A stretch of DNA of 32,000 nt from Alkanindiges illinoisensis DSM 15370. Lineage in GTDB: Bacteria; Pseudomonadota; Gammaproteobacteria; Pseudomonadales; Moraxellaceae. Of this stretch, positions 1 through 32,000 are shown one piece after another; positions within the stretch are counted from its first letter, which is position 1, and each line of letters opens with the position of its first letter. Both the position numbers and the translations under genes were made by a program. The stretch spans positions 610,064 through 642,063 of the forward strand of contig NZ_JHUX01000003.1 of assembly GCF_000619845.1 (NCBI RefSeq), given 5' to 3'. The notes under the pieces are model-generated. The model had not been told where the DNA came from. It did not search any database and saw nothing but the letters and a program-made list of their open reading frames with translations.

Positions 1-1
1 T

Positions 2-61
2 TATGTGGTCACTGCAGGGAATAACGTGGAAATTTATGTGTCCAGCGGTGTGAGTGGCTAA
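2..61 (+). CDS. 3' end of an upstream gene (partial, function unknown)
   Basis: The frame is open from the window edge to TAA at 59-61 (...YVVTAGNNVEIYVSSGVSG*). A terminator hairpin follows 15 nt later. Confidence 0.35.
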   Translation, partial: YVVTAGNNVEIYVSSGVSG

Positions 62-76
62 TTAAACCAGGTGAAC

Positions 77-102
77 AAAAGGCGCATAACAGCGCCTTTT
101 TT
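77..102 (+). terminator. Rho-independent terminator
   Basis: aaaaGGCGC-ataaca-GCGCCtttttt: GC stem 81-85/92-96, 6-nt loop, T-run 97-102, and an upstream A-run able to extend the stem. Confidence 0.7.
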
Positions 103-159
103 ATGCCTGATGCAATTGGAACCAGCCTCATTTAGCGTTTTTTGGCTATGTCATTCTGC
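103..159 (+). promoter_or_regulatory. Copy A of the recurrent TGGAACC element (candidate late promoter; downstream half divergent)
   Basis: ATGCCTGA (103-110), TGGAACC (117-123) and CCTCATTT (126-133) nearly match copy B at 3477-3506. The downstream box at the N24 position is poor (atgtcattctgc). Confidence 0.4.
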
Positions 160-202
160 ATTCATTGAGTTAAAGCCAACATCGGCAAAAGGTGAATGTA
201 AA

Positions 203-1975
203 ATGACCGTTTTAAGTGCAGAAATCGAAAAGGCGTATAAAGAGCAGCAGGATCAAATTGCTCAGTGCGCGAATTATTACTATGGTGGCTTTAATGCAAC
301 TGAAATTGCTCAGTTTGACAGTATTGCCATTGCCCCTGAATCACGTCCAGACCTGGTAAAAAGCCTGTTTGATTCGATTGGTGAAGAAGGTCAGGCTAAT
401 ATTGATAATGCAGTGCGCTGGGGTGTTGAACAATATCAAGCGCGTAATGGCGGCCAATTGCCTCATCCGTCAGTCATTGCCAGTGCGTTAGGTGCAGGCC
501 TGCAAGCAAGCACAATTAACCCTGAAAACTTAAGCAAAGCGATTGCTGGTTTCGATAGTATCAGTAACCTGCAATATGAGCAGGCCAGTATCGTGCCAGC
601 ATTGACCGTAGCGACCATTGCAAACGTCATTGCCTATGCATTGCCTATTTTTGCGCTGATTCCCAACAATAATCAGTCAGTTAAAGTGCCATTGGTGGCC
701 ATGCGCTTTATTACTGATACGGCGTTTGGTGCAATGGGTGCAGGTGAATATCTGGACGGCGAAAATGCCGCAAAACCCTATGCTGAAGGCCGCTTCCGCT
801 TTGCAATGGCTAAAGGCGCTGGTAATACTTACAGCGTAGTTGCCCATACCTGCTATGACGACTTTAAAGCCAAAACTCCAGACACCGCTACGCCGTTGCT
901 GCCATTCTGGTCAGGTCTGGTATCTGTAAAAATCAATGGCATGGAAGTAGGTCATACCCGTGATGACCGCCTGCTGTCTGTTGATAAAGGCCAGATTAGC
1001 CTGATTCCAAACCAGAAGGGCGTAAAAGTTGGTAACACAGTTTACAAACTCACTGGCAGCACTATCAATCTGGATACCAGCTCTATTAGTGTGACACTTG
1101 ATGGGGCACTGCCTGCTGGTGCTTCTATCGAAGTGGCCTTGGTTGCCAATTTTGAAGCCCGTGACGCTAACAAGAAATTCAAGCTCAATCCGGTTGGTGT
1201 GAGCGTTGAAGCGGAATATGACTCACTGGTGGCTGCGCCATTTGCCATGCGTGTTAATGCGTCATACAGCACACAAAGCCAGCTGGCCAATGAATTAAAC
1301 CTGGGCTTTGTGGGTGCTGCATTATCAATTATGCAAGGTAAGTTCTTTTTGGAACAAACCATTCGATTGCTCAAAGAAGTGAAAGAACGCGCTGTTTTAA
1401 ATGGTCGTGGCTACTTTGATATGTCGCGTGGTGTAACTGGTAATTTGTCTGCCGTTGCCAATACCACCGGTGATTTGTTTGCCGAAGTGCTCAAAGTCAT
1501 TAAGAAAGGTAAGCGTCGTATCCGCCGTGCTTCAGGTGGCGCAACTACCAGCTTTGACCTGTACGTGGGCGACAACGGTGAAATCTTCTTCACTACGCTG
1601 TCTGCTGATAAGTTCACACCGACTGGTGTCAGCTCAACGTATGGCGAAATTGTGCGTATCGGTACGCTGGCTGATGGCACCGATGTTTATCACACGCCTA
1701 ATGCGCAGGGTGTTATTGAAGAGTCTGACGACAATAAGACCTTTGAAATGCTGCTGATTGGTAAAGGGAATGAGCCAGTGCGCAACCCATTGGTTGGTCA
1801 TATCCCTAACCCGCCTGTGGTACGTGAAGCGTTTGCCGATACCCGTGAGTTGGTGATGGATATTCACGGCAAAATGGCTGCGGAATTGAACCCGCTGGAA
1901 CGCTACGCTGACCAGTGTGCGGTGCTACAAGTGGTTAATGCACCAGCCATTCCATTTGACCCACCAGCCAAGTAA
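203..1975 (+). CDS. Major capsid protein (gp23-like / HK97-fold) with ~120-aa N-terminal propeptide
   Basis: ATG at 203 is preceded by AAAGGTGA. The protein is 590 aa. Segments such as 'AMRVNASYSTQSQLANELNLGFVGAALSIMQGKFFLEQTIRLLKEV' and 'FEMLLIGKGNEPVRNPLVGHIPNPP' follow the pattern I know from gp23-type capsid proteins (R.l.A.ys.e..qdl....g.d.e..l...l..ei..ei; lliG.kG......g...P). The gene is flanked by strong terminators, as expected for a highly expressed gene. The ORF-track start at 71 is rejected. Confidence 0.75.
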   Translation: MTVLSAEIEKAYKEQQDQIAQCANYYYGGFNATEIAQFDSIAIAPESRPDLVKSLFDSIGEEGQANIDNAVRWGVEQYQARNGGQLPHPSVIASALGAGLQASTINPENLSKAIAGFDSISNLQYEQASIVPALTVATIANVIAYALPIFALIPNNNQSVKVPLVAMRFITDTAFGAMGAGEYLDGENAAKPYAEGRFRFAMAKGAGNTYSVVAHTCYDDFKAKTPDTATPLLPFWSGLVSVKINGMEVGHTRDDRLLSVDKGQISLIPNQKGVKVGNTVYKLTGSTINLDTSSISVTLDGALPAGASIEVALVANFEARDANKKFKLNPVGVSVEAEYDSLVAAPFAMRVNASYSTQSQLANELNLGFVGAALSIMQGKFFLEQTIRLLKEVKERAVLNGRGYFDMSRGVTGNLSAVANTTGDLFAEVLKVIKKGKRRIRRASGGATTSFDLYVGDNGEIFFTTLSADKFTPTGVSSTYGEIVRIGTLADGTDVYHTPNAQGVIEESDDNKTFEMLLIGKGNEPVRNPLVGHIPNPPVVREAFADTRELVMDIHGKMAAELNPLERYADQCAVLQVVNAPAIPFDPPAK

Positions 1976-1983
1976 GGGCAGTT

Positions 1984-2011
1984 AAAAAGGCGCGTTGATC
2001 GCGCCTTTTTT
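1984..2011 (+). terminator. Rho-independent terminator
   Basis: aaaaaGGCGCG-ttgat-CGCGCCtttttt: perfect 6-bp GC stem 1989-1994/2000-2005 and T-run 2006-2011. Confidence 0.75.
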
Positions 2012-2045
2012 CCCATTCAATATTCATAAAGTCAATGAGGGTATC

Positions 2046-2588
2046 ATGACAACTGAACCAAAAACTAAGCGGCAGCCCCGCACCAAAACAGCTGCGTCAA
2101 CAGCTGAACAACAGTCAGCACCATCAACCCCTGATACTGAGCAGGATAAGGTAAATCAAACGCCAGCACAGCCCAATGCCAATCCTGAGCAGCCAGCGGC
2201 AATACAGAACCAGTCAGAAGGCGCTGACAATGGCCAACAGGACAAAGCACCAGCTGATGATCCATTAACAGATGCTGAAATACAGCCAGCTGATAACAAA
2301 GGCGACGACGCATCAGCCGCTGATAAAGAGCAAGCAAGCCCGGCACCTGCGCCAGTAACTGAACCAGTTGCAGTAGCACCTGTAAAGCCAGTACATGCCT
2401 TTGAGGTGACGAATAACAGTGACCAGCGTGTATTTGAGCCTGTCACCCGTACCACCATTGCACCTGTTGAAACCAAAACCATTGAATGTATCAATGCCAG
2501 CTTTAAACAGCGTGCCTTAAGCAATTTAAAGCAGTTTCAAGCCTTAGGCCGTAATTTGGAGATTAAAGAAGATGCCAGCAGTACCTGA
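2046..2588 (+). CDS. Hypothetical head-associated protein: P/A/Q/E-rich disordered N-terminal half plus a small C-terminal domain
   Basis: ATG at 2046 is preceded by GAGGG. About 120 aa are low complexity (PAQPNANPEQPAA..., PAPAPVTEPVAVAPVKP). The ~60-aa C-terminal domain is related to the N-terminus of the next ORF. Confidence 0.6.
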   Translation: MTTEPKTKRQPRTKTAASTAEQQSAPSTPDTEQDKVNQTPAQPNANPEQPAAIQNQSEGADNGQQDKAPADDPLTDAEIQPADNKGDDASAADKEQASPAPAPVTEPVAVAPVKPVHAFEVTNNSDQRVFEPVTRTTIAPVETKTIECINASFKQRALSNLKQFQALGRNLEIKEDASST

Positions 2589-3426
2589 TAAATACTTTGA
2601 CGGAACAAACCCAATCCTCACCATTGTTGGTGATGAGCCTACAGAGCGAGATGTCAGCATGACAAACAATGCATCAATCGTAAAAACGGAACTATTAACC
2701 AATACTCAGCTGCCGCCCGGCCAAACAGTGCTTGTGCGGGTTAAAGGTGATATGGCATTCGACCAGATCATTTCAAATCTTGAGCAAATTAATGCCTTGG
2801 AAGGCTTTGCAGTTATTGGCGTAACCAGTGTGCCGGTAGAAGAAGAAAGCAATGACGATCCATTTACCTTTGTCAATGCTCAGTTTGGCGGTGAAAACAT
2901 ACAATATACGGGTGGAACGATAGCATTTGATTATTTCAATGGTCTGCCAGCCTTTGCAATCACCACACCAGCTGCACTCAATAAATACTACACCTTTGGT
3001 CAGCCCAATTATGATATCGGTGGCGTTAATGTATTTTCAGAAGTCCTTCTGATCATTTCACCAAATAGTAACGCGCGTGATGCCTATAGTAACCGCATGG
3101 CCGGTAATGGTGGCTTTGCCGTAGACCAAACCCCGGCTAACGGTGCCAATACAGGCGTTTCAATTTCAAAAGCTGGTGCACTTAATCTCTTTACAAAAAC
3201 AGGCACTGATCTTCGTGTAACGGCACAAGTGGTTAATGATGCCGTGAACTGGTCAATTTACACTCCTGATGGTGGCATTACGGATGATTACAGTGACGCA
3301 CAGCCAGGAATCCAGAATCAGCCTTTATACTGCCATGTCATTGCGATTTTGCATCCAGAATATAGTCAGGTTGATTTGACACAAATCCGTGTACCGCTTG
3401 CTTTGGAAGGCATGGAATTAAGTTAA
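2572..3426 (+). CDS. Hypothetical virion protein (possible decoration or head-fibre protein)
   Basis: Long ORF overlapping the previous stop by 17 nt. An alternative start is ATG 2659 (MTNNAS...). The function is not recognisable; placement after the capsid gene is the only hint. Confidence 0.55.
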   Translation: MPAVPDKYFDGTNPILTIVGDEPTERDVSMTNNASIVKTELLTNTQLPPGQTVLVRVKGDMAFDQIISNLEQINALEGFAVIGVTSVPVEEESNDDPFTFVNAQFGGENIQYTGGTIAFDYFNGLPAFAITTPAALNKYYTFGQPNYDIGGVNVFSEVLLIISPNSNARDAYSNRMAGNGGFAVDQTPANGANTGVSISKAGALNLFTKTGTDLRVTAQVVNDAVNWSIYTPDGGITDDYSDAQPGIQNQPLYCHVIAILHPEYSQVDLTQIRVPLALEGMELS

Positions 3427-3448
3427 ACCAAGAATCCAGAAAGAATCT

Positions 3449-3475
3449 AAAAAGCAGCCAAAAGGCTGCTTTTTT
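3449..3475 (+). terminator. Rho-independent terminator
   Basis: aaaaAGCAGCC-aaaa-GGCTGCTttttt: 7-bp stem 3453-3459/3464-3470 and T-run 3471-3475. Confidence 0.75.
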
Positions 3476-3476
3476 C

Positions 3477-3532
3477 ATGCCTGAACAACTGGAACCTACC
3501 TCATTTTACCCAAAACCATGCTGACACAATAA
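3477..3532 (+). promoter_or_regulatory. Copy B of the TGGAACC-N24-CACAATAA element (candidate late promoter)
   Basis: ATGCCTGA 3477-3484, TGGAACC 3490-3496, exactly 24 nt, then CTGACACAATAA 3521-3532. The ATG at 3562 lies 29 nt further on. Confidence 0.5.
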
Positions 3533-3561
3533 CCATAAGCAGTAGGCCATAAGGCAAGGCA

Positions 3562-3849
3562 ATGAACACAACAAAGATTTTAGGTGAAGCGGTCGGTGTG
3601 CAGTGGCAGGGTGTTACTGACAATACCGAAACCAATACAGTGGCCGGTTTAACGCAAGCCATTGTGATTGGCCGGTTTAAACGGGGTGAAGTTGGACGTC
3701 CCATGGTGATTACCCCAAACAATATTCGTGGTCAGCTGGGGCATGAACCTACCAATCCTTATTACATCGCTGTGCAGGCCTGTTTAGATGCTGGTGTGCC
3801 CAGTGTGCAGGTGTTACGTGTAGCTGATTCAATTCAACCTGAGGAATAA
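3562..3849 (+). CDS. Tail sheath protein, N-terminal segment (95 aa, ends at in-frame TAA)
   Basis: AAGG lies upstream of the ATG. 'AVGVQWQGV...QAIVIGRFKRGEVGRPMVITPNNIRGQLG...YYIAVQACLDAGVPSVQVLRV' follows the N-terminal pattern of contractile sheath proteins (GV.v.......s.viG.....g....P.li.s......fG....y.a..a...ga..v.vvrV). It is in the same reading frame as 3856-5154. Confidence 0.65.
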   Translation: MNTTKILGEAVGVQWQGVTDNTETNTVAGLTQAIVIGRFKRGEVGRPMVITPNNIRGQLGHEPTNPYYIAVQACLDAGVPSVQVLRVADSIQPEE

Positions 3850-3855
3850 AAAATC

Positions 3856-5154
3856 ATGACGCAAATTAGACTTTCAGGTGCAGGCGTTTTATCACTAGGC
3901 GCTACAGTTAGCCCAGCGCTGGTCATTAGTGCAACGACAAAAAGCTATCTGGGTGATGATGCATCCCTTGATATCGCTTTTTTTGCGAAAGTGGCTAATC
4001 CGCTATCAGGTGATGATATCACCGTACGTTTAACCTGGTTTGACTCAACTACAGACGATCAAATTTTTAAGATTCAGGGCACATTAAGCAATGATGAGGA
4101 TGATTTGTCATCCATTCAGGCAGTCGCTGATGCTGCGGAAATCTTTGGAGAATTTAGTCTAATTCTTGGTTCTGGCCTGATTACTGCGGTTAAAAATTGC
4201 GTGGCTTTTAATGCATACAATGGCTTAAACCGTAACAGTTTTGCATTGCCGCTTCCAAGTGATCAGCCACCACCATTTGATGCCGATCAGGTCTATGACA
4301 TTTTAACGGCTGAAGGTGTTCGACCAGCCTATCTGGTGCTGCCGACCCTGGATGATCTGGAGCTTTACAACACGGTTTATCGTGCAGCTGACAAGCTCAA
4401 CATTCCCATGGACTGTGAGATTGACCCAACCATTACACCAGAGCAGGCTGCTGACTTGGCGCTTAATCTGGATGCACAGGATCAGCGCGTACAACTAATT
4501 TGGTCGCCTAATATCTGCCGTCCGCGTGATGCCGTATCCCTACGGGGCCGCAAAGTACCAGCCTACGCCATTGGCGCATACCTTGGTATGAAGTTACTTC
4601 GCAATGCACGTACAACAGCAGAGGGTATCCCCAAAATTGGCGACCCGGTAGCCGGTTACGATTTTCCATTCACCATGAAAGGCCTAGAAATGCGGCCTGA
4701 CGTGGTATTTAACGAGCAAACACTGGAAATGCTGGCTAAAGCTAAAGTGAATACTGTACGCCGCATGAGTTTTGGCGGGGGTGTGCGCTTTGTTCTCAGT
4801 GATGGCTTAACCCAGCGTCAAAGCAAGAACAGTGCGCTGCGCCTGGTCAATGCCACAGAAATTGCCTGCTATACCAGCAATATAGCAACCGACATTCTAA
4901 ATCGTCACATGCTTAGACGCATGAGCAGCTACTTAACTGATGCTAGCCGCGAAATTGAAGCCTTTTTGAAAAAATGTGCGGCACCTACGGTTGGCCTGTT
5001 GCAGCCTGCCGCAGATTTGGGCGGTGCGCCGTATGTATTTAGTTTAACGCCCGATGCTGACTATCCGTTTGAACGTGTTCGGCTGTATATGGCGCGTGGT
5101 ATAGACGGTATGACCCGTGCTGCAATTTTTGATAAAGACATTCTTAGTAAGTAG
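3856..5154 (+). CDS. Tail sheath protein, main body (432 aa)
   Basis: 'VPAYAIGAYLGMKLL...IGDPVAGYDF...NEQTLEMLAKAKVNTVRRMSFGGGVRFVLSDGLT' resembles the conserved sheath core (vPas..vaG......p.N..i.g......d...l....iN.ir.....g.r.wg.rT). The ATG lies 6 nt after the TAA of 3562-3849, and GAGGA sits 10 nt upstream. Confidence 0.7.
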   Translation: MTQIRLSGAGVLSLGATVSPALVISATTKSYLGDDASLDIAFFAKVANPLSGDDITVRLTWFDSTTDDQIFKIQGTLSNDEDDLSSIQAVADAAEIFGEFSLILGSGLITAVKNCVAFNAYNGLNRNSFALPLPSDQPPPFDADQVYDILTAEGVRPAYLVLPTLDDLELYNTVYRAADKLNIPMDCEIDPTITPEQAADLALNLDAQDQRVQLIWSPNICRPRDAVSLRGRKVPAYAIGAYLGMKLLRNARTTAEGIPKIGDPVAGYDFPFTMKGLEMRPDVVFNEQTLEMLAKAKVNTVRRMSFGGGVRFVLSDGLTQRQSKNSALRLVNATEIACYTSNIATDILNRHMLRRMSSYLTDASREIEAFLKKCAAPTVGLLQPAADLGGAPYVFSLTPDADYPFERVRLYMARGIDGMTRAAIFDKDILSK

Positions 5155-5169
5155 TTGGAGTAAGAAATA

Positions 5170-5961
5170 ATGATTTTTGGACATAAACGTAAAACCCCGG
5201 TGCCAGCGCTGATTGTGCCTGGCTTTGATTCTGTAGCCGTGGCGATTAGCCAGGCTGCAACCCTGACTGCCAGTGAACAACGTGAGCAGCAATCATTTAT
5301 TGAGCATGTGCGTGAACAGGCGCTGCATATCGTGTCGCATATGGCTGATACGATTATTGAAGGCAAACTAGAAGAAGGCGAGCTGCCCACTGACCTGCTG
5401 GACGGCCTGATGATCGAGGCACTGGATGGACTGGACGACGACGATAGCGACATTGAAGGCGCATTGGCCGGGTCCATTCAAGATGCATTGTCGTCTTTCG
5501 ACGTGGATGATTCTGTCATCAATGAAATGTTCGGTGATAATGTCACTGCTGCCGATGCTGCGATTGAAGCTGCTGCTGCAACCATTATCGCGAATATGCC
5601 CGATGAAGGTGAACCACTGGATGAATTTGCCCGTGAATTCATCTTCGGTGAGCCAGATGACATTGAGGAGGGGTTTGACTCTATCAGTGGTAAGCGCTTG
5701 ACTAAGGCACAGACTAAAGCCAAAGTCGGGGCGTTCTCGCATAAAAAAGTGGGTGGCCGTAAGGTTGCTTATAAAGGGGTACTGGCCATTCGTAAAGGCA
5801 TCAAAACCATTGTGAACAAGCGACTGCCTGGGCAGAAAATCCGTCAATCTGCTGACCAGAAACAGGCGATTAAAAAAGCCCGCCTGAAAGCACACACGGC
5901 TAATTCCATTCGCCAGCGTGTGAAATCGTTTAAGAAAGGTCGCAAGATGGGTTTGTATTAA
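5170..5961 (+). CDS. Acidic/basic internal-protein-like virion protein (leader - acidic region - basic tail)
   Basis: GGAG lies upstream of the ATG. The protein has a ~20-aa leader ending in GFDSV, a strongly acidic middle (LDGLDDDDSDIEG, EPDDIEEG), a second GFDSI, and then ~90 aa with 29 K/R and one acidic residue (my count). Confidence 0.6.
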   Translation: MIFGHKRKTPVPALIVPGFDSVAVAISQAATLTASEQREQQSFIEHVREQALHIVSHMADTIIEGKLEEGELPTDLLDGLMIEALDGLDDDDSDIEGALAGSIQDALSSFDVDDSVINEMFGDNVTAADAAIEAAAATIIANMPDEGEPLDEFAREFIFGEPDDIEEGFDSISGKRLTKAQTKAKVGAFSHKKVGGRKVAYKGVLAIRKGIKTIVNKRLPGQKIRQSADQKQAIKKARLKAHTANSIRQRVKSFKKGRKMGLY

Positions 5962-5982
5962 ACTACAGCGAATGATTGCGTT

Positions 5983-6008
5983 AAAAGGCTGCTTAGGCGG
6001 CCTTTTTT
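5983..6008. terminator. Bidirectional terminator between convergent genes
   Basis: aaaaGGCTGC-ttag-GCGGCCtttttt: 6-bp stem with one G:U pair, an A-run on one side and a T-run on the other. It sits between the stop of 5170-5961 (+) and the stop of 6020-6202 (-). Confidence 0.7.
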
Positions 6009-6019
6009 AATTACTAGAT

Positions 6020-6202
6020 TTATTTATCTGCATAGCATTTGGTCAATACATCGTGGTAGTGCTGATTCGCTTTGTCATAAGCGGTTTTAGCTTTTTCAAT
6101 GGTTGCCTTGTCACCACTGGATAGCGACTTATCATAATTTGCCCAAGCCTTTATTCTTTTACCATGGGCCTTGCTGTATTCCTTTTGCATATCAGTCATC
6201 AT
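6020..6202 (-). CDS. Small Lys-rich helical protein, function unknown (moron, gene 2 of 2)
   Basis: The ORF track starts at TTG 6211. I prefer ATG at 6202, which is preceded by GGAG (taattGGAGatcATGATG). The region is AT-rich (~30-43% G+C in my 60-nt hand counts, against ~50% in the flanks). Confidence 0.55.
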   Translation of the reverse strand: MMTDMQKEYSKAHGKRIKAWANYDKSLSSGDKATIEKAKTAYDKANQHYHDVLTKCYADK

Positions 6203-6214
6203 GATCTCCAATTA

Positions 6215-6490
6215 CTAAATTTCTAAATATAACTTAGCCTGATTGTAAGCGGTATCCAGTTCACTCAAGTAATCCTGCAAATAATCTGAGCCTATCAAAT
6301 TTTTCTGATGAAAGTCGTGTGCTTCACGCTTTAAGCCTTCATAGTCCATTTCCAAAAATTCAACATAATTTCTAATATATGTCATTACTTTCCAGTCCAG
6401 ATGCTTTTCATCCAAAAACAGGTTTTTACCCTTTTCTAAAATTGCTGTCGCTTTTTCCTGAGTCATGGGTTCCTGAATAATATTTTTCAC
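6215..6490 (-). CDS. Small acidic helical protein, function unknown (moron, gene 1 of 2)
   Basis: GTG start at 6490, or alternatively ATG at 6466 preceded by AGGAA. It lies on the strand opposite all neighbours, is AT-rich, and is followed 3 nt later by the second small ORF. Confidence 0.55.
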   Translation of the reverse strand: MKNIIQEPMTQEKATAILEKGKNLFLDEKHLDWKVMTYIRNYVEFLEMDYEGLKREAHDFHQKNLIGSDYLQDYLSELDTAYNQAKLYLEI

Positions 6491-6544
6491 TTTGGAAAAT
6501 CCCTAGGGTATGTGTTTTGAATAATAAAGTCCTTTATTGTCATT

Positions 6545-6587
6545 TGGAACCATGCAGGTCAGGGTATTTTCTAAACAAGCAAAATAG
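6545..6587 (+). promoter_or_regulatory. Copy D of the TGGAACC-N24-box element (candidate late promoter)
   Basis: TGGAACC 6545-6551, 24 nt, then CAAGCAAAATAG 6576-6587 followed by CCATAAG as in copy B. The ATG at 6615 lies 27 nt further on. Confidence 0.45.
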
Positions 6588-6614
6588 CCATAAGTAAACT
6601 TAGAGTATTGTGAC

Positions 6615-7148
6615 ATGGCTGGTTTAAACCTTGCGACATTAACCAATAAAGATGCATATATTGAAAAAATCCGTGCCGCACTGGAAACCGCAACCGGGCA
6701 ACAAATCCCGGCGGGTACCGTAGAGGTAGGGAAAGTCAAACGGGTGAGTGGGGTAAGCGCGGCACCTGTTACCTTTGCATTTGCTGGTGGTCAGTCATTG
6801 ACCCTTTATGTACGTGCGACTGCCGATGTATTTAAGGCTGAACTCAATGGCAAGGTCATCGTCCTGTCCGGTGATTTCAGTAACGACTGGAAACAAACCT
6901 TTGACGCTGCTGTGACTGGTGTGGCCAAGCTGGTACGTGATGGCCAAAAGGCGAAACAGGCAGAAAATGCACGTCAAAAAGTTAAAATTCCGCGTGCACC
7001 CAGCCAAAGCGTTACGGCAAAAATCAAGGAAGTGCAAGAACAGGAAGCCCAGCTTGATCAGCGTATCACTGAAAAAACTGCCCAGCGTGACCAGTTAAAA
7101 GAAAAACTGGAACAGGCCCGCGCGCAAATTGCAGCAGTGACCCAGTAA
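6615..7148 (+). CDS. Hypothetical protein; paralogue of the central domain of ORF 18114-20063, with a C-terminal coiled coil
   Basis: Shared blocks with 18114-20063: 'Y[IL]EK', 'V.V.K..KR..V...VT[FY]..A.GQS[LV]T[LI]' and 'QRIT[ED]KTA'. The tail is Q/E/K/A-rich. Confidence 0.6.
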   Translation: MAGLNLATLTNKDAYIEKIRAALETATGQQIPAGTVEVGKVKRVSGVSAAPVTFAFAGGQSLTLYVRATADVFKAELNGKVIVLSGDFSNDWKQTFDAAVTGVAKLVRDGQKAKQAENARQKVKIPRAPSQSVTAKIKEVQEQEAQLDQRITEKTAQRDQLKEKLEQARAQIAAVTQ

Positions 7149-7158
7149 GGGAGCCATC

Positions 7159-7518
7159 ATGGAAAATTCAATATTTATTGATATTTTTTTGATTGTACTT
7201 TCCCTGTGTTATGCAGGTTTTAGCTATGGCTGGAACAACAAGAACCGGGACACCATTTTAAAACTTAAAAATGATGTGTCCTATTCAAATTTGGTGATTC
7301 TGGCACGTATCCCTTTTCTCATCATTATGGCCCTGGTGCTGGTCTGGTTGGGATTTATGTGCTCGCTACTGTATGAGTGCCTGCTGTACTGGAAGGCTGC
7401 CGGTACGGGCTGTTACCTGTTGCTGGTGCTATTTGCTGGCGTCACTACCTGGCAAATTGGGGTTGCGCAGTACTGCAAGCTCATCCTGATCCATGCCAAA
7501 AGCCGTGGACTGACCTAA
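7159..7518 (+). CDS. Small integral membrane protein (3-4 predicted TM helices), function unknown
   Basis: GGGAG lies upstream of the ATG. Hydrophobic stretches: IFIDIFLIVLSLCYAGF, LVILARIPFLIIMALVLVWLGFMCSLLY, GCYLLLVLFAGVTTW. A TAATG overlap joins it to the next gene. Confidence 0.6.
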   Translation: MENSIFIDIFLIVLSLCYAGFSYGWNNKNRDTILKLKNDVSYSNLVILARIPFLIIMALVLVWLGFMCSLLYECLLYWKAAGTGCYLLLVLFAGVTTWQIGVAQYCKLILIHAKSRGLT

Positions 7519-7853
7519 TGATTGTTACCCAGCACATCATTGCCATGATTGAGCATTGGCTGAGTACGCCGCCCAATGCTTACATCGGGTCCAGCTATGG
7601 CGCTCCGCTCAATGATCTGATCTTAAACCGGTTAAGTGCGCCGGTTGGCAATGCATTTATTGCCAAGATGAAAACCGATATTCCTATTTTAACCAAGCTT
7701 AGCCCGGACCAGCTTTCGCTGTATAGCGACACACAAGGCCATGAAACCCGCATTATTTATTTGCGTGTGGGGAATGTGAATATCAACCTGAATAAAGCAG
7801 CTGAAGTGCGGGCACAACTTCGCGGGGAAACTTTTGATGTTAACGCAGTCTGA
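7518..7853 (+). CDS. Baseplate wedge protein, gp25/GPW-like
   Basis: 111 aa. 'IIAMIEHWLSTPPNAYIGSSYGAPLNDLI' resembles the GPW/gp25 N-terminal pattern (i..sI..iL.T..GeR...p.fG..l..l). It lies directly upstream of the J-like and I-like genes. The start is set by the TAATG overlap, so the track start at 7377 is rejected. Confidence 0.5.
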   Translation: MIVTQHIIAMIEHWLSTPPNAYIGSSYGAPLNDLILNRLSAPVGNAFIAKMKTDIPILTKLSPDQLSLYSDTQGHETRIIYLRVGNVNINLNKAAEVRAQLRGETFDVNAV

Positions 7854-9288
7854 TTTTGAAGCCGCATTGGTTGCAACCATTACTGACCCAGAGATTCTTG
7901 AGCGATATACCGCACAGGATCCACTGGTCATTCAGCAAATCCGCTCACAGGCGGCATTTTTTAGCCTAATGGCACAGGAAATTGATATTGCAACGCTTGA
8001 GCCGTTCAATAAAACCCGTGACCGCTCAATTATTGCCGATGCCACGAATAAGGGAATATTGCCTATTGCCACGGCTTGCCAGCATATTCTGGAAGTCATT
8101 AACCGCTCAACGGCAAGTATCACGTTAAGCCAAGGGCGGATGATAGAGGATAATAGCGGCGGGCGACCATGGCGTTTATTGCAATCCGTGACGGTGCCAG
8201 CTGGTGCTACAGGTCAGGTCGTAGTTGAACAAAGCGAGTACCGTGAAATTTCATACACGGTGCCGACCACAGAGCCTTTTCACCGTTTTAAGGTGGATTT
8301 AAAGGATGATCTGTCACTAGCCAATATCAGTGTGCGTGATACCGCTACACCAGCCAACCCATACCCGTTAAAAATTCGCTGGATGAATGCCGCAGCGCTG
8401 GATTATGCGGTCAATGTTACAACTGATAGTTTACGGCGCCTGTTTGTTGAGTTTGGTGATGATGAGCGGGCAGGGCGCACGGCACAGGCCAACCAAGTAT
8501 TTATTATTGCCTTGCTTGAAACCTATGGGGAAGTTGACGTATCGCGCTTGCGTGATGCCTCATTGCTTGATGTGCTCAGCAGTGATGAACAGCGCGTTTC
8601 CGTTCGCTTTAAATCGGGTGGACTTGTTAAACAGGGTGCAGACCCACTCAATGTGGCCCAGCTTCGCCTACTGGCCAGTTATCCGGCGCTTTATGATGAA
8701 AATGCCGTATTTTTAGAAAACTTTGATTATCTGGTACGTCAGAAATTCATGAACCGCACGCATTTTATTTCAGTCTGGAATGAAAATGTGCAGGAACGGC
8801 ATTACGGCGTCACATGGCATGACATCAATCATTTGAACCTTGCCGTTGTTGCTAAAAATCCAGCGGAGCAGGCCAGCATTCAGCAGGAAATAAAGCAGCT
8901 CATTGGGCGTGCTGATAGTTTGTATCAGGATCGGATGAATATTCGGGTAGTAGCAGAAAAACCGTGTCAGGTGACTATTACCGGGCGGCTAGCTGCAGTG
9001 CATGATCTGGACACCGTTAAGGCACAGATTAAAAACCTATTGGTTGACCGTTATGGCCGTACCACCATTGTTGCAAGTCGCTGGCTGGTGAATGGCTTTA
9101 ACAGTCAGGAAATGGCCACGCTGTTGCGCAATAACATTGTCGCGTTTCAGGACCGTATCAGTGATTTTTCAATCAATGTGCAGGCTGGCACCAACAAGCC
9201 GCATGAGTGGGTCTATCTGACGGCTGACAGTATTACGGTCAATCTTGAGCGAACTGCCGATTCAGTGAGCGCGCCATGGATACTTTAA
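7837..9288 (+). CDS. Baseplate J-like protein
   Basis: 483 aa from ATG 7837 (GGGGAA 8 nt upstream; the track start is TTG 7834). The call rests on size and the W-J-I gene order typical of P2/Mu baseplates, not on a motif I can point to. Confidence 0.5.
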   Translation: MLTQSDFEAALVATITDPEILERYTAQDPLVIQQIRSQAAFFSLMAQEIDIATLEPFNKTRDRSIIADATNKGILPIATACQHILEVINRSTASITLSQGRMIEDNSGGRPWRLLQSVTVPAGATGQVVVEQSEYREISYTVPTTEPFHRFKVDLKDDLSLANISVRDTATPANPYPLKIRWMNAAALDYAVNVTTDSLRRLFVEFGDDERAGRTAQANQVFIIALLETYGEVDVSRLRDASLLDVLSSDEQRVSVRFKSGGLVKQGADPLNVAQLRLLASYPALYDENAVFLENFDYLVRQKFMNRTHFISVWNENVQERHYGVTWHDINHLNLAVVAKNPAEQASIQQEIKQLIGRADSLYQDRMNIRVVAEKPCQVTITGRLAAVHDLDTVKAQIKNLLVDRYGRTTIVASRWLVNGFNSQEMATLLRNNIVAFQDRISDFSINVQAGTNKPHEWVYLTADSITVNLERTADSVSAPWIL

Positions 9289-9887
9289 ACTTTACCCGGC
9301 CGGTTGATGATCAATATGCGCACATCGGTTTGGAAACGGCACTGGTTCAGGCGTTCCACCAGGTGTATATCGAACAGTTCAGCCAGAAAATGCAGGATTT
9401 GGTTGATTATGGCGCCCCGCATATCGGTAGCCGCACGGTTATTGAAAGGTTTAGCAAACAGGACGGACTGGTTGTGTTACGCCGTCCAGTCACGTCTGAT
9501 ACGTTAATGCGAGTGATTTATGCAAACTGGTCCAGTCTGGCCAGTGAACGGGGCTTGGGCTTTTTAGAATTTGTGCTGAAAATGGTCTGGGCAAATCAAT
9601 GGCAAATTATCAGGCTATGGCACAGCGTTGCACGCATCAACCAATATCCTTTGTTTTTAAGCACTGAACAGCAGGCCAATTATTTCCTGACCAGCCGCAT
9701 CATGATTAGTCTTGATGCTACGGTTAGTATTGCAGAAATAGCGGAGTTGTCGCCCATTATCCGCCGTTTGGTGCCTGCTAATATCGTGGTCAAGGTCAAT
9801 GCCAAGGCCTTAAACCGGGAAGCGGAAACCAAGGCGATTGGCGTTGCTATGGTGGGCAAGGTTTATAATGTGGTGGATTTAAGCTAA
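9276..9887 (+). CDS. Baseplate/tail protein I-like
   Basis: 203 aa, overlapping the J-like stop. 'WSSLASERGLGFLEFVLKMVW...' and the C-terminal '...IIRRLVPANIVVKV' resemble the gpI pattern (w..kGT..gl...l......v.eW ... l...i...kPa...l). Confidence 0.45.
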   Translation: MDTLNFTRPVDDQYAHIGLETALVQAFHQVYIEQFSQKMQDLVDYGAPHIGSRTVIERFSKQDGLVVLRRPVTSDTLMRVIYANWSSLASERGLGFLEFVLKMVWANQWQIIRLWHSVARINQYPLFLSTEQQANYFLTSRIMISLDATVSIAEIAELSPIIRRLVPANIVVKVNAKALNREAETKAIGVAMVGKVYNVVDLS

Positions 9888-9896
9888 GCGTTCTTA

Positions 9897-10280
9897 TTAT
9901 TTTTTAGGGGGTTTGTCGTTATCGTAAACCCCTTCGATAATTAACTGGGAATCCGTTTCAAGCAAAACGCACACCTGAGCGTGATAATCCAGGTCATTAA
10001 CGATTTTGATAGCTTCTTCAACATCATCAAATTTCTTAGCCAAAATCGGAGTACGCGCATAAGCACGCTTGATCATCATATTATTTTCTTCAAATTTTGC
10101 TAGAAATTCATCTGGTTCAGGCAAATGAACCACATAGCCGTTAAAGCTAGTGTTATCAGGCAGGCCCAGTTCTTTAATCGTGTCTTTTAAATTGCGTGGC
10201 CTAAGGTCATATTTTTCAGCCAGCGTTTCAGCCTGTTTTTTTCGTTCTTCAAAATTCCCGCGTTGCTTGGCCTGACCCAT
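9897..10280 (-). CDS. Hypothetical protein on the opposite strand (moron), function unknown
   Basis: 127 aa starting at an ATG (MGQAKQRGNFEERKKQ...). It converges on the I-like gene with a 9-nt gap. G+C is lower (~35-42% in my hand counts). Confidence 0.6.
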   Translation of the reverse strand: MGQAKQRGNFEERKKQAETLAEKYDLRPRNLKDTIKELGLPDNTSFNGYVVHLPEPDEFLAKFEENNMMIKRAYARTPILAKKFDDVEEAIKIVNDLDYHAQVCVLLETDSQLIIEGVYDNDKPPKK

Positions 10281-10315
10281 ATTTCATACTCAATAAAAAG
10301 ATTAAATATTTATAT

Positions 10316-10358
10316 TGGAACTACCCACCTTTTGCAAATTTTAAATAACGCACACTAG
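10316..10358 (+). promoter_or_regulatory. Copy E of the element (variant TGGAACT)
   Basis: TGGAACT 10316-10322, 24 nt, then AACGCACACTAG 10347-10358. The ATG at 10386 lies 27 nt further on. Confidence 0.35.
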
Positions 10359-10385
10359 ACGCATCAAAGCATTTCGAGAACAACA

Positions 10386-11036
10386 ATGCGTCAGTCCAAC
10401 CCAATCTTAGCTCATCAGCTGGAAGCCGATGCACAGGCCATGCTGCAACTGGGTTCCCCACTTCTATCATGTCAGGGGATGTTTGTACCGCGTGACATGC
10501 CGGAACTACGCTTTTTATTTAAAAGTGGCCCGCGTCCAATTATCACCAATAGTGATCCTGCTGAAACTCACATGGCTGGCGGCAATGTGATTATCACCGC
10601 AGGTTGCCCTGTGACCAAGTACACGGGCAATTTACAAATCATTGTGACCGAAGCTTGTCATGAGCAATTGTTCGCTGAATATATCGTGGCCAGTGGCGGG
10701 ATACTGGATGTGTGCGATTTTTATGATGGGCGCGTCGATAGCTTTACCGCTGCCTACGAACTTAAAAACTGTGCAATTCGCTTTGAGCCTGGCGAATGGG
10801 ATAGTGAGAGCAAATCGCAGACCCAAATCATATCCGCGCCTATTGATTACAACTACTACGGCAATTTTGCCAGCATTGGCGTCAATGGCACCGTATTGCC
10901 CGGTAAGCGCAAGGTTGAAGGCGTGGACGACCTGATTAACAGAGTTGAACGTGTAGTCCGTACGGCACAGTCTGCTACTAGCCTTGCACGTAATGCCGTC
11001 AGTGTTGGTCGCCAAATCGGTTCTTTGTTTGGGTAA
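10386..11036 (+). CDS. Hypothetical tail protein (possible tail tube)
   Basis: 216 aa; GAGAA lies upstream. It is the first gene of the unit that contains the hub, fibre and spike genes. The tube assignment is a guess from size and context only. Confidence 0.55.
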   Translation: MRQSNPILAHQLEADAQAMLQLGSPLLSCQGMFVPRDMPELRFLFKSGPRPIITNSDPAETHMAGGNVIITAGCPVTKYTGNLQIIVTEACHEQLFAEYIVASGGILDVCDFYDGRVDSFTAAYELKNCAIRFEPGEWDSESKSQTQIISAPIDYNYYGNFASIGVNGTVLPGKRKVEGVDDLINRVERVVRTAQSATSLARNAVSVGRQIGSLFG

Positions 11037-11045
11037 GCAGGGACA

Positions 11046-11069
11046 GCATGCGGGAGTTTTCCCGCATGC
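11046..11069 (+). other. Intergenic stem-loop without a U-tract
   Basis: GCATGCGGG-agtttt-CCCGCATGC: perfect 9-bp stem, followed by cgcataggg rather than a T-run. Confidence 0.6.
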
Positions 11070-11087
11070 CGCATAGGGTGAGTTGAT

Positions 11088-11540
11088 ATGGCCATGATCT
11101 TAAATCCTTATAACGGGACGCATTATCCAGATGCAGAGGCAGGCACAATTGAAAGTCTGGCATTGCATTTACAGCTTGAGTTGACTGGCAGCGGTTACTC
11201 ATTGCTGGATGAAGATGTACTGCGCCTGTACCTCACTGAAACCCAGTATTACGCAGCGTGGGCAACCCTTGAATGCCAGAAGAAAGCGACAAGTCTATTT
11301 ATATTGGATAAGGACATTGAATTAATGGCTTTTGAATGGGCCATTATTGATCCTGTTATCCGGGCACACTGCAACCTGATGCAGGCTCACTTAATTGAAG
11401 CGTGCAGTAGTCTGGGCTGGCCGGGTTTTAATTTAACAGTGACTGAAGCTGACCAGATTTATAAGGAAGAGCGTGAAAAGCTGCAAAAAGCTGCTTTTTG
11501 TGAAAAGCCTTTTAGCTTCAAAACCCTGAGCGGCCTGTAA
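11088..11540 (+). CDS. Hypothetical tail-module protein
   Basis: 150 aa; GGGTGAG lies upstream of the ATG. A TAATG overlap joins it to the next gene. Confidence 0.6.
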   Translation: MAMILNPYNGTHYPDAEAGTIESLALHLQLELTGSGYSLLDEDVLRLYLTETQYYAAWATLECQKKATSLFILDKDIELMAFEWAIIDPVIRAHCNLMQAHLIEACSSLGWPGFNLTVTEADQIYKEEREKLQKAAFCEKPFSFKTLSGL

Positions 11541-12430
11541 TGCGGATAACTTTACTGGCCAGCAACCGGAATATTTCCGCCTCTGAATTGTTGAGTTGTA
11601 CGCAGCGCTTTGACCTGACGCCAATGCCGACCCATGTTGAGTTGGTCGTACAGTCCACCGCAGAAATGGATGAGCAGCTTAAAGAAGGCCGTGAAATTCT
11701 AGTGGGTGATGTACTGGCACCATACGAACTGATTTATGTAGACCCGGTTAAATCCCAGCACATCAAGGAAGGTCGCCGTATTGGTGGTATTCCCTGTATT
11801 GCTGCATTAGCGGGTTGTAAACGCTTGATTGAAGCTAGCACCAAGCCCGTGATTGAAACCCAGACTTCTTTTAATTCTGCGATTCGTGCTTGTGGCGCTA
11901 AAACATCGCTGGGTGATGATCTGCCTCTACCGAAATTTATCTGTTTAAAGGGCACAAGGCCATCAAATCGGCTTGCCATGTATTTGCAGCAAGAAGCGGC
12001 AGTGATGTGCTTTAGAAACAATAAAATGGCAGCAGTCAAAATTGACATGCTGTTAAACCAGAAACCCATGCTAAAGCTAGACCCCAGTGCAGTGCAATGG
12101 ATAGAAAGCCAGACTCTGGAAAACATGCATAAGTCGTCGTATGTGTCTATTGATTCTGATGGGGTTACAGTTTTGGGAGAGGATACGACACTTGGGCAGC
12201 AGGTGATTCAGCGTGCAGGCCTTGATGCCCGCCAACTTAAAAACCTAGAAAAAGTCTTAATGCTGCGCGGAGTAATGATCAGGCCATTTAGTCCGACCTG
12301 GCGTGCTGGCGACGTGGTTGAGATTAATCGCAAGAAATATGTGTTTTTAACTGTGGCCCATCATGTTGCGACCGCTGCGTTAGGTGGTGCATCGGCAATG
12401 GCTACAAAGGTTTGGCTGGCCAGCCTGTAG
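11540..12430 (+). CDS. Baseplate hub protein, gpD / Mu gp44-like
   Basis: 296 aa. The C-terminus 'WRAGDVVEINRKKYVFLTVAHHVA...' resembles the gpD-family ending (G..v.i.....g.y.i..v.H). It lies in the tail module, and a V-like spike gene is nearby. Confidence 0.4.
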   Translation: MRITLLASNRNISASELLSCTQRFDLTPMPTHVELVVQSTAEMDEQLKEGREILVGDVLAPYELIYVDPVKSQHIKEGRRIGGIPCIAALAGCKRLIEASTKPVIETQTSFNSAIRACGAKTSLGDDLPLPKFICLKGTRPSNRLAMYLQQEAAVMCFRNNKMAAVKIDMLLNQKPMLKLDPSAVQWIESQTLENMHKSSYVSIDSDGVTVLGEDTTLGQQVIQRAGLDARQLKNLEKVLMLRGVMIRPFSPTWRAGDVVEINRKKYVFLTVAHHVATAALGGASAMATKVWLASL

Positions 12431-12437
12431 GAACGAT

Positions 12438-12818
12438 ATGAATACCACAAAGATTTTAGGTGAAGCAGTTGGGGTGCAATATCAAGAAATACAAGATCAT
12501 TCTGAAACTGATGTTGGGTCAATCCTTACCAGTGCTTTAATCATTGGACGTTTTAAGCGTGGCGAAGTAGGCCGGGCAATGAATATCCATCAAGGCAATA
12601 TTAGGGGCATGCTGGGTTATGACCCTAAAAATCTTGATTACATCGCTGTGCAAGATTGCCTTGATGCAGGTGTGTCTAGTGTGATGGTGCTTCGAGTATC
12701 TAATTTAGAAAGTATTGAACCCGAAGAATTTAGTTTTTTAAGAGCAGAACAGTCAGACGAGCTAATCCTGTTTGACGGCGACCTATCACCTATCCTTATT
12801 GAAAGCGGAGTTACTTAA
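12438..12818 (+). CDS. Stand-alone paralogue of the tail-sheath N-terminal domain (126 aa)
   Basis: ATG 12438 is preceded by AGGA. The first 14 aa (MNTTKILGEAVGVQ) are identical to those of 3562-3849, and identity is ~67% over ~93 aa by my alignment. Confidence 0.7.
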   Translation: MNTTKILGEAVGVQYQEIQDHSETDVGSILTSALIIGRFKRGEVGRAMNIHQGNIRGMLGYDPKNLDYIAVQDCLDAGVSSVMVLRVSNLESIEPEEFSFLRAEQSDELILFDGDLSPILIESGVT

Positions 12819-14305
12819 TGGCCAATCAATCCATATCCCAGCGGCCAGAAGCCACTACACTCAAAGATAATGACCTCATCCCAATTAGCCAGAAACAACC
12901 GAATGGCAGCTATCTGACCTGTAAAGTCACTGCCGATAAGCTCAAAGGTGCATCATCGTATCAGCAGTGGTTTAACCAGAATACGTCTGAGAATACCTAC
13001 CTGACAATGCAGAGTATTCAGCAAATCCAGCAGGTATCAAATTACAATAGTATTAGCAGCTTTATTGCTGCAACTAACCTAAACAGTACTTACAACAATT
13101 GGGCGCAGAACAATCTGGAAGTACAGTTAGGCTATTTGACTGATAGTGACTTGCTGGAACAGTTCAATACTTTTTTACAAGCCGACAGTAGCCGGACGTT
13201 TAATGATTTTCTCGTTAATCAAAACCTGTCTGCGAGCTTTAACTCATGGCTTACTGCAAACCAGTCTGATTTGTTTGCTTCATTTGCCCAGAATACAGAA
13301 GCCCTTGCTGCTTACACCAGCTATCTTCAAACCCATGCTCAAGCAACGATACAGCAGTTTTTAAGCAATATCGGTGCGCAGGACGGGTTTAATAACTGGC
13401 TAGAGGCGCGTGTTGATAAACTCACCGAAGACGCATTTAACCGCATGATGGAAGGTAAAACCAGTAAGCCCGTTCCTGCATCCAAGTTTGAAAAGTTCTG
13501 GATCAGCCTGTGCGGTATATACCAGCCATCTAGTCCGCCTGCACCCAGTGATTTATTGGTCAATGCAATTGCACTGCCCACTGATATTTTCTTTGATCGG
13601 AATGAAAAGCATCAGGTTTCTCCGATTGATGAAAATATCCCTAATTTCATGCTAACCAGTAGTACTGGTTTCTGGATCAGGGATGCAGGCCATTACACTG
13701 AAGATGGTATTCATACAGAAGAACCTATAGAGCTGACTGTTACCCCGAATGGTGACTTTGCTCCTTTTAATTGGCTTGATGCTGGCCAGCGCTTATATGT
13801 TAAAGCTGGAAGTACCCTTGAAGTTGGTTGGGCTGATACACCTGCTGCTATGGCATTAAAGACTGTGACGCTGGTTGCCAAGAAGAAAGTAGAAGTAGAG
13901 TCAGATACAGCAGTCGTGAAGTTATCGGGCTGGTTTAAGATTTATGACAGCGTCAAGGGCTGGGTGCTGATGTCAACAGCGAGTGGCGCTCTGCCTGCCA
14001 TATTGAGTCTGGGTGATGTTGCATTCTTTAGTGATAAGTTTTTATTTCAGGATTCGATGCTATCTAACTTCTTTTATAACGACTTTTCAGCCGTTGCTAC
14101 AGATTATGACCCGATATTCTATCAGCATGGCACTGTCACTATTAAGAATATGTCAGGAATTGATCGTGTGTTGACACTCGTTCCTTATAACCAGGGTACT
14201 ACCTATATCAGTTCAGTCGATGAAAACCCGAATGACCTGCCATCTAATATACAGATTAATGGTGGGGTTATTGCCATTAATCTAACCGCCAATCAGGATG
14301 CCTAA
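12818..14305 (+). CDS. Tail fibre protein
   Basis: GGAG lies upstream, with a TAATG overlap. The N-terminus 'TTLKDNDLIPISQKQPNGSYLTCKVTADKLKG' resembles the conserved fibre/tailspike N-terminal pattern. It is followed by ~8 degenerate [FY]N.[WF]L repeats and an unrelated C-terminal half. Confidence 0.5.
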   Translation: MANQSISQRPEATTLKDNDLIPISQKQPNGSYLTCKVTADKLKGASSYQQWFNQNTSENTYLTMQSIQQIQQVSNYNSISSFIAATNLNSTYNNWAQNNLEVQLGYLTDSDLLEQFNTFLQADSSRTFNDFLVNQNLSASFNSWLTANQSDLFASFAQNTEALAAYTSYLQTHAQATIQQFLSNIGAQDGFNNWLEARVDKLTEDAFNRMMEGKTSKPVPASKFEKFWISLCGIYQPSSPPAPSDLLVNAIALPTDIFFDRNEKHQVSPIDENIPNFMLTSSTGFWIRDAGHYTEDGIHTEEPIELTVTPNGDFAPFNWLDAGQRLYVKAGSTLEVGWADTPAAMALKTVTLVAKKKVEVESDTAVVKLSGWFKIYDSVKGWVLMSTASGALPAILSLGDVAFFSDKFLFQDSMLSNFFYNDFSAVATDYDPIFYQHGTVTIKNMSGIDRVLTLVPYNQGTTYISSVDENPNDLPSNIQINGGVIAINLTANQDA

Positions 14306-15212
14306 TATGTTCCTAATCACAACAGTATTAAGGCCCAAGCCAAAGCAGGTGATGATTGGCTGCGAGGGTGCAATAGAACTTGTGCATTTGGGCGGGTTTT
14401 ATGGTTGCTGGACAGTTCTGATTAATGGCGTACCTTTAGATGTTCCACCTTACGAGGTAGGTAATGGTACGACGATTGAAAACTGGTGGAGTGAGATAAT
14501 TCAGGCAATCCGGGAAGATGGCAGGGTATCAATTAAGTATGTTGGGGAATTACATACGATCTGGAGCAATAACACGACTGAGTATGTGCGTATAGAGCTG
14601 ATTGGTTTACCAAACCCTGATTCTCCGAATTTATCAGCCATCAATGATTATCCTGATGTTTCACCAGATGAATTAAACCCGACACGGTTACTTGAAAATC
14701 CGGTGGAAAATTTTCCAGAATCATTTAGTAAGGTTTCATTCTGCCTTGCCCCTTCGACCTGTGCTGCGCAGGGTGCAGATATCATCATTAACCGTTCTAT
14801 TCCATTGCCTGCTGGAACGTATTACATGGAATACCAGCTGAACGAGGGTAACTGGCAGCGTATTGAAAAGACTTATTCAGTGCAAAAACATGCTGATGAT
14901 GTAGGTATGGATTTATTTAGAATCTTTGATGAATCCGGCTGGGCATTAATTGATACAAATGGCGGTGGTAATGGCACACTTGATGAAGATGGTCTACGTC
15001 GTCACCCGACACCTTTTGAATCATACCGGGCGAGGGCTGAAATCAGGGATGCACCGTTAGTTCCTGATATTCAGCCTGAACTGGCAATTCGTAAACCAAC
15101 AACATTGAAGTTTAGAACGTCACTGGGTACAGGTACTGATGCGGTGCAACTGTATTTCGGTGGTGATGTCGAGCTGCATGCGTGTACGTATGCATTCTGG
15201 CCCGGTCTTTAA
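14298..15212 (+). CDS. Hypothetical protein downstream of the fibre gene (fibre-associated, receptor-binding or assembly role possible)
   Basis: 304-aa ORF. ATG 14307 (AGGA 8 nt upstream) is an equally good start. I see no recognisable motif. Confidence 0.55.
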   Translation: MPNMFLITTVLRPKPKQVMIGCEGAIELVHLGGFYGCWTVLINGVPLDVPPYEVGNGTTIENWWSEIIQAIREDGRVSIKYVGELHTIWSNNTTEYVRIELIGLPNPDSPNLSAINDYPDVSPDELNPTRLLENPVENFPESFSKVSFCLAPSTCAAQGADIIINRSIPLPAGTYYMEYQLNEGNWQRIEKTYSVQKHADDVGMDLFRIFDESGWALIDTNGGGNGTLDEDGLRRHPTPFESYRARAEIRDAPLVPDIQPELAIRKPTTLKFRTSLGTGTDAVQLYFGGDVELHACTYAFWPGL

Positions 15213-15229
15213 TTTAATTCTTTATCCAG

Positions 15230-15243
15230 CCGCCTTCGGGCGG
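15230..15243 (+). other. Short GC hairpin with UUCG tetraloop (weak terminator or RNA-stability element)
   Basis: CCGCC-ttcg-GGCGG, followed by taaatctt (poor U-tract). Confidence 0.4.
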
Positions 15244-15262
15244 TAAATCTTAGGACAACAAA

Positions 15263-15775
15263 ATGTTTGGTTTTCCCCGCGCTAAAATCCTGAGCTATAA
15301 CCAGAAGGCCCGGACAGCCCAGATTCATATTTATGGTATGACAGATGGGGCCAGTGAAGGTTTAGAAGCCACATTTGCTTATCCGGTTGGTGATGACGAC
15401 CTTGATACCGAACGCGAAATATTGGTCGGTGCAGACGTGTATATCTTCTTTCAAAATGGTGATGAAGGCTTACCAGTGGTCTGGAGCTACAGCAGTCACG
15501 GTGAGGGAGCCGTTGAAGATGTGCGCCGGATCCGGCAGAAAAATATTGAAATTCTTGGGCGTGAAAATGTACTGGTTGAAGCCCCTATAGTAACAATTAA
15601 GGCCCATCTCGTGCTTGAGGGTGATTTTACTCACACAGGCGACCAGACGACAACGGGCAAGATCACAGCCACAGAAGATGTGATAGGTGGCGAAGTATCT
15701 CTTAAATCCCATCCTCATAGTGGAGTCAGACGTGGGTCTGAACAAACTGACCCACCCATGCCTACTGGAACCTAG
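15263..15775 (+). CDS. Baseplate central spike, gpV / Mu gp45-like
   Basis: AGGA lies upstream. 'VGADVYIFFQNGDEGLPVVWS' matches the gpV OB-fold motif (G..V.v.f..GD...P.V.g). The C-terminal 'SLKSHPHSGVRRGSEQTDPP' matches the H.H.g..gg.T..P ending. Confidence 0.6.
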   Translation: MFGFPRAKILSYNQKARTAQIHIYGMTDGASEGLEATFAYPVGDDDLDTEREILVGADVYIFFQNGDEGLPVVWSYSSHGEGAVEDVRRIRQKNIEILGRENVLVEAPIVTIKAHLVLEGDFTHTGDQTTTGKITATEDVIGGEVSLKSHPHSGVRRGSEQTDPPMPTGT

Positions 15776-15808
15776 CCCATTTCCATAAAATCCATTCAGC
15801 CAAAATAA
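15766..15808 (+). promoter_or_regulatory. Copy F of the TGGAACC-N24-box element
   Basis: TGGAACC 15766-15772 (the last codons of the spike gene), 24 nt, then CAGCCAAAATAA 15797-15808 (9/12 identical to copies B and C). ATG 15839 lies 30 nt further on. Confidence 0.5.
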
Positions 15809-15838
15809 GCCTTAAATTGGTGAATTTTGGCAACAAGA

Positions 15839-17461
15839 ATGGCAGTTTCAGATGTTTTAGCAATCTTGCTCGGTGCAGGCTCCGCTGCTTCAGCACCGTC
15901 GCCTATCGTCGGGGCAGCTCAAGAAAGTATGGCGCATATGTATGACGCCGCTGCGCCATTTTCGCTAGGCACCCATCAAACCAAAAATAATAAGAAACGT
16001 ACCCGCAAGGAAATCATGACCAAATGGGAGCAAATGCTTAAGTTTGCCCCTATTGCTGAAAGTATGGGAATCCATAGCACCGCTGCACTGGGTGGTGATG
16101 AGCACACCAGCCAGCAAGTATTCATTAAGCCTGCTGAACGCCTGCAAAAAGCCGACAACCCTGTTTTAAAAGCACAGCTTGCCAAACTTGAAAAACGTAT
16201 CAAGCCGATGGAGCGGCTGATCAATCAGCATATTCTTAAACTGTGTTTTGATGCCTGCGGCTTTGGCGATTCCTATGCCCGTGTATATGGGAAAAAAGGC
16301 ATTGGCGTCGTGGATATGATGTGTAACGAATACACCTATCCACCGCTGGTTTTACCGTTTGAGCAGGGTAGTAAAACGCTGGTCTATCATTTGTTGGACG
16401 CCCGAAACTGGACGAATACCAGTTCAAAATTAGGGGCGCGACAAATGATCCGCATGAAAATGCCGCGGATTCTGCACGTTCCCCAGCATGAAATCATTGA
16501 AGGCGTGCTTGTTGCCAAGATGATGGAAGAGGACGACCCGGACAATTTGCCGCTTTTCCCAGCGCATGTGGGTGGCTCATTTTTAATTGCCATTGAAGAA
16601 ATTTTTGACAATGTGATTCGTGCGCTAGCGGCAATGAATACACAGCAGGTTGCTGATGCAGTCAACCAGATGTTTTTAACCATGAACATGGCCGGTATGC
16701 CACCGGCACAGCGTGAAGCCTACAAGCAAGGGCTTGAAGGCATGTTACGTGAGCATGAACAGTTTGTTAAGAATGCATTAGATGGCGGCGAAGCACTTTA
16801 CACCACGAAATACCACGTATTGCCAACATGGGATGAAAAGCAAATTTTAAACCCGATTGGCGATATCAAGGGCCAGCGTAGTACAGCCATTAATATTGAA
16901 ACTTTTATGATTGACGTACGCTTGCTTATGGGGGGCCTTGGTCTGGACCCGTCCATGGTAGGCTGGGCTGATATGTTATCCGGTGGAATAGGTGATGGTT
17001 CCGCGTCCCTGACGTATTCAAGCCAGGTGATGCGCCGTTCCATGATGATACGGCAGTCCTCAAGCCAAATGGTTAATGACTTGCTTAAAATTGACTGGGG
17101 CTATGCCTATAACGAAGATTTTGACAATGAACTGGATTATCCATGGCAAGTGGTCTTTCATTCTGATCAGACTGCAGCAGCCAATGAAATCCAGACGACC
17201 AAGCAAACCCGCATGAATACATTGCTGATTAAGACGCAGGTCATTACCGCGATTAAAGACGCAGGGCTTAATGAAGAAAATACCGCACTACTGTTAGAGC
17301 GTGACGGGGGGATGGATTACGACGAAGCCCAGAATCTGGCTAAAGATATTACCAGCGCCCGGGAAAAAGCCTTAGAGGATGGCCAAAATCCCAATGGCAA
17401 TCCACAGGATGACAACTTAAATCCTGAACCAGAAAATGACGACGAAGAGGACGGCATTTAA
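15839..17461 (+). CDS. Portal protein
   Basis: ~540 aa. The N-terminal region 'TRKEIMTKWEQMLKFAPIAESMGIHSTAAL' resembles the portal pattern seen in T4 gp20 (TReli..y..l......n.a...i..dai). The C-terminus is highly acidic (PEPENDDEEDGI). The track start is TTG 15827. ATG 15839 is preferred because it restores the 26-30 nt box-to-start spacing seen at the other copies. Confidence 0.65.
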   Translation: MAVSDVLAILLGAGSAASAPSPIVGAAQESMAHMYDAAAPFSLGTHQTKNNKKRTRKEIMTKWEQMLKFAPIAESMGIHSTAALGGDEHTSQQVFIKPAERLQKADNPVLKAQLAKLEKRIKPMERLINQHILKLCFDACGFGDSYARVYGKKGIGVVDMMCNEYTYPPLVLPFEQGSKTLVYHLLDARNWTNTSSKLGARQMIRMKMPRILHVPQHEIIEGVLVAKMMEEDDPDNLPLFPAHVGGSFLIAIEEIFDNVIRALAAMNTQQVADAVNQMFLTMNMAGMPPAQREAYKQGLEGMLREHEQFVKNALDGGEALYTTKYHVLPTWDEKQILNPIGDIKGQRSTAINIETFMIDVRLLMGGLGLDPSMVGWADMLSGGIGDGSASLTYSSQVMRRSMMIRQSSSQMVNDLLKIDWGYAYNEDFDNELDYPWQVVFHSDQTAAANEIQTTKQTRMNTLLIKTQVITAIKDAGLNEENTALLLERDGGMDYDEAQNLAKDITSAREKALEDGQNPNGNPQDDNLNPEPENDDEEDGI

Positions 17462-18039
17462 TGGCTGATCAATATGGGGTTTGGTCTGGCATGCCGATTG
17501 AAGAGGCCATCGGCTACTATGAGTCGTTGTATGCCATTGGTACGCTATCGGCCATTCATTATGGGGTAGAGTTGCGGCCCTTTGATGAAAACGGAAAAAT
17601 CGCCAAAAGCCCAGATGTGACCCTGTTTAATAACTTTTGGTTGCCGTGGCTGGCCACCAGTATTGATTTATCGGTACTGGATGCACAAAGTGATAGTGCC
17701 AAGGTCGGTCACTACCAGTTGAACTATCTCACTGGCAATGGTTCTGGTGAAATTTCCATACCGTTCATTGAAACCCGCGCTGCTGATATTTTAAATAGTG
17801 CCAAAGCCATTAAAAAAATCGTGTTTCCCAAAGATGGTACTCAGGCGGTACCCGGTGATTACCTGATGCTGATGAAAATCTTTATCTATGACAAGCACAG
17901 CCGGTCAACACGGGTTTTTGAGGTTGATCACTTAGTTGCCTTGCAAGCCGGTAGTGTGCCTCTGGATGCCTCTAATGTGAATGGCGTGGCAACAGTCCAG
18001 CTTAACTTCTTAAAGATGTTTCCCATGCTGGTTGATTGA
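17461..18039 (+). CDS. Hypothetical virion protein (192 aa)
   Basis: A TAATG overlap joins it to the portal gene. It looks beta-rich, with a vague resemblance to gp19-type tube-fold proteins. I see no protease motif. Confidence 0.55.
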   Translation: MADQYGVWSGMPIEEAIGYYESLYAIGTLSAIHYGVELRPFDENGKIAKSPDVTLFNNFWLPWLATSIDLSVLDAQSDSAKVGHYQLNYLTGNGSGEISIPFIETRAADILNSAKAIKKIVFPKDGTQAVPGDYLMLMKIFIYDKHSRSTRVFEVDHLVALQAGSVPLDASNVNGVATVQLNFLKMFPMLVD

Positions 18040-18040
18040 C

Positions 18041-18083
18041 TGGAACCTGCCAGAAACCCATCATTTTTAGCCTGACACAATAA
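18041..18083 (+). promoter_or_regulatory. Copy C of the TGGAACC-N24-CACAATAA element
   Basis: TGGAACC 18041-18047 begins 2 nt after the upstream stop. After 24 nt comes CTGACACAATAA 18072-18083, identical to the 12-mer of copy B. ATG 18114 lies 30 nt further on. Confidence 0.5.
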
Positions 18084-18112
18084 GCCCAGTATTAAAAATA
18101 GTGGGCTTTTTT
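18082..18112 (+). terminator. Terminator hairpin overlapping the end of promoter-like copy C
   Basis: AAGCCCA(gta ttaaaaa tag)TGGGCTTtttt: 7-bp outer stem plus an AT inner stem with one mismatch, T-run 18107-18112, directly abutting ATG 18114. Confidence 0.55.
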
Positions 18113-18113
18113 C

Positions 18114-20063
18114 ATGCGCCGGAATATCGATATTTTCACCCAGACTCATGCACCGCATTCCAGCCGGTTTGTGGCAGGTTTTGATTCCATTAACAGCGGG
18201 TCCTGTGCAGTAGGTTTTATTGCTGGCCAATATCGCCGTATCCCGGCGCTTGTGGCTGAAACAGCGACCGATGATGACCAATGGCGAGTTGTTAATCTAA
18301 AAGGCGGTAAGGGCAATGAAGCGCATTTTGATGCGATTGCGGTACTGGGCGCGGTAGATGATCAACAGGCAGCTGATATGACGTTAATGCAGTTTGGCCG
18401 CCTATTTGATTCTGTGGCTATGGATGTGCTGACAACCAATACCAATGGCCTAATGCGCCATTTAGATACCAGCCACTACCACGCTAAACCCAGCACCATT
18501 GCCCCATGGCAACTTAAGGCCATGCAGGACGTGATTTGTGCTGAAAAACCTATGTGGGATGACATCAATCTGGTATCCCATAAAGGCCAAACCGCCAATT
18601 TGCTGCTGGATATGCAACGCCATGATGACCACGATGGGTTGTTATCCCAGTTTGACGGATTGCCAAATTTGCTTGAGCAGCTTGGCGTTGAAGAGCCGGG
18701 CTTTGATGCGCTCATTGTGCAGTATCAATATCTTGAAAAGCTGACCGCACAATTGCATACCGCTATGAAAAATGCGGGCAAGGCTGGTGTGCAAGTGGTG
18801 AATGTCACCGTTAGCAAGCCATTCAAGCGTAACAAAGTGGCGCAAGTTGCGGTGACTTACGATATGGCAGACGGCCAGAGCGTCACGATTCTCTTTCACA
18901 ACCCTGACAGCACACCGTCCAAACTGGCGCCAGCTGATACGCTCATTTCATGGAAAATCCAGATGAATAACCGTGATATTACTGGCGCTATTCAACCGAA
19001 CCAGGGTGAAGGTATTGCCTTACCAGTGCTGGCTGGCCGTATTCTAAAACTGGTCAATCAGAATAGTGACCGGTTTAAGCGCTACCAGGTTAAAAAAACA
19101 GAGCAGGCGCAGGCTTTGGCGGATGCCGAACAGCGTATCACTGATAAAACCGCCCTCGATAAAGCGCTGGACGACGAAATGACTGATTTACAGCAACAGA
19201 TTGATGCAGCCCATGAGCAGGCCAAGCAACAGCAGGAACTGGCTCAGCAAAATAGCGAAGTTCTTAAGGGGCTTATGGCTGATATTGCAGCAACTGCTGA
19301 TCTGGGTGAAGCCACTACCAAAAATTACTTCTTTAAAGAAAAAGAGGTGGATGGCACCAAGTTTCATTTGTCAGTAGACCCATTTGGTGATGGCCTGACG
19401 GTTTGTTTATCAATCATGCCTGCCACTGGCGGCGAGCAGACAGAAGAACAGGCCTTTACGCTAGAACAACTGCAAAACGGTGGTTTTGAGGAAGCTAAGG
19501 CCTATCTAAAAACACTGGATGAAAAGTTTAATCAGGCCGTGGTTGAGGATGATTCGATTCCTGCTGAAGATATTCAGTTTGTGAGAGATATCGAGGCAGG
19601 CACGGTAGACGGTCTGGCCGAAGATAATTTCAAGCGCTTATATGGTATTGCTCAGGAAACCAAAAACAATGGGGATGAGGAAACCGAAGGCGCAGCAGTT
19701 AGTGCTGCAACGGTGATGGCCGAGAAACTTAAACCTGTTGCAACTGAAAAAGGTATCTCGCTTGAGCGCCTAAATACCGCGATTGATGATGAAGATGTAC
19801 TGGAAATCCTAGATTCCATTGAAGCCTTGCAAGCTGCCCTTAATGCAGCACCTGAACCTGAGCCTGAACCAGCTGCTAACCCGGATCAGGAGTTTCTGCA
19901 AAACATCATTGCAGGCACTGTGGACGCCACAACTGTTGATATGGATCACATCATAGAACTGGGCGAGAAGTACCCAGACGATGCAGCATTCAATGCATTG
20001 TATGAGCAGGCTCTCAATGCGATTAACAAGGCTGAGCAAGAAGCCGCCAAGAGTTTGGGTTAA
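18114..20063 (+). CDS. Large acidic coiled-coil protein; candidate packaged accessory protein (DarA-like in size and position, unverified)
   Basis: 649 aa. A GFDSI motif sits 22 aa from the N-terminus, like the leader of 5170-5961. The central domain is paralogous to 6615-7148. It also has a Q/E/A coiled coil, a PEPEPEP linker, and two copies of a [QE]F[VL]..I.AGTVD module. There is no SD, but the start is supported by the box-to-ATG spacing. Confidence 0.6.
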   Translation: MRRNIDIFTQTHAPHSSRFVAGFDSINSGSCAVGFIAGQYRRIPALVAETATDDDQWRVVNLKGGKGNEAHFDAIAVLGAVDDQQAADMTLMQFGRLFDSVAMDVLTTNTNGLMRHLDTSHYHAKPSTIAPWQLKAMQDVICAEKPMWDDINLVSHKGQTANLLLDMQRHDDHDGLLSQFDGLPNLLEQLGVEEPGFDALIVQYQYLEKLTAQLHTAMKNAGKAGVQVVNVTVSKPFKRNKVAQVAVTYDMADGQSVTILFHNPDSTPSKLAPADTLISWKIQMNNRDITGAIQPNQGEGIALPVLAGRILKLVNQNSDRFKRYQVKKTEQAQALADAEQRITDKTALDKALDDEMTDLQQQIDAAHEQAKQQQELAQQNSEVLKGLMADIAATADLGEATTKNYFFKEKEVDGTKFHLSVDPFGDGLTVCLSIMPATGGEQTEEQAFTLEQLQNGGFEEAKAYLKTLDEKFNQAVVEDDSIPAEDIQFVRDIEAGTVDGLAEDNFKRLYGIAQETKNNGDEETEGAAVSAATVMAEKLKPVATEKGISLERLNTAIDDEDVLEILDSIEALQAALNAAPEPEPEPAANPDQEFLQNIIAGTVDATTVDMDHIIELGEKYPDDAAFNALYEQALNAINKAEQEAAKSLG

Positions 20064-20075
20064 GGGGGTAAAACG

Positions 20076-20420
20076 ATGTTGACTGCATTAGAAAAAGCCA
20101 AAGCCCTTAAAGAGTTTAGAGAATTGCGCCTTAAACTGGCTGGTGATGGATTAACCGCGCTGGACAAGGCCAAATCGTTAAAGCGCTTTCGTGAATTGCG
20201 TTTGTTGCTGGGTGGACAGAATCAACCAGAAGCACAGGAACCCGCCAATAATCCGCTGTACCAGTCCATTCTGGAAGGCCGGGAAGTCACACTAGAATTG
20301 CTGGAGCAGGTCAAGGCAGAGGCCGAAAAAGACTTGAACCATCCACAGCTGATTCCCGCTGTTCTTAAACTTAAAGAGCAGGTTGAACCATTACAGGTGC
20401 ATCAGAGTGAGGCGGCTTAA
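20076..20420 (+). CDS. Small helical protein with an internal 24-aa tandem duplication
   Basis: GGGGG lies upstream. LTALEKAKALKEFRELRLKLAG (aa 2-23) and LTALDKAKSLKRFRELRLLLGG (aa 26-47). Its stop abuts the ATG of the next gene. Confidence 0.65.
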   Translation: MLTALEKAKALKEFRELRLKLAGDGLTALDKAKSLKRFRELRLLLGGQNQPEAQEPANNPLYQSILEGREVTLELLEQVKAEAEKDLNHPQLIPAVLKLKEQVEPLQVHQSEAA

Positions 20421-23400
20421 ATGGTGTCGAAAACGGATAAAACCGCCTTAAATCAAATTGACGTCGTTGCAAATCCCATTGCAGCGATTGATGCGATGAT
20501 TGATGCGCTTAAGCACCAGCAGCACGAAAACTACGAGTTTTTAACGGGTGAACCGGTTGCATCCATCCAGTCCGGCCAGATTAAGCCTGATGAGAAGGGT
20601 CATTACATCAAGGCGGCTGTTAACTGGTTTAGGGAGTGGATGGACAAAAATAGCCATGGGCAGGAATTTGAAAATGTGCAGCTAGGAACAATCATTATTG
20701 CGCCTAGTGGCATTAAATCAGCCATGAGTCATAAACCCCACCCAATTGATGTTCAGGCGCTACCGGCCTTGCCTTTGATTATTGAAAAAGCTGTTGTTCT
20801 CAGTAGAACAATGGATGATATGGGCAAACCATTAGAAAATATTGTGGTCGCGGCACCCATCGAAATTGACGCCAAAAAATATTATATGGTTGTTCGTTTA
20901 AGACGGCACACTGAAGATAAAAACGATAGACCCCGCTTTTATACGCAAGCGGTTACTATTGCAGAGGACATAAAAAAAGGACACATCCCTTCAGACCAAG
21001 TGACTGGGCAAAATAAATTGCTTACTCAAAATGGAGGACGTGTCCGTTTATTAAATGTACTGTATAGCGCTCTCAGTGTCAATAATCCAGCGACCAGCAT
21101 TGTTACAGGCCGTACAAACACTGTAAAAACCCCAAAAGGCACCAAACTTGATACGGTTTTTGCACTGGTTGAAGCTGACAATGTAATTGCATCACACGAT
21201 AGCACTGGCGGGACTAATCCTAAATTTCCGCAAGAATTGCAGCCGCGTGACCGTAGCCGCGAAGCCAGCCAGACATGGGTGAAAAAAACAGCGGCCAATC
21301 TGGATCCTGATAGTCTGGGTAAAACCAGCCGTGCAGACACCGGTGCGCCGATTGTTGGTGATGACTTGATTGTTGAATCCGGGAACGGTCGCACCATGGC
21401 GATTCAATTAGCGTACGCACGTGGTACCGCAGAGGAATACCGCGCTTGGCTGGTTGATGAGGCAGAATACTTTGGATTTAAGCCTGAACAGGTTGAAGCC
21501 TTTAAGCAGCCTGTACTGGTGCGTATCCGTAAAACTGAGATTGACCGTGCCGCATTTGCAGTAGAAGCGAACCAGGATGATAAGCTGTCTTTGAGTGCCA
21601 CGGAACGCGCCAAGGCCGATGCTCGCCGTATTGATGACAATATGGCGATGCTATTTAACCCAAGCGAAGATGGGGATTTACTGGCGGCCAGTAACCAGAA
21701 ATTTATACAGGCTTTTTTACAGTCCATTGGTGATACCGAAGCTGCTCAGTATATTGGAACCGATGGCAAGCCAACGCAGGCACTAGTTTTACGCATTAAA
21801 GCAGCGGTATTTAGCAAGGCTTATAAGGATGACCGTCTTTTAGAGATGGTGGCAGACCAGACCAAGCCAGACTTAAAAAATATGCTGAATGCATTAAGTG
21901 TTGCGGCGCCCAAGTTTATTGAGGCCCAAGCCATTAGCCGGTTACAAACCGAAGATTTATCCAGTCAAATTGTTGATGGTATTGAAAGTGCCACTGACCA
22001 AAAGGTTATTGATGCGATTATTGCCGCTGCAAACGTGGTGATGACCGCAAAAAATGACAACCATGACGTGACCGAGTTTGTTAAGCAGCAAGGCCTGTTT
22101 GGTGATTTACCGGATGGTGTGGCAGAGCTGGCCGTATTCCTATCCAAAAATGCCAGCAGTGCCAAAAAGATGAGTCTGTTATTCAAAGCTATGGCCAGCT
22201 TTTTGGAAAAACAGGCAATTGACCAGAGTAACAATAGCCTGTTTGGTGATCCTGAGCCGCTGAGCATGCGAGAGGTCATTCAGCATGCTGTTGGTGTACT
22301 TGAGCAAGAATATGGCGATAAAGCCAATTTAAGCATGTTTGATGATTTAGGCTTTCTAGAGCCTAAGTTATTTGACCAGATTTTTAAGTCCTACGCCCGC
22401 ACTGGGGAATGGACACCAACAAAATATCTGGAGCAAATGGATGCGTTGCGTCGTATTTTCTTTGCAAACGGCTGGGGACGTGAAAGACGTACTAACGGCT
22501 TCATGATCAAGCCTTGTGGTGAACGCAAAGTACGTCTTATTAAATATGCCGATGATGATAAATTTTTTGTCAGCATCGTTGATTTAGATGAAAAATTAAT
22601 CACTGAAATTGTAGGTTGTGATAATAAGGCCATTCCTGAAATCATTGCTGAAATTAATAAATATCTTAATGAAGATCAGCAACTATCATTAGAAAAGTCT
22701 GGCTTTGATTCGGTTGATGGCAATGATCAGATTGCTATGGTGCCTAAGGTTGATGCTAGCAATACATGGATGAATGGGCAAATCATTCCATGGTCAGAAA
22801 ATCCTGAGACTGATTTTGCGCATTCCATGAAATTGCCATCTTCCGGTCAGCTTGGTGATAAGGTTTGTTTTCATGTCTGGGCAAATGAAAGTAAAGAGTC
22901 AAGGGTGAGAATAGATGCATTTATTGCAGATATTAAGTTTAAGACCAGTAAAGTATGGTATGGACTGGCCATGCGCATTGCTGATACGCGATTTGCGACA
23001 CTGATTTACTTACCTAGTGGGACTTTTGATATTTTAACCAGTCATGAAAGTGTAGACGGTTATGATGCCTTACTCACCATGGAAGAGATATGTCGGCATA
23101 ACTGTTTGCGTACTGATATTGATAAGCAAGCCCATGAAGCCGCCACGTCACCTTACAATGATTTGCCAGAGCCGACTGAAGCACAAAAAATTTCAGGGGA
23201 TTATGTGAAGGGCAAGCTATCAATTGCGGGTGTAGATATAGCGATTGAAAATCCGGCTGGTTCTACACGCTCAGGCGTTGACGCCAGTGGAAAGGCTTGG
23301 CAAACCACGATGAAGCATCACTATGGCTACATTGAAAATACCATGGGTGCCGATGGTGATGAGCTGGATGTATTTGTTAAAACTGGTTTGAATGAATATA

Positions 23401-24005
23401 CCGGCATTGTGTATGTCATCCGCCAGCTTGATCCAGAAAGCCTAGATTTTGATGAACACAAGATCATTATTGGCGCGTCTACATTAGAAGAAGCCCAGCA
23501 AATTTATTTGTCTAATTATGAATCGGGCTGGCAGGGGATGGGCAGTATTGAAACGCTATCCATTGAAGATTTTAGGAACAGGCTGGGTAAGACCTGGACG
23601 CAGTTTGATTCGATTGGCCAGCACGTTGAGCCAATCACTGTTCTGAATCAGCTTATTGGCATCTTGCAGGCCAAAAAAATCACTGACCAGCAGCAGTTAA
23701 TGGAACTGCGCGAGGAAATTCGCACCAATGAGCAGACCGCCCGTTATTTGATGGGTGGCCGTAAGGGATTGTGGGGCCGCACAACCAATGCGGACAATAA
23801 ACGCAGTGCTGAATTGTCAAATTTACGCCTGAAATACCAGCTGGCACTGAATCATTTTATTGCCCTGTATTCCATTGACAAGCGGGAAGCCCGTACCTTT
23901 AATTTACGCCATGGCGTCAATTCTTTTGATTCCATCGAAAATGACCAGATACACCCAGTATTTCATGCGATTTATGGGCATGGAAACCACTGGAACAGCG
24001 CATAA
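20421..24005 (+). CDS. Polyvalent protein: unknown N-terminal domain + ParB/DdrB-like domain + helical region + pyrophosphatase-signature domain
   Basis: 1,194 aa. ParB-superfamily motifs are 'ELQPRDRSR' and 'VESGNGRTMAIQLAY' (GxxR box). 'DGDELDV' at 23352-23372 fits the family-I PPase signature D-[SGDN]-D-[PE]-[LIVMF]-D-[LIVMGAC] as I recall it. Three FDS[IV] motifs separate the segments. Confidence 0.7.
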   Translation: MVSKTDKTALNQIDVVANPIAAIDAMIDALKHQQHENYEFLTGEPVASIQSGQIKPDEKGHYIKAAVNWFREWMDKNSHGQEFENVQLGTIIIAPSGIKSAMSHKPHPIDVQALPALPLIIEKAVVLSRTMDDMGKPLENIVVAAPIEIDAKKYYMVVRLRRHTEDKNDRPRFYTQAVTIAEDIKKGHIPSDQVTGQNKLLTQNGGRVRLLNVLYSALSVNNPATSIVTGRTNTVKTPKGTKLDTVFALVEADNVIASHDSTGGTNPKFPQELQPRDRSREASQTWVKKTAANLDPDSLGKTSRADTGAPIVGDDLIVESGNGRTMAIQLAYARGTAEEYRAWLVDEAEYFGFKPEQVEAFKQPVLVRIRKTEIDRAAFAVEANQDDKLSLSATERAKADARRIDDNMAMLFNPSEDGDLLAASNQKFIQAFLQSIGDTEAAQYIGTDGKPTQALVLRIKAAVFSKAYKDDRLLEMVADQTKPDLKNMLNALSVAAPKFIEAQAISRLQTEDLSSQIVDGIESATDQKVIDAIIAAANVVMTAKNDNHDVTEFVKQQGLFGDLPDGVAELAVFLSKNASSAKKMSLLFKAMASFLEKQAIDQSNNSLFGDPEPLSMREVIQHAVGVLEQEYGDKANLSMFDDLGFLEPKLFDQIFKSYARTGEWTPTKYLEQMDALRRIFFANGWGRERRTNGFMIKPCGERKVRLIKYADDDKFFVSIVDLDEKLITEIVGCDNKAIPEIIAEINKYLNEDQQLSLEKSGFDSVDGNDQIAMVPKVDASNTWMNGQIIPWSENPETDFAHSMKLPSSGQLGDKVCFHVWANESKESRVRIDAFIADIKFKTSKVWYGLAMRIADTRFATLIYLPSGTFDILTSHESVDGYDALLTMEEICRHNCLRTDIDKQAHEAATSPYNDLPEPTEAQKISGDYVKGKLSIAGVDIAIENPAGSTRSGVDASGKAWQTTMKHHYGYIENTMGADGDELDVFVKTGLNEYTGIVYVIRQLDPESLDFDEHKIIIGASTLEEAQQIYLSNYESGWQGMGSIETLSIEDFRNRLGKTWTQFDSIGQHVEPITVLNQLIGILQAKKITDQQQLMELREEIRTNEQTARYLMGGRKGLWGRTTNADNKRSAELSNLRLKYQLALNHFIALYSIDKREARTFNLRHGVNSFDSIENDQIHPVFHAIYGHGNHWNSA
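21141..21640 (+). other. ParB-superfamily (DdrB-type) domain within 20421-24005
   Basis: 'FALVEADNVIASHD...FPQELQPRDRSREASQ...GAPIVGDDLIVESGNGRTMAIQLAY...PVLVRIRK...RAAFAVEANQDDKLSLSATERAKADA'. The boundaries are approximate. Confidence 0.55.
23163..23570 (+). other. Inorganic-pyrophosphatase-like domain within 20421-24005
   Basis: 'LPEPTEAQKISGDYVKGKLSIAGVDIAIENPAGSTRSG...HYGYIENTMGADGDELDVFV'. The sequence block resembles one that I recall in phage/ICE polyvalent proteins. The boundaries are approximate. Confidence 0.5.
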
Positions 24006-24067
24006 AAGCACCAATTACCAAGCCTTAACATAGGTCAATCTAAAAAAATACCTATGTTGAGGTCTGC

Positions 24068-27000
24068 ATGTCTGCGGTGGTTAATTTAAGTCAATTTGTG
24101 GTTACACCCTTAACTGTAATGACTGCTATTGATGCAATGATAGCGGTCTTACAGCAAGCGAATGGTCAGCATATCCCGCTGTATCAGTTTAGCGAAAAGA
24201 TAACGCCTGCTGCCCGCCAGCGTGCCAACAATGAGGCAGTTGCATTACTGCGGGCTGTCCAAAATGACGATGTAAAGCAACTTACACCAGAACAAAAACT
24301 CATTTTATCCCGCTATACCGGCACGGGTGGCAACCTGATTGGCGAAGATGGCTTAAAGGGCAGTGCGTACGAGTACTACACACCAATGCCAGTGGCACAA
24401 GCCATGTGGGACCTATTAAAAGAACAGGGCTTTGCTGGTGGGAACGTATTAGACCCCAGCTCAGGCACTGGTATTTTTGCTGGTTGCGCCCCTGCCGATA
24501 TCCTCATGCACAGTGTTGAACTCTCTGATATATCCGGCAATATCAATAAACTGGTCAATGATAGTGATAAGCATGCAACCACAGTGGCCCCGTTTGAACA
24601 GGTCGCGGCCAGCACTGATGATGAAATTTTTGATGCAGTCATTACCAATGTGCCGTTTGGCACCAATGCCGACCGTGGCAAAAACAAGAACCTGGACAAT
24701 AAATATCAGCGTGACACGCTGGAAGAATATTTTATTAAGCGGTCGCTGGATAAATTGCGTCCCAATGGTTTAGCCGCCTTTATCGTTCCTACCAAAATTT
24801 TAGACAACAGCAGCTTTAAAAAGTTTCGTCAGCTGATTTTATTGCGTGCCGATCTAGTCGGCGCTTACCGCCTGCCCAATAAAGTGTTTGACGCCACTGG
24901 AGCAGATGTCACGACCGATATCATTATTCTTAAAAAATTTAACCAGGATGTCAGCGAGAAAATCACCAACCTGTATGAAAACGGTGGACTGCAAACCCTG
25001 CAAGCCGCACGGGTGCTAGATACCGATATTGTGGCCGGGCATTACTTTAAAACCTATGGCAAGTCTTACGTGCTGGGTGAAACCGTCAAGGGCAAAGGCC
25101 GTTTTGGTGAAGTGGAACGGGTAGTTAATGATGATTCATTGGCCAATATCCTAAAACTGGTGAAGCGTTTTCCTGAATCACGTATTGACTATAACTTGCT
25201 GGAAGTTACCCCCGAATTGACCGAAATTACTTTTAATGACGGTGATATTCGCCGTATCGATGGCGCCACATTCCAGATGAAAAACGGCGAGTGGCAACAG
25301 GTGATTGAACGCTTTAACGTGGATGAATCCTTATTTGCAACGCCATACGCTTTATTGTCTGGCAAAGGGGATTATCCAAAGCTGGTTGAATATGTTGCTT
25401 ATTGCGCGGCCAATGCCAAGCGTCCGCCAGAATGGCTATCTATCTTTACACAAGAGGTCGAAAAGAACGCCGCTACATTTGGCTTCTGGTTATGTGTGTT
25501 GTCAGTACTGGATGCCCTAAAAACTGATAATGGCACATTTCCCTATGCAGAGCGCTATTCGGCACTAACCGCGCAAATGGTCGGTTATGCAGATGCCTAC
25601 CTTAAAAAACGCTACAAACCCAAAAATCAGGATTATAAACGCTATCTGCACACCATCAGCATTGCCTTTGATAGCAACATGCCTGATGGTATTTCACGAT
25701 TCTGGCGCGGTGATACCAGTCAACTGGCAGCCGTACAGCCACTGCATACCCAAGCTGCTTATGAAAATGCGGTGTACCGAGGTATTGCAGAAAACTGGCA
25801 AGTCGATGTAGCTGTCATTCAGCAAAGCAATCCTGATTTTGACCCAATGACTGATGACAATTACTGTATCAATCAGGATGGCAGCAAAGTCACGTTAAAG
25901 CGCGACTATTATGTTGGCAACTATCAGCAGTTTTTAACCCGGATTAACAGCCAGATTGACGCAGCAACGGATCCTGTCATTAAGGAAAAACTGATTCGGC
26001 AGAAACTGGCCGCTGATGCCATGATTCAGGCAATCGATGTTTGTAAGCTCAACTATGACCTAATGGCCAGCACCATACCGATTGAAATCAAGTATCGCTA
26101 CTTTTCAGAATTTATTGATGACAAGGTACTGATTGATGCAGACCATCGGCTAGTTTTGGATGAAAAACCGGATTCTGTTATTGATCTGGTCAAATACCGT
26201 TTAAGCGGCAGTAAGGCACTGGAAACCGGCAAGATGGATGAGGGCAATAAGGCGCTGCGCTACTTTATGCTCAACCGGATTTTTAACTCCATCAACAACA
26301 ACCAGCGTCTTTATGTGAAAACTGAGGACAACATCAACAAGGATACCAAAGCCAAGCTGCTTAAAATCCTGACCGATTATTACAATACCTTGAATGTCAG
26401 TTTTGATGCCTGGTTGAAATCCAATGATGAGTTCATGGCCCAGTTGGATCAGCAATTTAATGCCCCTGAAAACAAGGTTTTTCCGGTGCAACTGGATGAT
26501 TCACCATTAACGATTGATGGCTTTAATCCCAAAAGAGAAGGTTTTATAGCATTAAACGGCTACCAGAATGAGGAAATTCGCCGGCTGTCACGCCATTTTG
26601 CGGGTATGTGTGGTTTTGACGTGGGGCTGGGTAAAACCCTAACCGCGCTGGCTGCCATGCAGAATATGCATAATATTGGCATTAAAACCCGTACGTTTGT
26701 AGTGGTTCCCAACCATACCATCAGTAAGTGGTTTAACGATGTCAAAATGGCTTATGACTACGTAGACGATGTGCTGGTGATTGGCAGTAATCAGGGTAAA
26801 CAGGACGCCGTAGACTCCAAGTTTAATGCAGCAGATTTTGCAGCACTGACCAAGCCGGAAGGGAAGCATTATCGAAAAATCCTGATGACCGTGGATGCAT
26901 TCAATATGATTCCGCTGCGTCAGGCGACCATTGAAACCCATTTTTACCAGACTGAAGGTATTGCCACCGACCGCAAGCAGGACCGCGAAAAGCAGGACGG

Positions 27001-30000
27001 TGATTTAAGTAACCGCATCAAGAAAATCAACAAGTATGAAAGCAAGTTGCCCTATTTTGAGGATATGGGCGTTGATTCACTGGTATTTGATGAAGCCCAG
27101 CTATTCAAGAATGGCAAGGCTGGCGGCGGCCAATATGACCGTATCAAAGGCCTGTCATTGCTGGCCGAGAGTGCTTTATCGGCGCGTGCAATCAGCGCGG
27201 CCATTAAATCCTGGTATATCCGTGGCCGTAACGGTGAATTGAATGATGGCGTAGTCTTGCTGACTGCAACGCCATTTACTAACTCGCCGGTTGAGATTCT
27301 AACCATGCTGTCACTGGCAGTCGGTGATAAGGAAGCCATGCGCGAACTGGCGGGTACTTCCATTGCCAGCGTTGATGATTTCTTAAGTACCTTTGCCAAT
27401 ATTGACCAGATTGAGCAGGAAAATATTGTCGGTGATCTGGTATCAGTTGATACTTTTACGGGCTTTAAAAACGTGCAGTTATTGAAGGATGGCATTCACA
27501 AGATTGCTAATATCCAGACCGCCCGGGAGCGTGGCCTTAAAATTCCTGATGAAGAAAATCATACCGTGGTCATTGACCTGGTGGATGACGACAAGGCAAC
27601 CCTAAACCAGATGAAAGGGTTTTATGCACTGGCCAAGGAAATGATTAACGGCGGTGGTGTGATTGCCGATAAAGATACCTTTGAGGCCTATGAAGCCTAT
27701 AAGGAAATGCTTGGTGAAACGGATGAGCTACTGGCTCACCCGTTCAACCTGATTGCCCGCATGTCTGATGTGATCATGGCCGGTAGTGAAATGGGCCTCA
27801 TGCGTATTGTACCCGTTGATTTTGCCCCTGATCAGCTGGAAGCCGCGCGCAAATTGGCTGACCAGTTTAATGCCAAGAAAATCAGCATTAAGACAACCCG
27901 CCGTTTTCCGGGCGTTGATAGCGAACTAATGACAGTCAAAATGATACAGGACAATCAAGGCGAGCTAATGCCACAGTTTACTATAGGCTGCCGTGTTGAT
28001 CTGGATGATCATAATTCGCGGTTAATCCTAAATGTGGATGATGCTGGCGTCGTCGCGCAGCTGATGGAAATGATTGATAAGGCAGGCCTACAGGTCCAGC
28101 CCAAGCTATCAGCTAAAGTTTCTGCCATGGTTGAAAACTATAAGGTTGAGCAGAGTACGCCAAAGCATCAGGGCCATGCCAAACAGCTTATTTTCTGCGA
28201 CAACCTGGCGATGCAGCATGTAATCAAGCGGGCATTGGTTGCTTACTGTGGGGTGAAATCCAGCCAGATTGCCATTATCAATGCGCAAACTCTACCAGAT
28301 GGCAGCAAGGGCAGTCCTGATACAGAGCACATGCAGGAAGTGCAGGACAAGTTTGCCAGCAATGAGTTTACAACCGTCATTGCCAATAAAAAGGCTGAAA
28401 CCGGTATTGATTTGCAGATTGGTACACAGGCCATCCACCACTTAACAACGGGCTGGACACCAGACAGCTTACAGCAGCGTAATGGCCGTGGCGTACGTCA
28501 GGGCAATAAGCAGTCCAGCGTGGCAATTTACCATTACAATGCCAATGGCACCTTTGATGAGTATAAGCAGCGCCTGATTGCTGGCAAGGCTGACTGGATT
28601 GACCAGTTGATGCAAAAGGATTCTGTTGTATCTGGAACCCTGAATGTGAGCCAGGAACTCAGTAAACAGGACTATGAGGACCTGATTAATGCTGATAGCC
28701 CTGAACAAATTGCTGCACTATTGCAGGCAAAATCTATTCGGGAACAGGCCGAGCGTGCTGCACTGGTTGCCTCCAGAACCCGCTTGCTATATGACAACAT
28801 GATCAAGGCCAAGAAACGCCCTAAACCCAGCATTGAAGGGCAAGTACGTCAGATTATGGAGGTCGATGCCAAACGGCTAGGGGAACTGATCAAGAAGCGC
28901 GACAAGGCGGCCAAGCCTGAGGTTATTCAGCGTTACACCGACCAGATCAACCAGATTGCCCAGCGCTATGATGGCTGGTTCGATGGTGAGCTGACCAGTG
29001 ATATGGTGATTAAGGGCATTGAGCGAAAACGGCAATATAACCGTAGCCCAAGTTTTAGTGAATATGATATTTACCGTGAAATGCGGACTGGAAGCCATGA
29101 AATGTCACGCTGGATCCAGACCAATGCCGACACCCTGACCAATGATGTATTTAACCGTGCCCGTAGTGTGGTGAGCACAGCAGATAACATGATTCGTGCC
29201 ACTGAAGAATCATTCTTGAATTATCAGGATAATGGTTTTAGTGAGGCTGATAAACAGGCCATTTTAACCGGAGAGGCCGTTTTAGATGATTTGGGCGTGC
29301 TTTGGTATGCAGGCGAGTACGTTAAGGCCATTAAAGAAAATGGCAAAACCGTTTATGGCTATGTGAAGATTGCTGAACTTAGTGATTATGGCTTTAAATT
29401 TGGTTTTATCGGTAAGGAAATCGGTAGAACTGATACCTGCCAGAAACTAAGCCCGGATGATAAGGCCGCTGCCATTGAATATATGGTGGCCGAGGATATG
29501 GCCGAGTGTAACACCAAAGAAATTTTTGATATCAGTGTTGCTAAGCCATTTTACGCCAGTGTTTTTCCAGAAATTTACACCATTTTGGCGGAACGTCTGG
29601 CCGGTGCGCTTCAAGAATGGAATGAGCGGACTACCCAGTATTTTGCCCGCAATCTGGTGCACCGTGCGACTAAGCGGCGCTATTGGGCTGAAGAGTTTTT
29701 ACCAGAGCTAAGGTATGATAATCCCGATATTGTTAAATCTTATAACCTGGTATTTGATATTGAGGCATTTGAAGTTAATCCGCTCAATCGCAGGCCTATG
29801 GCGGTAATCCGTAATAAGAACCTAAGGCTTTATCAAAACATCCCAATAACCCATGCCTCAGATTCTGAATTTTTTGAAAATGAACTGCTGCCTTATCTGG
29901 AAGGTGAGGCTATAGAAGTAAAAATGGATGTAGACACAGCATTTAATTTATTGAAAAAACTGCTAGGAACATCACGCCTGTTTGATATGGCATTAACCCG

Positions 30001-30484
30001 GGCCGGTTTTACCACGGCTGAATTTCAACAGTTGTATGTTGACGGGATTAGTAAGGCTGATATTCCGCAATATGTTAAAAAAGCAATTGATCAGGAAATT
30101 GGGCACGTCATCAATAACCTTGATGAAGTGGTTGGCTGGTTTATGGTGAGCGAGGGTTATAGACATATCCGGCAACGGATTAAAATCCTGCCCGAACCAG
30201 GTGCACCTGAAGCAGCGGCGGCTGATCTGATGGAGCAGGCCAAGCGGGTAGCGATTAAAAATACCAAGGATGTACCCGTCATTGGCTTAAAATCAGTGGT
30301 GATCGGCAGGGATGGTAATAAGCTGTATGAAAACAAGGAATCATTAAAGGCTACGGTGGACTATGCCTACTGGGCAAAACGTCCAAGTATGTGGATTATT
30401 GACCTGGAATCGTTTGCCAAGCTGATTCAACAGCCGTGGTACGATTCAACCCAGATTGAAATTGTTGAGGCAAAATACAGATGA
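24068..30484 (+). CDS. Giant N6-adenine DNA methyltransferase + SF2 (SNF2/DEAH-like) helicase fusion, P1 DarB-like
   Basis: 2,138 aa; GAGG lies upstream. MTase motif I is VLDPSSGTG (24446-24472) and motif IV is ITNVPFG (24641-24661). The helicase Walker A is GLGKT (26624-26638), with DEAQ (27089-27100), LLTATP (~27257-27274) and motif VI QQRNGRGVRQG (28472-28504). Confidence 0.8.
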   Translation: MSAVVNLSQFVVTPLTVMTAIDAMIAVLQQANGQHIPLYQFSEKITPAARQRANNEAVALLRAVQNDDVKQLTPEQKLILSRYTGTGGNLIGEDGLKGSAYEYYTPMPVAQAMWDLLKEQGFAGGNVLDPSSGTGIFAGCAPADILMHSVELSDISGNINKLVNDSDKHATTVAPFEQVAASTDDEIFDAVITNVPFGTNADRGKNKNLDNKYQRDTLEEYFIKRSLDKLRPNGLAAFIVPTKILDNSSFKKFRQLILLRADLVGAYRLPNKVFDATGADVTTDIIILKKFNQDVSEKITNLYENGGLQTLQAARVLDTDIVAGHYFKTYGKSYVLGETVKGKGRFGEVERVVNDDSLANILKLVKRFPESRIDYNLLEVTPELTEITFNDGDIRRIDGATFQMKNGEWQQVIERFNVDESLFATPYALLSGKGDYPKLVEYVAYCAANAKRPPEWLSIFTQEVEKNAATFGFWLCVLSVLDALKTDNGTFPYAERYSALTAQMVGYADAYLKKRYKPKNQDYKRYLHTISIAFDSNMPDGISRFWRGDTSQLAAVQPLHTQAAYENAVYRGIAENWQVDVAVIQQSNPDFDPMTDDNYCINQDGSKVTLKRDYYVGNYQQFLTRINSQIDAATDPVIKEKLIRQKLAADAMIQAIDVCKLNYDLMASTIPIEIKYRYFSEFIDDKVLIDADHRLVLDEKPDSVIDLVKYRLSGSKALETGKMDEGNKALRYFMLNRIFNSINNNQRLYVKTEDNINKDTKAKLLKILTDYYNTLNVSFDAWLKSNDEFMAQLDQQFNAPENKVFPVQLDDSPLTIDGFNPKREGFIALNGYQNEEIRRLSRHFAGMCGFDVGLGKTLTALAAMQNMHNIGIKTRTFVVVPNHTISKWFNDVKMAYDYVDDVLVIGSNQGKQDAVDSKFNAADFAALTKPEGKHYRKILMTVDAFNMIPLRQATIETHFYQTEGIATDRKQDREKQDGDLSNRIKKINKYESKLPYFEDMGVDSLVFDEAQLFKNGKAGGGQYDRIKGLSLLAESALSARAISAAIKSWYIRGRNGELNDGVVLLTATPFTNSPVEILTMLSLAVGDKEAMRELAGTSIASVDDFLSTFANIDQIEQENIVGDLVSVDTFTGFKNVQLLKDGIHKIANIQTARERGLKIPDEENHTVVIDLVDDDKATLNQMKGFYALAKEMINGGGVIADKDTFEAYEAYKEMLGETDELLAHPFNLIARMSDVIMAGSEMGLMRIVPVDFAPDQLEAARKLADQFNAKKISIKTTRRFPGVDSELMTVKMIQDNQGELMPQFTIGCRVDLDDHNSRLILNVDDAGVVAQLMEMIDKAGLQVQPKLSAKVSAMVENYKVEQSTPKHQGHAKQLIFCDNLAMQHVIKRALVAYCGVKSSQIAIINAQTLPDGSKGSPDTEHMQEVQDKFASNEFTTVIANKKAETGIDLQIGTQAIHHLTTGWTPDSLQQRNGRGVRQGNKQSSVAIYHYNANGTFDEYKQRLIAGKADWIDQLMQKDSVVSGTLNVSQELSKQDYEDLINADSPEQIAALLQAKSIREQAERAALVASRTRLLYDNMIKAKKRPKPSIEGQVRQIMEVDAKRLGELIKKRDKAAKPEVIQRYTDQINQIAQRYDGWFDGELTSDMVIKGIERKRQYNRSPSFSEYDIYREMRTGSHEMSRWIQTNADTLTNDVFNRARSVVSTADNMIRATEESFLNYQDNGFSEADKQAILTGEAVLDDLGVLWYAGEYVKAIKENGKTVYGYVKIAELSDYGFKFGFIGKEIGRTDTCQKLSPDDKAAAIEYMVAEDMAECNTKEIFDISVAKPFYASVFPEIYTILAERLAGALQEWNERTTQYFARNLVHRATKRRYWAEEFLPELRYDNPDIVKSYNLVFDIEAFEVNPLNRRPMAVIRNKNLRLYQNIPITHASDSEFFENELLPYLEGEAIEVKMDVDTAFNLLKKLLGTSRLFDMALTRAGFTTAEFQQLYVDGISKADIPQYVKKAIDQEIGHVINNLDEVVGWFMVSEGYRHIRQRIKILPEPGAPEAAAADLMEQAKRVAIKNTKDVPVIGLKSVVIGRDGNKLYENKESLKATVDYAYWAKRPSMWIIDLESFAKLIQQPWYDSTQIEIVEAKYR
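24305..24940 (+). other. SAM-dependent N6-adenine methyltransferase domain
   Basis: 'YYTPMPVAQAMWDLL...VLDPSSGTGIFA...DAVITNVPFG...NGLAAFIVP'. The order of motif I then motif IV, with the NxPF catalytic variant, is typical of amino-MTases. The boundaries are approximate. Confidence 0.7.
26552..28600 (+). other. SF2 helicase core (two RecA-like lobes separated by a ~280-aa insert)
   Basis: N-lobe ~26552-27337 (GLGKT, DEAQ, TATP). C-lobe ~28181-28600 (KQLIFCDN..., TGIDLQ, QQRNGRGVRQG). Confidence 0.7.
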
Positions 30485-30942
30485 GCCGCATTACCTACCT
30501 AATCCCTGATCGTGCGGCACTGGCTGAGGTGACGGCTGGCATTAAAGCCAGCCTGACCGATAAGGGAATTGAACCAGCCAATATGCCTAAGGTCATTACT
30601 GATACATTTTTTCGTAATGCGGCGCGGCTAAGTGCCCGTGATATTGATTTCTGGCTAGGCTTTGGCGGGTATTTGCCAGCGGTTGAATGGGTTATTGCCC
30701 AGCAAAGCGGGGAAGGCGAAGAAGAGTTTTATGCCCGCACCCAATATCCTAAAAATGTGGTTGAGGCCTACAGTGTACCTGAGGATGATTTAGCAACCCT
30801 TGCAGCTGCTGATCTGTATATGCAGCTTCACCGGGCTACCACACCAGTTGCAACAACAGTCTGGCCATTAAATGAAGAGGAAGGCCAATATATTGACCTT
30901 GCCCAGTTTGAGGCGCGGCTCAATGGAACCGTGCGCCTTTAG
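30481..30942 (+). CDS. Hypothetical protein translationally coupled to the MTase-helicase gene
   Basis: 153 aa, with an ATGA stop/start overlap at 30481-30484. I see no recognisable motif. Confidence 0.6.
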   Translation: MSRITYLIPDRAALAEVTAGIKASLTDKGIEPANMPKVITDTFFRNAARLSARDIDFWLGFGGYLPAVEWVIAQQSGEGEEEFYARTQYPKNVVEAYSVPEDDLATLAAADLYMQLHRATTPVATTVWPLNEEEGQYIDLAQFEARLNGTVRL

Positions 30943-30966
30943 CACAATGTGAGCGAGTAATAATAA
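30924..30966 (+). promoter_or_regulatory. Copy H of the TGGAACC-N24-box element
   Basis: TGGAACC 30924-30930 (within the last codons of 30481-30942), 24 nt, then GAGTAATAATAA 30955-30966. ATG 30993 lies 26 nt further on. Confidence 0.4.
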
Positions 30967-30992
30967 CCCTGTGCTTAAGCTCAGGGTTTTTT
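30965..30992 (+). terminator. Terminator hairpin overlapping the end of promoter-like copy H
   Basis: AACCCTG-tgcttaagct-CAGGGTTtttt: 7-bp stem 30965-30971/30982-30988, with the T-run running straight into ATG 30993. Confidence 0.6.
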
Positions 30993-31805
30993 ATGACCAA
31001 CAAAACAATCGCGCTGGCCACCCCGGCCAATGCACCAAAGCCCCGATTGCCCAGTAATGACACAGACCCGTTGTATGGCGTAGTTTCCAAACACAAGTTT
31101 GCTGTATTTTCTGAATGTGACAAAGATGGCAACTGGCTTGCAGACTTGCCTATCGTGGCAGCCATGCTTACCGATGGTGATAAAACCATTGAAAGTAATT
31201 ATCAGACCCCATTTGAAAACAGTAACCCAGAACATAAGATGCCAACGCTAATGGCAGCCTTGCAAACCGGTGAGTTGGTTGAGGCTATTGGCAATATTGT
31301 GGGCAGTAATGGGCTGCTACAGGCAGCAACCGATGTGCTGGATCCAGTGACGGGCATGCTTAAAGAATTTGCCAAGTCTGCCGAAGGTAAAACCAACCTG
31401 ACTAAAATCAATACCACTCAGGTTTTTGTGTCCACGGCTTCTATCAGAATTAATTTAAGCCTATTCCTGATTGCCCTAAGAAACCCACTGGTTGAAGTGG
31501 AACATAAAATTGCCCAGCTGGAAGCCTGGTCTTTGCCCAAATATTTATCTAATCGGGGCTTGCTTGAGAATGTGAGCGAGAACGGGCTTGCAGAAGGGAT
31601 TTTCTCAGGGGTGGTACCGCCGTTTATTTCGATTACTTTCCATGGCAAAACCTATGCGCCTTTCGTAATTGAAAGTGTGTCGTCACCGCTTGATGCGCCG
31701 ATTGATGAAAATGGAAACCGCTTAAATCTGGCTTTTAGTGTGAATCTGTTGAGCCGGGCCGCTTGGGATGCCAGTGATATCAAAAAACTGTATGGGATGG
31801 TGTAA
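30993..31805 (+). CDS. Hypothetical virion/tail protein (270 aa)
   Basis: Long ORF whose ATG directly follows the hairpin T-run, the same geometry as at 18114. '...IRINLSLFLIALRNPLVEVEHKIAQLEAWSLP...PPFISITFHGKTYAPFVIESVSSPLD' vaguely recalls gp19/gp54-type tube-initiator proteins. The functional assignment is weak. Confidence 0.5.
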   Translation: MTNKTIALATPANAPKPRLPSNDTDPLYGVVSKHKFAVFSECDKDGNWLADLPIVAAMLTDGDKTIESNYQTPFENSNPEHKMPTLMAALQTGELVEAIGNIVGSNGLLQAATDVLDPVTGMLKEFAKSAEGKTNLTKINTTQVFVSTASIRINLSLFLIALRNPLVEVEHKIAQLEAWSLPKYLSNRGLLENVSENGLAEGIFSGVVPPFISITFHGKTYAPFVIESVSSPLDAPIDENGNRLNLAFSVNLLSRAAWDASDIKKLYGMV

Positions 31806-32000
31806 ATGCTGACTTTTGATGCAATACCGATAGGTCCTACGACCTATACGCCTCAGGAACTAACCATTAATGATTGCCTGAAAGTAGCTGTTGTTAGCCA
31901 GCAGCTCAATGAAAAGCGCGTGACTGTGTTTTTAAAGGGCATGCTACAGGATGATAAGTTACCCCTGAGTATTACCTGCCAAGAGCGCTATTACTTACTA
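31806..32000 (+). CDS. 5' end of a downstream gene (partial, function unknown)
   Basis: The ATG immediately follows the TAA of the previous gene (taaATG). All 65 codons to the window edge are open (MLTFDAIPIGPTTYTPQELTIND...). It is absent from the ORF track because it has no stop in the window. Confidence 0.5.
   Translation, partial: MLTFDAIPIGPTTYTPQELTINDCLKVAVVSQQLNEKRVTVFLKGMLQDDKLPLSITCQERYYLL

What the first reader, a model, noticed from the sequence alone, without database searches (positions are those of the whole stretch)
117..30966. Recurrent bipartite DNA element TGGAACC-N24-C.G.CA(C/A)AATA(A/G) with fixed distance to start codons: candidate phage-specific promoter
Copies, given as heptamer / 12-mer box / following start codon:
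- B: 3490-3496 / CTGACACAATAA 3521-3532 / ATG 3562.
- C: 18041-18047 / CTGACACAATAA 18072-18083 / ATG 18114.
- F: 15766-15772 / CAGCCAAAATAA 15797-15808 / ATG 15839.
- D: 6545-6551 / CAAGCAAAATAG 6576-6587 / ATG 6615.
- H: 30924-30930 / GAGTAATAATAA 30955-30966 / ATG 30993.
- E: TGGAACT 10316-10322 / AACGCACACTAG 10347-10358 / ATG 10386.
- A: 117-123, which shares ATGCCTGA-N5/6-TGGAACC-N2-CCTCATTT with B but has a poor box.

The spacer is exactly 24 nt in every copy, and the box-to-ATG distance is 26-30 nt in six copies. I found at least eight TGGAACC heptamers on the + strand, against ~2 expected for any given heptamer in 32 kb. Six sit at gene boundaries. The two intragenic ones (21755, 28633) lack the box.

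Each copy stands at the start of a + strand gene block, following a terminator or a divergent gene. The geometry fits neither sigma-70 (17-nt spacer) nor sigma-54 (GG-N10-GC). It suggests either a phage-encoded sigma factor or activator, or an AATA-type late -10 element combined with an upstream activator half-site.
Basis: seen in the sequence. Interest (0 to 1): 0.7.

Follow-up and report, generated by a model that had tools for sequence, protein, structure and literature searches.

The report
Late-gene promoters of a P1-like phage
The repeated TGGAACC…CAAAATA element is very probably the late-gene promoter of a P1-like temperate phage of the Acinetobacter family of bacteria. It combines a weak host-type -10 box with a fixed upstream site for a still unidentified phage activator. 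It is conserved across many related prophages but is unlike the known P1 late promoter.

Summary
All seven listed copies are at the stated coordinates, all on the + strand, each 26-43 nt upstream of a start codon. A weight matrix trained only on a different phage, Acinetobacter phage ABMM1, returns exactly these seven as the top window hits, and only with a 24-nt spacer.

The window is the late/structural region of a P1-like myovirus. The element sits where P1 has its Lpa-dependent late promoters (portal, tube, dar, lysis operons), but the sequence differs and no Lpa homologue was found.

Across 67-68 non-redundant sites from relatives the consensus is TGGAACn-N28-cAAAATAgcc.tA. The spacer sequence is free and its length is 24 (sometimes 23). 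The invariant A and T match -11 and -7 of a sigma-70 -10 hexamer. A conserved pyrimidine-A lies where +1 is expected. TGGAAC then lies at about -47 to -42.

Best reading: activator-dependent, -35-less late promoters. No sigma-like protein was found in the complete ABMM1 genome. The best activator candidate is an XRE-type HTH protein (phrog_7396) encoded next to RusA. This candidate is inferred, not shown.

Many copies overlap a terminator/SD-sequestering hairpin that cannot form in RNA started at the promoter.

Verdict: new variant of a known kind, with no transcript data.

The parts
117..164 (+). Copy A. TGGAACC 117-123, box 148-159 (-10-like CATTCT 152-157), predicted +1 A164. Drives the head-protein gene (ATG 203, phrog_1014). 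A terminator hairpin plus T-run lies just upstream (about 78-102).
   Evidence: 15.9 bits. The ABMM1 orthologue at 6622 has the same weak box, CAGACT.
3490..3537 (+). Copy B. TGGAACC 3490-3496, box 3521-3532 (-10-like CACAAT 3525-3530), predicted +1 A3537. Drives ATG 3562 (95-aa sheath-N-like gene) and the sheath gene at 3856. A terminator lies upstream at 3449-3474 plus T-run.
   Evidence: 15.9 bits. ABMM1 orthologue at 9501.
6545..6592 (+). Copy D. TGGAACC 6545-6551, box 6576-6587 (CAAAAT 6580-6585), predicted +1 A6592. Drives ATG 6615 (Hdf/DarA_N-like gene) and the baseplate genes. It is divergent from the minus-strand ORFs at 6020-6490.
   Evidence: (16.2 bits, the best hit).
10316..10363 (+). 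Copy E. TGGAACT 10316-10322, box 10347-10358 (CACACT 10351-10356), predicted +1 A10363. Drives ATG 10386 (tail tube operon). It is divergent from the minus-strand ORF at 9897-10280.
   Evidence: 13.0 bits. Orthologous tube promoters are found in ABMM1 (14538), L010, L013, L015, L017 and L025. P1 has LPsit at the syntenic place.
15766..15814 (+). Copy F. TGGAACC 15766-15772 overlaps the last codons of the upstream gene. Box 15797-15808 (CAAAAT 15801-15806), predicted +1 about 15813-15814. Drives ATG 15839 (portal).
   Evidence: 15.8 bits. The site is conserved upstream of the portal gene in Alkanindiges L008, MAG L009, ABMM1 and 80 IMG/VR loci, with diverged spacers. P1 has LPpro here.
18041..18113 (+). 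Copy C. TGGAACC 18041-18047, box 18072-18083 (CACAAT 18076-18081), predicted +1 A18088. A hairpin at 18084-18106 plus T-run overlaps the start site, and its 3' arm carries the SD-like GGG. Drives ATG 18114 (DarA-like gene, then ddrB-like).
   Evidence: 15.9 bits. The hairpin is -12.8 kcal/mol in read-through RNA and 0.0 if the RNA starts 6 nt after the box. P1 has LPdar for this operon.
23991..24067 (+). TGGAACA 23991-23997, box GCCTTAACATAG 24022-24033 (TAACAT 24026-24031), predicted +1 A24038. The inverted repeat AACATAGGT/ACCTATGTT spans the -10 and the leader. Drives ATG 24068 (DarB-like methylase-helicase).
   Evidence: (11.0 bits, eighth-best + strand hit). TGGAACA is the usual form in several related lineages. 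The score is within the null range, so this copy is tentative.
30924..30992 (+). Copy H. TGGAACC 30924-30930 lies inside the end of the upstream gene. Box 30955-30966 (AATAAT 30959-30964), predicted +1 G30971. Hairpin 30967-30986 plus T-run. Drives ATG 30993.
   Evidence: 15.5 bits. The hairpin is -12.4 kcal/mol in full RNA and -0.2 in truncated RNA. ABMM1 orthologue at 38491.

Best explanation
These are the late promoters of a P1-like temperate myovirus of Moraxellaceae. The nearest genome match is an Alkanindiges prophage, and the nearest isolated phage is Acinetobacter phage ABMM1.

Anatomy of each copy:
- A -10-like hexamer, c-A-n-A-A-T, at box positions 5-10. It keeps the two bases that sigma-70 flips out (A at -11, T at -7) but usually lacks T at -12.
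- No -35 hexamer.
- A start site at a conserved pyrimidine-A, 7 nt downstream of the hexamer.
- An asymmetric word, (T)GGAAC(C/T/A), fixed at about -47 to -42.

Proposed mechanism (inferred, not shown): host RNA polymerase with its primary sigma cannot use these -35-less, weak -10 promoters alone. A phage-encoded DNA-binding activator made from the early operon binds TGGAAC one helical turn upstream of the -35 position and recruits or stabilises polymerase. This is how class II activators, Mu Mor/C and P1 Lpa work. About ten to fourteen separate late operons are then switched on together.

The most likely activator is the roughly 205-240 aa XRE-type HTH protein of phrog_7396, encoded directly after RusA. 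I put this at about 40%.

Second, inferred layer: each late operon is insulated by an intrinsic terminator. It lies either just upstream of TGGAAC or immediately after the -10. In the latter case the G+C-rich foot of the 5' arm (CCTC/CCCT) lies upstream of +1 and the 3' arm is the Shine-Dalgarno sequence (GAGG/AGGG). Read-through RNA would therefore terminate with its SD sequestered, while RNA started at the promoter would lack the 5' arm and be translated.
For: (1) The window is P1-like late DNA: sheath, baseplate, tube, portal, DarA/DdrB/DarB-like genes.

(2) The sites are statistically and independently recovered.

(3) Three further copies occur in the same phage outside the window, each upstream of a gene: tail fibre and a 100-aa gene (L179:3674 and 9488) and holin (L003:11757; 2 hits against 0.04 expected).

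(4) The complete ABMM1 genome has about 14 copies. All are on the + strand, all lie upstream of genes, and several are at orthologous places: head, sheath, tube, portal, darA-like, holin.

(5) In 80 IMG/VR relatives TGGAACY is 422 on the + strand against 123 on the - strand. The distance to A.AAT peaks sharply at 36 (178 pairs). Orthologous sites keep N24 (some N23) with unrelated spacers.

(6) In 67-68 non-redundant sites the consensus is TGGAACn-N28-cAAAATAgcc.tA. Position 17 of the box frame is A in 54 of 67. Position 16 is a pyrimidine in 60 of 67. The start codon lies 25-33 nt after the box in 56 of 67.

(7) P1's annotated Lpa promoters occupy the syntenic positions LPpro, LPdar, LPsit and LPlyz. 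PMC10695390 reports 11 late promoters sharing an Lpa site.

(8) No Lpa homologue is found in ABMM1, the window or L003. No sigma domain is found in ABMM1 proteins.

(9) Evidence for the activator candidate:
- The RusA-HTH gene order is conserved in ABMM1, four other Acinetobacter lineages and Xanthomonas phage Rb1.
- The gene lies in the early operon, upstream of the first motif copy in L093.
- Among 50,697 phage records it is found only in ABMM1 and Rb1, not in the P1 group.
- A satellite-like island (L092) carries a paralogue 82% identical to the co-resident prophage's HTH, plus one TGGAACA-N24-box site in front of its next gene.

(10) Hairpins: 28 of 67 sites have a hairpin after the box that is lost if the RNA starts at the predicted +1. 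Another 16 of 67 have an upstream terminator. None has both.
Against: - There is no transcript or 5'-end evidence of any kind. The timing ('late') is inferred from gene content and P1 synteny.
- The -10 assignment rests on sequence logic only. C rather than T at -12 is unusual.
- TGGAAC shows no dyad symmetry, which is odd for a dimeric HTH protein.
- The activator is not identified. The window phage's own early region could not be retrieved, so I do not know that it encodes a phrog_7396 protein.
- Co-occurrence of the HTH gene and the motif is confounded by shared ancestry.
- ABMM1 has a motif copy in front of its own rusA-HTH operon (59516) after a terminator, which complicates a simple early-to-late cascade.
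- The hairpin thresholds are ad hoc, and the sites are phylogenetically related.
Confidence: 0.8

Rival explanations
1. A phage-encoded alternative sigma factor, or a two-protein sigma such as T4 gp55/gp33 or an ECF-like factor, reads both words directly. TGGAAC would act as a -35-like element and CAAAATA as an extended -10.
For: GGAAC is the classic ECF -35 core (my own knowledge). The extended 8-mer CAAAATAG recalls T4's -10-only late promoter TATAAATA. A divergent sigma could escape Pfam (searches are negative, but they are sequence-based).
Against: The 28-29 bp between TGGAAC and the hexamer is far beyond the 16-18 bp a single sigma spans. There is no conservation 16-17 nt after GGAAC in 68 sites. 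No Sigma70_r2/r4 or other sigma domain occurs among the ABMM1 proteins scanned, and no gp55-like hit was found. The hexamer keeps exactly the sigma-70-critical A(-11) and T(-7).
Confidence: 0.08
2. The box is a constitutive or weak host promoter. TGGAAC is an unrelated protein site, for example an operator for a repressor, a nucleoid or insulator protein site, or a replication or packaging signal that happens to lie upstream.
For: Function of TGGAAC as an activator site is not shown. ABMM1 site 59516 has a second TGGAACT just after the box, which could be operator-like.
Against: An exact helical register (N24, rarely N23) to the hexamer is kept over roughly 50% protein divergence while the spacer sequence drifts. 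This argues for one composite element. No -35 is present to make the box a self-sufficient promoter. The site is strictly co-oriented with the genes. Twelve or more dispersed copies are not expected for pac or ori sites.
Confidence: 0.06
3. The conserved words act in RNA: a leader, processing site, or Q- or put-like antitermination signal working with the downstream hairpin and U-run.
For: 28 of 67 sites have a hairpin and U-run between the box and the start codon. Lambdoid late control uses promoter-proximal elements plus terminators (my own knowledge).
Against: RNAalifold finds no consensus structure, and MFE is not below shuffles (-3.8 against -4.1) for 28 diverse sites. There is no Rfam hit. 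Many copies lie directly after a terminator, so they would not be transcribed from upstream. More than half of the sites have no hairpin at all. A terminator only 20 nt from the start codon with the SD in its 3' arm leaves no room for a paused-complex mechanism like Q.
Confidence: 0.04
4. The pattern is a chance or copy-paste artefact: a few intergenic cassettes duplicated within one genome, without function.
For: A and B share extra flanking identity, ATGCCTGA...TGGAACC..CCTCATTT. B and C have identical boxes.
Against: The sites are recovered out of sample by a matrix from another phage. They are conserved at orthologous positions in dozens of diverged genomes with unrelated spacers.
Confidence: 0.02

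Closest known systems
Bacteriophage P1 late promoters (LP) activated by Lpa (gp10), with host SspA
   Same: Both belong to the same virus type with the same gene order. P1 has about 11 dispersed late promoters in front of the portal, dar, tube/sit, lysis and tail-fibre operons. Each has a -10 hexamer, no -35 and a fixed upstream activator word, and several are preceded by terminators.
   Different: The P1 word is the 9-bp palindrome-like AAGTNACTT, only 4 bp upstream of the -10 (the '-22 region'). Here the word is the asymmetric TGGAAC, 28 bp upstream (about -45). No Lpa homologue was found. The candidate HTH family is unrelated to Lpa (hhalign probability 0.1). An SspA requirement is unknown.
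Phage Mu middle and late promoters activated by Mor and C
   Same: These are -10-only promoters with an activator site centred near -43.5, next to or overlapping the -35 position, read by host sigma-70 polymerase (my own knowledge). The geometry matches best: the centre here is -44.5, or -43.5 in N23 variants.
   Different: Mor/C sites are dyad-symmetric and bound by small dimeric proteins of a different family. Here the word is asymmetric, and the candidate protein is an XRE-HTH with a long helical C-terminal domain.
P2 Ogr / P4 delta late promoters and helper-satellite cross-activation
   Same: Multiple late operons are switched on by one small activator at -35-less promoters. A satellite carries its own copy of the activator and a responsive promoter. 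This compares with the L092 island, which has an HTH paralogue and one motif copy.
   Different: The Ogr site is TGT-N12-ACA centred at -55, and Ogr is a zinc-finger protein contacting the alpha subunit (my own knowledge). Neither the sequence nor the protein is related here.
T4 middle promoters (MotA box at -30 plus -10, with AsiA remodelling sigma-70)
   Same: The architecture is bipartite: a good or partial sigma-70 -10 plus a phage-specific upstream word replacing the -35.
   Different: The MotA box sits at -30, not -45. It needs two proteins, MotA and AsiA, for which no homologues were seen.
ECF sigma factor promoters (-35 GGAAC, about 16-17 bp, -10 CGTC/TCTRA)
   Same: They share the GGAAC core in the upstream word.
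   Different: The spacing is 28-29 bp, not 16-17. Nothing is conserved at the ECF -10 position. The downstream word is sigma-70-like. No ECF sigma is encoded in ABMM1.

Membership tests
P1 Lpa-dependent late promoter | 9-bp inverted-repeat word AAGTNACTT centred near -22, 4 bp upstream of the -10 | tested here: not met
   P1 LP sequences were extracted. No such word lies next to the hexamers in the window. The conserved word is TGGAAC, 28 bp upstream.
P1 Lpa-dependent late promoter | Cognate activator Lpa (phrog_1704) encoded by the phage | tested here: not met
   tblastn of P1 Lpa against ABMM1 (complete genome), the window and L003 gives nothing better than E = 2.3. The window phage's early region was not available.
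P1 Lpa-dependent late promoter | -10 hexamer without -35, placed in front of the late morphogenesis and lysis operons | tested here: met
   Hexamer c-A-n-A-A-T with invariant A and T, and no -35. The sites are syntenic with LPpro, LPdar, LPsit and LPlyz.
Sigma-70 activator-dependent (class II-like / Mor-C-like) promoter | Recognisable -10 with A(-11) and T(-7), and a start site 6-8 nt downstream at a purine | tested here: met
   A and T are near-invariant. Position +1 is A in 54 of 67 sites, and -1 is a pyrimidine in 60 of 67. This is sequence evidence only.
Sigma-70 activator-dependent (class II-like / Mor-C-like) promoter | Activator site at a fixed helical register around -41 to -45 | tested here: met
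   TGGAAC lies at -47 to -42. The spacer is 24 in most sites and 23 in some, never otherwise.
Sigma-70 activator-dependent (class II-like / Mor-C-like) promoter | Transcription depends on the activator and on host sigma-70 holoenzyme | not testable with these tools
   This needs in vitro transcription, reporter assays or 5'-end mapping.
Sigma-54 promoter | GG at -24 and GC at -12, spaced by 10 bp (TGGCAC-N5-TTGC) | tested here: not met
   No conserved GC or TTGC lies 5 nt after TGGAAC in the aligned sites.
ECF sigma promoter | -35 GGAAC followed after 16-17 bp by a conserved ECF -10, with a cognate ECF sigma gene | tested here: not met
   Information content is about 0 at spacer positions 12-24. 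No sigma domain is found in ABMM1 proteins.
T4-type late promoter (gp55) | A -10-only 8-mer TATAAATA is sufficient, no upstream element is needed, and gp55/gp33 are encoded | tested here: not met
   An upstream word at fixed distance is conserved. No gp55-like or other sigma-like protein was detected.

The most novel reading that the evidence does not exclude
A large, previously uncharacterised branch of P1-like phages has replaced the Lpa system by a different late switch. The branch includes very common A. baumannii prophages, Alkanindiges and other Moraxellaceae prophages, and, with a GGAAAAA variant, Xanthomonas and Burkholderiales phages such as Rb1.

The proposed switch has three parts:
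- A new family of XRE-HTH activators (phrog_7396) acts at an asymmetric TGGAAC site near -45.
- The promoters are fused to a start-site-overlapping terminator/anti-SD hairpin, so that only activator-initiated transcripts escape termination and expose their ribosome-binding site.
- Satellite-like islands carry their own copy of the activator and a responsive promoter to plug into the helper's late programme.
Probability: 0.35. Interest if true: 0.65.

Novelty: new variant of a known kind. Interest (0 to 1): 0.5.

Why it matters
ABMM1-type prophages are very common in Acinetobacter baumannii. One protein of the early-operon cluster (RusA, HTH, the following 278-aa gene) is recorded on at least 1000 contigs. 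The late-gene control of these prophages has not been described in the literature I could search.

A defined promoter consensus would give four things:
- A direct way to annotate late operons and gene starts in these prophages.
- A testable candidate for the late activator.
- An inducible, phage-specific expression signal for Acinetobacter.
- A second, independent solution to late activation within the P1-like lineage, useful for comparing how activators replace the -35 contact.

The promoter-overlapping terminator/SD hairpin, if real, would be a compact way of insulating operons and coupling translation to the correct start site.

Tried and rejected
- Near-identity DNA searches of the window against the phage and plasmid collections found nothing.
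- The generic sigma-70 promoter and terminator scan was uninformative. Full -35/-10 promoters are fewer than in shuffles, and its terminator rules missed the hairpins at C and H.
- Sigma-54, ECF and T4-late readings were rejected on spacing and lack of conservation.
- The RNA-element reading was rejected.
- Lpa homology was rejected.
- I looked for other ABMM1 regulators (Zn-finger-like gp63, gp65, the small gp66) as activator candidates. They have no informative family hits, and I have no evidence for or against them.
- Structure prediction of the HTH candidate gave only a generic XRE domain match: ImmR, the C.BclI and C.AhdI controller proteins, BldD. The C-terminal helical domain matched nothing. 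Mean pLDDT was 72 and pTM 0.36.
- I could not retrieve the window phage's own early/regulatory region. The genome-contig scan returned only two loci. Look-ups are restricted to window proteins. The last protein search was saturated by near-identical A. baumannii sequences.
- The profile search for the HTH family found 531 proteins, but none could be assigned to the window lineage.
- The Rb1 'GGAAAAA...CAnAAT' pattern was found by eye and regex in a 66% GC genome and was not tested statistically. Treat it as a lead.
Full report
OBSERVATION

TGGAACC occurs eight times in the window, always on the + strand. The expectation is 3.9 for both strands, and 3 of 100 shuffles reach 8. I printed every TGGAAC[CT] with its context. 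This confirmed the coordinates given for copies A-H, the exact 24-nt spacer, and the distances to the next ATG: 26-30 nt for six copies and 43 nt for copy A, whose real start is ATG 203. The two intragenic heptamers (21755, 28633) have no box.

The pattern TGGAACY-N29-A.AMT gives 6 hits against 0.10 expected. That pattern was written from the sites themselves, so I built an independent test. A weight matrix was made only from 12 sites of a different phage, ABMM1, covering the heptamer and the 12-mer and ignoring the spacer.
- Six hits score >=15 bits. The null mean is 0.20 and the maximum is 3 in 500 first-order Markov sequences.
- Sliding the spacer from 18 to 30 leaves hits only at 24.
- The eighth-best + strand hit is a plausible extra copy: TGGAACA 23991, box 24022-24033, in front of the DarB-like gene at 24068.

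WHAT THE WINDOW IS

No near-identical DNA exists in the phage or plasmid collections. The proteins identify the late region of a P1-like myovirus:
- a head protein of phrog_1014;
- sheath, baseplate, tube and portal;
- an Hdf/DarA_N-like protein and a DarA-like protein;
- a DdrB-like polyvalent protein;
- a 2138-aa DarB-like methylase-helicase.

The closest isolated phage is Acinetobacter phage vB_AbaM_ABMM1, at about 60% amino-acid identity. Next come Xanthomonas phage Rb1 (about 30%) and the P1 group (about 25%). The closest genome hit is a prophage fragment of Alkanindiges hydrocarboniclasticus, a member of the Moraxellaceae, with 93% portal identity. Two Logan contigs from run SRR3313971 carry the same phage and extend the window by about 10 kb on each side.

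COMPARATIVE EVIDENCE

The same phage has three more copies outside the window. They lie in front of the tail-fibre gene and a 100-aa gene (L179:3674 and 9488) and in front of the holin gene (L003:11757).

The complete ABMM1 genome has about 14 copies. All are on the + strand, all lie upstream of genes, and they include the orthologues of A, B, E, F, C, H and the holin site. Copy A's 'poor box' (CATTCT at box positions 5-10) matches CAGACT in ABMM1. The A at position 6 and the T at position 10 are therefore kept even there.

The portal promoter is retained in Alkanindiges (TGGAACC-N24-CCGCCAAAATAG) and in a metagenome-assembled (MAG) relative with 50% portal identity (AGGAACC-N24-CCCGCAAAATAG). 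The spacers are completely different.

In 80 IMG/VR loci around related portal genes:
- TGGAACY is 422 on the gene strand against 123 on the other strand;
- the distance from TGGAAC to A.AAT has one sharp peak at 36, which corresponds to N24, with 178 pairs;
- a minority of true sites sit at 35;
- the hits at 37 are one conserved coding sequence.

After removing redundancy (<80% identity), 67-68 sites give the consensus TGGAACn-N28-cAAAATAgcc.tA, with essentially no information in the spacer.

WHY IT IS A PROMOTER AND HOW IT IS PROBABLY READ

The conserved part of the box is c-A-n-A-A-T. This is a -10 hexamer that keeps A(-11), A(-9), A(-8) and T(-7) but usually has C instead of T at -12. Seven nucleotides after the T lies a conserved A (54 of 67 sites), preceded by a pyrimidine (60 of 67). 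This is the usual start-site context. The start codon follows 25-33 nt after the box in 56 of 67 sites.

With that register, TGGAAC lies at -47 to -42. There is no -35 hexamer. Only a weak T-rich patch appears around -33 to -30.

The positions match those of the annotated Lpa-dependent late promoters of P1:
- LPpro before the portal gene;
- LPsit before the tube operon;
- LPdar before the dar operon;
- LPlyz before the lysis genes.

The P1 element is AAGTNACTT-N4-TAnnAT, which is quite different. P1 is reported to have 11 such late promoters sharing an Lpa-binding repeat (PMC10695390).

Step by step, the status of each claim is:
- Shown by sequence: a composite, strand-specific, position-specific and evolutionarily constrained element with a -10-like half.
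- Inferred: it is a promoter, it is late, and it needs an activator bound at TGGAAC that compensates for the missing -35.

The geometry is closest to Mu Mor/C and to class II activators, whose sites are centred at about -42 to -44 (my own knowledge).

WHICH FACTOR?

No Lpa homologue exists in ABMM1, the window or L003. Pfam scans of the ABMM1 proteins I submitted, a subset that omitted the large structural and several annotated proteins, found no sigma domain, only several HTH proteins.

One of these, gp68 (228 aa, phrog_7396, XRE-type HTH plus a long helical C-terminal part), stands out for five reasons.
- Gene order. Its gene directly follows rusA at the end of the lambdoid-like early operon in ABMM1 and in four other Acinetobacter lineages. 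In those genomes it is followed by a conserved 278-290 aa gene whose N-terminus resembles the Rb1 small terminase. In Rb1 and a related metagenomic phage the order is rusA - HTH - small genes - TerS - TerL. This is the position lpa has relative to pacA in P1.
- Family membership. The Rb1 protein falls in the same PHROG and aligns over the HTH domain.
- Timing. In L093 the early operon containing the gene has no motif copy, and the first copy appears downstream, before the tail-tip lysozyme gene.
- Phyletic pattern. Among 50,697 phage records the family occurs only in ABMM1 and Rb1, not in P1-group phages.
- Satellite-like island. An island in Acinetobacter rathckeae encodes an integrase, a DUF927 primase and no structural genes. 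It carries a paralogue 82% identical to the HTH of the prophage in the same genome. One TGGAACA-N24-AAGAATAATAAG site lies in front of the next gene. This recalls P4 delta and P2 Ogr.

All of this is circumstantial. The AlphaFold model (pLDDT 72) matches solved structures only through the XRE domain, including the C.BclI and C.AhdI controller proteins. I could not obtain the window phage's early region. I put the identification at about 0.4.

Rb1 (66% GC) seems to use GGAAAAA(C/G) with CAnAAT at the same offset, in front of its protease, capsid, tube, DarA_N and baseplate operons. That would extend the architecture beyond Moraxellaceae, but I did not test it statistically.

TERMINATORS AND HAIRPINS

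Copies A and B lie just after intrinsic terminators.

Copies C and H, and many relatives, instead have a hairpin plus T-run that begins right after the box and ends just before the start codon. The free energy is -12.8 and -12.4 kcal/mol in read-through RNA. It falls to about 0 if the RNA begins at the predicted +1, because the G+C-rich foot of the 5' arm lies upstream of +1.

The 3' arm carries the only purine-rich SD-like sequence (GGG, AGGG, GAGG), and the T-run is the SD-to-ATG spacer.

Among 67 non-redundant sites, 28 have such a start-site-disrupted hairpin, 16 have a terminator immediately upstream, and none has both. The thresholds are ad hoc and the sites are related.

I infer that every late operon is insulated. 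In the overlapping arrangement, only promoter-initiated RNA escapes termination and exposes its ribosome-binding site. This inference is untested.

REJECTED READINGS

- Sigma-54: no GC element 10 bp after GG.
- ECF sigma: GGAAC is present, but nothing is conserved 16-17 bp downstream and no sigma gene was found.
- T4-type -10-only promoters: an upstream word is required and no gp55 homologue was found.
- RNA element: RNAalifold finds no consensus structure, the MFE equals that of shuffles, there is no Rfam or tRNA hit, and many copies lie behind terminators.
- Chance or recent duplication: excluded by the out-of-sample recovery and by orthologous conservation.

NOVELTY AND VERDICT

Full-text searches for the motif, for ABMM1 promoters and for late promoters of P1-like Acinetobacter prophages found no description.

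The kind of element is well known: activator-dependent, -35-less phage late promoters. This particular word, its -45 position, the absence of Lpa and the candidate activator family are not. I class it as a new variant of a known kind.

Confidence is about 0.8 for 'activator-dependent late promoter' and lower for the activator's identity and for the hairpin mechanism. Interest is moderate (0.5). It would be higher if the activator family, the promoter-embedded terminator and the satellite link are borne out.

Noticed in passing
L092 (Acinetobacter rathckeae GCA_015627165.1, VTDP01000006.1:93925-114599), about 138-11300: This satellite-like integrative island encodes an integrase, a DUF927 primase, a SocA_Panacea protein and a RelA_SpoT protein, and has no structural genes. 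It carries an HTH paralogue 82% identical to that of the P1-like prophage in the same genome (L096), plus one TGGAACA-N24 late-type promoter before a 194-aa coiled-coil gene. It may be a helper-exploiting satellite.
   Followed up: partly
L179:2243-3657 (about 6-7.5 kb upstream of the window start, same phage): A Thoeris-like gene pair (ThsB_TIR and ThsA_Macro) is inserted between the large terminase and the tail-fibre gene. The motif copy at L179:3674 lies directly after it. The terminase itself has a Hom_end_hint (intein/homing endonuclease) hit.
   Followed up: no
window 3562-3849 and 12384-12818: Two small genes encode paralogous roughly 90-aa domains (phrog_5283) that match the N-terminus of sheath-related proteins. 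One sits directly before the sheath gene and one before the 495-aa gene at 12818. ABMM1 has similar small 'tail sheath' fragments.
   Followed up: no
window 6020-6490 (- strand) and 9897-10280 (- strand): Small minus-strand ORFs of 63, 91 and 127 aa interrupt the otherwise uniformly + strand late region. They have no family hits. They lie exactly where copies D and E restart + strand transcription. In ABMM1 the corresponding gaps hold antirepressor and toxin-antitoxin genes.
   Followed up: partly
window 75-123 and 3449-3496: A and B share an almost identical cassette of terminator, ATGCCTGA, N5/6, TGGAACC, N2 and CCTCATTT. F has ATGCCT-N2-TGGAACC-N3-CCCATTT. The extra flanking identity is not conserved in relatives and may reflect recombination between promoter cassettes.
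   Followed up: partly
ABMM1 28420-28450 (L001 about 17630-17660) and homologous IMG/VR loci: At the portal promoter of the Acinetobacter lineages, an inverted GGTTCCA lies 8 bp upstream of TGGAACC, facing a short divergent gene (gp25). This could be a divergent pair of sites or a true dyad at this one promoter. It is absent from the window's copy F.
   Followed up: no
Xanthomonas phage Rb1 (PQ569993) 690, 19021, 35213, 44078, 46554, 65025: In this 66% GC genome, the A-rich word GGAAAAA(C/G) lies 36 nt upstream of CAnAAT hexamers in front of late operons, all on the + strand. It may be the lineage-specific equivalent of TGGAAC. One copy lies directly before the HTH gene itself.
   Followed up: partly
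ABMM1 59516-59570 (L006 about 8517-8570): The motif copy in front of the rusA-HTH operon is preceded by a strong terminator. A second TGGAACT and a 15-codon mini-ORF follow it immediately. This could mean autoregulation of the candidate activator operon.
   Followed up: no

Follow-up and report, generated by a model that had tools for sequence, protein, structure and literature searches.

The T4 prohead protease gp21 cuts after Glu in the sequence L/I-x-E. The prohead proteases of phiKZ and SPN3US (gp175/gp245) cut after A-x-E, and the propeptides in these phages carry multiple copies of the motif (PMC10052503). In phage P1, gp23, DarA and DdrB are processed, while Hdf is not. In the P1 capsid protein gp23 the cut lies between E120 and S121 (AMLE↓SVAAEM), which is the only P1 capsid cut mapped experimentally (PMC9024508), and neither PMC9024508 nor PMC12810830 describes a consensus motif for P1. 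Pro is regarded as the protease that processes gp23 and DarA; processing of DdrB has been ascribed to its own metallopeptidase domain and not to Pro (Iyer et al. 2017), and polyvalent proteins are processed by an MPTase domain of this kind that is embedded in them (Iyer et al. 2017). The 250-kDa DarB is packaged through its N-terminal 30 residues. Head packaging and protection of DNA from type I restriction are functions known for P1 only (PMC12810830).

We analyzed a stretch of 32,000 nucleotides from Alkanindiges illinoisensis DSM 15370 (NZ_JHUX01000003.1:610064-642063), hereafter the window. It represents the late region of a P1-like myophage that belongs to the Acinetobacter/Moraxellaceae prophage group. 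Its features are listed in Table 1. The locus resembles P1 in encoding a homologous gp23-like capsid protein, a gp21-like protein and a P1-type Dar set, which consists of DarA with a DarA_N domain, its Hdf paralogue, a ddrB-ParB protein and a giant DarB-like methyltransferase-helicase; a Pro-like protease is found in relatives, among them the cultured phage vB_AbaM_ABMM1 (ABMM1). Pfam DarA_N was detected in both the DarA homologue (18114-20063) and the Hdf-like gene (6615-7148). Identity to the P1 proteins is low, with 15% for the capsid in a structural alignment and 24-31% for portal, DarA and Pro.

Table 1. Head-associated genes of the window and their motif sites.
Feature	Position	Strand	Basis or remark
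Major capsid protein, 590 aa	203..1975	+	phrog_1014; 55.7% identity to ABMM1 capsid gene
Capsid site 1, Q-FDSI-A, residues 38-41	314..325	+	six-frame scan
Capsid site 2, L-FDSI-G, residues 56-59	368..379	+	six-frame scan
Capsid site 3, G-FDSI-S, residues 117-120	551..562	+	six-frame scan
P1 gp21 homologue, 263 aa	5170..5961	+	phrog_1053; aligns with P1 gp21 and ABMM1 10889-11656
gp21-like site 1, G-FDSV-A, residues 19-22	5224..5235	+	six-frame scan
gp21-like site 2, G-FDSI-S, residues 169-172, acidic/basic boundary	5674..5685	+	six-frame scan
Hdf-like protein, no FDS	6615..7148	+	phrog_1620 'Hdf-like'; Pfam DarA_N
Portal protein, no motif	15827..17461	+	phrog_1497; ABMM1 homologue 60% identical, itself matching P1 Prt
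DarA homologue, 649 aa, internal head protein	18114..20063	+	DarA_N residues 197-318, E = 5e-28 (Pfam)
DarA site 1, G-FDSI-N, residues 23-26	18180..18191	+	six-frame scan
DarA site 2, H-FDAI-A, residues 72-75, Ala for Ser	18327..18338	+	relatives FDSV or FDSI at this column
DarA site 3, L-FDSV-A, residues 98-101	18405..18416	+	relatives FDA[ICS] at this column
DarA site 4, G-FDAL-I, residues 197-200	18702..18713	+	relatives FDSI, YDSI or FDAL at this column
DdrB-like polyvalent protein, 1194 aa	20421..24005	+	Pfam LPD3 64-167, ddrB-ParB 239-371, InPase 920-1054
DdrB-like site 0, LSM-FDDL, residues 640-643	22338..22349	+	end of DdrB-homologous part; overlooked in the sequence-only reading
DdrB-like site 1, G-FDSV-D, residues 762-765	22704..22715	+	between DdrB-homologous part and InPase
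DdrB-like site 2, WTQ-FDSI-G, residues 1062-1065	23604..23615	+	directly after InPase
DdrB-like site 3, S-FDSI-E, residues 1169-1172	23925..23936	+	25 aa from C-terminus
DarB-like methyltransferase-helicase, 2138 aa, no FDS[IV]	24068..30484	+	Pfam N6_Mtase, SNF2, Helicase_C; phrog 'DarB-like'

The sequence-only reading had reported ten copies of the tetrapeptide FDS[IV], restricted to four head-associated proteins. A six-frame scan of the window reproduced exactly these ten copies at the same positions, all on the plus strand and confined to the ORFs 71-1975, 5170-5961, 18114-20063 and 20421-24005. The carriers are P1-type head proteins, namely the gp23-like capsid protein, the P1 gp21 homologue, DarA and the DdrB-like polyvalent protein. 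In the window proteome, FDS[IV] was absent from the sheath, tube, baseplate, portal and 2138-aa proteins, and the near misses already named (FDST in the sheath, FDSN in the 2138-aa protein) proved correct. From the composition of the 10,075-aa window proteome 0.198 copies are expected, in agreement with the earlier estimate of well below one, and the shuffling test proposed in that reading yielded at most three copies in 2,000 shuffled proteomes. The Poisson probability of at least ten copies is 2e-14, or about 3e-8 once the roughly 1.5 million possible patterns of such form are allowed for. A first-order Markov model, in which the counts of the motif itself are included, gives an expectation of 0.62. 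FDSI is the commonest tetrapeptide of the window with seven copies; Ser is the most frequent residue after FD (12/50) and Phe the most frequent before DS (12/47). The Ser of the motif is encoded by TCG, TCT, TCC and AGT, and the 30-nt flanks of the sites are unrelated (mean identity 0.29, maximum 0.47). The signal thus resides in the peptide and does not stem from a DNA repeat, which bears out the proposed selection on the peptide. Most copies are internal, and only the gp21-like protein and DarA have one about 20 aa from the N-terminus, as had been pointed out.

The capsid ORF had been taken to start at GTG 71. We place the start at ATG 203, preceded by the ribosome-binding site AAAGGTGA, and the three copies therefore begin at residues 38, 56 and 117 of 590. 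In the AF2 model a helical, scaffold-like delta domain makes up about the first 117 aa and is followed by an HK97/T4-type fold, and the best PDB match of the model is P1 gp23 (9ukm_A, E = 9e-23). Site 1 lies within a linker with pLDDT<50 (residues 30-44), and among 27 aligned homologues its F and D are invariant and its S is more than 90% conserved. Site 2 is located at the junction between helices 51-60 and 62-82 and is kept as FDSI, or as a shifted GFDSA, in most of 55 homologues. Site 3 falls in another linker with pLDDT<50 (residues 112-129), preceding the N-arm helix 126-146 and the HK97 fold, and its column reads GFD[S/D][IV]SN with an invariant D. Maturation is predicted to cut here, at D118↓S119, and the mature protein would then have 472 aa. 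AGFD↓SISN aligns with AMLE120↓S121VA of P1 gp23 both pairwise and in the profile comparison with 9ukm_A; in the latter the N-terminal portion, taken by itself, is weak (domain i-Evalue 9.2), and in one multiple alignment of capsids the P1 site is displaced by a few columns. The predicted position matches that of the P1 cut, where an N-terminal domain of about 120 aa ends, and the chemistry is alike as well, hydrophobic-acidic-Ser-aliphatic (MLE↓SV and GFD↓SI). The Asp and the strict Phe of the window lineage correspond to Glu and Leu/Met in P1. At the maturation site most capsid homologues read F-D-D and not F-D-S, so either the P1′ requirement is loose or the scissile bond may lie elsewhere. 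YDSL occurs inside the mature capsid fold, where it is presumably not cut, and the substrate is thus not defined by sequence alone.

The gene of the P1 gp21 homologue is placed after the sheath gene, as in P1. Its product begins with an N-terminal peptide, continues through an acidic middle part and ends in a very basic stretch of about 93 aa, and is a candidate for a processed internal or scaffold-like head protein. FD[SA] is present at both site columns in 43/43 non-redundant homologues. The DarA homologue matches P1 DarA (9ukm_I; phmmer E = 2e-12) and, by tblastn, darA of P1 and P7. Site 1 is GFDS[IVM] in seven of eight aligned sequences, including those of the window and of ABMM1, and the eighth is truncated. 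The FDAI (18327..18338) and FDAL (18702..18713) of DarA lay outside the FDS[IV] list of the earlier reading. Site 4 borders the DarA_N domain on its N-terminal side and is a candidate for the mature N-terminus by analogy with LLE68↓A69 of P1 DarA, whose cryo-EM model starts at residue 70.

The DdrB-like protein is linked to P1 through ABMM1, whose homologue is 41% identical to P1 DdrB and 64% identical to residues 194-643 of the window protein. Site 0 corresponds to LSMFDS[AI] just ahead of InPase in Acinetobacter homologues, site 2 to W[ST][EQD]FDS after InPase in nearly all Acinetobacter-type homologues, and many homologues carry ISSFDS[AV] about 15 aa from the C-terminus. Overall, FDS separates LPD3 from ParB in the Acinetobacter polyvalent proteins, flanks InPase closely on both sides and recurs close to the C-terminus. 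No copy is present in most of the more distant InPase homologues, which start at roughly P0113 of the ranking and include the named Vibrio proteins. The WSEFDS at the InPase end recurs as TALFDS in some non-Acinetobacter homologues, and InPase itself may partly account for this copy. The protein belongs to the same family as the MPTase-processed polyvalent proteins (LPD3, DdrB-ParB, InPase) and is likewise a multi-domain injected effector needing separation into functional units. It differs in that the putative head-protease motif, and no peptidase domain, is found at its domain boundaries: Pfam detected no peptidase domain in it, and its Acinetobacter relatives are likewise without one. The motif at each domain boundary together with the missing peptidase domain implies processing in trans by the capsid protease.

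Comparison with homologues, also suggested by the sequence-only reading, showed that F-D-S is kept at matching alignment columns while the flanks drift (55 capsid, 43 gp21-like, 7 DarA and 56 protease homologues). Counted per non-redundant protein in 80 related IMG/VR loci, FDS occurs 2.07 times in the capsid, 1.9 in the gp21-like protein, 2.33 in DarA and 1.97 in the protease. The corresponding value is 0.0 in terminase, portal, sheath, baseplate and giant tail protein, and 0.03 in the tube. The restriction to I/V at the fourth position was too narrow, as homologous columns also hold A, M, L, S and W, and at the third position S is replaceable by A or D. Judged from these alignments, the core motif appears broader than FDS[IV], namely F-D-[S/A/D]-x with an aliphatic or small residue in the last position. 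This core gives at least 13 likely sites in the window proteins. In Xanthomonas phage Rb1 the equivalent positions of the capsid, the gp21-like and the internal proteins carry [F/M/L]-D-S-[A/V/I], and the P1 counterpart is hydrophobic-E-S; both appear to be lineage-specific variants of the same code.

No gene for the P1 Pro homologue is present in the window, and a search for contigs reaching beyond it yielded none. The Pro homologue of ABMM1 is 31% identical to P1 Pro and belongs to the same PHROG. The best match of its AF2 model is T4 gp21 (5jbl), followed by herpesvirus proteases, and H59 and S126 are invariant. It is predicted to be a serine protease with a T4 gp21/herpesvirus-assemblin-like fold. 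Across 56 protease homologues, down to 35% identity, two to four [F/Y]DS are found in the C-terminal linkers, and in the model the FDS sites fall within low-confidence linkers. A gp21-fold protease is encoded in every related genome examined.

We consider x-F-D-[S/A/D]-[aliphatic or small] to be probably the recognition and cleavage motif of the prohead maturation protease of this lineage, the P1 Pro homologue. Cleavage as such, the bond and the enzyme are what we infer here. The interpretation as head-maturation protease sites, already put forward from the sequence, gains support from comparative evidence: the carriers are P1-type, capsid site 3 aligns with the P1 cut, the motif is conserved, its distribution accords with P1, and it recurs in the linkers of the protease. 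With respect to P1, the motif is present in the gp23-, DarA- and DdrB-like proteins of the window and absent from the Hdf-like and DarB-like ones; this agreement with P1 biochemistry counts as support for protease sites. The accompanying idea of capsid targeting fits the many internal copies poorly. FDS differs from the T4 and phiKZ sites, but as a Phe/Asp version of the hydrophobic-Glu↓Ser of P1 it is not an unprecedented specificity. If the sites are cut, T4 would be similar in having an acidic residue before the cut, in processing the capsid propeptide and internal proteins in the prohead, and in the self-cleavage of its protease. It differs in its motif, for in F-D-S the hydrophobic residue is adjacent to the acidic one, which is Asp in place of Glu; the window lineage also has no separate scaffold core, and its putative substrates are Dar-type anti-restriction proteins. 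With phiKZ/SPN3US the lineage shares a short motif that recurs in the capsid protein, in numerous internal proteins that are ejected and in the protease, with several copies in the propeptides. It is a different motif in a different group of phages, however; sites there were set by mass spectrometry and are predicted here, and the cuts there nearly all remove N-terminal propeptides, whereas several here would lie at internal domain boundaries.

Cargo is recruited by the capsid-targeting sequences of T4 and by the cargo-loading peptides of encapsulins, and F-D-S might likewise be a short linear motif that docks proteins to the procapsid (capsid interior, portal or scaffold) and is not scissile. 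All carriers are head-internal or head-forming, two of them have the copy near the N-terminus, and P1 loads DarB by a short N-terminal signal. We nevertheless regard docking as unlikely: the capsid copy aligns with a mapped cleavage site, many copies lie deep in long proteins at domain boundaries, the protease has the motif in its own linkers like self-cleaving prohead proteases, and DarB, the sole P1 protein with a proven targeting signal, is without the motif here. Recognition and cleavage are, in addition, compatible with each other.

Cleavage by a host protease in place of the phage Pro homologue, as in staphylococcal phage 80alpha, whose capsid and scaffold are cut by host Prp, seems very improbable. 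We only infer the pairing of enzyme and substrate, and Acinetobacter prophages, with one host genus in common, show the motif in its sharpest form. Yet the motif follows the phage lineage (F-D-S here, [F/M/L]-D-S in the Xanthomonas phage, hydrophobic-E-S in P1) and is conserved in the phage protease itself; moreover, Pro is held responsible for gp23 and DarA in P1, and all related genomes examined have a gp21-fold enzyme. Least credible of all is an excess due to chance or composition, or an origin of the motif as a structural element through internal duplication or as part of particular domains. A WxxFDS copy does abut InPase in some distant homologues, and GFDS[VL] occurs coincidentally in the helicase core of P1 and Rb1 DarB. 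Against this stand the probability of the count, even after pattern correction, the unrelated flanking peptides and DNA, the location of capsid sites 1 and 3 and the protease sites in predicted disordered linkers and not in folded cores, and the occurrence in four unrelated protein families plus the protease. The statistics, the unrelated flanks and the distribution over related loci effectively refute such an origin.

If the motif is a protease site, the enzyme would act inside the assembled procapsid and would cut after Asp, as suggested by P1, T4 and SPN3US, where the cut follows an acidic residue. The capsid delta domain would be chopped at residues 39, 57 and 118, giving the mature 472-aa shell protein from S119, and DarA would be trimmed at up to four sites ahead of DarA_N. 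The gp21-like protein would fall into three pieces, namely a short leader, the acidic middle and the basic C-terminal part, and the protease would cleave itself at two or three linker sites. The DdrB-like protein would be cut at the domain boundaries 640, 762, 1062 and 1169, so that its ParB-type part and its InPase domain may become separate head-internal proteins ready for ejection. If this is true, a multi-enzyme injected protein would be split into its separate parts by the head-maturation protease.

Six-frame translation of the window yielded exactly ten copies of the tetrapeptide F-D-S-[I/V], all on the plus strand and within four open reading frames, as the sequence-only reading had reported. 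From the residue frequencies of the 10,075-aa window proteome 0.198 copies are expected, in line with that reading's estimate of well below one, and 2,000 shuffled proteomes never contained more than three. The Poisson tail for ten copies is 2e-14, and a first-order Markov model that includes the motif's own counts predicts 0.62. FDSI is the commonest tetrapeptide of the window. The Ser codons of the copies vary (TCG, TCT, TCC, AGT) and their 30-nt flanks are unrelated, with a mean identity of 0.29, so the signal lies at the peptide level, as had been proposed from the differing codons. The unrelated flanks also rule out a DNA-repeat origin.

The gene content of the window is that of a P1-like myophage. 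Its closest sequenced phage is Acinetobacter phage vB_AbaM_ABMM1 (ABMM1; GenBank OQ471969), with a protein identity of about 55–60%; the other relatives are prophages in many Acinetobacter species. Megablast of the first 8 kb returned no close phage relative in GenBank, and a single-protein scan found no capsid homologues in IMG/VR and GTDB genomes; relatives there were recovered by profile-based scans. The only near-identical contig (L006; capsid 95% identical) is 15.9 kb long and lacks the protease gene. No Pfam family was assigned to the capsid protein, the gp21-like protein or the protease. The gp21-like ORF, named after P1 gp21 (distinct from the T4 gp21 protease), directly follows the sheath gene, in the same order as P1 gene 21 after gene 22. 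Its position had made it a candidate tail tube, which was rejected because the tube is encoded elsewhere and the ORF aligns with P1 gp21.

Features of the window and the relatives assigned to them
Feature	Coordinates	Strand	Remarks
Small sheath-like ORF	3562-3849		95 aa; N-terminal sheath-like phrog_5283; ~57% identical to small ABMM1 ORF annotated 'tail sheath protein'
Main sheath ORF	3856-5154		sheath-profile match begins only at position 116
gp21-like protein	5170-5961	+	acidic middle, very basic C-terminus
Stretch between gp21-like and Hdf-like genes	5962-6614		~650 bp; no plus-strand ORF; small minus-strand ORF 6215-6490; two small minus-strand genes at matching place in L006
Hdf-like protein	6615-7148		
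Minus-strand candidate	9897-10280	-	
Tail tube	10386-11036		
Small sheath-like ORF	12384-12818		144 aa; phrog_5283; ~57% identical to same ABMM1 ORF
ORF after pmgB-like gene	12818-14305		no Pfam or PHROG family
ORF after pmgB-like gene	14298-15212		no Pfam or PHROG family
ORF with GpV Apex motif	15263-15775		170 aa; matches only first ~140 aa of ABMM1 3451-aa protein
Portal	15827-17461		phrog_1497; ABMM1 homologue matches P1 Prt
DarA homologue	18114-20063	+	Pfam DarA_N, E = 5e-28; matches P1 DarA in PDB 9ukm and darA of P1 and P7
ORF at P1 ddrA position	20076-20420		114 aa; homologous to C-terminal 60 residues of ABMM1 DarA (650 aa)
DdrB-like polyvalent protein	20421-24005	+	LPD3, ddrB-ParB and InPase domains; ABMM1 homologue 41% identical to P1 DdrB
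DarB-like methyltransferase-helicase	24068-30484		

Judged from the profile matches, the tail sheath of the window looks split, and, with two ORFs matching phrog_5283, the small sheath-like gene looks duplicated there. After its pmgB-like gene ABMM1 carries the 3451-aa ORF, at a place occupied in the window by the two ORFs of no assigned family. No tape-measure-sized gene lies within the window, which could reflect replacement, deletion in a defective prophage, or relocation. The homology of the ORF at the ddrA position to the end of ABMM1 DarA means that one ABMM1 gene corresponds to two genes in the window, or the reverse. The late region is one-directional apart from the two places with minus-strand candidates.

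The capsid gene starts at ATG 203, preceded by the ribosome-binding site AAAGGTGA, and encodes 590 aa; a mechanical ORF call at GTG 71 was discarded as 44 codons too long, since homologues and the ribosome-binding site place the start at ATG 203. Motif copies lie at residues 38, 56 and 117 (capsid sites 1–3). Among all PDB chains, the AlphaFold model of the capsid protein (mean pLDDT 79) matched the P1 major capsid protein gp23 best (9ukm_A, E = 9e-23), and the T4 and phiKZ capsid proteins ranked behind it. Maturation of P1 gp23 by a cut between E120 and S121 was mapped by Edman sequencing, with SVAAEM as the mature N-terminus (PMC9024508). In a pairwise alignment this cut, AMLE/SVAAEM, falls opposite capsid site 3, AIAGFD/SISN (residues 117–120), and both show a hydrophobic, an acidic, a Ser and an aliphatic residue in this order. 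A 27-sequence capsid profile likewise placed f-D-d-i opposite L-E-S-V of gp23 in the PDB, in an N-terminal segment that is individually weak. In the model, residues 1–118 are helical, like a scaffold-like delta domain; site 3 lies in a linker of pLDDT<50 (112–129) directly ahead of the N-arm helix, and site 1 in another such linker (30–44).

Alignments of homologues revealed conserved motif columns. Nearly all of 55 capsid homologues, down to 30% identity, carry F-D-S twice within the first 75 residues; across 27 aligned sequences the F and D of site 1 and the D of site 3 are invariant, and the maturation column reads G-F-D-[S/D]-[I/V]-S-N. In the gp21-like family F-D-[S/A] occupies both columns in 43/43 non-redundant sequences. 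DarA has four conserved columns, the last adjoining the DarA_N domain, which read FDSI, FDAI, FDSV and FDAL in the window and FDS, FDS, FDA and FDS in relatives, so that Ser and Ala interchange. The DdrB-like protein of the window has an additional LSM-FDDL at residue 640, where homologues have LSMFDS[A/I]. Taken with the Ser/Ala interchange, this makes the core motif the broader F-D-[S/A/D]; the ten F-D-S-[I/V] copies are real, and as the proposed code they would belong to a larger set of likely sites, numbering at least 13 in the window.

We then counted FDS per non-redundant protein over 80 related IMG/VR loci. The density was 2.07 in the capsid protein, 1.9 in the gp21-like protein, 2.33 in DarA and 1.97 in the homologue of the P1 head-maturation protease Pro; it was 0.03 in the tail tube and 0.0 in the terminase, portal, sheath, baseplate and giant tail protein. 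In P1, Pro acts on gp23 and DarA, and DdrB is processed to ~76 kDa; Hdf is not processed, and DarB enters the head at 250 kDa by means of an N-terminal signal. The motif is present in the window homologues of gp23, DarA and DdrB and absent from those of Hdf and DarB, a sequence distribution that matches P1 biochemistry. Upstream of the large terminase gene, ABMM1 encodes a 170-aa protein (150-662 of locus L002; phrog_4179, function not assigned) that has no homologue in the window. Its C-terminal QQEFDSSSL is kept in 24/25 non-redundant homologues, and the protein is one more candidate for cutting by the same protease.

The sequence-only reading had assumed the protease gene to lie outside the window. 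It is not in the window, and in relatives it precedes the capsid gene by about 8.5 kb; a search for contigs extending the window upstream yielded only the near-identical 15.9-kb one, which does not include it. The ABMM1 homologue (73838-74743) belongs to the same PHROG as P1 Pro and is 31% identical to it over the catalytic part. A sequence-profile search of the PDB gave no meaningful relative of the protease, and only an AF2 model compared by Foldseek tied it to T4 gp21: the model, built from 36 homologues, matched this capsid assembly protease (5jbl) best, with herpesvirus proteases next. Both His59 and Ser126 are invariant. All but one of 56 homologues carry [F/Y]-D-[S/A/D] past the catalytic domain, mostly in two to four copies. 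The copies at ~180, ~208 and ~263 lie in low-confidence linkers on either side of a long helix, a predicted arrangement of the kind seen in a prohead protease that trims itself, as reported for SPN3US gp245 (PMC10052503).

More distant relatives vary the motif. Xanthomonas phage Rb1, whose capsid is 25% identical, has FDSA and MDSA at the capsid N-terminus and LDSA close to the start of its gp21-like protein; its internal head protein carries MDSV, MDSA and LDSV. For P1 a single cut has been mapped, and PMC9024508 and PMC12810830 describe no consensus. P1 gp23 has MLES/V at the mapped cut and LIES at ~103, while LMESA stands at residue 29 of gp21, MFESA at 169 and LFESL at 294 of Pro, and LFESV at 440 of DdrB; DarA has LLE68/A69, and its cryo-EM model starts at residue 70. 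These hydrophobic-hydrophobic-E-[S/A] matches suggestively fit known or suspected processing. A statistically clean P1 consensus, hydrophobic-[DE]-[SA]-aliphatic, proved too degenerate to test on one genome, and P1 was therefore used only for the mapped site and the suggestive matches. Across the family the rule seems to be a hydrophobic residue, then [D/E], then [S/A], with the cut between the last two; the Acinetobacter-type lineage has fixed Phe and Asp. From the retrieved portion of the table of P1 virion proteins gp21 is absent; a very basic, processed protein could easily escape detection when digested with trypsin.

We consider it probable that the Pro-type prohead protease of this lineage cleaves at the motif copies, after the Asp of F-D-[S/A/D], in the capsid, gp21-like, DarA and DdrB-like proteins. 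In the ABMM1 capsid protein the predicted mature N-terminus would follow SGFD, or YYD of YYDSINE. Cleavage, the exact bond and the enzyme are what we infer from the observed motif, its statistics, conservation and placement, and the homologies of its carriers. Against this stand the capsid maturation column, F-D-D instead of F-D-S in most relatives, and motif-like tetrapeptides within folded regions, such as YDSL, which are presumably not cut. One copy may also belong in part to the InPase domain itself. That the copies as a whole are a domain-intrinsic element or the product of chance is the least credible explanation, given the statistics, the unrelated flanks and the sharing of the motif by unrelated families.

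The same peptides could act as a pure docking motif, which is unlikely in view of the mapped P1 site, the internal positions at domain boundaries and the lack of the motif in DarB. A host protease might instead do the cutting, but the motif variants are specific to the phage lineage and the motif is conserved within the phage protease itself, and we regard this as very improbable.

Acinetobacter homologues of the DdrB-like protein have F-D-S between LPD3 and ParB (K[V/A]GFDSI), LSMFDS directly ahead of InPase, WSEFDS directly past it, and ISSFDSA about 15 residues from the C-terminus; most of the more distant InPase proteins (roughly P0113 onward in the ranking, named Vibrio ones included) have none. 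The sites of the window's protein (640, 762, 1062 and 1169) frame its DdrB-homologous part and InPase domain. The MPTase peptidase domain, by which polyvalent proteins are processed according to the proposal of Iyer et al., is absent from all these DdrB-like/InPase proteins. The sites flanking domains and the missing MPTase together lead to the reading that, within the capsid, the head protease would divide this precursor into individual effectors. We put forward tentatively, as a possibility close to even, that in this Acinetobacter-type P1-like lineage the prohead protease doubles as a polyprotein processor: the DdrB-like protein would have acquired the motif at every domain boundary, with the head as the compartment that cuts it into an injectable ParB-type part, InPase and others, and the motif would mark the gp21 family as internal or scaffold proteins that are processed and leave a highly basic C-terminal fragment with the DNA. 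If true, the ejected proteins of such phages could in general be listed by motif scanning.

Proteolytic head maturation via a short motif is well established, and in T4 and the phiKZ/SPN3US phages such motifs are common to capsid and internal proteins; F-D-S is not a new principle. To our knowledge, maturation-protease motifs are known only for these few phage groups. New here would be the F-D-S code of Acinetobacter-type P1-like phages and its apparent use at polyvalent-protein domain boundaries. A sharp, family-conserved motif provides testable mature termini for the capsid, DarA, gp21-like and DdrB-like proteins, and would allow head-internal injected proteins, which are anti-defence effectors, to be recognized from sequence alone in very common Acinetobacter prophages. 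It also suggests how polyvalent proteins without a peptidase of their own get separated into units, and offers a candidate cleavable tag to load cargo into P1-like capsids as delivery vehicles.

What the first reader, a model, noticed from the sequence alone, without database searches (positions are those of the whole stretch)
18114..30942. ~13 kb Dar-like module of giant, probably capsid-delivered effector proteins in one transcription unit
Five tightly packed + strand genes lie between a promoter-like element/terminator pair at 18041-18112 and another at 30924-30992. Their gaps are 12 nt, 0 nt, 62 nt and a 4-nt overlap.
- A 649-aa coiled-coil protein.
- A 114-aa repeat protein.
- A 1,194-aa polyvalent protein with a ParB/DdrB-type domain.
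- A 2,138-aa MTase+helicase.
- A 153-aa protein.

The established precedent is phage P1. It packages DarA (about the same size as the 649-aa protein), DdrB (which has a ParB-superfamily domain) and DarB (a ~2,250-aa MTase+helicase) into the head and injects them to block type I restriction.

Here the cast is similar but differs in three ways. It is contiguous, it sits immediately after the portal gene, and it has an added pyrophosphatase-like domain. Two of the proteins carry the head-specific FDS[IV] motif. Together these features suggest an injected anti-defence cassette whose composition differs from the described P1 system.
Basis: partly seen in the sequence, partly recalled or inferred. 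Interest (0 to 1): 0.8.

Follow-up and report, generated by a model that had tools for sequence, protein, structure and literature searches.

The report
P1-type Dar anti-restriction cassette, fused form
A P1-like prophage of a Moraxellaceae bacterium carries, as one gene block, relatives of the proteins that phage P1 packs into its head and injects to block host restriction; it is a rearranged version of a known system, not a new kind.

Summary
Five + strand ORFs lie at exactly the stated coordinates and gaps. Pfam confirms DarA_N, then LPD3 + ddrB-ParB + InPase, then N6-MTase + SNF2 helicase.

The Dar reading is supported. The gene order equals P1's two Dar operons (darA-ddrA-ddrB and darB-ulx) joined head to tail. 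An Hdf-like gene lies elsewhere in the window, at 6615-7148.

- DdrB-like is 42% identical to P1 DdrB over 405 aa.
- DarB-like shares P1 DarB's NVPFG, DPSxGTG and GLGKT motifs.
- The 114-aa protein is not DdrA.
- The 153-aa protein is only a probable distant Ulx relative.

FDS[IV] occurs 10 times against 0.2 expected. It is found only in homologues of P1 gp23, gp21, DarA and DdrB, and it matches the mapped P1 capsid cleavage site (LE|SV) in form and position. In DdrB-like proteins it sits at domain borders. I infer that the prohead protease cuts there.

The claimed differences from P1 are real but not unique. At least 543 IMG/VR loci carry this cassette in shuffled forms, and deposited phage Rb1 has a contiguous InPase-DarA...DarB-Ulx set. 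One gene separates the portal gene from the module.

Packaging and anti-restriction activity are inferred, not shown. Verdict: new variant of a known kind, moderate interest.

The parts
18040..18048 (+). CTGGAACCT, one copy of the strand-specific YTGGAACY motif found upstream of late operon starts. It is a candidate late-promoter or activator element for the module.
   Evidence: 10 copies on the + strand and 0 on the - strand. Four of them lie in the 6% of the window that is intergenic (3490, 6545, 10316, 18041); the motif holds the same position in L004, L015, L017 and L083. Function is untested.
18082..18112 (+). Hairpin (18082-18108) plus T-run, ending 1 nt before the DarA-like ATG. It resembles an intrinsic terminator and forms the left boundary of the unit.
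   Evidence: dG -13.2 kcal/mol; sequence; an analogous hairpin plus U-run before the darA-like gene in L004.
18114..20063 (+). DarA-like internal head protein, 649 aa. It comprises a family-specific N-terminal extension, a DarA_N domain (aa 197-318), a coiled-coil helix (about aa 320-400) and a divergent C-terminal half. There is no DarA_C domain.
   Evidence: DarA_N 4.7e-28. P1 DarA structure 9ukm_I, 1.7e-12, aa 245-372 against 132-265; 30% identity to P1 DarA; 60% identity to Acinetobacter phage ABMM1 gp28 over aa 7-364. NCBIfam DarA equivalog scores 52 bits against a cut-off of 350.
18180..18191 (+). FDSI site 1 in the DarA-like protein (aa 23-26). Candidate prohead-protease cleavage site (FD|S).
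   Evidence: Conserved as GFDS[VM] in L004 and L001.
18405..18416 (+). FDSV site 2 in the DarA-like protein (aa 98-101). Candidate propeptide cleavage site, comparable with removal of about 69 N-terminal residues from P1 DarA.
   Evidence: P1 DarA processing is described in PMC12810830. The site is not conserved at this column in L004 or L001; they carry their second FDS site at about aa 72 instead.
20076..20420 (+). 114-aa all-helical protein in the ddrA position. Its N-terminal half is two tandem basic helices (LEKAKALKEFRELRLKL, twice). A linker follows, then a C-terminal 3-helix module that in ABMM1-type phages forms the C-terminal end of DarA itself.
   Evidence: 53% identity over 59 aa to the C-terminal end of ABMM1 DarA-like; 32 homologues, with N-terminal residues 1-47 nearly invariant; an HMM of the repeat finds the small gene at this position in most loci that have one (11 distinct sequences at E <= 0.02; the L090 gene scores only 0.18). 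AF2 model is all-helical, pLDDT 74; no similarity to P1 DdrA.
20421..24005 (+). DdrB-like polyvalent protein, 1194 aa. It comprises an N-terminal tag, LPD3 (aa 64-167), a ddrB-ParB domain (aa 239-371, with the GNGRT motif), a conserved helical region to about aa 640, an uncharacterised stretch, InPase (aa 920-1054, with the DGDELD motif) and a tail.
   Evidence: Pfam; 42% identity over 405 aa to P1 DdrB, E 2e-91; the InPase region matches the portal-fused InPase of PDB 9b41_L at 1.8e-24. DGDELD motif.
20484..20510 (+). AIDAMIDAL, the N-terminal amphipathic motif of the DdrB-like protein (aa 22-30). Candidate capsid-targeting tag.
   Evidence: exact AIDAMI is shared with the DarB-like N-terminus. 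P1 DdrB aa 10-22 (SIETLIELLKNL) fits the same pattern; all 48 N-terminal matches to a post hoc regex fall on DdrB-like, DarB-like or helicase-only cargo proteins.
22704..22715 (+). FDSV site at DdrB-like aa 762. It lies between the ParB/helical part and the InPase part.
   Evidence: sites at domain borders in homologues.
23604..23615 (+). FDSI site at DdrB-like aa 1062, 8 residues after the end of the InPase domain. It is part of a conserved TW[ST]xFDS motif.
   Evidence: the same motif follows InPase in L025 (818), L072 (666), L074 (836) and L085 (667).
23925..23936 (+). FDSI site at DdrB-like aa 1169, near the C-terminus.
24019..24066 (+). Long hairpin without a U-run in the 62-nt ddrB-darB gap. 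Its 3' arm contains the GAGG Shine-Dalgarno sequence of the DarB-like gene. It may be a translational control or RNA-processing site at the seam between the two P1-type operons.
   Evidence: dG -19.4 kcal/mol. L017 also has a hairpin, plus a TTGGAAC motif, in this gap. Function is untested.
24068..30484 (+). DarB-like protein, 2138 aa. It comprises an N-terminal tag, a gamma-type N6-adenine MTase (motif I LDPSSGTG at aa 129, motif IV NVPFG at aa 194), an SF2/SNF2 helicase (GLGKT at aa 853, DEAQ at aa 1008, Helicase_C at aa 1415-1479) and about 550 aa of C-terminal sequence with no assignment.
   Evidence: P1 DarB 29% identity over 55% of the length; Rb1 32% over 81%. NVPFG, DPSxGTG and GLGKT are conserved with P1 DarB. 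DEAQ is conserved in the sub-family; only partial, sub-threshold hits to defence-system models.
24125..24151 (+). AIDAMIAVL, the N-terminal motif of the DarB-like protein (aa 20-28). Candidate capsid-targeting tag. It lies in the region equivalent to the 30-aa capsid-targeting signal mapped experimentally in P1 DarB.
   Evidence: The P1 capsid-targeting signal is described in PMC9024508.
30481..30942 (+). 153-aa helical protein in the ulx position, with a 4-nt overlap onto the DarB-like gene. Probably a distant Ulx relative.
   Evidence: its only PHROG hit is phrog_1629 'Ulx-like', E 0.015. BLASTP of family members against the Rb1 Ulx-like protein gives 1e-5 to 1e-2; hhalign E 0.0027, probability 11%; it is always the last gene of the cassette. 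Not confirmed (Foldseek) or (profile search).
30924..30931 (+). ATGGAACC, a copy of the TGGAACY motif inside the 3' end of the 153-aa gene and upstream of the PmgG-like gene.
30965..30992 (+). Hairpin (30965-30988) plus T-run, abutting the ATG of the PmgG-like gene. It forms the right boundary of the unit.
   Evidence: dG -12.8; the same layout is seen in L004, L015 and L017.
6615..7148 (+). Hdf-like protein, 177 aa, DarA_N-only. It is the expected partner of DarA on the inner capsid surface and is encoded 11 kb upstream of the module.
   Evidence: phrog_1620 'Hdf-like antirestriction', 8.4e-35. DarA_N 1.3e-7 (31.9 bits, cut-off 27); weak BLASTP match to P1 Hdf, 5e-5.

Best explanation
**What it is.** This is a P1-type Dar (defence against restriction) cassette in a P1-like myophage prophage. 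The host is probably Alkanindiges illinoisensis (Moraxellaceae). The cassette is P1's darA-ddrA-ddrB and darB-ulx operons joined in one late transcription unit:
- DarA-like protein.
- A small tandem-helix protein.
- A DdrB-like polyvalent protein (LPD3-ParB-InPase).
- A DarB-like MTase+helicase.
- An Ulx-like protein.

**Proposed mechanism.** Homology is shown. The individual steps are inferred.
1. Late in infection the block is transcribed from its own YTGGAACY-marked start.
2. The DarA-like protein, together with the separately encoded Hdf-like protein, binds the inner capsid surface, as the P1 DarA-Hdf pairs do.
3. The large cargo proteins are recruited into the prohead through a shared N-terminal amphipathic tag (AIDAMI...). 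The 114-aa protein may act as an adaptor.
4. The prohead protease cuts at FD|S sites. This removes the DarA-like N-terminal propeptide and cuts the DdrB-like polyprotein at domain borders, giving a ParB-containing fragment (aa 1-763), an InPase fragment (aa 764-1063) and short tails. This would replace the self-processing metallopeptidase domain of P1 DdrB.
5. The proteins leave the head with the DNA at infection and protect it in cis from host restriction or related defences.
6. The DarB-like protein would act by methylation and/or translocase activity. The ParB and InPase domains would act on DNA or on nucleotide or pyrophosphate substrates.
For: **Homology.**
- DarA_N 4.7e-28, ddrB-ParB 6e-35, InPase 1.5e-46, MTase plus SNF2.
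- DdrB-like is 42% identical to P1 DdrB over 405 aa, E 2e-91.
- The DarA-like protein matches the solved in-capsid P1 DarA chain 9ukm_I at 1.7e-12.
- The DarB-like protein matches P1 DarB and shares its NVPFG, DPSxGTG and GLGKT motifs.
- Hdf-like: phrog_1620 at 8e-35.

**Synteny and context.**
- Protein sizes of 649-114-1194-2138-153 aa compare with P1's 639-121-995 and 2255-146.
- The neighbours are P1-type structural genes: portal, sheath, tube, and homologues of PmgG, gp23 and gp21.

**Evidence for packaging and processing.**
- FDS[IV] occurs 10 times against 0.2 expected. It is found only in homologues of P1 gp23, gp21, DarA and DdrB. Three of those four P1 proteins are known to be cleaved in the head (PMC9024508, PMC5512222, PMC12810830).
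- P1 gp23 is cut at LE|SV after residue 120. The window's capsid homologue has GFD|SI at residue 117, counted from its probable start M45.
- Across 85 related loci there are 190 sites against 21 expected. The density is 2.97 per 1000 aa in DarA-like proteins, 1.08 in DdrB-like, 0.08 elsewhere, and 0 in portal and PmgG. In DdrB-like proteins the sites lie at domain borders.
- An InPase domain is physically attached to a portal protein in PDB 9b41_L.
- The DdrB-like and DarB-like proteins share an N-terminal motif, in the region where the P1 DarB targeting signal was mapped.
Against: - There are no virion proteomics or phenotype data for this phage or any close relative.
- The 114-aa protein has no similarity to DdrA.
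- The Ulx link is weak: E 0.015, hhalign probability 11%, no Foldseek hit, and Ulx was not recovered by a profile search of 1.84 billion proteins.
- There is no DarA_C domain, and the NCBIfam DarA equivalog cut-off is not reached.
- No homologue of the P1 Pro protease was found in the window.
- The DarB-like protein has no FDS site, so its packaging rests on homology and a short motif only.
- Its helicase motif II is DEAQ, not DExH.
- The N-terminal tag was defined post hoc from short helical sequences.
- The target of protection (type I R-M or other defences) is unknown in Moraxellaceae.
- The prophage may be inactive.
Confidence: 0.8

Rival explanations
1. The proteins are head-internal, but their main role is structural. 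They would determine head size, stabilise the capsid, or organise and eject the DNA. Any anti-defence effect would be secondary or absent in this lineage.
For: - In P1, DarA and Hdf are head-size determinants and bind both capsid and DNA at penton-hexon junctions (PMC12810830; PMC9024508 table).
- The commonest relatives keep only a DarA-like protein and a short ParB-only DdrB, 47 of about 85 loci.
Against: - The enzymatic cargo (MTase+helicase, ParB, InPase; a RES domain in L004) is hard to explain structurally.
- Its rapid shuffling between relatives is typical of conflict genes.
- Catalytic motifs are retained.
Confidence: 0.1
2. The DarB-like MTase+helicase is not packaged. It would act in the producing cell, or in the lysogen, as a phage methyltransferase that modifies progeny DNA. 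It would sit next to the Dar genes by accident of recombination.
For: - It has no FDS[IV] site.
- A 62-nt gap with its own strong hairpin separates it from the ddrB-like gene.
- In L017 and L083 a TGGAAC-type motif precedes it, which suggests partly independent expression.
Against: - It is a homologue of P1 DarB, which is packaged at about 40 copies per virion through an N-terminal signal (PMC9024508).
- It shares the exact AIDAMI N-terminal motif with the DdrB-like protein.
- The L015 relative encodes a DdrB::DarB fusion with an FDS site at the junction.
- The protein is on the late strand, among head and tail genes.
Confidence: 0.07
3. The block is a prophage-borne host defence system that protects the lysogen, for example a BREX-, DISARM- or type I/ISP-like MTase-helicase module.
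For: PADLOC and NCBIfam give partial hits of the 2138-aa protein to MTase_I, MAD2, DrmD, PglX and ZorD models.
Against: - All hits are domain-level and far below the curated cut-offs (for example 40 bits against 610-720).
- None of the other four proteins hits any defence model.
- No nuclease or specificity subunit is present.
- The closest full-length relatives are DarB proteins of P1-like phages.
- The block is embedded in late structural operons on the same strand.
Confidence: 0.03

Closest known systems
Phage P1 Dar system (Hdf, DarA, DdrA, DdrB, Ulx, DarB)
   Same: - There are homologues of DarA (N domain plus helix), Hdf, DdrB (ParB plus helical core, 42% identity) and DarB (MTase+SNF2, same variant motifs).
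- The internal gene order is the same, with similar protein sizes.
- The phage backbone is P1-type.
- The processing-site logic (hydrophobic-acidic|Ser) resembles the mapped P1 gp23 site.
   Different: - There is one contiguous unit instead of two operons about 12 kb apart.
- hdf is unlinked.
- There is no DarA_C domain.
- DdrA is replaced by an unrelated tandem-helix protein.
- The DdrB-like protein gains LPD3 and InPase and lacks the C-terminal metallopeptidase region.
- The Ulx relationship is only marginal.
- Helicase motif II is DEAQ.
- The host family is Moraxellaceae.
Phage-type polyvalent proteins (Iyer, Burroughs, Anand, de Souza, Aravind 2017, PMC5512222)
   Same: - The 1194-aa protein combines LPD3, DdrB-like ParB and the hairpin-less phage InPase clade.
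- All three domains were defined in that survey and predicted there to be packaged and injected.
- The protein lies in a late-gene context next to virion genes.
   Different: - That work proposes self-processing by an embedded metallopeptidase (MPTase). This protein has none.
- Instead it carries putative prohead-protease sites at its domain borders.
- I did not find that idea in the passages of that paper that I read.
Xanthomonas phage Rb1 (PQ569993) gp56-gp59
   Same: It has a contiguous block of InPase+DarA_N (1221 aa), a 637-aa protein, a DarB-like protein (2238 aa, the best full-length match at 32% identity over 81%) and a clear Ulx-like protein (phrog_1629, 7e-23).
   Different: - InPase is fused to DarA rather than to DdrB.
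- No ddrB-ParB domain was detected.
- The record annotates these genes generically ('internal head protein', 'chromatin remodeling complex ATPase').
Acinetobacter phage vB_AbaM_ABMM1 (OQ471969) and Acinetobacter prophages (e.g. A. modestus NZ_BMDV01000002)
   Same: - The slot is the same: portal, a gene of about 200 aa, DarA-like, (small protein), DdrB-like, ..., PmgG-like.
- Identity is 60-70%.
- They carry the same FDS sites and the same N-terminal tag.
   Different: - ABMM1 has only a DarA-like protein (with the small protein's C-terminal module fused on) and a ParB-only DdrB of 483 aa.
- A. modestus has LPD3-ParB-InPase followed by a RES-domain protein and a helicase without an MTase, in place of DarB and Ulx.
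T4 internal proteins (IPI-III) and their capsid-targeting sequence
   Same: An N-terminal address directs proteins into the prohead. The prohead protease then processes them, and the anti-restriction proteins are injected.
   Different: There is no sequence relationship. T4 uses a short cleaved targeting sequence on small proteins, not multi-domain giants.

Membership tests
P1 Dar system | DarA homologue (DarA_N capsid-binding domain) | tested here: met
   Pfam DarA_N 4.7e-28, 97.9 bits against a cut-off of 27. PDB 9ukm_I 'Defense against restriction protein A' at 1.7e-12.
P1 Dar system | Full-length DarA equivalence (DarA_C domain; NCBIfam anti_RE_DarA equivalog) | tested here: not met
   No DarA_C hit at E <= 0.01, although P1 DarA has it. 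NF052326 scores 52.3 bits against a cut-off of 350.
P1 Dar system | Hdf homologue present in the genome | tested here: met
   Window 6615-7148: phrog_1620 'Hdf-like antirestriction' 8.4e-35; DarA_N 31.9 bits against a cut-off of 27. It is unlinked to the module.
P1 Dar system | DdrB homologue (DdrB-type ParB domain plus following helical region) | tested here: met
   BLASTP against P1 DdrB gives 42% identity over 405 aa, E 2e-91. Pfam ddrB-ParB 6.4e-35. The C-terminal region of P1 DdrB (predicted MPTase) has no counterpart.
P1 Dar system | DarB homologue (about 2,200-aa N6-MTase + SF2 helicase) | tested here: met
   tblastn against P1 DarB gives 29% identity over 55% of the query, E 1e-58. phrog_11801 scores 1371 bits and phrog_10089 'DarB-like' 2.4e-85. 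NVPFG, DPSxGTG and GLGKT are shared.
P1 Dar system | DdrA homologue | tested here: not met
   There is no BLASTP alignment. There is no hit to phrog_1855 'DdrA-like' even at E <= 5. Only the position and size match (114 against 121 aa).
P1 Dar system | Ulx homologue downstream of darB | tested here: inconclusive
   The position and size match (153 against 146 aa). The sole PHROG hit is phrog_1629, E 0.015. BLASTP against the Rb1 Ulx-like protein gives 1e-5. hhalign gives E 0.0027 but probability 11%. There is no BLASTP match to P1 Ulx, no Foldseek match, and Ulx is not retrieved by the profile search.
P1 Dar system | Proteins are incorporated into the capsid and released at infection | not testable with these tools
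   Only indirect support is available: FD|S sites shared with the capsid protein homologue, and an N-terminal motif in the region of the P1 DarB targeting signal.
P1 Dar system | Protects incoming DNA from type I restriction | not testable with these tools
   No phenotype data exist for this phage or its close relatives. The ABMM1 paper reports none.
Phage polyvalent proteins (Iyer et al. 2017) | Two or more conflict-related effector domains in one polypeptide, in a late or virion gene context | tested here: met
   LPD3 + ddrB-ParB + InPase in the 1194-aa protein. It lies between the portal and PmgG-like genes. Definitions are taken from PMC5512222.
Phage polyvalent proteins (Iyer et al. 2017) | Embedded peptidase (MPTase) for self-processing | tested here: not met
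   No peptidase family is found in Pfam, PHROGs or NCBIfam for the 1194-aa protein. This feature is common in the class but not obligatory.
Anti-phage defence systems (type I R-M, BREX, DISARM, MADS, Zorya) | Full-length match to a system component above the curated threshold, with partner genes | tested here: not met
   There are only partial domain hits, 21-41 bits against cut-offs of 400-1100. PADLOC gives no hit for the other four proteins.

The most novel reading that the evidence does not exclude
The cassette may be a modular 'address and cut' cargo system. Any effector domain could be loaded into the head by a short N-terminal amphipathic tag ([DN]P[LI]xx[IL]Dx[ML][IV]xxL). A second, tandem-helix tag occurs on the 114-aa protein and possibly at the termini of some cargo proteins in other phages.

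The prohead protease would then release the cargo as separate enzymes at FD|S sites placed at every domain border. This would replace the self-cleaving peptidase of P1 DdrB.

Such a system would explain how ParB, InPase, LPD3, RES, helicase and MTase modules are swapped so freely between related phages. It would also give a sequence rule for predicting, and for engineering, the injected proteins of this phage group.
Probability: 0.35. Interest if true: 0.6.

Novelty: new variant of a known kind. Interest (0 to 1): 0.42.

Why it matters
The Dar system has been studied experimentally only in P1 and its close enterobacterial relatives. This locus and at least 543 related viral contigs show that the same machinery is widespread in Moraxellaceae (Acinetobacter-type) P1-like prophages. 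There it forms a hypervariable slot between the portal-region genes and the pmgG-like gene.

That matters in three ways.
- It helps predict which phages can overcome restriction barriers in Acinetobacter, which is relevant to phage therapy and to gene transfer.
- It helps read the injected proteome from sequence. The FD|S rule and the N-terminal tag are testable predictions.
- It may allow foreign proteins to be targeted into capsids, as has already been done with the P1 DarB signal.

It does not reveal a new kind of system.

Tried and rejected
- **Nucleotide matches.** Megablast of the 13-kb block against 50,697 phage records and 72,556 plasmids gave nothing. The phage itself is not in those collections.
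- **Exact-protein look-ups.** Look-ups of the 649-aa protein and of P0014 found no contig. The host assignment to Alkanindiges illinoisensis therefore rests on one 100% identical 114-aa protein entry, whose longest contig is 1.78 Mb.
- **114-aa protein as DdrA.** Rejected. P1 DdrA is also not similar to P1 DarA.
- **114-aa protein against the window's own DarA-like C-terminus.** No significant BLASTP match. The similarity is to the ABMM1-type C-terminus.
- **153-aa protein as Ulx.**
  - The structural route failed. The AF2 model was good (pLDDT 83), but Foldseek against BFVD gave nothing better than E 0.87.
  - A profile search of 1.84 billion representatives found only 14 family members and no Ulx.
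- **192-aa gene after the portal as the P1 Pro protease.** Rejected. It is weakly Tub-like, though not significantly. No protease was identified in the window.
- **Generic sigma-70 and terminator consensus scan.** Hits were not above the shuffled expectation, and the scan missed both flanking hairpins because of their loops and mismatches.
- **TGGAAC motif as a sigma-54 promoter.** Rejected on spacing, by my own reading.
- **Defence-system reading.** Rejected.
- **Rfam and tRNA scans.** Nothing found.
- **Capsid and Hdf homologues against the PDB by sequence.** No usable hit.
- **Tandem-repeat HMM on cargo termini.** It gave only 5-7 bit full-length matches. None occurred in 10 shuffles, but the hits are individually non-significant. 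I kept this as a lead only.
- **ABMM1 paper.** It has no usable virion protein identifications for the DarA-like homologue.

Full report
**1. The observation**

The window carries five + strand ORFs at exactly the reported coordinates: 18114-20063 (649 aa), 20076-20420 (114 aa), 20421-24005 (1194 aa), 24068-30484 (2138 aa) and 30481-30942 (153 aa). The gaps are 12, 0 and 62 nt, followed by a 4-nt overlap.

- 649-aa protein: DarA_N at aa 197-318, 4.7e-28.
- 1194-aa protein: LPD3 (aa 64-167), ddrB-ParB (aa 239-371, 6e-35) and InPase (aa 920-1054, 1.5e-46).
- 2138-aa protein: N6_Mtase/Eco57I (aa 99-299), SNF2/ResIII (aa 828-1017) and Helicase_C (aa 1415-1479).
- The two small proteins have no Pfam family.

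PHROGs agree, including 'released from the phage upon host infection' and 'DarB-like antirestriction'.

**2. Context**

The window is a P1-like myophage. It encodes:
- a major capsid homologue at 71-1975 (phrog_1014, the family of P1 gp23);
- sheath at 3856-5154;
- a gp21 homologue at 5170-5961 (phrog_1053);
- a baseplate protein at 7834-9288;
- tube at 10386-11036;
- portal at 15827-17461 (phrog_1497, 1.7e-166);
- a PmgG-like protein at 30993-31805.

The module does not follow the portal gene directly. A 192-aa gene (17461-18039, phrog_7274) lies between them. It is not the P1 Pro protease.

No nucleotide-level match exists among deposited phages or plasmids. The 114-aa protein is 100% identical to a hypothetical protein of Alkanindiges illinoisensis whose longest contig is 1.78 Mb (lineage Moraxellaceae). 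This fits the window's G+C content of about 46% and suggests an integrated prophage. I could not retrieve that locus directly.

**3. Comparison with P1**

In P1 the Dar genes form two operons: (lydA lydB) hdf-darA(639 aa)-ddrA(121)-ddrB(995)-hxr, and darB(2255)-ulx(146)-lxc. The second operon is divergent from the portal gene prt. The window's 649-114-1194-2138-153 series is those two operons joined in the same internal order.

Pairwise tests gave the following.

| Window protein | P1 counterpart | Result |
|---|---|---|
| DarA-like | DarA | 30% identity over the N domain and helix, 1e-15; solved in-capsid chain 9ukm_I, 1.7e-12 |
| DdrB-like | DdrB | 42% identity over 405 aa, 2e-91, covering ParB plus the helical region |
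| DarB-like | DarB | 29% identity over 55% of the query |
| 114-aa protein | DdrA | no alignment |
| 153-aa protein | Ulx | no direct alignment |

The DarB-like protein shares the unusual motif IV NVPFG, motif I (L/V)(D/E)PSxGTG and helicase motif GLGKT with P1 DarB.

For the 153-aa protein the indirect evidence is as follows.
- Its only hit among 38,880 PHROGs is 'Ulx-like anti-restriction', at E 0.015.
- It and its family members match the C-terminal half of the clear Ulx homologue of Xanthomonas phage Rb1 at 1e-5 to 1e-2.
- A profile-profile comparison gives E 0.0027 but only 11% probability.
- A good AF2 model found nothing in BFVD.
- A profile search of 1.84 billion proteins found only 14 family members and no Ulx.

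I treat it as a probable but unproven distant Ulx relative.

**4. The FDS[IV] motif**

FDS[IV] occurs 10 times in about 10,000 residues against 0.2 expected, and never in the other five frames. It occurs only in four proteins:
- the gp23 homologue (3 sites);
- the gp21 homologue (2 sites);
- the DarA-like protein (aa 23 and 98);
- the DdrB-like protein (aa 762, 1062 and 1169).

In P1, gp23, DarA and DdrB are all proteolytically processed during head maturation (PMC9024508, PMC12810830, PMC5512222). The mapped gp23 site is KAMLE|SVAAEM after residue 120. That is a hydrophobic-acidic|Ser-Val pattern of the same form as FD|S[IV]. The window's capsid homologue has GFD|SI at residue 161. This becomes residue 117 if translation starts at the Met that aligns with the P1 start.

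The motif is conserved in the same proteins of Acinetobacter relatives. Across 85 related loci there are 190 FDS[IVAML] sites against 21 expected. Densities per 1000 aa are:
- 2.97 in DarA-like proteins;
- 1.08 in DdrB-like proteins;
- 0.96 in DarA+DdrB fusions;
- 0.15 in DarB-like proteins;
- 0.08 elsewhere;
- none in the portal, PmgG-like, 114-aa or 153-aa families.

In DdrB-like proteins the sites lie at domain borders. In the 942-aa type they are at residue 187, before the ParB core, and at 645, after it. A conserved TW[ST]xFDS motif follows directly after InPase (window 1062; L025 818; L072 666; L074 836).

My inference is that FD|S is the prohead-protease site. The DdrB-like polyprotein would then be cut inside the head into a ParB-containing fragment, an InPase fragment and short tails. 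P1 DdrB is thought to process itself through a C-terminal metallopeptidase, which this protein lacks. Cleavage itself has not been shown.

**5. A candidate address tag**

The DdrB-like and DarB-like proteins share the exact hexapeptide AIDAMI at residues 22-27 and 20-25. The same amphipathic pattern appears near residues 12-35 of other proteins.
- DdrB-like proteins whose next domain differs (LPD3, another N-domain, or ParB directly).
- DarB-like proteins (L083, L017).
- The 1236-aa helicase-only proteins of other prophages.

P1 DdrB (SIETLIELLKNL) fits the pattern as well. All 48 N-terminal matches to a regex fall on such cargo proteins. The regex was written after seeing the sequences, so this shows consistency and is not an independent test.

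In P1, the first 30 residues of DarB suffice to direct a reporter into capsids (PMC9024508).

The 114-aa protein has two nearly invariant N-terminal helices, a disordered linker and a 3-helix C-terminal module. In ABMM1-type phages that C-terminal module is the C-terminal end of DarA itself (53% identity). An HMM of its tandem helices finds the small gene at this position in most relatives that have one. It also gives weak full-length matches at the termini of some DdrB-like and DarB-like proteins. An adaptor role is plausible but speculative.

**6. How unusual is the arrangement?**

It is not unique. A scan of IMG/VR with the DdrB core found at least 543 related loci. The census of the best 80 gave the following.
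- 47 loci: DarA-like (650 aa) plus a ParB-only DdrB (483-503 aa), the ABMM1 type.
- About a dozen loci: DarA-like, a small protein, then DdrBcore+InPase with or without LPD3.
- Several loci: single DarA+DdrB fusion proteins (1255-1783 aa, some with InPase) followed by a DarB-like protein.
- L083 and L017: the same five-gene set as the window (L017 came).

Other relatives add to the picture.
- The Acinetobacter modestus prophage replaces DarB and Ulx with a RES-domain protein and a helicase without an MTase.
- L015 carries a large in-frame deletion. It fuses the ddrB-like gene to the two ends of darB, with an FDS site at the junction.
- The deposited phage Rb1 has a contiguous block of InPase+DarA_N, a 637-aa protein, a DarB-like protein and Ulx-like.

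The domains themselves, and the prediction that such proteins are packaged and injected, were published in 2017 (PMC5512222). An InPase domain fused to a portal protein has a solved structure (9b41_L).

**7. Regulatory features**

Both ends of the block carry a hairpin plus T-run that ends just before the next ATG: 18082-18112 (dG -13.2) and 30965-30992 (dG -12.8). Each is preceded by a YTGGAACY motif. That motif occurs 10 times on the + strand and never on the - strand. It lies upstream of the operon starts at 3490, 6545, 10316 and 18041, with a further copy at 30925.

The order motif, hairpin, U-run, ATG recurs in L004, L015, L017 and L083, with different hairpin sequences. The 62-nt gap before the DarB-like gene folds into a -19.4 kcal/mol hairpin that includes its GAGG ribosome-binding site.

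These features support a separately controlled late unit. Their function is untested, and the generic promoter and terminator scan was uninformative.

**8. Rivals**

- **Purely structural role.** This is possible for the DarA-like and Hdf-like proteins but does not explain the shuffled enzymatic cargo.
- **Non-packaged DarB-like MTase.** It has no FDS site and its own upstream hairpin. Against this stand its homology to the packaged P1 DarB, the shared N-terminal motif and the L015 fusion.
- **Prophage-borne defence system.** Rejected. Only partial domain hits appear, far below the curated thresholds, and the other four proteins have none.

**9. Verdict**

Both the observation and the Dar-like interpretation stand. 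The locus is a rearranged, domain-swapped variant of the P1 Dar system, of a type that is abundant but uncharacterised in Moraxellaceae prophages.

The points that go beyond existing descriptions are:
- the FD|S cleavage rule at domain borders;
- the shared N-terminal tag;
- the replacement of DdrA by a tandem-helix protein.

These are predictions from sequence comparison, not demonstrated facts.

- Interest: 0.42.
- Novelty: new variant of a known kind.
- Confidence that this is a Dar-homologous capsid-cargo cassette: about 0.8.
- Confidence that it specifically counters type I restriction: considerably lower.

Noticed in passing
window 6615-7148 (+): An Hdf-like, DarA_N-only protein is encoded 11 kb upstream of the module, behind its own TGGAAC motif. 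In P1, hdf lies directly upstream of darA.
   Followed up: yes
window 71-1975 and 5170-5961 (+): The capsid (gp23) and gp21 homologues carry the other five FDS[IV] sites. The annotated GTG start of the capsid ORF is probably 44 codons too early; the Met at nt 203 aligns with the P1 start. The P1 gp21 sequence has an acidic middle and a very basic C-terminus, and it and its window homologue carry protease-type sites (two FDS sites in the window protein). It might therefore be the scaffold or core protein that P1 is said to lack.
   Followed up: partly
window 3489-3496, 6544-6551, 10315-10322, 18040-18047, 30924-30931; L004, L015, L017, L083: The YTGGAACY motif is strictly strand-specific (10 on +, 0 on -) and sits upstream of late operons. 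At two sites it is followed by a hairpin plus U-run that abuts the start codon, with no Shine-Dalgarno sequence. A promoter followed by a terminator and then the gene suggests antitermination-type late control, or a transcription start inside the stem.
   Followed up: partly
window 24019-24066: A strong hairpin (-19.4 kcal/mol) without a U-run lies at the seam between the ddrB-like and darB-like genes. It pairs with the GAGG ribosome-binding site of the DarB-like gene.
   Followed up: partly
window 3562-3849 and 12384-12818 (+): Two small ORFs both match the N-terminal 90 residues of sheath-related PHROGs (phrog_5283, phrog_1036). They are separate from the main sheath gene (3856-5154), which lacks that part. 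ABMM1 also annotates a separate 93-aa 'tail sheath protein'.
   Followed up: no
window 12818-14305 and 14298-15212 (+): Two proteins of 495 and 304 aa among the tail genes have no hit in Pfam, PHROGs or NCBIfam. ABMM1 has a 3451-aa tail-fibre-like protein at the equivalent place.
   Followed up: no
L004 13461-14837 and 14921-18631 (A. modestus prophage): The slot that holds DarB and Ulx here is filled in A. modestus by a HEPN_RES_NTD1+RES (NAD-targeting toxin type) protein and a 1236-aa helicase without an MTase. The helicase carries the N-terminal tag. A RES domain as packaged phage cargo would be notable.
   Followed up: partly
L015 8100-10004; protein P0055: These are deletion derivatives. 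L015 fuses the DdrB core, an FDS site, DarB residues of about 17-127 and the last ~50 residues of DarB. P0055 (131 aa) joins the tandem-helix N-terminus of the 114-aa family, a DarB N-terminal fragment and the C-terminus of the 153-aa family. The cassette appears prone to internal in-frame deletions.
   Followed up: partly
window 24068-30484, aa 1008: Helicase motif II is DEAQ rather than DEAH or DEGH. The change is conserved in the closest relatives (L083, L017, L097), so it is not a one-off inactivating mutation.
   Followed up: partly
protein P0052 (2279 aa): A giant protein contains ten matched stretches of the C-terminal ~40 residues of the 153-aa family.
   Followed up: no
window 9897-10280 (-) and the 653-nt gap 5962-6614: This is the only sizeable - strand ORF (127 aa, no family) in an otherwise all + strand window. 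It lies next to one of the two long intergenic regions. In ABMM1 the comparable positions hold antirepressor and toxin-antitoxin morons.
   Followed up: no

Follow-up and report, generated by a model that had tools for sequence, protein, structure and literature searches.

A DdrB-type polyvalent protein with an InPase module, probably part of a P1-like Dar system, in an Alkanindiges illinoisensis prophage

INTRODUCTION

In the survey of Iyer, Burroughs, Anand, de Souza and Aravind (2017; PMC5512222), a polyvalent protein is one in which several unrelated effector-type domains are joined in a single polypeptide, encoded by a phage or conjugative element alongside virion or DNA-transfer genes. 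The LPD3, ddrB-ParB and InPase domains were all defined in that survey. One of the closest described proteins is DdrB of phage P1 (YP_006491, 995 aa). It resides in the phage head and 'aids DarB addition to capsid' (PMC9024508); the P1 Dar proteins are incorporated sequentially after Hdf and DarA and are ejected together with the DNA (PMC12810830). The C-terminal ~550 aa of P1 DdrB contain a predicted metallopeptidase (PMC5512222; annotated 'possible metallopeptidase').

Here, we describe a 1194-aa protein encoded in a 32,000-nucleotide stretch of DNA (the window) from Alkanindiges illinoisensis (Moraxellaceae). The protein adds a member to a family known from earlier bioinformatic work, and it probably represents DdrB in a Dar (defence against restriction) system like that of phage P1, carried by a temperate P1-like myovirus prophage. 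The initial annotation missed this identity, namely that of a DdrB homologue within a P1-type Dar anti-restriction cassette.

RESULTS

Gene order around the DdrB-like gene

The portal gene, a DarA-like gene, a small ORF, the DdrB-like gene and a DarB-like methylase/helicase gene follow one another in a P1-like order. The genes concerned are as follows:

203..1975, + strand, major capsid protein (590 aa, counted from the ATG at 203; FDS at aa 38, 56 and 117)
6615..7148, + strand, Hdf-like protein (177 aa; phrog_1620 'Hdf-like antirestriction', 8.4e-35)
15827..17461, + strand, portal protein (phrog_1497, 1.7e-166; tblastn with P1 Prt, 1e-30)
18114..20063, + strand, DarA-like internal head protein (649 aa; Pfam DarA_N, 4.7e-28; FDS at aa 23 and 98)
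20076..20420, + strand, 114-aa ORF placed as ddrA is in P1 (similarity to DdrA undetectable)
20421..24005, + strand, gene for the DdrB-like polyvalent protein (1194 aa, 133 kDa, ATG start)
24068..30484, + strand, DarB-like N6-adenine methyltransferase and SNF2 helicase (2138 aa; Pfam N6_Mtase, SNF2-rel_dom and Helicase_C)

The DarA-like protein matched P1 DarA (BLASTP, 1e-15), and the DarB-like protein matched P1 DarB in both its methylase (BLASTP, 9e-60) and helicase (5e-68) parts. Only the small ORF lies in the 358 nt that separate the DarA-like gene from the DdrB-like gene, whose ATG abuts the TAA stop of that ORF. The 114-aa product weakly matched the C-terminal end of phrog_8883, a DarA-like PHROG family, and the small ORFs that occupy the places of ddrA and ulx were without similarity to P1 DdrA or Ulx. 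The Dar set found here comprises DarA, DarB and DdrB together with the Hdf-like protein, and a PmgG homologue is present as well. In P1 too, darA and a small ORF precede ddrB (darA-ddrA-ddrB), and homologues of DarB, Hdf, the portal protein and PmgG accompany both DdrB proteins. However, darB is immediately downstream of the DdrB-like gene in the window, whereas P1 darB is found at a separate locus adjoining the portal gene.

The closest sequenced phage is Acinetobacter phage vB_AbaM_ABMM1, whose gp29 (483 aa) is 66% identical to the window protein over aa 210–643. It shares the order of portal, small ORF, DarA (gp28, DarA-like) and DdrB genes, but gp29 is a bare DdrB core that lacks LPD3, the small modules M1 and M2 described below and InPase, and no DarB-like gene follows it.

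A conserved core surrounded by interchangeable modules

The ORF and every motif quoted in the initial annotation were located in the 1194-aa translation, which we divided into the following segments:

20610..20939, + strand, LPD3 domain (aa 64 to about 167–173; Pfam PF18798)
21135..21533, + strand, ddrB-ParB domain (aa 239–371; Pfam PF18763)
21534..22343, + strand, DdrB core continuation (aa 372–641; ends SMFD↓D, aa 638–642)
22422..22700, + strand, module M1, small alpha+beta (aa ~668–760; AF2 pLDDT up to 95)
22770..23018, + strand, module M2, small beta-barrel (aa ~784–866; AF2, 5–6 strands, pLDDT 70–87)
23112..23594, + strand, InPase module, pyrophosphatase-like (aa ~898–1058; Pfam PF18823, aa 920–1054)
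23613..23930, + strand, C-terminal module (aa ~1065–1170; in the three closest homologues only)

With three Pfam domains and two or three further modules in a protein whose gene lies within the myovirus structural region, the protein conforms to the definition of a polyvalent protein. The earlier reading as a phage 'polyvalent' protein holds, and the LPD3, ddrB-ParB and InPase matches were all above their cut-offs. The three-domain combination is common and already annotated, and as such it is no surprise: NCBI already lists an identical protein, 'LPD3 domain-containing protein [Alkanindiges illinoisensis]', and the LPD3, ddrB-ParB and InPase architecture recurs in 77 of the best 120 hits, most of them from Acinetobacter.

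The core (aa 230 to ~630) aligned with aa 27–430 of P1 DdrB at 42% identity over 405 aa (E=2e-91), and the N-terminal ddrB-ParB domain and the helical region are common to both proteins. We conclude that the core of aa 230–641 and the first 430 aa of P1 DdrB are orthologous. The core continuation hardly varies among 31 Moraxellaceae homologues, and the motif EANQDDK (aa 382–388) within it is invariant. The '~350-aa helical middle' of the initial annotation resolves into this core continuation and two small globular modules, M1 and M2.

The first ~240 aa had been left unassigned; this segment contains the LPD3 domain (PF18798, 47–50 bits against a cut-off of 27). When an AF2 model of aa 1–229 (pLDDT 79, pTM 0.75) was compared with BFVD by Foldseek, it matched the LPD3 domains in other polyvalent proteins of viruses (E=4e-10 to 5e-4); it gave no PDB match below E=0.03. 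M1 was detected by phmmer in few homologues only (P0002, P0025, P0091, P0004 and others), and comparison of its model with the PDB gave no significant match. M2 shows only weak similarity to chromo/Tudor/SH3-like barrels (best E=0.04). The modules are also shuffled, as LPD3 is located C-terminal to the core in homologues P0019 and P0023.

These comparisons show that the accessory modules around the DdrB core, namely LPD3, the two small domains, InPase and the short C-terminal module, are interchangeable. P1 DdrB, in contrast, begins directly at the ParB domain without LPD3, and its metallopeptidase-bearing C-terminal half is replaced in the window protein by M1, M2, InPase and the C-terminal module. 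Similarity to P1 DdrB stops at aa 641, and in the window protein no zincin-like metallopeptidase was found and no peptidase family scored above threshold.

The InPase module and its relation to pyrophosphatases

The module matched Pfam InPase with 158 bits (cut-off 26.8) over profile positions 1–133 of 135. The family is large, with >9,000 clusters; a threshold of E<=1e-3 gave 11,121 cluster representatives. The strings of interest are:

aa 940–952, + strand, IAIENPAGSTRSG, InPase module
aa 967–986, + strand, HYGYIENTMGADGDELDVFV, InPase module
aa 967–984, + strand, HYGYIENTMGADGDELDV, InPase signature
aa 978–984, + strand, DGDELDV, InPase signature heptad

Among 143 InPase representatives, conservation reaches at least 95% at E943, R950, Y968, D978, D983, D1011, E1012, H1013, K1014 and Y1033, and at least 80% at D980. 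The family I PPase signature of PROSITE is D-[SGDN]-D-[PE]-[LIVMF]-D-[LIVMGAC], and the active site of E. coli Ppa consists of E20, K29, E31, R43, Y55, D65, D67, D70, D97, D102, K104, Y141 and K142. The YGY…DGDxxD signature of the module aligned with Y55, D65, D67 and D70 of Ppa, DGDELDV corresponding to DGDPVDV (hhalign, E=1.8e-5, probability 78%; hmmsearch, 2.2e-6). The proposal that the heptad fits the family I signature is thus borne out, in that it aligns with the metal-binding Asp triad of Ppa, and the Asp cluster, whose failure to align would have spoken against that proposal, was matched. The shared features comprise the YGY…DGDxxDV signature and a D/E-x-K element (FDEHK), the latter aligned with the D102/K104 region of a PPase in the PDB in one weak HMM alignment. 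E943 (IAIENP) resembles E20 (VIEIP) of Ppa by inspection only.

Beyond the signature, the two families differ. PF00719, the classical PPase family, reached 20.7 bits on the 1194-aa protein, below its cut-off of 23.5, with a match limited to aa 963–999; N-terminal of the signature no alignment to classical PPases was obtained, and the remaining Ppa active-site residues were unmatched. InPase has instead an extra, highly conserved N-terminal motif, AHxAATSPxNxLPxPTxxQK (aa 904–923), which extends beyond the Pfam boundary, and it occurs as one module within giant virion proteins, whereas Ppa is a free hexameric enzyme. The beta-hairpin that carries further active-site residues in classical PPases is reportedly absent from InPase (PMC5512222).

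From the residue conservation, we infer that the module is catalytically active as a metal-dependent phosphoanhydride hydrolase, with PPi or a nucleotide-derived molecule as candidate substrate. That the domain combination lacks experimental characterisation, as first suggested, agrees with our literature search, in which one relevant paper mentioned 'InPase' and no biochemical report on this domain type was found. The only PDB entry with an InPase sequence is the portal gp19 of Pseudomonas phage Pa193/E217 (9B41), whose C-terminal aa 636–762 are InPase (E=1e-43 to the profile). The domain lies inside the capsid there, as is predicted for the window protein, but it is fused to a portal and not to a DdrB core, and residues 529–765, the domain included, have no density.

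Such a hydrolase might serve counter-defence, destroying CBASS, Thoeris or Pycsar signals or depleting or altering NTP pools, perhaps with the ParB-like module binding NTP and with anti-restriction as a secondary function. Attack on second messengers or NTP pools was one of several options already proposed in 2017 (PMC5512222). The conservation of catalytic-type acidic residues across >9,000 clusters argues for an enzyme, the relatives noted beside NUDIX, GNAT and TmrB genes suggest a nucleotide-like substrate, the reported loss of the PPase beta-hairpin would alter the substrate pocket (both PMC5512222), and delivery with the DNA suits early counter-defence. We nevertheless consider this account unlikely: PADLOC and Pfam searches gave no link to known anti-CBASS or anti-Thoeris enzymes, the genomic partners DarA and DarB are anti-restriction proteins, and an enzyme dose that is stoichiometric and limited by the capsid would need to outrun signal production.

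It is likewise improbable that InPase is a plain inorganic pyrophosphatase which pulls forward PPi-producing reactions on the incoming DNA (transcription, replication or nucleotidyl transfer), an alternative also proposed by Iyer et al. (PMC5512222). The matches of the signature to Y55, D65, D67 and D70 and of FDEHK to the D102/K104 region agree with such a PPi scavenger, as does the fusion of InPase to Pbunavirus portal proteins, which places it always on the side of DNA entry or exit. However, the essential Ppa is already abundant in hosts, so that the benefit is doubtful, and the PPase profile remained below threshold with residues N-terminal of the signature unaligned, while the conserved motif AATSPxNxLPxPT has no counterpart in classical PPases.

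The ddrB-ParB domain

PF18763 matched the window protein with 120.4 bits (cut-off 27.6) over profile positions 2–121 of 121, and it matched 13 of 13 diverse homologues, P1 DdrB among them. Strings within and next to the domain are:

aa 272–280, + strand, ELQPRDRSR, ddrB-ParB domain
aa 274–278, + strand, QPRDR, ddrB-ParB domain
aa 318–332, + strand, VESGNGRTMAIQLAY, GxxR-box string
aa 321–324, + strand, GNGR box, ddrB-ParB domain
aa 364–371, + strand, PVLVRIRK
aa 379–401, + strand, FAVEANQDDKLSLSATERAKADA, continuation string

Q274, P275, R276, D277, R278, E319, S320, G321, N322 and R324 are invariant in the 13 homologues including P1 DdrB. Given the high Pfam scores and motif residues that do not vary among homologues, the ddrB-ParB and InPase matches are not due to chance. 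The conserved Arg of the GxxR box (R324), Y332 and Y340 are invariant in both homologue alignments; the two tyrosines fall in the family-specific inserted helix of Iyer et al. (2017) by position only.

Of the earlier claim of ParB-superfamily hallmarks, membership in the ddrB-ParB family stands, and the link to canonical ParB was not reproduced by profile comparisons. With shallow profiles (Neff 2.5), no ParB emerged for the segment when the PDB was searched by HMM, and hhalign comparisons with P1 ParB and with the N-domains of five plasmid ParB proteins gave probabilities <1%; among the 13 homologues, no ParBc match was obtained in Pfam at E<=10. The pattern QPR…GxxRxxA…E-x-N-Q is the sole resemblance to ParB boxes, and the label 'ParB-type NTPase/nuclease fold' derives from the name of the Pfam family. 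ParB motifs have been recognised since 2019 as CTP-binding boxes, which argues against a nuclease. A core that acts as a metal-dependent DNase, nicking or degrading host or restriction-complex-bound DNA after injection with the other modules as accessories, is very unlikely: Iyer et al. (PMC5512222) class the domain among 'novel ParB-like DNases' with a conserved Arg in the active-site pocket, and R324 and QPRDR are invariant accordingly, but such a nuclease would be packaged beside the phage's own DNA, and the P1 ddrB phenotype is a loss of DarB incorporation and not a nuclease phenotype (PMC9024508).

FDS[IV] motifs between the modules

Three FDS motifs occur in the DdrB-like protein:

22704..22712, + strand, FDS motif 1 (aa 762–764, SGFD↓SVD), predicted prohead-protease site
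23604..23612, + strand, FDS motif 2 (aa 1062–1064, TQFD↓SIG), just past the InPase module
23925..23933, + strand, FDS motif 3 (aa 1169–1171, NSFD↓SIE), 24 aa before the C-terminus

The proteins of the window contain 10 FDS[IV] motifs, compared with 0.21 expected and a maximum of 3 in 2000 shuffles. All 10 are confined to the N-termini of the capsid and DarA-like proteins, a 263-aa protein and the DdrB-like protein, and the motif is absent from 13 upstream tail, terminase and defence proteins. The third capsid motif (aa 117) aligned with the maturation cut of P1 gp23 mapped by Edman degradation (E120↓S121, MLE↓SVAAEM). The linker of aa 762–782, which holds motif 1, is predicted to be disordered (AF2 pLDDT <50), M2 is flanked by FDS in distant homologues too, and in most homologues an FDS lies ~83 aa C-terminal to the DGDE motif. 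In 120 homologues we counted 313 FDS against 26 expected, located at module junctions, although the homologues are related and these counts are not independent events. Phage ABMM1 carries the motif at the same positions, in its capsid protein, gp12 and DarA. In P1 DdrB, LFE↓SVS, a hydrophobic-acidic↓Ser-Val motif, is found exactly where the shared core ends.

The occurrence of FDS[IV] in the linkers and in the capsid and DarA N-termini, with one capsid copy matching the P1 cut, suggests that a prohead protease probably splits the DdrB-like protein into separate modules. No prohead protease gene was found in the searches, which covered the window and 10 kb upstream of it. The predicted pieces would be ~70, 14, 33, 12 and 3 kDa.

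P1 DdrB itself is reportedly processed to ~76 kDa (PMC5512222), a size that a single cut at E441 would not yield.

DISCUSSION

Like the polyvalent proteins of the 2017 survey (PMC5512222), the DdrB-like protein is encoded among late and virion genes, is predicted to be packaged and injected and has a shuffled domain order. The cutting device proposed in that survey is a metallopeptidase domain, which the window protein does not have; its linkers bear instead FDS[IV] motifs that match the capsid maturation site.

If the protein behaves as its P1 counterpart does, it would be made late, would enter the procapsid in a manner dependent on DarA and Hdf, and would aid the loading of DarB. Within the procapsid, the prohead protease may cleave after FD in the inter-module linkers, and the ParB-like core and the InPase module could thereafter act as separate effectors. 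The protein would then be ejected with the DNA into the host, where Dar proteins would shield the DNA from type I restriction. The probable identity as the DdrB homologue of a Dar cassette places this protein in a known biological setting, that of a component located inside the capsid, ejected with the DNA and, in P1, needed for DarB incorporation.

A DdrB-family gene in the Dar region of a myovirus prophage

The second-longest ORF of the window encodes what we call the DdrB-like protein, which the initial annotation had described as a ParB/DdrB-type domain joined to a pyrophosphatase signature. The ORF and its motifs were confirmed, and each quoted peptide was found in the translation with the relative positions as stated. 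Three Pfam domains were detected, as listed below together with the other genes considered here.

Genes of the window (nt) and Pfam domains of the DdrB-like protein (aa)
203..1975, major capsid protein, 590 aa; start revised from 71
5170..5961, 263-aa protein
6615..7148, Hdf-like protein
15827..17461, portal
18114..20063, DarA-like protein, 649 aa; DarA_N domain, aligned with P1 DarA (1e-15)
20076..20420, small ORF, 114 aa, between the DarA-like and DdrB-like genes
20421..24005, + strand, DdrB-like protein, ATG start, 1194 aa
aa 64-167, LPD3 (47 bits; cut-off 27)
aa 239-371, ddrB-ParB (120 bits; cut-off 27.6)
aa 920-1054, InPase (158 bits; cut-off 26.8)
24068..30484, DarB-like protein, 2138 aa, 62 nt 3' of the DdrB-like gene; aligned with P1 DarB

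In Pfam, the classical pyrophosphatase model (PF00719) was confined to aa 963-999, at 20.7 bits, under its cut-off of 23.5. The NCBI entry that is 100% identical to the protein is named 'LPD3 domain-containing protein [Alkanindiges illinoisensis]', from a genus of the family Moraxellaceae. A megablast search of window positions 18000-26000 against 50,697 phage records returned no match; relatives of this region are seen at the protein level only.

The window corresponds to the part of a myovirus prophage that encodes its structural proteins; tail sheath, tube and baseplate proteins, as well as a PmgG-like protein, are also encoded there. An origin in a conjugative element was rejected because the entire window is a myovirus structural module. 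The capsid ORF was mechanically called from GTG 71; there is an ATG at 203, with AAAGGTGA ahead of it, and public assemblies record the 590-aa product alone. This ATG is the most likely start of the gene. A complete Thoeris pair lies at L007:2243-3657 (L007 is the stretch of the same prophage upstream of the window), roughly 6.5-8 kb ahead of window position 1 and between the terminase and tail-fibre genes (PADLOC matches: ThsB TIR, 1.6e-66; ThsA Macro, 1.8e-117). The prophage combines an injected anti-restriction set with a defence system for its lysogen.

We compared the region with the Dar (defence against restriction) genes of phage P1. Aa 230-630 of the DdrB-like protein aligned with aa 27-430 of P1 DdrB at 42% identity (E=2e-91), and the DarB-like protein matched P1 DarB in both its methyltransferase part (37% identity, 9e-60) and its SNF2 helicase part (26% identity, 5e-68). 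P1 has the order hdf-darA-ddrA-ddrB; the window contains a DarA-like gene, the 114-aa ORF and the DdrB-like gene in succession, and thus follows P1 in the sequence of darA, a small ORF and ddrB. P1 DdrA, Hdf and Ulx gave no alignments with the small neighbouring ORFs of the window. In P1, darB is apart from the darA operon, beside the portal gene, whereas in the window it adjoins the ddrB-like gene, and the operon is preceded closely by the portal gene. Here all the large Dar genes are grouped in a single block. The closest sequenced phage, Acinetobacter phage vB_AbaM_ABMM1 (ABMM1), shares the order portal, DarA, DdrB, but its DdrB consists of a 483-aa core alone. A PHROG match (6e-12) relates aa 49-107 of the 114-aa ORF to the C-terminal end of phrog_8883, a DarA-like family, and the ORF may be a partial duplicate, or the split-off C-terminus, of DarA.

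P1 Dar proteins are described as being incorporated sequentially after Hdf/DarA, co-ejected with the DNA and shielding it against type I R-M systems (PMC12810830). DdrB is present in P1 virions with a peptide coverage of 59.5% (PMC9024508), and the same source lists it as a helper of DarB addition to the capsid. DdrB-ParB, InPase and LPD3 were defined as 'polyvalent protein' domains by Iyer et al. 2017 (PMC5512222). The DdrB-like protein can be recognised as the DdrB-family component of a Dar anti-restriction cassette, and its architecture is widespread and already annotated. The interpretation in the initial annotation was partly right: the domain families and the 'polyvalent' label held.

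The InPase module

When aa 896-1066 served as the query of a full HMMER scan, 11,121 cluster representatives were matched with E<=1e-3, and 9,321 with E<=1e-10. Most of them lie within proteins of 1,000-5,800 aa and are still ~50% identical to the query. Among 143 of these representatives, the following residues were at least 95% conserved: E943, N944, P945, S948, R950, W960, H967, Y968, G969, D978, D983, F985, Q1002, D1011, E1012, H1013, K1014, Y1029, N1032, Y1033 and W1037. The same level was reached by A907, S910, P911, N913, P918, Q922 and Y928 of an N-terminal extension outside the Pfam model. Just N-terminal of the Pfam boundary, the segment AHxAATSPxNxLPxPTxxQK (aa 898-920, window 23112-23180) shows conservation of 95% or more at seven positions across 143 very diverse InPase-bearing proteins and is without counterpart in classical pyrophosphatases.

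Using hhalign, HHYGYIENTMGADGDELDVFV was paired with a 21-residue segment of E. coli Ppa (E=1.8e-5), and an HMM of the 143 sequences reproduced this alignment. This makes Y968, D978, D980 and D983 the counterparts of Y55, D65, D67 and D70 of Ppa (mature numbering). Because of these alignments, the pyrophosphatase signature can be said to have been correctly placed, its Asp cluster matching D65/D67/D70. With the same HMM against E. coli Ppa (hmmalign, hmmsearch), the 21-27-residue signature aligned and the rest of the domain did not; FDEHK was paired with the D102/K104 element in a weak PDB alignment. The sole PDB sequence strongly matching InPase was the Pa193 portal 9B41 (1e-43), in which residues 529-765 have no density (PMC11456595). 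InPase was previously described as phage-specific, as being without one β-hairpin of classical PPases and as fused to portals at times, with a proposed role on a nucleotide-like substrate or in PPi clearance (PMC5512222). A literature search bore out the statement that experimental work on this type of domain is absent. The module looks like an enzyme from its conserved residues, and action on defence nucleotides, suggested in the initial annotation, would be one option among several.

The ParB-like module and the anatomy of the family

Membership of the Pfam ddrB-ParB family is certain, and 13 diverse members, P1 DdrB among them, all carried the QPRDR and GNGR boxes unchanged. Plasmid ParB N-domains display the pattern P-x-QPR…GERRxRA…ENLxRxDL; the DdrB-like protein has QPR (274-276), GNGRTMA (321-327) and EANQ (382-385), the same order of boxes but with a longer second spacing. 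However, an HMM of 13 ddrB-ParB domains found no ParB match in the PDB, no ParB link appeared in Pfam at E<=10, and hhalign detected nothing against either P1 ParB or an alignment of five plasmid ParB N-domains. The basis for a putative place in the ParB superfamily is therefore Pfam together with Iyer et al.; of the ParB-type claim, the family and its invariant boxes stood, while profile comparisons with ParB proteins themselves were negative.

Alignment of the protein family (31 homologues) showed a nearly invariant core at aa 230-641 with modular surroundings. LPD3, ddrB-ParB and InPase occurred together in 77 of the 120 best matches and ddrB-ParB with InPase in about 20; others carried extra MuF-C, DarA_N, methylase or other domains. 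In two Acinetobacter homologues (P0019 and P0023), LPD3 has its place C-terminal to the core, at aa ~530-730, and not at the N-terminus, and in some Acinetobacter members of the alignment entire modules are relocated around the invariant core together with the linkers described below.

An AlphaFold2 model resolved aa 642-919 into two small domains separated by a disordered linker: an α+β module with pLDDT reaching 95 (M1, aa ~668-760) and a β-barrel (M2, aa ~784-866). A Foldseek search of this region against the PDB gave no match below E=0.04, the best being weak chromo/Tudor/SH3-like barrels. The LPD3 model (pLDDT 79) matched other viral LPD3 domains; in the PDB, it matched no solved structure and showed a weak NTF2-like resemblance only.

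A linker motif and predicted processing

The tetrapeptide FDS[IV] was found 10 times in the 25 proteins of the window, compared with 0.21 expected and at most three in 2000 shuffles. All ten copies lie in four proteins, and the motif is restricted to proteins associated with the head and to linkers joining modules.

FDS[IV] motifs in the window
aa 762 (SGFDSVD), 22704-22712, + strand, DdrB-like protein
aa 1062 (TQFDSIG), 23604-23612, + strand, DdrB-like protein
aa 1169 (NSFDSIE), 23925-23933, + strand, DdrB-like protein
aa 38, 56 and 117, N-terminal region of the capsid protein (203..1975)
aa 23 and 98, N-terminus of the DarA-like protein (18114..20063)
aa 19 and 169, 263-aa protein (5170..5961)

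The motif was absent from 13 proteins encoded upstream of the window and present at corresponding places in ABMM1. At aa 640 the DdrB-like protein has FDD, where nearly all homologues have SMFDS. Across 120 homologues we counted 313 copies of FDS against 26 expected, although these counts are not independent as the homologues are related. The copies lie ~80 aa before QPRDR, ~366 aa after QPRDR and ~83 aa after DGDE, a spacing that places the motif at module junctions; the copy at aa 762 is within a linker of pLDDT<50.

The P1 capsid protein is cut at E120↓S121, and its product begins SVAAEM (PMC9024508); the sequence at this cut is AMLE↓SVAAEM. In a three-way capsid alignment, the third copy in the capsid protein of the window, AGFD↓SISNLQ (aa 117), coincides with this cut in P1 gp23. 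The prohead protease of P1 also removes ~9 kDa from the N-terminus of DarA, and P1 DdrB contains GLFE↓SVS at aa 440-443, the exact end of the core common with the DdrB-like protein. In this phage group, the prohead protease probably recognises the site hydrophobic-[D/E]↓S-[I/V]. Cleavage of the DdrB-like protein would give pieces of about 70, 14, 33, 12 and 3 kDa.

A metallopeptidase domain at the C-terminus of P1 DdrB was predicted to cut polyvalent proteins into units, and the P1 DdrB product was reported at 76 kDa (PMC5512222), for which a single cut does not account. A tblastn search with P1 Pro matched neither the window nor ABMM1. Two ORFs were considered for the prohead protease, one of 192 aa that follows the portal gene and the 263-aa ORF; they matched neither PDB nor Pfam entries, and no protease gene was identified in the 10 kb upstream of the window, which contain terminase, Thoeris and tail genes. 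The 263-aa protein (phrog_1053) is encoded 3' of the sheath gene with the motif near both ends, and in its ABMM1 homologue the motif occupies aa 17 and 167. Rather than belonging to the tail, the 263-aa protein is a candidate for a head protein that undergoes processing (scaffold or protease).

Possible function and implications

We further considered the possibility, which we regard as improbable, that the DdrB-like protein is a protease-released cargo train in which the freed core acts as a clamp and the freed InPase as a hydrolase. FD↓S[IV] would be recognised by the prohead protease of this P1-like lineage, and one site would serve both capsid maturation and the cutting of polyvalent internal proteins into free effectors, so that any module flanked by two FDS linkers could become an injectable payload. 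The core would be released with three ParB nucleotide-binding boxes (QPR, GxxRxxA and E-x-N-Q) and might load on ejected DNA as an NTP/CTP-dependent clamp, shielding this DNA in cis against type I restriction enzymes as they translocate, and the InPase piece might clear either PPi or a nucleotide used in signalling.

The protease-site reading of the linkers is the only new element of our analysis; current views stand, and nothing here overturns any of them. The results extend the P1 Dar system, known mainly in enterobacterial P1-like phages, to Moraxellaceae prophages, and portray DdrB as a conserved core carrying varied grafted payload modules. With >9,000 sequence clusters, mostly in giant virion proteins, InPase ranks as a very abundant module, and aa 898-1063 of the DdrB-like protein offer a small, well-bounded version as a handy start for biochemistry. 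If confirmed, the FDS linker motif would provide a simple rule to predict mature injected fragments in this phage lineage and a handle to engineer protein delivery by these phages into Acinetobacter.

What the first reader, a model, noticed from the sequence alone, without database searches (positions are those of the whole stretch)
22704..23936. FDS[IV] motifs sit exactly at the inferred domain boundaries of the polyvalent protein
The three motifs are at aa 762-765, 1062-1065 and 1169-1172. They would divide the protein into four pieces.
- aa 1-~765: the unknown N-domain, the ParB-like domain and the helical region.
- ~766-1065: this contains the whole PPase-like block, including DGDELDV at aa 978-984.
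- A ~105-aa basic helical piece.
- A ~22-aa His-rich tail (ENDQIHPVFHAIYGHGNHWNSA).

It has been hypothesised that polyvalent proteins are processed into separate effectors. Here the putative processing signal is the same one found in the capsid propeptide. This would tie effector release to head maturation.
Basis: inference. Interest (0 to 1): 0.7.

Follow-up and report, generated by a model that had tools for sequence, protein, structure and literature searches.

The report
Shared cleavage motif between effector domains
A four-residue signal (Phe-Asp-Ser-Ile/Val) that marks where this P1-like phage trims its capsid protein also lies in the linkers of a 133-kDa multi-enzyme anti-defence protein carried in the phage head, so that protein is probably cut into separate effectors while the capsid matures.

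Summary
FDSV and FDSI lie at aa 762-765, 1062-1065 and 1169-1172 of the 1194-aa ORF 20421-24005 (nt 22704-22715, 23604-23615, 23925-23936).

The motif is far from chance. FDS[IV] occurs 10 times in the window's 10,075 aa, against 0.2 expected. All ten sites are in four proteins: the major capsid protein's N-terminal propeptide, DarA's N-terminus, a P1 gp21-like protein and this polyvalent DdrB-like protein. Codons differ between sites, so selection acts on the peptide.

In an AlphaFold model, two folded domains end exactly at F762 and at F1062. BLAST homology to relatives stops at 640-650 and at 1064. Across 34 dereplicated homologues the motif occurs 39 times (0.96 expected), always between modules.

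The third capsid site lies within a few residues of the P1 capsid cleavage mapped by N-terminal sequencing (LE|SV). Phage D6 has FESV there. At four substrate positions the enterobacterial lineage has Glu where this lineage has Asp. In the related phage ABMM1 the motif also occurs in the homologue of P1 Pro.

Best reading: FD|S[IV] is the prohead-protease site, and the polyvalent protein is a polyprotein cut in trans. Cleavage is inferred, not shown. The protease gene is not in the window.

The parts
20421..24005 (+). Polyvalent DdrB-like head protein (1194 aa, 133.1 kDa). Domains: LPD3 (aa 64-167), ddrB-ParB (aa 239-371) and InPase (aa 920-1054). No peptidase domain.
   Evidence: It is identical to P0001, named 'LPD3 domain-containing protein [Alkanindiges illinoisensis]'. 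Residues 230-630 are 41.7% identical to P1 DdrB.
22704..22715 (+). Site 1: G-FDSV (aa 762-765), directly after the confident alpha/beta domain 667-761. Predicted cut D763|S764.
   Evidence: the low-confidence segment starts at residue 762.
23604..23615 (+). Site 2: Q-FDSI (aa 1062-1065), 8 residues after the Pfam InPase domain ends. Predicted cut D1063|S1064.
   Evidence: In one search, 64 BLASTP segments end at 1060-1064. Homologues carry TWSEFDS[IV] 7 aa after InPase.
23925..23936 (+). Site 3: S-FDSI (aa 1169-1172). It separates a basic helical segment (aa 1064-1170, pI 9.9) from a 24-aa His-rich tail.
   Evidence: The site is conserved in P0002 and P0003. It lies inside the low-confidence segment 1148-1194.
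22338..22349 (+). Degenerate junction FDDL (aa 640-643) at the end of the ParB-helical module. Homologues have SMFDSI here, P1 has GLFESV, and D6 has SMFEPT followed by the stop codon.
   Evidence: all in the same alignment columns. In one search, 100 BLASTP segments end at 640-650. The low-confidence region 634-666 covers it.
22419..22703 (+). Small alpha/beta domain (aa 667-761, pLDDT 85-94), not matched by any Pfam family. It ends at site 1.
23178..23582 (+). InPase domain with the family I inorganic pyrophosphatase fold. DGDELDV is at aa 978-984.
   Evidence: E = 1.5e-46; Foldseek matches to bacterial pyrophosphatases.
203..1975 (+). Major capsid protein, P1 gp23 family (phrog_1014). The true start is probably ATG 203, not GTG 71. 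Three FDSI sites lie in the N-terminal propeptide at nt 314-325, 368-379 and 551-562. The predicted mature protein is 472 aa (50.6 kDa).
   Evidence: The third site lies 0-8 residues from P1 E120|S121 (PMC9024508).
18114..20063 (+). DarA homologue (DarA_N at aa 197-318). It has FDSI at aa 23 (nt 18180-18191) and FDSV at aa 98 (nt 18405-18416), plus FDAI at 72 and FDAL at 197 as Ser-to-Ala variants.
   Evidence: P1 DarA loses about 9 kDa from its N-terminus (PMC12810830).
5170..5961 (+). P1 gp21-like protein (phrog_1053, 263 aa). FDSV is at aa 19 (nt 5224-5235) and FDSI at aa 169 (nt 5674-5685). The predicted pieces are an acidic 150-aa core (pI 4.05) and a 93-aa tail of pI 12.
   Evidence: Both sites are conserved in ABMM1 as FDSA and FDSM.
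24068..30484 (+). DarB-like protein (2138 aa; N6-methylase plus SNF2 helicase). It is a neighbouring head cargo with no FDS[IV] site.
6615..7148 (+). Hdf-like protein with no FDS site. P1 Hdf is reported not to be processed.
   Evidence: PMC12810830.
15827..17461 (+). Portal protein (phrog_1497) with no FDS site.

Best explanation
F-D|S-[I/V] is the recognition and cleavage motif of the capsid-maturation (prohead) protease of a Moraxellaceae lineage of P1-related phages. Gly or Met is preferred before the Phe, and Asp or Glu after the aliphatic residue. The enzyme is a P1 Pro / T4 gp21-type protease that cuts after an acidic residue.

The polyvalent DdrB-like protein is loaded into the procapsid as a 133-kDa precursor. 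When the protease becomes active it does several things together.
- It chops the capsid protein's N-terminal scaffolding-like domain at three sites.
- It trims DarA and the gp21-like protein.
- It cuts the exposed inter-module linkers of the polyvalent protein.

The predicted products are an ~85-kDa LPD3-ParB fragment, a 33-kDa pyrophosphatase fragment, a 12-kDa basic helical fragment and a 2.7-kDa tail. The ~85-kDa fragment may be split further at the degenerate FDDL site. The separate effectors would then be ejected with the DNA.

The motif acts as a standard delimiter between exchangeable modules. No embedded peptidase is needed.

What is shown: the motif is present and enriched, it is restricted to head proteins, it lies at module boundaries, it is conserved, and it covaries between lineages. 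What is inferred: the scissile bond (by analogy with P1 E120|S121), the enzyme, the timing, and that these three sites are really cut.
For: 1. Enrichment: 10 sites against 0.2 expected in the window, all in four head-associated proteins. In 34 dereplicated homologues there are 39 against 0.96 expected. Phe, Asp and Ser are each about 41-fold enriched at their positions, and the following residue prefers I > V > A > L.
2. Codons differ among the 10 sites (Ser as AGT, TCG, TCT or TCC), so selection acts on the peptide.
3. Boundaries: in ten proteins with mapped Pfam domains, none of 24 sites falls inside a domain. The AlphaFold2 transitions from order to disorder fall at residues 762 and 1064. 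Homology breakpoints fall at 640-650 and 1060-1064.
4. The capsid protein and P1 gp23 belong to the same family, phrog_1014. Site 3 aligns 0-8 residues from the Edman-mapped P1 cut, MLE|SV (PMC9024508). D6 has MFESV there.
5. Covariation between lineages, Glu against Asp, at four positions:
- capsid protein: P1 LESV and D6 FESV, against FDSI here;
- DarA N-terminus: P1 LLEAI and D6 MFESI, against FDS[IV];
- end of the DdrB ParB module: P1 LFESV and D6 MFEPT, against MFDSI;
- Pro: P1 MFESA and D6 MLESA, against ABMM1 CFDSA.
6. In the complete ABMM1 proteome (22,993 aa), all 9 FDS sites followed by A, I, V or M are in the capsid protein, the gp21-like protein, DarA, an Hdf-like protein and the Pro homologue. 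The 5 FDS sites followed by a polar residue are in other proteins.
7. ABMM1 gp84 is a P1 Pro homologue (phrog_1801, E = 5.6e-25). P1 Pro matches the T4 gp21 protease at 99.4% HHpred probability (supplement of PMC9024508).
8. The polyvalent protein has no peptidase domain of its own.
Against: - No cleavage data exist for this phage or for any close relative. The ABMM1 paper reports only gel-band identifications.
- No Pro-like gene was found in the window or in 10 kb of upstream flank. The ORF in the P1 'pro' position has a tail-tube fold.
- The alignment to P1 gp23 is at about 22% identity. The register of the cleavage site shifts by up to 8 residues between alignments.
- Many capsid homologues have FDD[VI] rather than FDS[IV] at site 3, so the rule for the residue after the cut is looser than the strict motif.
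- The window protein lacks the sites that homologues have around the ParB module.
- In P1 the relaxed motif [FLM]ES[VIAL] is not significantly confined to head proteins.
- In giant phages, the mapped prohead-protease cuts (13 of 14 in SPN3US) remove N-terminal propeptides and do not separate retained domains (PMC10052503).
Confidence: 0.62

Rival explanations
1. The motif is a short docking or targeting signal that is not cleaved in the polyvalent protein. It would bind the procapsid interior, the scaffolding domain or the protease, and so recruit cargo. Only the capsid and DarA copies would actually be cut.
For: - P1 DarB is targeted by a short N-terminal signal that is not known to be removed (PMC9024508).
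- In many homologues the last site is followed by only 12-37 residues, which suits a terminal anchoring peptide.
- Multiple copies per protein would raise avidity.
Against: - The same four residues lie at or next to a mapped cleavage site in the homologous capsid protein.
- The motif also occurs in the protease homologue, at positions typical of self-processing.
- The covariation between Glu and Asp concerns the residue before the scissile bond.
- The sites lie in exposed linkers. A protease that recognises them would be expected to cut them.
Confidence: 0.13
2. The sites are cut, but not by the prohead protease during maturation. A host protease, or a phage enzyme acting after ejection, would release the effectors in the newly infected cell.
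For: - Iyer et al. considered processing after injection for polyvalent proteins (PMC5512222).
- No protease gene is present in the window.
- The original P1 annotation suggested that Pro might activate a host protease.
Against: - The motif is shared with the capsid propeptide, which must be removed inside the procapsid.
- A Pro homologue exists in the syntenic phage ABMM1 and carries the motif itself.
- P1 Pro has a T4 gp21-like fold.
Confidence: 0.08
3. FDS[IV] is only a structural end-cap of modules, or a linker inherited through shuffling of modules, with no signalling role.
For: - Homology segments end at ...FDS, so the motif travels with the upstream module.
- Module shuffling is rampant in this family.
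Against: - The flanks of the different junction types are unrelated: SKAGFDSIESYD, NLSMFDSIDSLT, TWSEFDSI and SLAAFDSIGSEL.
- Codons differ between sites.
- The motif also occurs in unrelated proteins: the capsid protein, DarA, the gp21-like protein and Pro.
- It changes to FES in the P1 and D6 lineage at the same positions.
Confidence: 0.07

Closest known systems
Phage P1 head maturation and the Dar anti-restriction cargo (gp23, Pro, DarA, DdrB, DarB, Hdf)
   Same: The gene set is homologous: capsid protein in phrog_1014, DarA_N, DdrB-type ParB, a DarB-like methylase-helicase, an Hdf-like protein and a gp21-like protein. P1 gp23 is cut at MLE|SV, and DarA loses about 9 kDa (PMC9024508, PMC12810830). 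P1 DdrB has LFESV at the junction that is SMFDSI in this lineage.
   Different: The residue before the cut is Asp here and Glu in P1. The DdrB-like protein carries LPD3 and InPase modules instead of P1's C-terminal metallopeptidase, and has three strict sites. The element appears to be chromosomally integrated in Alkanindiges, on a 1.78-Mb contig. No pro gene follows the portal gene.
Polyvalent proteins of phages and conjugative elements (Iyer, Burroughs, Anand, de Souza and Aravind 2017, PMC5512222)
   Same: The protein is a multi-effector polypeptide built from domains defined in that work (LPD3, ddrB-ParB, InPase). It lies in a late, head-associated context and is predicted to be delivered with the DNA. 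That paper proposed processing into separate units.
   Different: That paper assigns processing mainly to embedded zincin-like metallopeptidases, and more rarely to a C-terminal assemblin-like domain. This protein has no peptidase. It carries instead the trans-acting capsid-maturation motif as a standard inter-module delimiter.
T4 gp21 and giant-phage (phiKZ gp175, SPN3US gp245) prohead proteases with consensus cleavage motifs in internal and ejection proteins
   Same: One protease with a short motif ending in an acidic residue (gp245 of SPN3US cleaves C-terminal to a three-residue motif, with Ser favoured just after the cut, PMC10052503; the consensus sequences L/I-x-E for T4 and A/S/G-x-E for phiKZ and SPN3US are from my own knowledge) processes the capsid protein, itself and several packaged proteins. 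P1 Pro matches the T4 gp21 structure.
   Different: The motif is F-D|S-[IV], with specificity on both sides of the cut. Mapped giant-phage cuts mostly remove N-terminal propeptides (13 of 14 in SPN3US, PMC10052503). Here the sites separate retained catalytic modules.
Viral polyproteins cut by a viral protease at standard sites
   Same: Several enzymes are made as one chain, with a repeated short site in the linkers.
   Different: This is an analogy only. The enzyme here is a capsid-maturation protease of a tailed phage, and the products are packaged cargo, not replication proteins.

Membership tests
Substrate of a prohead (capsid-maturation) protease with a consensus site | The same motif is present in the major capsid protein's propeptide, at the position of a mapped maturation cut in a homologue. 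| tested here: met
   FDSI at capsid aa 117-120 (counted from M45) aligns 0-8 residues from P1 E120|S121. D6 has MFESV there. Both capsid proteins belong to phrog_1014.
Substrate of a prohead (capsid-maturation) protease with a consensus site | The motif is over-represented and confined to head or procapsid proteins. | tested here: met
   10 sites against 0.2 expected, all in four proteins. None in 3122 aa of upstream proteins. In ABMM1, 9 of 9 FDS[AIVM] sites are in head proteins.
Substrate of a prohead (capsid-maturation) protease with a consensus site | The protease carries the motif itself (self-processing). | tested here: inconclusive
   Met in ABMM1 gp84 (CFDSA at 180, SFDSV at 263), in P1 Pro (MFESA at 169, LFESL at 294) and in D6 Pro (MLESA at 170). 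The protease of this prophage could not be retrieved.
Substrate of a prohead (capsid-maturation) protease with a consensus site | A Pro / gp21-type protease gene is present in the same element. | tested here: not met
   No hit in the window or in flank L004 by tblastn, phmmer or PHROGs. ORF 17461-18039 has a tail-tube fold. A homologue exists in syntenic ABMM1, just upstream of the terminase genes. That region lies beyond the DNA retrievable here.
Substrate of a prohead (capsid-maturation) protease with a consensus site | Cleavage at the motif is demonstrated. | not testable with these tools
   This needs virion mass spectrometry or Edman sequencing, or protease co-expression.
Polyvalent proteins (Iyer et al. 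2017) | Two or more effector-type domains in one polypeptide, in a phage late or head context. | tested here: met
   LPD3, ddrB-ParB and InPase. The gene is flanked by DarA and DarB-like genes.
Polyvalent proteins (Iyer et al. 2017) | An embedded zincin-like metallopeptidase proposed to carry out self-processing (common in the family but not universal). | tested here: not met
   No peptidase family in the Pfam scan at E <= 0.01. No protease-like match in the fold search of the model.
P1 Dar system | Hdf, DarA, DdrB and DarB homologues encoded among late genes. | tested here: met
   Hdf-like phrog_1620; DarA_N, E = 4.7e-28; 41.7% identity to P1 DdrB; N6_Mtase plus SNF2 in a 2138-aa protein.
P1 Dar system | DdrA and Ulx homologues. 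| tested here: inconclusive
   ORF 20076-20420 lies in the DdrA position but only resembles the C-terminus of DarA. ORF 30481-30942 lies in the Ulx-like position and matches no family.

The most novel reading that the evidence does not exclude
Polyvalent anti-defence proteins of P1-related phages are true polyproteins. Effector modules are strung together with a standard four-residue delimiter that the capsid-maturation protease reads. Any module that ends in the lineage's delimiter (FD|S[IV] in Moraxellaceae phages, [LF]E|S[V] in P1 and D6) can then be swapped in, packaged as one chain and released as a separate effector. Protease specificity and all delimiters co-evolve as one 'syntax'.
Probability: 0.45. 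Interest if true: 0.78.

Novelty: new variant of a known kind. Interest (0 to 1): 0.62.

Why it matters
- It turns a standing hypothesis, that polyvalent phage proteins are processed into separate effectors, into a precise test. It names the bonds to look for (D763|S764, D1063|S1064, D1170|S1171), the expected fragment sizes and the likely enzyme.
- It suggests the processing enzyme is the capsid-maturation protease acting in trans, not an embedded metallopeptidase as published.
- It predicts sites in P1 itself (DdrB LFE|SV at 440-444, DarA LLE|AI at 66-70) that could be checked in existing virion proteomics data.
- It gives a design rule for loading cargo into P1-type capsids and releasing it there.
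- It offers a way to annotate head cargo and propeptides in the many Acinetobacter prophages that carry these genes.

Tried and rejected
- **ORF 17461-18039 as the protease.** It follows the portal gene, as pro does in P1. BLASTP to P1 Pro found nothing, and Pfam and PDB sequence searches found nothing useful. An AlphaFold2 model with Foldseek gave a tail-tube fold: T4 5iv5_BG and P1 9ay5_A, E about 2e-6. Rejected.
- **Search for a P1 Pro homologue.** tblastn and phmmer found none in the window, L004 or the first 50 kb of ABMM1. It was found only in the last part of ABMM1, through PHROGs. The scan of genome contigs with it returned a single Acinetobacter locus, not Alkanindiges.
- **DNA-level motif or recombination site.** Rejected because codons differ among the ten sites.
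- **Near-identical phage in GenBank.** None found by megablast.
- **Enrichment of the relaxed Glu-type motif in P1 head proteins.** Only half of the P1 proteome was available to the script. The pattern [FLM]ES[VIAL] is too degenerate: 5 of 7 hits are in head proteins that make up 41% of the residues. I do not claim it.
- **The reported 76-kDa form of P1 DdrB.** Iyer et al. cite it. Cleavage at IE708|AS would give 77.2 kDa and cleavage at FE442|SV would give 47.9 kDa. I could not decide between them, because the primary papers and the Piya 2017 paper are not held.
- **PDB sequence searches** for ORFs 1995-2588, 2572-3426 and 5170-5961 gave nothing.
- **The ABMM1 paper** gives no band sizes or termini.

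Full report
**What the window is.** The 32-kb window is the late-gene region of a P1-related myophage. It is probably an integrated prophage of Alkanindiges illinoisensis (Moraxellaceae), because the 1194-aa protein is identical to an NCBI protein of that species on a 1.78-Mb contig. All genes of interest are on the + strand. They include:
- a major capsid protein of the P1 gp23 family (phrog_1014);
- tail sheath, tube and baseplate genes;
- an Hdf-like protein and a portal protein;
- DarA (DarA_N, E = 4.7e-28);
- the 1194-aa protein with LPD3, ddrB-ParB and InPase domains;
- a 2138-aa DarB-like methylase-helicase.

The closest sequenced phage is Acinetobacter phage vB_AbaM_ABMM1. No phage in GenBank is near-identical.

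**The observation.** These are nt 22704-22715, 23604-23615 and 23925-23936. Cutting after the Asp would give fragments of 84.6, 33.4, 12.4 and 2.7 kDa from a 133.1-kDa chain.

FDS[IV] occurs ten times in the window's 10,075 aa of ORF products, against 0.2 expected (Poisson 2e-14; at most 3 in 2000 shuffles). FDS is the most over-represented tripeptide. The ten sites fall in only four proteins:
- the N-terminal 118 residues of the capsid protein (three sites);
- the N-terminal 100 residues of DarA (two);
- a P1 gp21-like protein (two);
- the polyvalent protein (three).

The sheath (FDST) and DarB (FDSN) carry only versions with a polar residue after the Ser. Thirteen upstream non-head proteins carry none. 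The ten sites use different codons for Phe, Asp, Ser and Ile/Val, so selection acts on the peptide and not on the DNA.

**Domain boundaries.**
- Pfam places the end of InPase at aa 1054, eight residues before site 2.
- An AlphaFold2 model built on 54 homologues (mean pLDDT 68.9) has a confident alpha/beta domain at 667-761 and a confident pyrophosphatase domain at about 890-1063. The low-confidence segments begin at residues 762 and 1064. Site 3 lies in the low-confidence C-terminal region 1148-1194. A fold search confirms the family I pyrophosphatase fold.
- BLASTP of the window protein against 119 homologues gives segment ends that pile up at 640-650 (100 segments) and 1060-1064 (64 segments). 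Homology stops at ...FDS.
- Among 120 homologues, mostly from Acinetobacter prophages, FDS[IV] occurs 172 times against 3.35 expected. In 34 dereplicated sequences it occurs 39 times against 0.96 expected.
- In ten proteins with mapped Pfam domains, none of the 24 sites lies inside a domain. They recur at three places: 43-58 aa before the ddrB-ParB domain, about 30-50 aa before InPase, and 7 aa after InPase.
- The flanks differ between junction types (SKAGFDSIESYD, NLSMFDSIDSLT, TWSEFDSI, SLAAFDSIGSEL), so the core is not one inherited linker.
- Position-specific enrichment is about 41-fold each for Phe, Asp and Ser. The next residue prefers I > V > A > L. Gly or Met is preferred before the Phe and Asp or Glu after the motif.

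The first 'piece' is itself multi-modular, and it holds a degenerate copy of the motif (SMFDDL, aa 638-643) where homologues have SMFDSI. The second piece includes about 130 poorly modelled residues before the pyrophosphatase.

**Link to capsid maturation.** In P1, Edman sequencing showed that gp23 is cut between E120 and S121 (…AMLE|SVAAEM). DarA is known to lose about 9 kDa from its N-terminus, and residues 1-69 are invisible by cryo-EM (PMC9024508, PMC12810830). The window's capsid protein and P1 gp23 match the same profile over their full lengths.

- In a three-sequence alignment the window's third site (AGFDSIS) aligns column for column with P1 AMLESVA. In a 53-sequence alignment it lies 8 residues away. 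The distance from the site to the conserved 'VP' of the N-arm is 13 residues here and 16 in P1.
- Phage D6 has AMFE|SVAQS at the P1 position, so Phe is used at that position in the P1 lineage as well.
- The same correspondence holds at three more places.
  - DarA N-terminus: P1 DLLEAIS at 67 and D6 AMFESIT at 64. The window and ABMM1 have FD[SA] sites upstream of the DarA_N domain, at 23, 72, 98 and 197.
  - End of the ParB-helical module of DdrB: the window's SMFDDL, P0012's SMFDSI, ABMM1's QMYDSL, P1's GLFESV and D6's SMFEPT followed by the stop codon all fall in the same alignment columns.
  - The protease itself: P1 GMFESAD at 169, D6 LMLESAE at 170 and ABMM1 CFDSAT at 180.
- So the enterobacterial lineage uses Glu, and the Moraxellaceae lineage uses Asp, before the presumed scissile bond in every substrate. 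This is what co-evolution with one protease predicts.
- P1 Pro matches the T4 gp21 prohead protease at 99.4% HHpred probability (supplement of PMC9024508). ABMM1 gp84 is a Pro homologue (phrog_4727; phrog_1801 E = 5.6e-25) and shares the GxYGH and AGG[FW]S motifs.
- In the complete ABMM1 proteome (84 proteins, 22,993 aa), all nine FDS sites followed by A, I, V or M are in the capsid protein, the gp21-like protein, DarA, an Hdf-like protein and the Pro homologue. The five FDS sites followed by polar residues are elsewhere.

**Mechanism proposed.** The polyvalent protein enters the procapsid as one chain. The maturation protease then cuts the exposed FD|S[IV] linkers while it degrades the capsid protein's N-terminal domain and trims DarA. 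This frees an LPD3-ParB fragment, a pyrophosphatase fragment, a basic helical fragment and a short tail. Many homologues end with InPase, then FDS[IV], then only 12-37 residues. That suggests, as inference only, that the C-terminal tail may serve in loading and is removed afterwards. The steps from 'motif' to 'cut' are inferred.

**Limits.**
- No Pro-like gene is in the window or in 10 kb upstream.
- The ORF after the portal gene has a tail-tube fold.
- In ABMM1 the Pro gene lies just upstream of the terminase genes. In this prophage that region is beyond what I could retrieve.
- Many capsid homologues have FDD[VI] at site 3, so the residue after the cut is not strictly Ser.
- The relaxed Glu-type pattern is not significantly confined to head proteins in P1.

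**Comparison with what is known.**
- Iyer et al. (PMC5512222) defined polyvalent proteins and these very domains. They proposed processing mainly by embedded zincin-like metallopeptidases, and they state that P1 DdrB is processed to 76 kDa. The protein here has no peptidase domain, and it carries the capsid-maturation motif instead.
- Prohead proteases with consensus sites that also process packaged proteins are known in T4 and in the phiKZ and SPN3US group. The mapped cuts there mostly remove N-terminal propeptides (PMC10052503).
- I found no description of the FD|S motif, or of prohead-protease delimiters between the modules of a polyvalent protein, in the searches made.
- I therefore rate this a new variant of a known kind. 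It is well supported by comparative evidence but is untested at the bench.

Noticed in passing
window 5170-5961: The P1 gp21-like protein is annotated 'baseplate or tail tube' in P1. It has an acidic 150-aa core (pI 4.05) and a 93-aa tail of pI 12, separated by FDS sites at aa 19 and 169. ABMM1 conserves both sites (FDSA, FDSM). It looks more like a procapsid core, scaffold or internal protein than a tail part. The main text of the P1 virion proteome paper (PMC9024508) does not mention P1 gp21.
   Followed up: partly
window 17461-18039: The ORF directly after the portal gene, where P1 has pro, has a tail-tube fold (T4 5iv5_BG, P1 Tub 9ay5_A) and belongs to phrog_7274. It is a third tube-like gene beside ORF 10386-11036.
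   Followed up: yes
window 15263-15775 and 12818-15212: The 170-aa ORF matches only the first 140 aa of ABMM1's 3451-aa giant protein (56% identity). The rest of that gene is absent here. The two ORFs before it (495 and 304 aa) match no Pfam or PHROG family. No gene of tape-measure size is in the window, so the prophage may be rearranged or defective in this region.
   Followed up: partly
window 3562-3849 and 12384-12818: These two small ORFs are paralogous (66% identity). They match the N-terminal ~90 positions of phrog_5283 (unknown function) and, weakly, the start of the tail-sheath profile phrog_1036. One sits directly upstream of the sheath gene, whose product aligns only from profile position 116. 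ABMM1 has the same arrangement.
   Followed up: partly
window 71-1975: The longest capsid ORF starts at GTG 71, but all homologues start at the ATG at 203 (MTVLS...). With that start the sites are at aa 38, 56 and 117.
   Followed up: yes
L004 2243-3657 (upstream flank of the window): A ThsB-like TIR gene and a ThsA-like Macro gene (Thoeris-type defence pair) lie between the terminase and tail-fibre genes of the prophage.
   Followed up: no
P1 DdrB (L002 24542-27529, minus strand): P1 DdrB has LFE|SV at aa 440-444, at the junction homologous to SMFDSI, and IE708|AS, which would leave a 77.2-kDa N-terminal fragment. That is close to the 76-kDa processed form cited by Iyer et al. D6 DdrB ends at this same junction (SMFEPTSVG, then the stop codon), and the downstream genes there are separate.
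   Followed up: partly
window 20076-20420: The 114-aa ORF in the DdrA position resembles the C-terminal 60 aa of ABMM1 DarA (51% identity; phrog_8883 positions 587-646), not P1 DdrA.
   Followed up: partly
window 9897-10280 (minus strand): A 127-aa ORF lies on the minus strand inside an otherwise + strand late-gene block. ABMM1 has anti-repressor and toxin-antitoxin genes at a comparable place.
   Followed up: no
L005 13212-15152 (downstream flank): UmuC-like and UmuD-like (Peptidase_S24) genes lie next to the lysis cassette, as in ABMM1 and P1 (humD).
   Followed up: no

What the first reader, a model, noticed from the sequence alone, without database searches (positions are those of the whole stretch)
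24068..30484. 2,138-aa MTase-helicase fusion with ~1,200 aa of unassigned sequence
The catalytic motifs are clear.
- MTase: VLDPSSGTG and NVPF.
- Helicase: GLGKT, DEAQ, TATP and QQRNGRGVRQG.

They account for well under half of the protein. Three regions have no motif I recognise.
- ~540 aa between the MTase and helicase (25000-26550).
- A ~280-aa insert between the two helicase lobes (27340-28180).
- The last ~630 aa (28600-30484).

The NVPF variant of motif IV, and the absence of any FDS[IV] site, also set it apart from its neighbours. It may enter the head by binding a partner rather than through a cleavable tag; in P1, DarB needs DarA/Hdf/Ulx. The unassigned regions are candidates for new anti-defence or targeting domains.
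Basis: partly seen in the sequence, partly recalled or inferred. Interest (0 to 1): 0.7.

Follow-up and report, generated by a model that had tools for sequence, protein, structure and literature searches.

The report
DarB-type antirestriction giant in P1-like prophage
This 2,138-residue gene is a new member of the phage P1 DarB family, a methylase-helicase protein packed into the phage head; its three "unassigned" regions are standard but structurally uncharacterised parts of that family, not additions peculiar to this phage.

Summary
The ORF (24068-30484, +, 2,138 aa) and every quoted motif are real. The protein is identical to an NCBI entry, "N-6 DNA methylase [Alkanindiges illinoisensis]", and is a DarB homologue. 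It sits in a P1-like head/tail module inside one dar cluster: DarA-like, DdrA-like, DdrB-like, DarB, then a probable Ulx counterpart.

The three unassigned regions are not peculiar to this protein.
- All are collinear with P1 DarB.
- Regions 1 and 2 align in about 120 of 121 homologues.
- NVPF and the motif spacing are family-wide.
- Every homologue with a locatable motif VI carries roughly 580-790 aa after it, apart from one truncated sequence.
- The C-terminal module evolves fastest and was found only at the ends of DarB-type proteins.

AlphaFold2 folds the bridge and the C-terminus confidently (pLDDT about 84). Foldseek finds no significant match in PDB, or in BFVD for the C-terminus. These are therefore uncharacterised family modules, not new add-ons.

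One thing is new here. The first ~38 residues form an exchangeable leader. It resembles the neighbouring DdrB-like N-terminus, and in relatives it is replaced by a DdrA-type leader or by whole DdrB modules. This fits N-terminal capsid targeting as shown for P1 DarB.

Verdict: new member of a known kind; moderate-to-low interest.

The parts
24068..30484 (+). darB-like gene: 2,138-aa LPD36-MTase-SNF2 'dyad' protein
   Evidence: ORF. 100% identical to NCBI 'N-6 DNA methylase [Alkanindiges illinoisensis]'. Matches P1 DarB and PHROG DarB families.
24068..24181 (+). Residues 1-38: variable N-terminal leader (amphipathic helix ...TAIDAMIAVLQQ... followed by YQF); candidate capsid-targeting signal
   Evidence: Only about 15% identity among homologues. 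Resembles the DdrB-like N-terminus, sharing AIDAMI at the same position; 23 of 5000 shuffles reach the score. Replaced by a DdrA-type leader in P0010/P0012. P1 DarB's N-terminal 30 residues are a capsid-targeting signal (PMC9024508).
24182..24967 (+). Residues 39-300: LPD36-like helical N-domain (YTGTGG = GxGU motif), YYTP motif, and gamma-class N6-adenine MTase core (VLDPSSGTG, NVPF)
   Evidence: Pfam N6_Mtase and Eco57I above their cut-offs. PDB type I M subunits match at E 2e-8. Motif descriptions from PMC5512222. 64% / 53% / 40% identity to the close subfamily (g1), the larger subfamily (g2) and P1 DarB.
24968..25297 (+). Residues 301-410: conserved post-MTase module (two beta-hairpin/sheet elements plus helices)
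   Evidence: Included in the 37%-identity BLAST block with P1 DarB, residues 50-409. AF2 secondary structure. 55% / 41% / 32% identity.
25298..26392 (+). Residues 411-775: mostly helical 'bridge' between MTase and ATPase, with invariant W456, W546, Y570, D613/G617 (DYYVGNY) and K641/Q645
   Evidence: Aligned in 119 of 121 homologues. Bridge profile aligns to P1 DarB 280-839 at probability 99.1%. AF2 pLDDT mostly 85-95. No Foldseek PDB match at E<0.001. Invariant columns listed.
26393..27337 (+). Residues 776-1090: SNF2 ATPase lobe 1 (Q motif GYQN, GLGKT, DEAQ, TATP)
   Evidence: Pfam SNF2-rel_dom at 36 bits against a cut-off of 24.9. Family profile matches ISWI, SMARCAD1 and DDM1 chains.
27338..28177 (+). 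Residues 1091-1370: inter-lobe insert (SWI2/SNF2-type helical protrusions plus extra sequence)
   Evidence: Aligns collinearly with P1 DarB 1128-1376. Aligned in 120 of 121 homologues. 47% / 26% / 22% identity. Multihelical inserts are described for this clade (PMC5512222). No structure was predicted here.
28178..28627 (+). Residues 1371-1520: SNF2 ATPase lobe 2 (KQLIFCD, QQRNGRGVRQG)
   Evidence: Helicase_C at 23.1 bits, just under its 23.5 cut-off, plus PF28555 Helicase_dom. The most conserved block in the protein, 73% / 57% / 39% identity.
28628..30481 (+). Residues 1521-2138: fast-evolving C-terminal module. It comprises a long-helix bundle, a small beta-barrel (~1737-1793), alpha and alpha/beta subdomains, and a conserved tail motif K-E-x-L-K...W...W-I-I-D.
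   Evidence: AF2 pLDDT 84.1, with most blocks above 90. No Foldseek match in PDB or BFVD. hhalign to the larger subfamily 98.6%, to Rb1 100%, to P1 DarB 93.9%. Only DarB-type hits among 1.84 billion representatives. 20-30% identity even within the close subfamily.
30481..30942 (+). 153-aa ORF, translationally coupled (ATGA overlap); probable Ulx counterpart
   Evidence: A conserved 147-154 aa gene follows DarB immediately in L004 and L006-L009, with motifs GIDFWLGFGGYLPAVEW and DDLATLVAAD. Related to the ORF downstream of Rb1's DarB (E 1e-5). hhalign to P1 Ulx is collinear over 115 columns at E 0.004 but only 8% probability. BLASTP to Ulx is negative.
20421..24005 (+). 1,194-aa DdrB-like polyvalent protein (LPD3 + ddrB-ParB + InPase)
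   Evidence: Pfam. 42% identity to P1 DdrB over 405 aa, E 1e-90. Fused in frame to DarB in P0002/P0003.
20076..20420 (+). 114-aa DdrA-like ORF with a twice-repeated LxKAKxLKxFRELR leader
   Evidence: Sits between darA and ddrB, as ddrA does in P1. Its leader is found fused to DarB homologues P0010-P0015, with 0 of 2000 shuffles reaching the score. There is no significant sequence similarity to P1 DdrA.
18114..20063 (+). 649-aa DarA-like internal head protein
   Evidence: Pfam DarA_N, E 5e-28. NCBIfam anti_RE_DarA match, below its cut-off. BLASTP to P1 DarA, E 8e-15.
6615..7148 (+). 177-aa Hdf-like protein
   Evidence: PHROG 'Hdf-like antirestriction', E 8e-35. Pfam DarA_N at 31.9 bits. Weak BLAST match to P1 Hdf.
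15827..17461 (+). Portal protein; marks the head module that holds the dar cluster
   Evidence: PHROG portal, E 2e-166. The same portal-to-DarA-to-DarB order is seen in L007-L009.

Best explanation
This is the DarB of a P1-like temperate myovirus, a prophage in Alkanindiges illinoisensis (Moraxellaceae). DarB is a large internal head protein that is ejected with the DNA and protects it in cis from host restriction.

Shown here:
- Homology to P1 DarB along the whole length.
- Intact catalytic motifs, conserved across the family, in both the N6-adenine methyltransferase and the SNF2 ATPase.
- Location in a head-gene cluster with homologues of DarA, DdrB and Hdf, a DdrA-position gene, and a probable Ulx counterpart.
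- The three 'unassigned' regions are family-wide, collinear, confidently folded modules with no significant Foldseek match in PDB (or BFVD for the C-terminus).

Inferred mechanism:
1. The first ~38 residues form an exchangeable leader that docks the protein into the procapsid on the DarA/Hdf-based scaffold. As in P1, this likely needs the DdrB-like and Ulx-like proteins. The protein is packaged uncleaved.
2. On infection it leaves with the DNA. The SNF2 motor translocates on double-stranded DNA, carrying the methyltransferase.
3. This either modifies adenines or clears and blocks type I restriction complexes.

The bridge (301-775) and the inter-lobe insert most likely couple the two enzymes mechanically. 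The fast-evolving C-terminal 620 aa most likely mediates lineage-specific protein contacts, with a head partner such as the Ulx-like protein or with a host target.

The confidence of 0.8 refers to the identification as a DarB-family, head-packaged antirestriction protein. The mechanistic steps are less certain.
For: Identity:
- BLASTP to P1 DarB aligns 50-409 at 37% (E 9e-60) and 775-1590 at 26% (E 5e-68).
- Xanthomonas phage Rb1's DarB-type protein aligns over 38-1759 at 33%.
- PHROG phrog_11801 gives E=0, and the DarB-like phrog_10089 also matches.
- 733 homologues were found, many of them 2,100-2,300 aa.

Architecture:
- The spacings motif IV to Walker A (659 here, 677 in P1) and Walker A to motif VI (616 here, 651 in P1) are conserved.
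- NVPF is present in all 14 sequences printed by the motif script and is a nearly invariant column in the alignments.
- Nearly all homologues carry about 580-790 aa after motif VI.

Unassigned regions are homologous to P1 DarB or its relatives. Catalytic columns are invariant or nearly so across 35-81 homologues.

Context: DarA_N, LPD3 + ddrB-ParB + InPase, Hdf-like, portal, sheath and PmgG-like genes. The same synteny is seen in five related loci.

Functional link to DdrB: in the closest relative the DdrB-like module is fused in frame to DarB.

Leader: it is variable, resembles the neighbouring DdrB-like N-terminus (23 of 5000 shuffles reach the score), and is swapped for a DdrA-type leader in P0010/P0012. 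The P1 DarB N-terminal 30 residues are sufficient for capsid targeting (PMC9024508).

Folded modules: pLDDT 83.8 and 84.1.
Against: - No experiment exists on this protein. Packaging, ejection and antirestriction are all inferred from P1.
- The mechanism of P1 DarB itself 'has not been defined' (PMC11109961).
- Methylation by any DarB is a prediction from sequence analysis (PMC5512222); I found no paper that demonstrates it.
- The leader similarity to the DdrB-like protein is modest (p about 0.005). It is not significant in three other loci or in P1.
- Homology of the last ~450 aa to P1 DarB rests on one hhalign result (93.9%) and a short shared tail motif. HMMER supports only the first ~180 positions.
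- The 153-aa ORF's link to Ulx is weak.
- The inter-lobe insert was not modelled.
Confidence: 0.8

Rival explanations
1. One reading: one or more of the unassigned regions is a new, self-contained anti-defence or targeting domain grafted onto a DarB chassis.
For: The regions have no Pfam, PDB or BFVD match yet fold confidently. The C-terminus evolves much faster than the enzymatic cores, as expected for an arms-race interface.
Against: All three regions are collinear and of conserved length in the family, P1 DarB included. Nothing is inserted relative to relatives. The C-terminus never occurs outside DarB-type proteins. In relatives, new modules are added at the N-terminus (LPD3, ParB, NUDIX) or as inteins, not in these regions.
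Confidence: 0.12
2. It is a prophage-borne defence gene (a DISARM, BREX or MADS-like methylase plus SNF2 helicase) that protects the lysogen, not a virion antirestriction protein.
For: There are domain-level matches to MAD2, DrmD, PglX and ZorD models.
Against: All scores are far below family cut-offs, for example 41 bits against 720 and 40 against 610. The matches cover single domains only. The gene sits between portal and head genes, inside a DarA/DdrB cluster that is syntenic in six loci. No partner genes of those defence systems lie nearby.
Confidence: 0.04
3. It is a DarB homologue whose protective action is mechanical rather than by methylation. The SNF2 motor strips or stalls type I restriction complexes, or helps draw in DNA. 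The methyltransferase fold serves as a SAM-dependent DNA clamp.
For: The ATPase lobes are the most conserved blocks. P1 Dar protection acts in cis on the DNA that is ejected with the proteins (PMC5512222, PMC12810830).
Against: Motifs I and IV and the YYTP motif are nearly invariant, which argues for retained catalysis. From my own recall, N-[ILV]-P-[YF] variants are active in the Erm/KsgA adenine methyltransferases.
Confidence: 0.2

Closest known systems
Phage P1 DarB (AAQ14093.1, 2,255 aa)
   Same: Same domain order and motif spacing: leader, LPD36, NVPF methyltransferase, bridge, SNF2 lobe 1, insert, lobe 2, ~650-aa C-terminus. A small gene follows immediately downstream. DarA, DdrA, DdrB and Hdf partners are present. 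The setting is a P1-like myovirus head/tail module.
   Different: Only 26-37% identity in the alignable cores, about 12% in the bridge and about 16% in the C-terminus. Here the darA-ddrA-ddrB and darB-ulx units form one contiguous cluster beside the portal, whereas they are two separate loci in P1. The DdrB-like partner carries an InPase domain rather than the metallopeptidase that PMC5512222 proposes for P1 DdrB. The host is a Moraxellaceae species, and the gene lies on a 1.78-Mb contig rather than a plasmid prophage.
Xanthomonas phage Rb1 gp58 ('chromatin remodeling complex ATPase', 2,238 aa) and the larger subfamily from Burkholderia, Halomonas and Collimonas prophages
   Same: Collinear over essentially the whole length. 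BLASTP covers 38-1759 at 33%. The C-terminal profile aligns to Rb1 1606-2235 at probability 100%. The downstream small ORF is related.
   Different: These proteins have a 55-150 aa longer N-terminus. Their C-terminal sequence has diverged to 10-15% identity.
Polyvalent DarB fusions (P0002/P0003, 2,800-3,060 aa; P0011-P0015)
   Same: 46-64% identical over the DarB body. The flanking genes are the same.
   Different: In those proteins the LPD3 and ddrB-ParB modules (with or without NUDIX), or a DdrA-type leader, are fused to the N-terminus. Here they are separate genes.
Methylase/SNF2 components of defence systems (DISARM DrmD, BREX PglX, MADS MAD2; type I HsdM)
   Same: They share the gamma-class N6-adenine methyltransferase fold and the SNF2-type ATPase lobes.
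   Different: Similarity is at domain level only and far below family thresholds. The architecture and genomic context differ.

Membership tests
DarB family (P1 DarB-like methylase-helicase dyad; phrog_11801 / phrog_10089) | Significant full-length sequence similarity to P1 DarB or the family profile | tested here: met
   BLASTP E 5e-68 and 9e-60. phrog_11801 E=0 over residues 28-1573. Profile alignments extend to the bridge (99.1%) and the C-terminus (93.9%).
DarB family | Architecture LPD36 (GxGU) - EcoKI/TaqI-like N6A methyltransferase - SWI2/SNF2 ATPase with helical inserts (Iyer et al. 2017) | tested here: met
   YTGTGG, YYTP, VLDPSSGTG and NVPF are present. SNF2-rel_dom scores above its cut-off. 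Inserts follow motif III and lie within lobe 2. LPD36 itself has no model in the libraries, so it was judged by motif only.
DarB family | Encoded among late/virion genes together with other Dar components (DarA, Hdf, DdrA, DdrB, Ulx) | tested here: met
   DarA_N, ddrB-ParB and Hdf-like proteins and the portal lie in the same + strand module. The DdrA and Ulx counterparts are assigned by position and weak similarity only.
DarB family | Packaged into the capsid via an N-terminal targeting sequence and ejected with the DNA | not testable with these tools
   Only indirect evidence: the N-terminal leader is variable and exchangeable. The precedent is P1 (PMC9024508).
DarB family | Protects incoming DNA in cis from type I restriction (EcoB/EcoK-type) | not testable with these tools
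   No functional data exist. The host's restriction-modification content was not examined.
SWI2/SNF2 ATPases (Pfam PF00176) | Score above the Pfam gathering threshold, and motifs I, II, III and VI present | tested here: met
   36.0 bits against 24.9. GLGKT, DEAQ, TATP and QQRNGRGVRQG are present. Helicase_C scores 23.1, just under its 23.5 cut-off.
N6-adenine DNA methyltransferases (Pfam PF02384 / PF07669) | Score above the gathering threshold; SAM motif I and catalytic motif IV present | tested here: met
   45.1 bits against 20.4, and 42.4 against 25.3. Motif IV is NVPF rather than NPPF, as it is throughout the DarB family. Enzymatic activity was not tested.
DISARM / BREX / MADS defence components | NCBIfam equivalog score at or above the cut-off, with partner genes nearby | tested here: not met
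   40.9 bits against 720 (MAD2), 40.2 against 610 (DrmD) and 30.5 against 500 (PglX). No partner genes are present.

The most novel reading that the evidence does not exclude
Dar cargo proteins are addressed to the procapsid by short, interchangeable N-terminal leader modules. At least two types exist: an amphipathic-helix-plus-YxF type shared here by DarB and the DdrB-like protein, and a DdrA-type twin-helix type. Evolution shuffles these leaders between cargo proteins. Separately, the structurally unprecedented, fast-evolving C-terminal ~620 aa of DarB is the specificity module that engages a lineage-specific partner, either the coupled Ulx-like protein or a host defence target.
Probability: 0.3. 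Interest if true: 0.55.

Novelty: new member of a known kind. Interest (0 to 1): 0.33.

Why it matters
DarB was among the first antirestriction factors described, yet its mechanism is still undefined (PMC11109961). About two thirds of the protein has no assigned fold.

This window does not add a new kind of system. It does give a clean, divergent member from Moraxellaceae in which the whole dar set is contiguous. It also shows three things about the family:
- The uncharacterised regions are family-wide, well-folded modules.
- The C-terminus is the fast-evolving part.
- The N-terminal ~40 residues are a swappable leader.

These points define concrete constructs for working out how such large proteins are loaded into capsids, and for using phage heads as protein-delivery vehicles.

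Tried and rejected
- A megablast of the gene against 50,697 phage records found nothing. Only protein-level search works.
- The first C-terminal alignment (A1), made from a fragment with no conserved anchor, was mis-registered by MAFFT and discarded. It was rebuilt with a 40-aa anchor after a local test.
- Foldseek of both models against PDB, and of the C-terminus against BFVD, gave no hit at E<0.001. The weak Tudor/Sm-like hits to the small beta-barrel (probability about 0.2) were not accepted.
- A full-length family profile searched against PDB sequences matched only the methyltransferase and SNF2 lobe 1.
- BLASTP of the 153-aa ORF against P1 Ulx was negative. The profile comparison gave only a weak collinear match.
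- The leader-sharing idea was tested in four other DarB/DdrB pairs (L006, L007, L008 and P1) and was not significant there. It is therefore reported only as an observation in this window.
- Piya et al. 2017 (PMC6011833) is not held, so claims about P1 assembly order are cited second-hand from PMC9024508 and PMC12810830.
The precomputed Pfam lists for 120 homologues were used instead.
- A defence-system reading was rejected on scores and context.

Full report
**Observation**

The ORF at 24068-30484 (+) is real: ATG start, 2,138 codons. GAGG lies 7 nt upstream of the ATG, and the TGA stop overlaps the ATG of the next gene.

All quoted motifs are present:
- VLDPSSGTG at residues 127-135
- NVPF at 194
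- GLGKT at 853
- DEAQ at about 1008
- TATP at about 1066
- QQRNGRGVRQG at 1468

Pfam assigns only N6_Mtase/Eco57I (99-299), SNF2-rel_dom (842-1017) and a borderline Helicase_C (1415-1479). A newer precomputed Pfam adds only PF28555 'Helicase_dom'. So the statement that most of the protein is unassigned is correct.

FDS[IV] is absent from this ORF. It occurs ten times in four other + strand ORFs and never in the three minus-strand reading frames.

**What it is**

The protein is 100% identical to an NCBI protein named 'N-6 DNA methylase [Alkanindiges illinoisensis]', on a 1.78-Mb contig. That points to a chromosomal prophage in a member of the Moraxellaceae.

The window is a P1-like myovirus structural module:
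- tail sheath, tube and baseplate genes
- portal (15827-17461)
- a PmgG-like head morphogenesis protein
- an Hdf-like protein (6615-7148)
- a DarA_N protein of 649 aa (18114-20063)
- a 114-aa ORF in the position of ddrA
- a 1,194-aa LPD3 + ddrB-ParB + InPase protein, 42% identical to P1 DdrB over 405 aa

The subject ORF follows directly.

It matches P1 DarB in two BLASTP blocks: residues 50-409 at 37% (E 9e-60) and 775-1590 at 26% (E 5e-68). It matches the DarB-type protein of Xanthomonas phage Rb1 over residues 38-1759 at 33%. It matches PHROG phrog_11801 with E=0 over residues 28-1573. The large protein database holds 733 homologues, many of them 2,100-2,300 aa.

**Are the three 'unassigned' regions special?** No.

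*Length and spacing.* The distance from motif IV to Walker A is 659 aa here, 677 in P1, 641 in Rb1 and 643-649 in others. The distance from Walker A to motif VI is 616 here and 651, 617 and 611-612 in the same proteins. Nearly all homologues with a locatable motif VI carry about 580-790 aa after it. NVPF is present in all 14 sequences the motif script printed, and its four residues are nearly invariant columns in the alignments.

*Coverage.* Query positions ~40-1550 align in 119-121 of 121 homologues by BLASTP. That span includes the bridge and the inter-lobe insert. Only the last ~550 aa drop out, aligning in about 35 close relatives.

*Profile comparisons.*
- A profile of the bridge (296-835) aligns to P1 DarB 280-839 with hhalign probability 99.1%, E 1.3e-18, over 488 columns.
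- The C-terminal profile of the close subfamily aligns with that of the larger subfamily at 98.6%, E 1e-15, over 532 columns.
- The C-terminal profile aligns with Rb1 at 100%.
- It aligns with P1 DarB 1519-2254 at 93.9%, E 1.5e-7. HMMER supports only the first ~180 positions of that match.
- A short terminal motif, K-[DE]-x-[IL]-K...W...W-[IV]-[IV]-[DE], is visible from this protein through to P1 DarB.

*The insert.* It aligns collinearly with P1 DarB 1128-1376. It corresponds to the multihelical inserts that Iyer et al. describe as typical of SWI2/SNF2 ATPases, including those of polyvalent proteins (PMC5512222).

*No independent occurrence.* phmmer of residues 1520-2138 against 1.84 billion representative proteins returned ten hits. 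All were C-termini of DarB-type proteins, gene fragments, or one in-frame deletion derivative.

The reservation is that these parts are conserved but uncharacterised, not 'known'.

**What the regions look like**

AlphaFold2 with 35-row alignments gave confident models.
- Bridge, 296-835: mean pLDDT 83.8.
- C-terminus, 1480-2138: mean pLDDT 84.1, with most 10-residue blocks above 90.

Residues 301-410 contain two small beta elements. Residues 411-775 are mostly helical. The C-terminus is a bundle of long helices, then a small beta-barrel (~1737-1793), then helical and alpha/beta subdomains.

Foldseek found no match at E<0.001 in PDB for either model, and none in BFVD for the C-terminus. A full-length family profile searched against PDB sequences matched only type I M subunits and SNF2 lobe 1. 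These are real folded modules without a significant Foldseek match in the libraries searched.

**Evolutionary rates**

Identity to the query, by region, from one MAFFT alignment. g1 is the close subfamily, g2 the larger subfamily.

| Region | g1 | g2 | P1 DarB |
|---|---|---|---|
| LPD36 + methyltransferase | 64% | 53% | 40% |
| Post-MTase module | 55% | 41% | 32% |
| Bridge | 38% | 23% | 12% |
| SNF2 lobe 1 | 60% | 41% | 33% |
| Inter-lobe insert | 47% | 26% | 22% |
| SNF2 lobe 2 | 73% | 57% | 39% |
| C-terminus | 20-30% | 10-15% | 15-17% |
| First 38 residues | 15% | 13% | 14% |

The catalytic columns of both enzymes are invariant or nearly so. That argues that both activities are under selection.

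**The N-terminal leader**

The conserved body starts at about Y39 (Y-Q-F-x-E-K-x-T...RQRAN). Upstream of it, homologues show three states.

(a) A short amphipathic helix followed by YxF, as here.
- This protein: ...PLTVMTAIDAMIAVLQQANGQHIPLYQF.
- The DdrB-like neighbour: ...VANPIAAIDAMIDALKHQQHENYEF.
- The two share AIDAMI at the same position. Local alignment score is 34, against 19.6 ± 3.9 for shuffles; 23 of 5000 shuffles reach it.
- The DNA differs at three synonymous sites, so this is not a recent duplication.

(b) A DdrA-type twin-helix leader. P0010 and P0012 begin with ~46 aa highly similar to the N-terminus of this window's 114-aa ORF. The score is 117 against 31.5 ± 5.6 for shuffles, and 0 of 2000 shuffles reach it. 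The same leader heads an InPase protein in L009.

(c) Whole DdrB-type modules fused in frame. P0002 is 64% identical over the DarB body, and its residues 251-906 are 60% identical to the DdrB-like neighbour.

[quoted passage not shown] Packaging there is hierarchical: Hdf and DarA first, then DdrA, DdrB, DarB and Ulx (PMC12810830).

The simplest reading is that residues 1-38 are an exchangeable capsid-addressing leader. This is inference. The DarB/DdrB leader similarity was not significant in three other loci or in P1.

**The downstream gene**

The 153-aa ORF (30481-30942) is translationally coupled to DarB. A 147-154 aa homologue follows DarB immediately in all five related loci examined. It is related to the ORF after Rb1's DarB (E 1e-5). 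It aligns collinearly but weakly with P1 Ulx: hhalign E 0.004, probability 8%. BLASTP to Ulx is negative. It is a probable, unproven Ulx counterpart.

**Mechanism**

*Shown:* DarB-family membership by sequence, architecture and context; intact catalytic motifs; folded conserved modules.

*Inferred:* capsid loading through the leader plus Dar partners; packaging uncleaved (no FDS[IV] site; P1 DarB is listed at 251 kDa among virion proteins, PMC9024508); ejection with the DNA; and ATP-driven translocation on dsDNA coupled to adenine methylation or to displacement of type I restriction complexes, as proposed by Iyer et al..

The P1 mechanism is explicitly undefined (PMC11109961). The bridge and insert are best read as coupling scaffolds. 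The fast-evolving C-terminus is best read as a lineage-specific protein-interaction module.

**Rivals**

A defence-system reading (DISARM, BREX or MADS) is rejected. Its scores are an order of magnitude below the cut-offs, they cover single domains only, and the gene lies among head genes.

A 'novel grafted domain' reading is unlikely for the reasons above. It is not excluded for the C-terminus as a specificity module.

**Verdict**

This is a new, divergent member of the known DarB family. Interest is moderate to low for this locus itself. There is some added value in the leader-swapping pattern and in the family-wide map of uncharacterised modules.

Noticed in passing
window ORFs 71-1975, 5170-5961, 18114-20063, 20421-24005: The tetrapeptide FDS[IV], often preceded by G, occurs 10 times in these four + strand ORFs and never in the three minus-strand frames. 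By my rough estimate, chance would give about 0.2. It is a likely prohead-protease cleavage motif. Site 762 of the DdrB-like protein would leave an N-fragment of about 85 kDa, reminiscent of P1 DdrB being processed to 76 kDa. DarA-like relatives have AGFDAV or AFDGA at the same N-terminal position.
   Followed up: partly
window 20421-20545 and 24068-24195: The N-termini of the DdrB-like protein and of DarB share the hexapeptide AIDAMI at matching positions, followed by L..QQ and Y[EQ]F. 23 of 5000 shuffles reach the alignment score. The codons differ at 3 synonymous sites.
   Followed up: yes
window 20076-20420; P0010-P0015; L009:3572-5542: The ~46-aa twin-helix N-terminus of the 114-aa DdrA-position ORF (LEKAKALKEFRELR... 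repeated, ending LLGG) recurs as the N-terminus of DarB homologues, of polyvalent DarB fusions and of an InPase protein in other phages. It behaves as a portable leader module.
   Followed up: yes
L004:1318-10500 (P0002) compared with window 20421-30484: In the closest relatives the DdrB-like module and DarB form one 2,800-3,060-aa polyvalent protein lacking the InPase domain. Here they are two genes 62 nt apart. This is a gene fusion or fission event linking the two functions.
   Followed up: yes
window 30481-30942: A 153-aa ORF with an ATGA overlap onto darB belongs to a well-conserved family that always follows DarB (motifs GIDFWLGFGGYLPAVEW and DDLATLVAAD). It has no Pfam, PHROG or NCBIfam hit. 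It is a probable Ulx counterpart.
   Followed up: partly
window 20421-24005, residues 920-1054: The DdrB-like protein ends in a polyvalent-protein 'InPase' (inorganic pyrophosphatase-like) domain, Pfam E 1.5e-46. PHROG labels the same stretch 'endolysin' or 'DarB-like'. Iyer et al. propose a metallopeptidase domain at the C-terminus of P1 DdrB instead.
   Followed up: partly
homologues P0015, P0018, P0093, P0097, P0113: Several DarB homologues carry intein or LAGLIDADG domains (PF14528, PF14890) and are 300-400 aa longer between motif IV and motif VI. In four of the five, the script's Walker A pattern was not found.
   Followed up: no
P0123 (634 aa, metagenomic): This is a ddrB-ParB/DarB fusion in which the sequence jumps from MTase motif I (...GGNVL) straight to the last ~57 residues of DarB. 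It is an in-frame deletion derivative or an assembly artefact that keeps the conserved C-terminal tail.
   Followed up: partly
window 3562-3849 and 12384-12818: Two small ORFs share a near-identical stretch (MNTTKILGEAVGVQ[WY]Q...IGRFKRGEVGR). It forms the N-terminus of the first ORF and starts at residue 19 of the second. One lies just upstream of the tail sheath gene, the other upstream of the 495-aa ORF at 12818. They look like a duplicated small gene in the tail module.
   Followed up: no
L006 (relative of P0005) compared with the window: A 62%-identical relative lies on a 74-kb contig with Rep3 and ParA genes, so it is probably a P1-style plasmid prophage. The window's phage sits on a 1.78-Mb contig next to UmuDC-like genes.
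   Followed up: no
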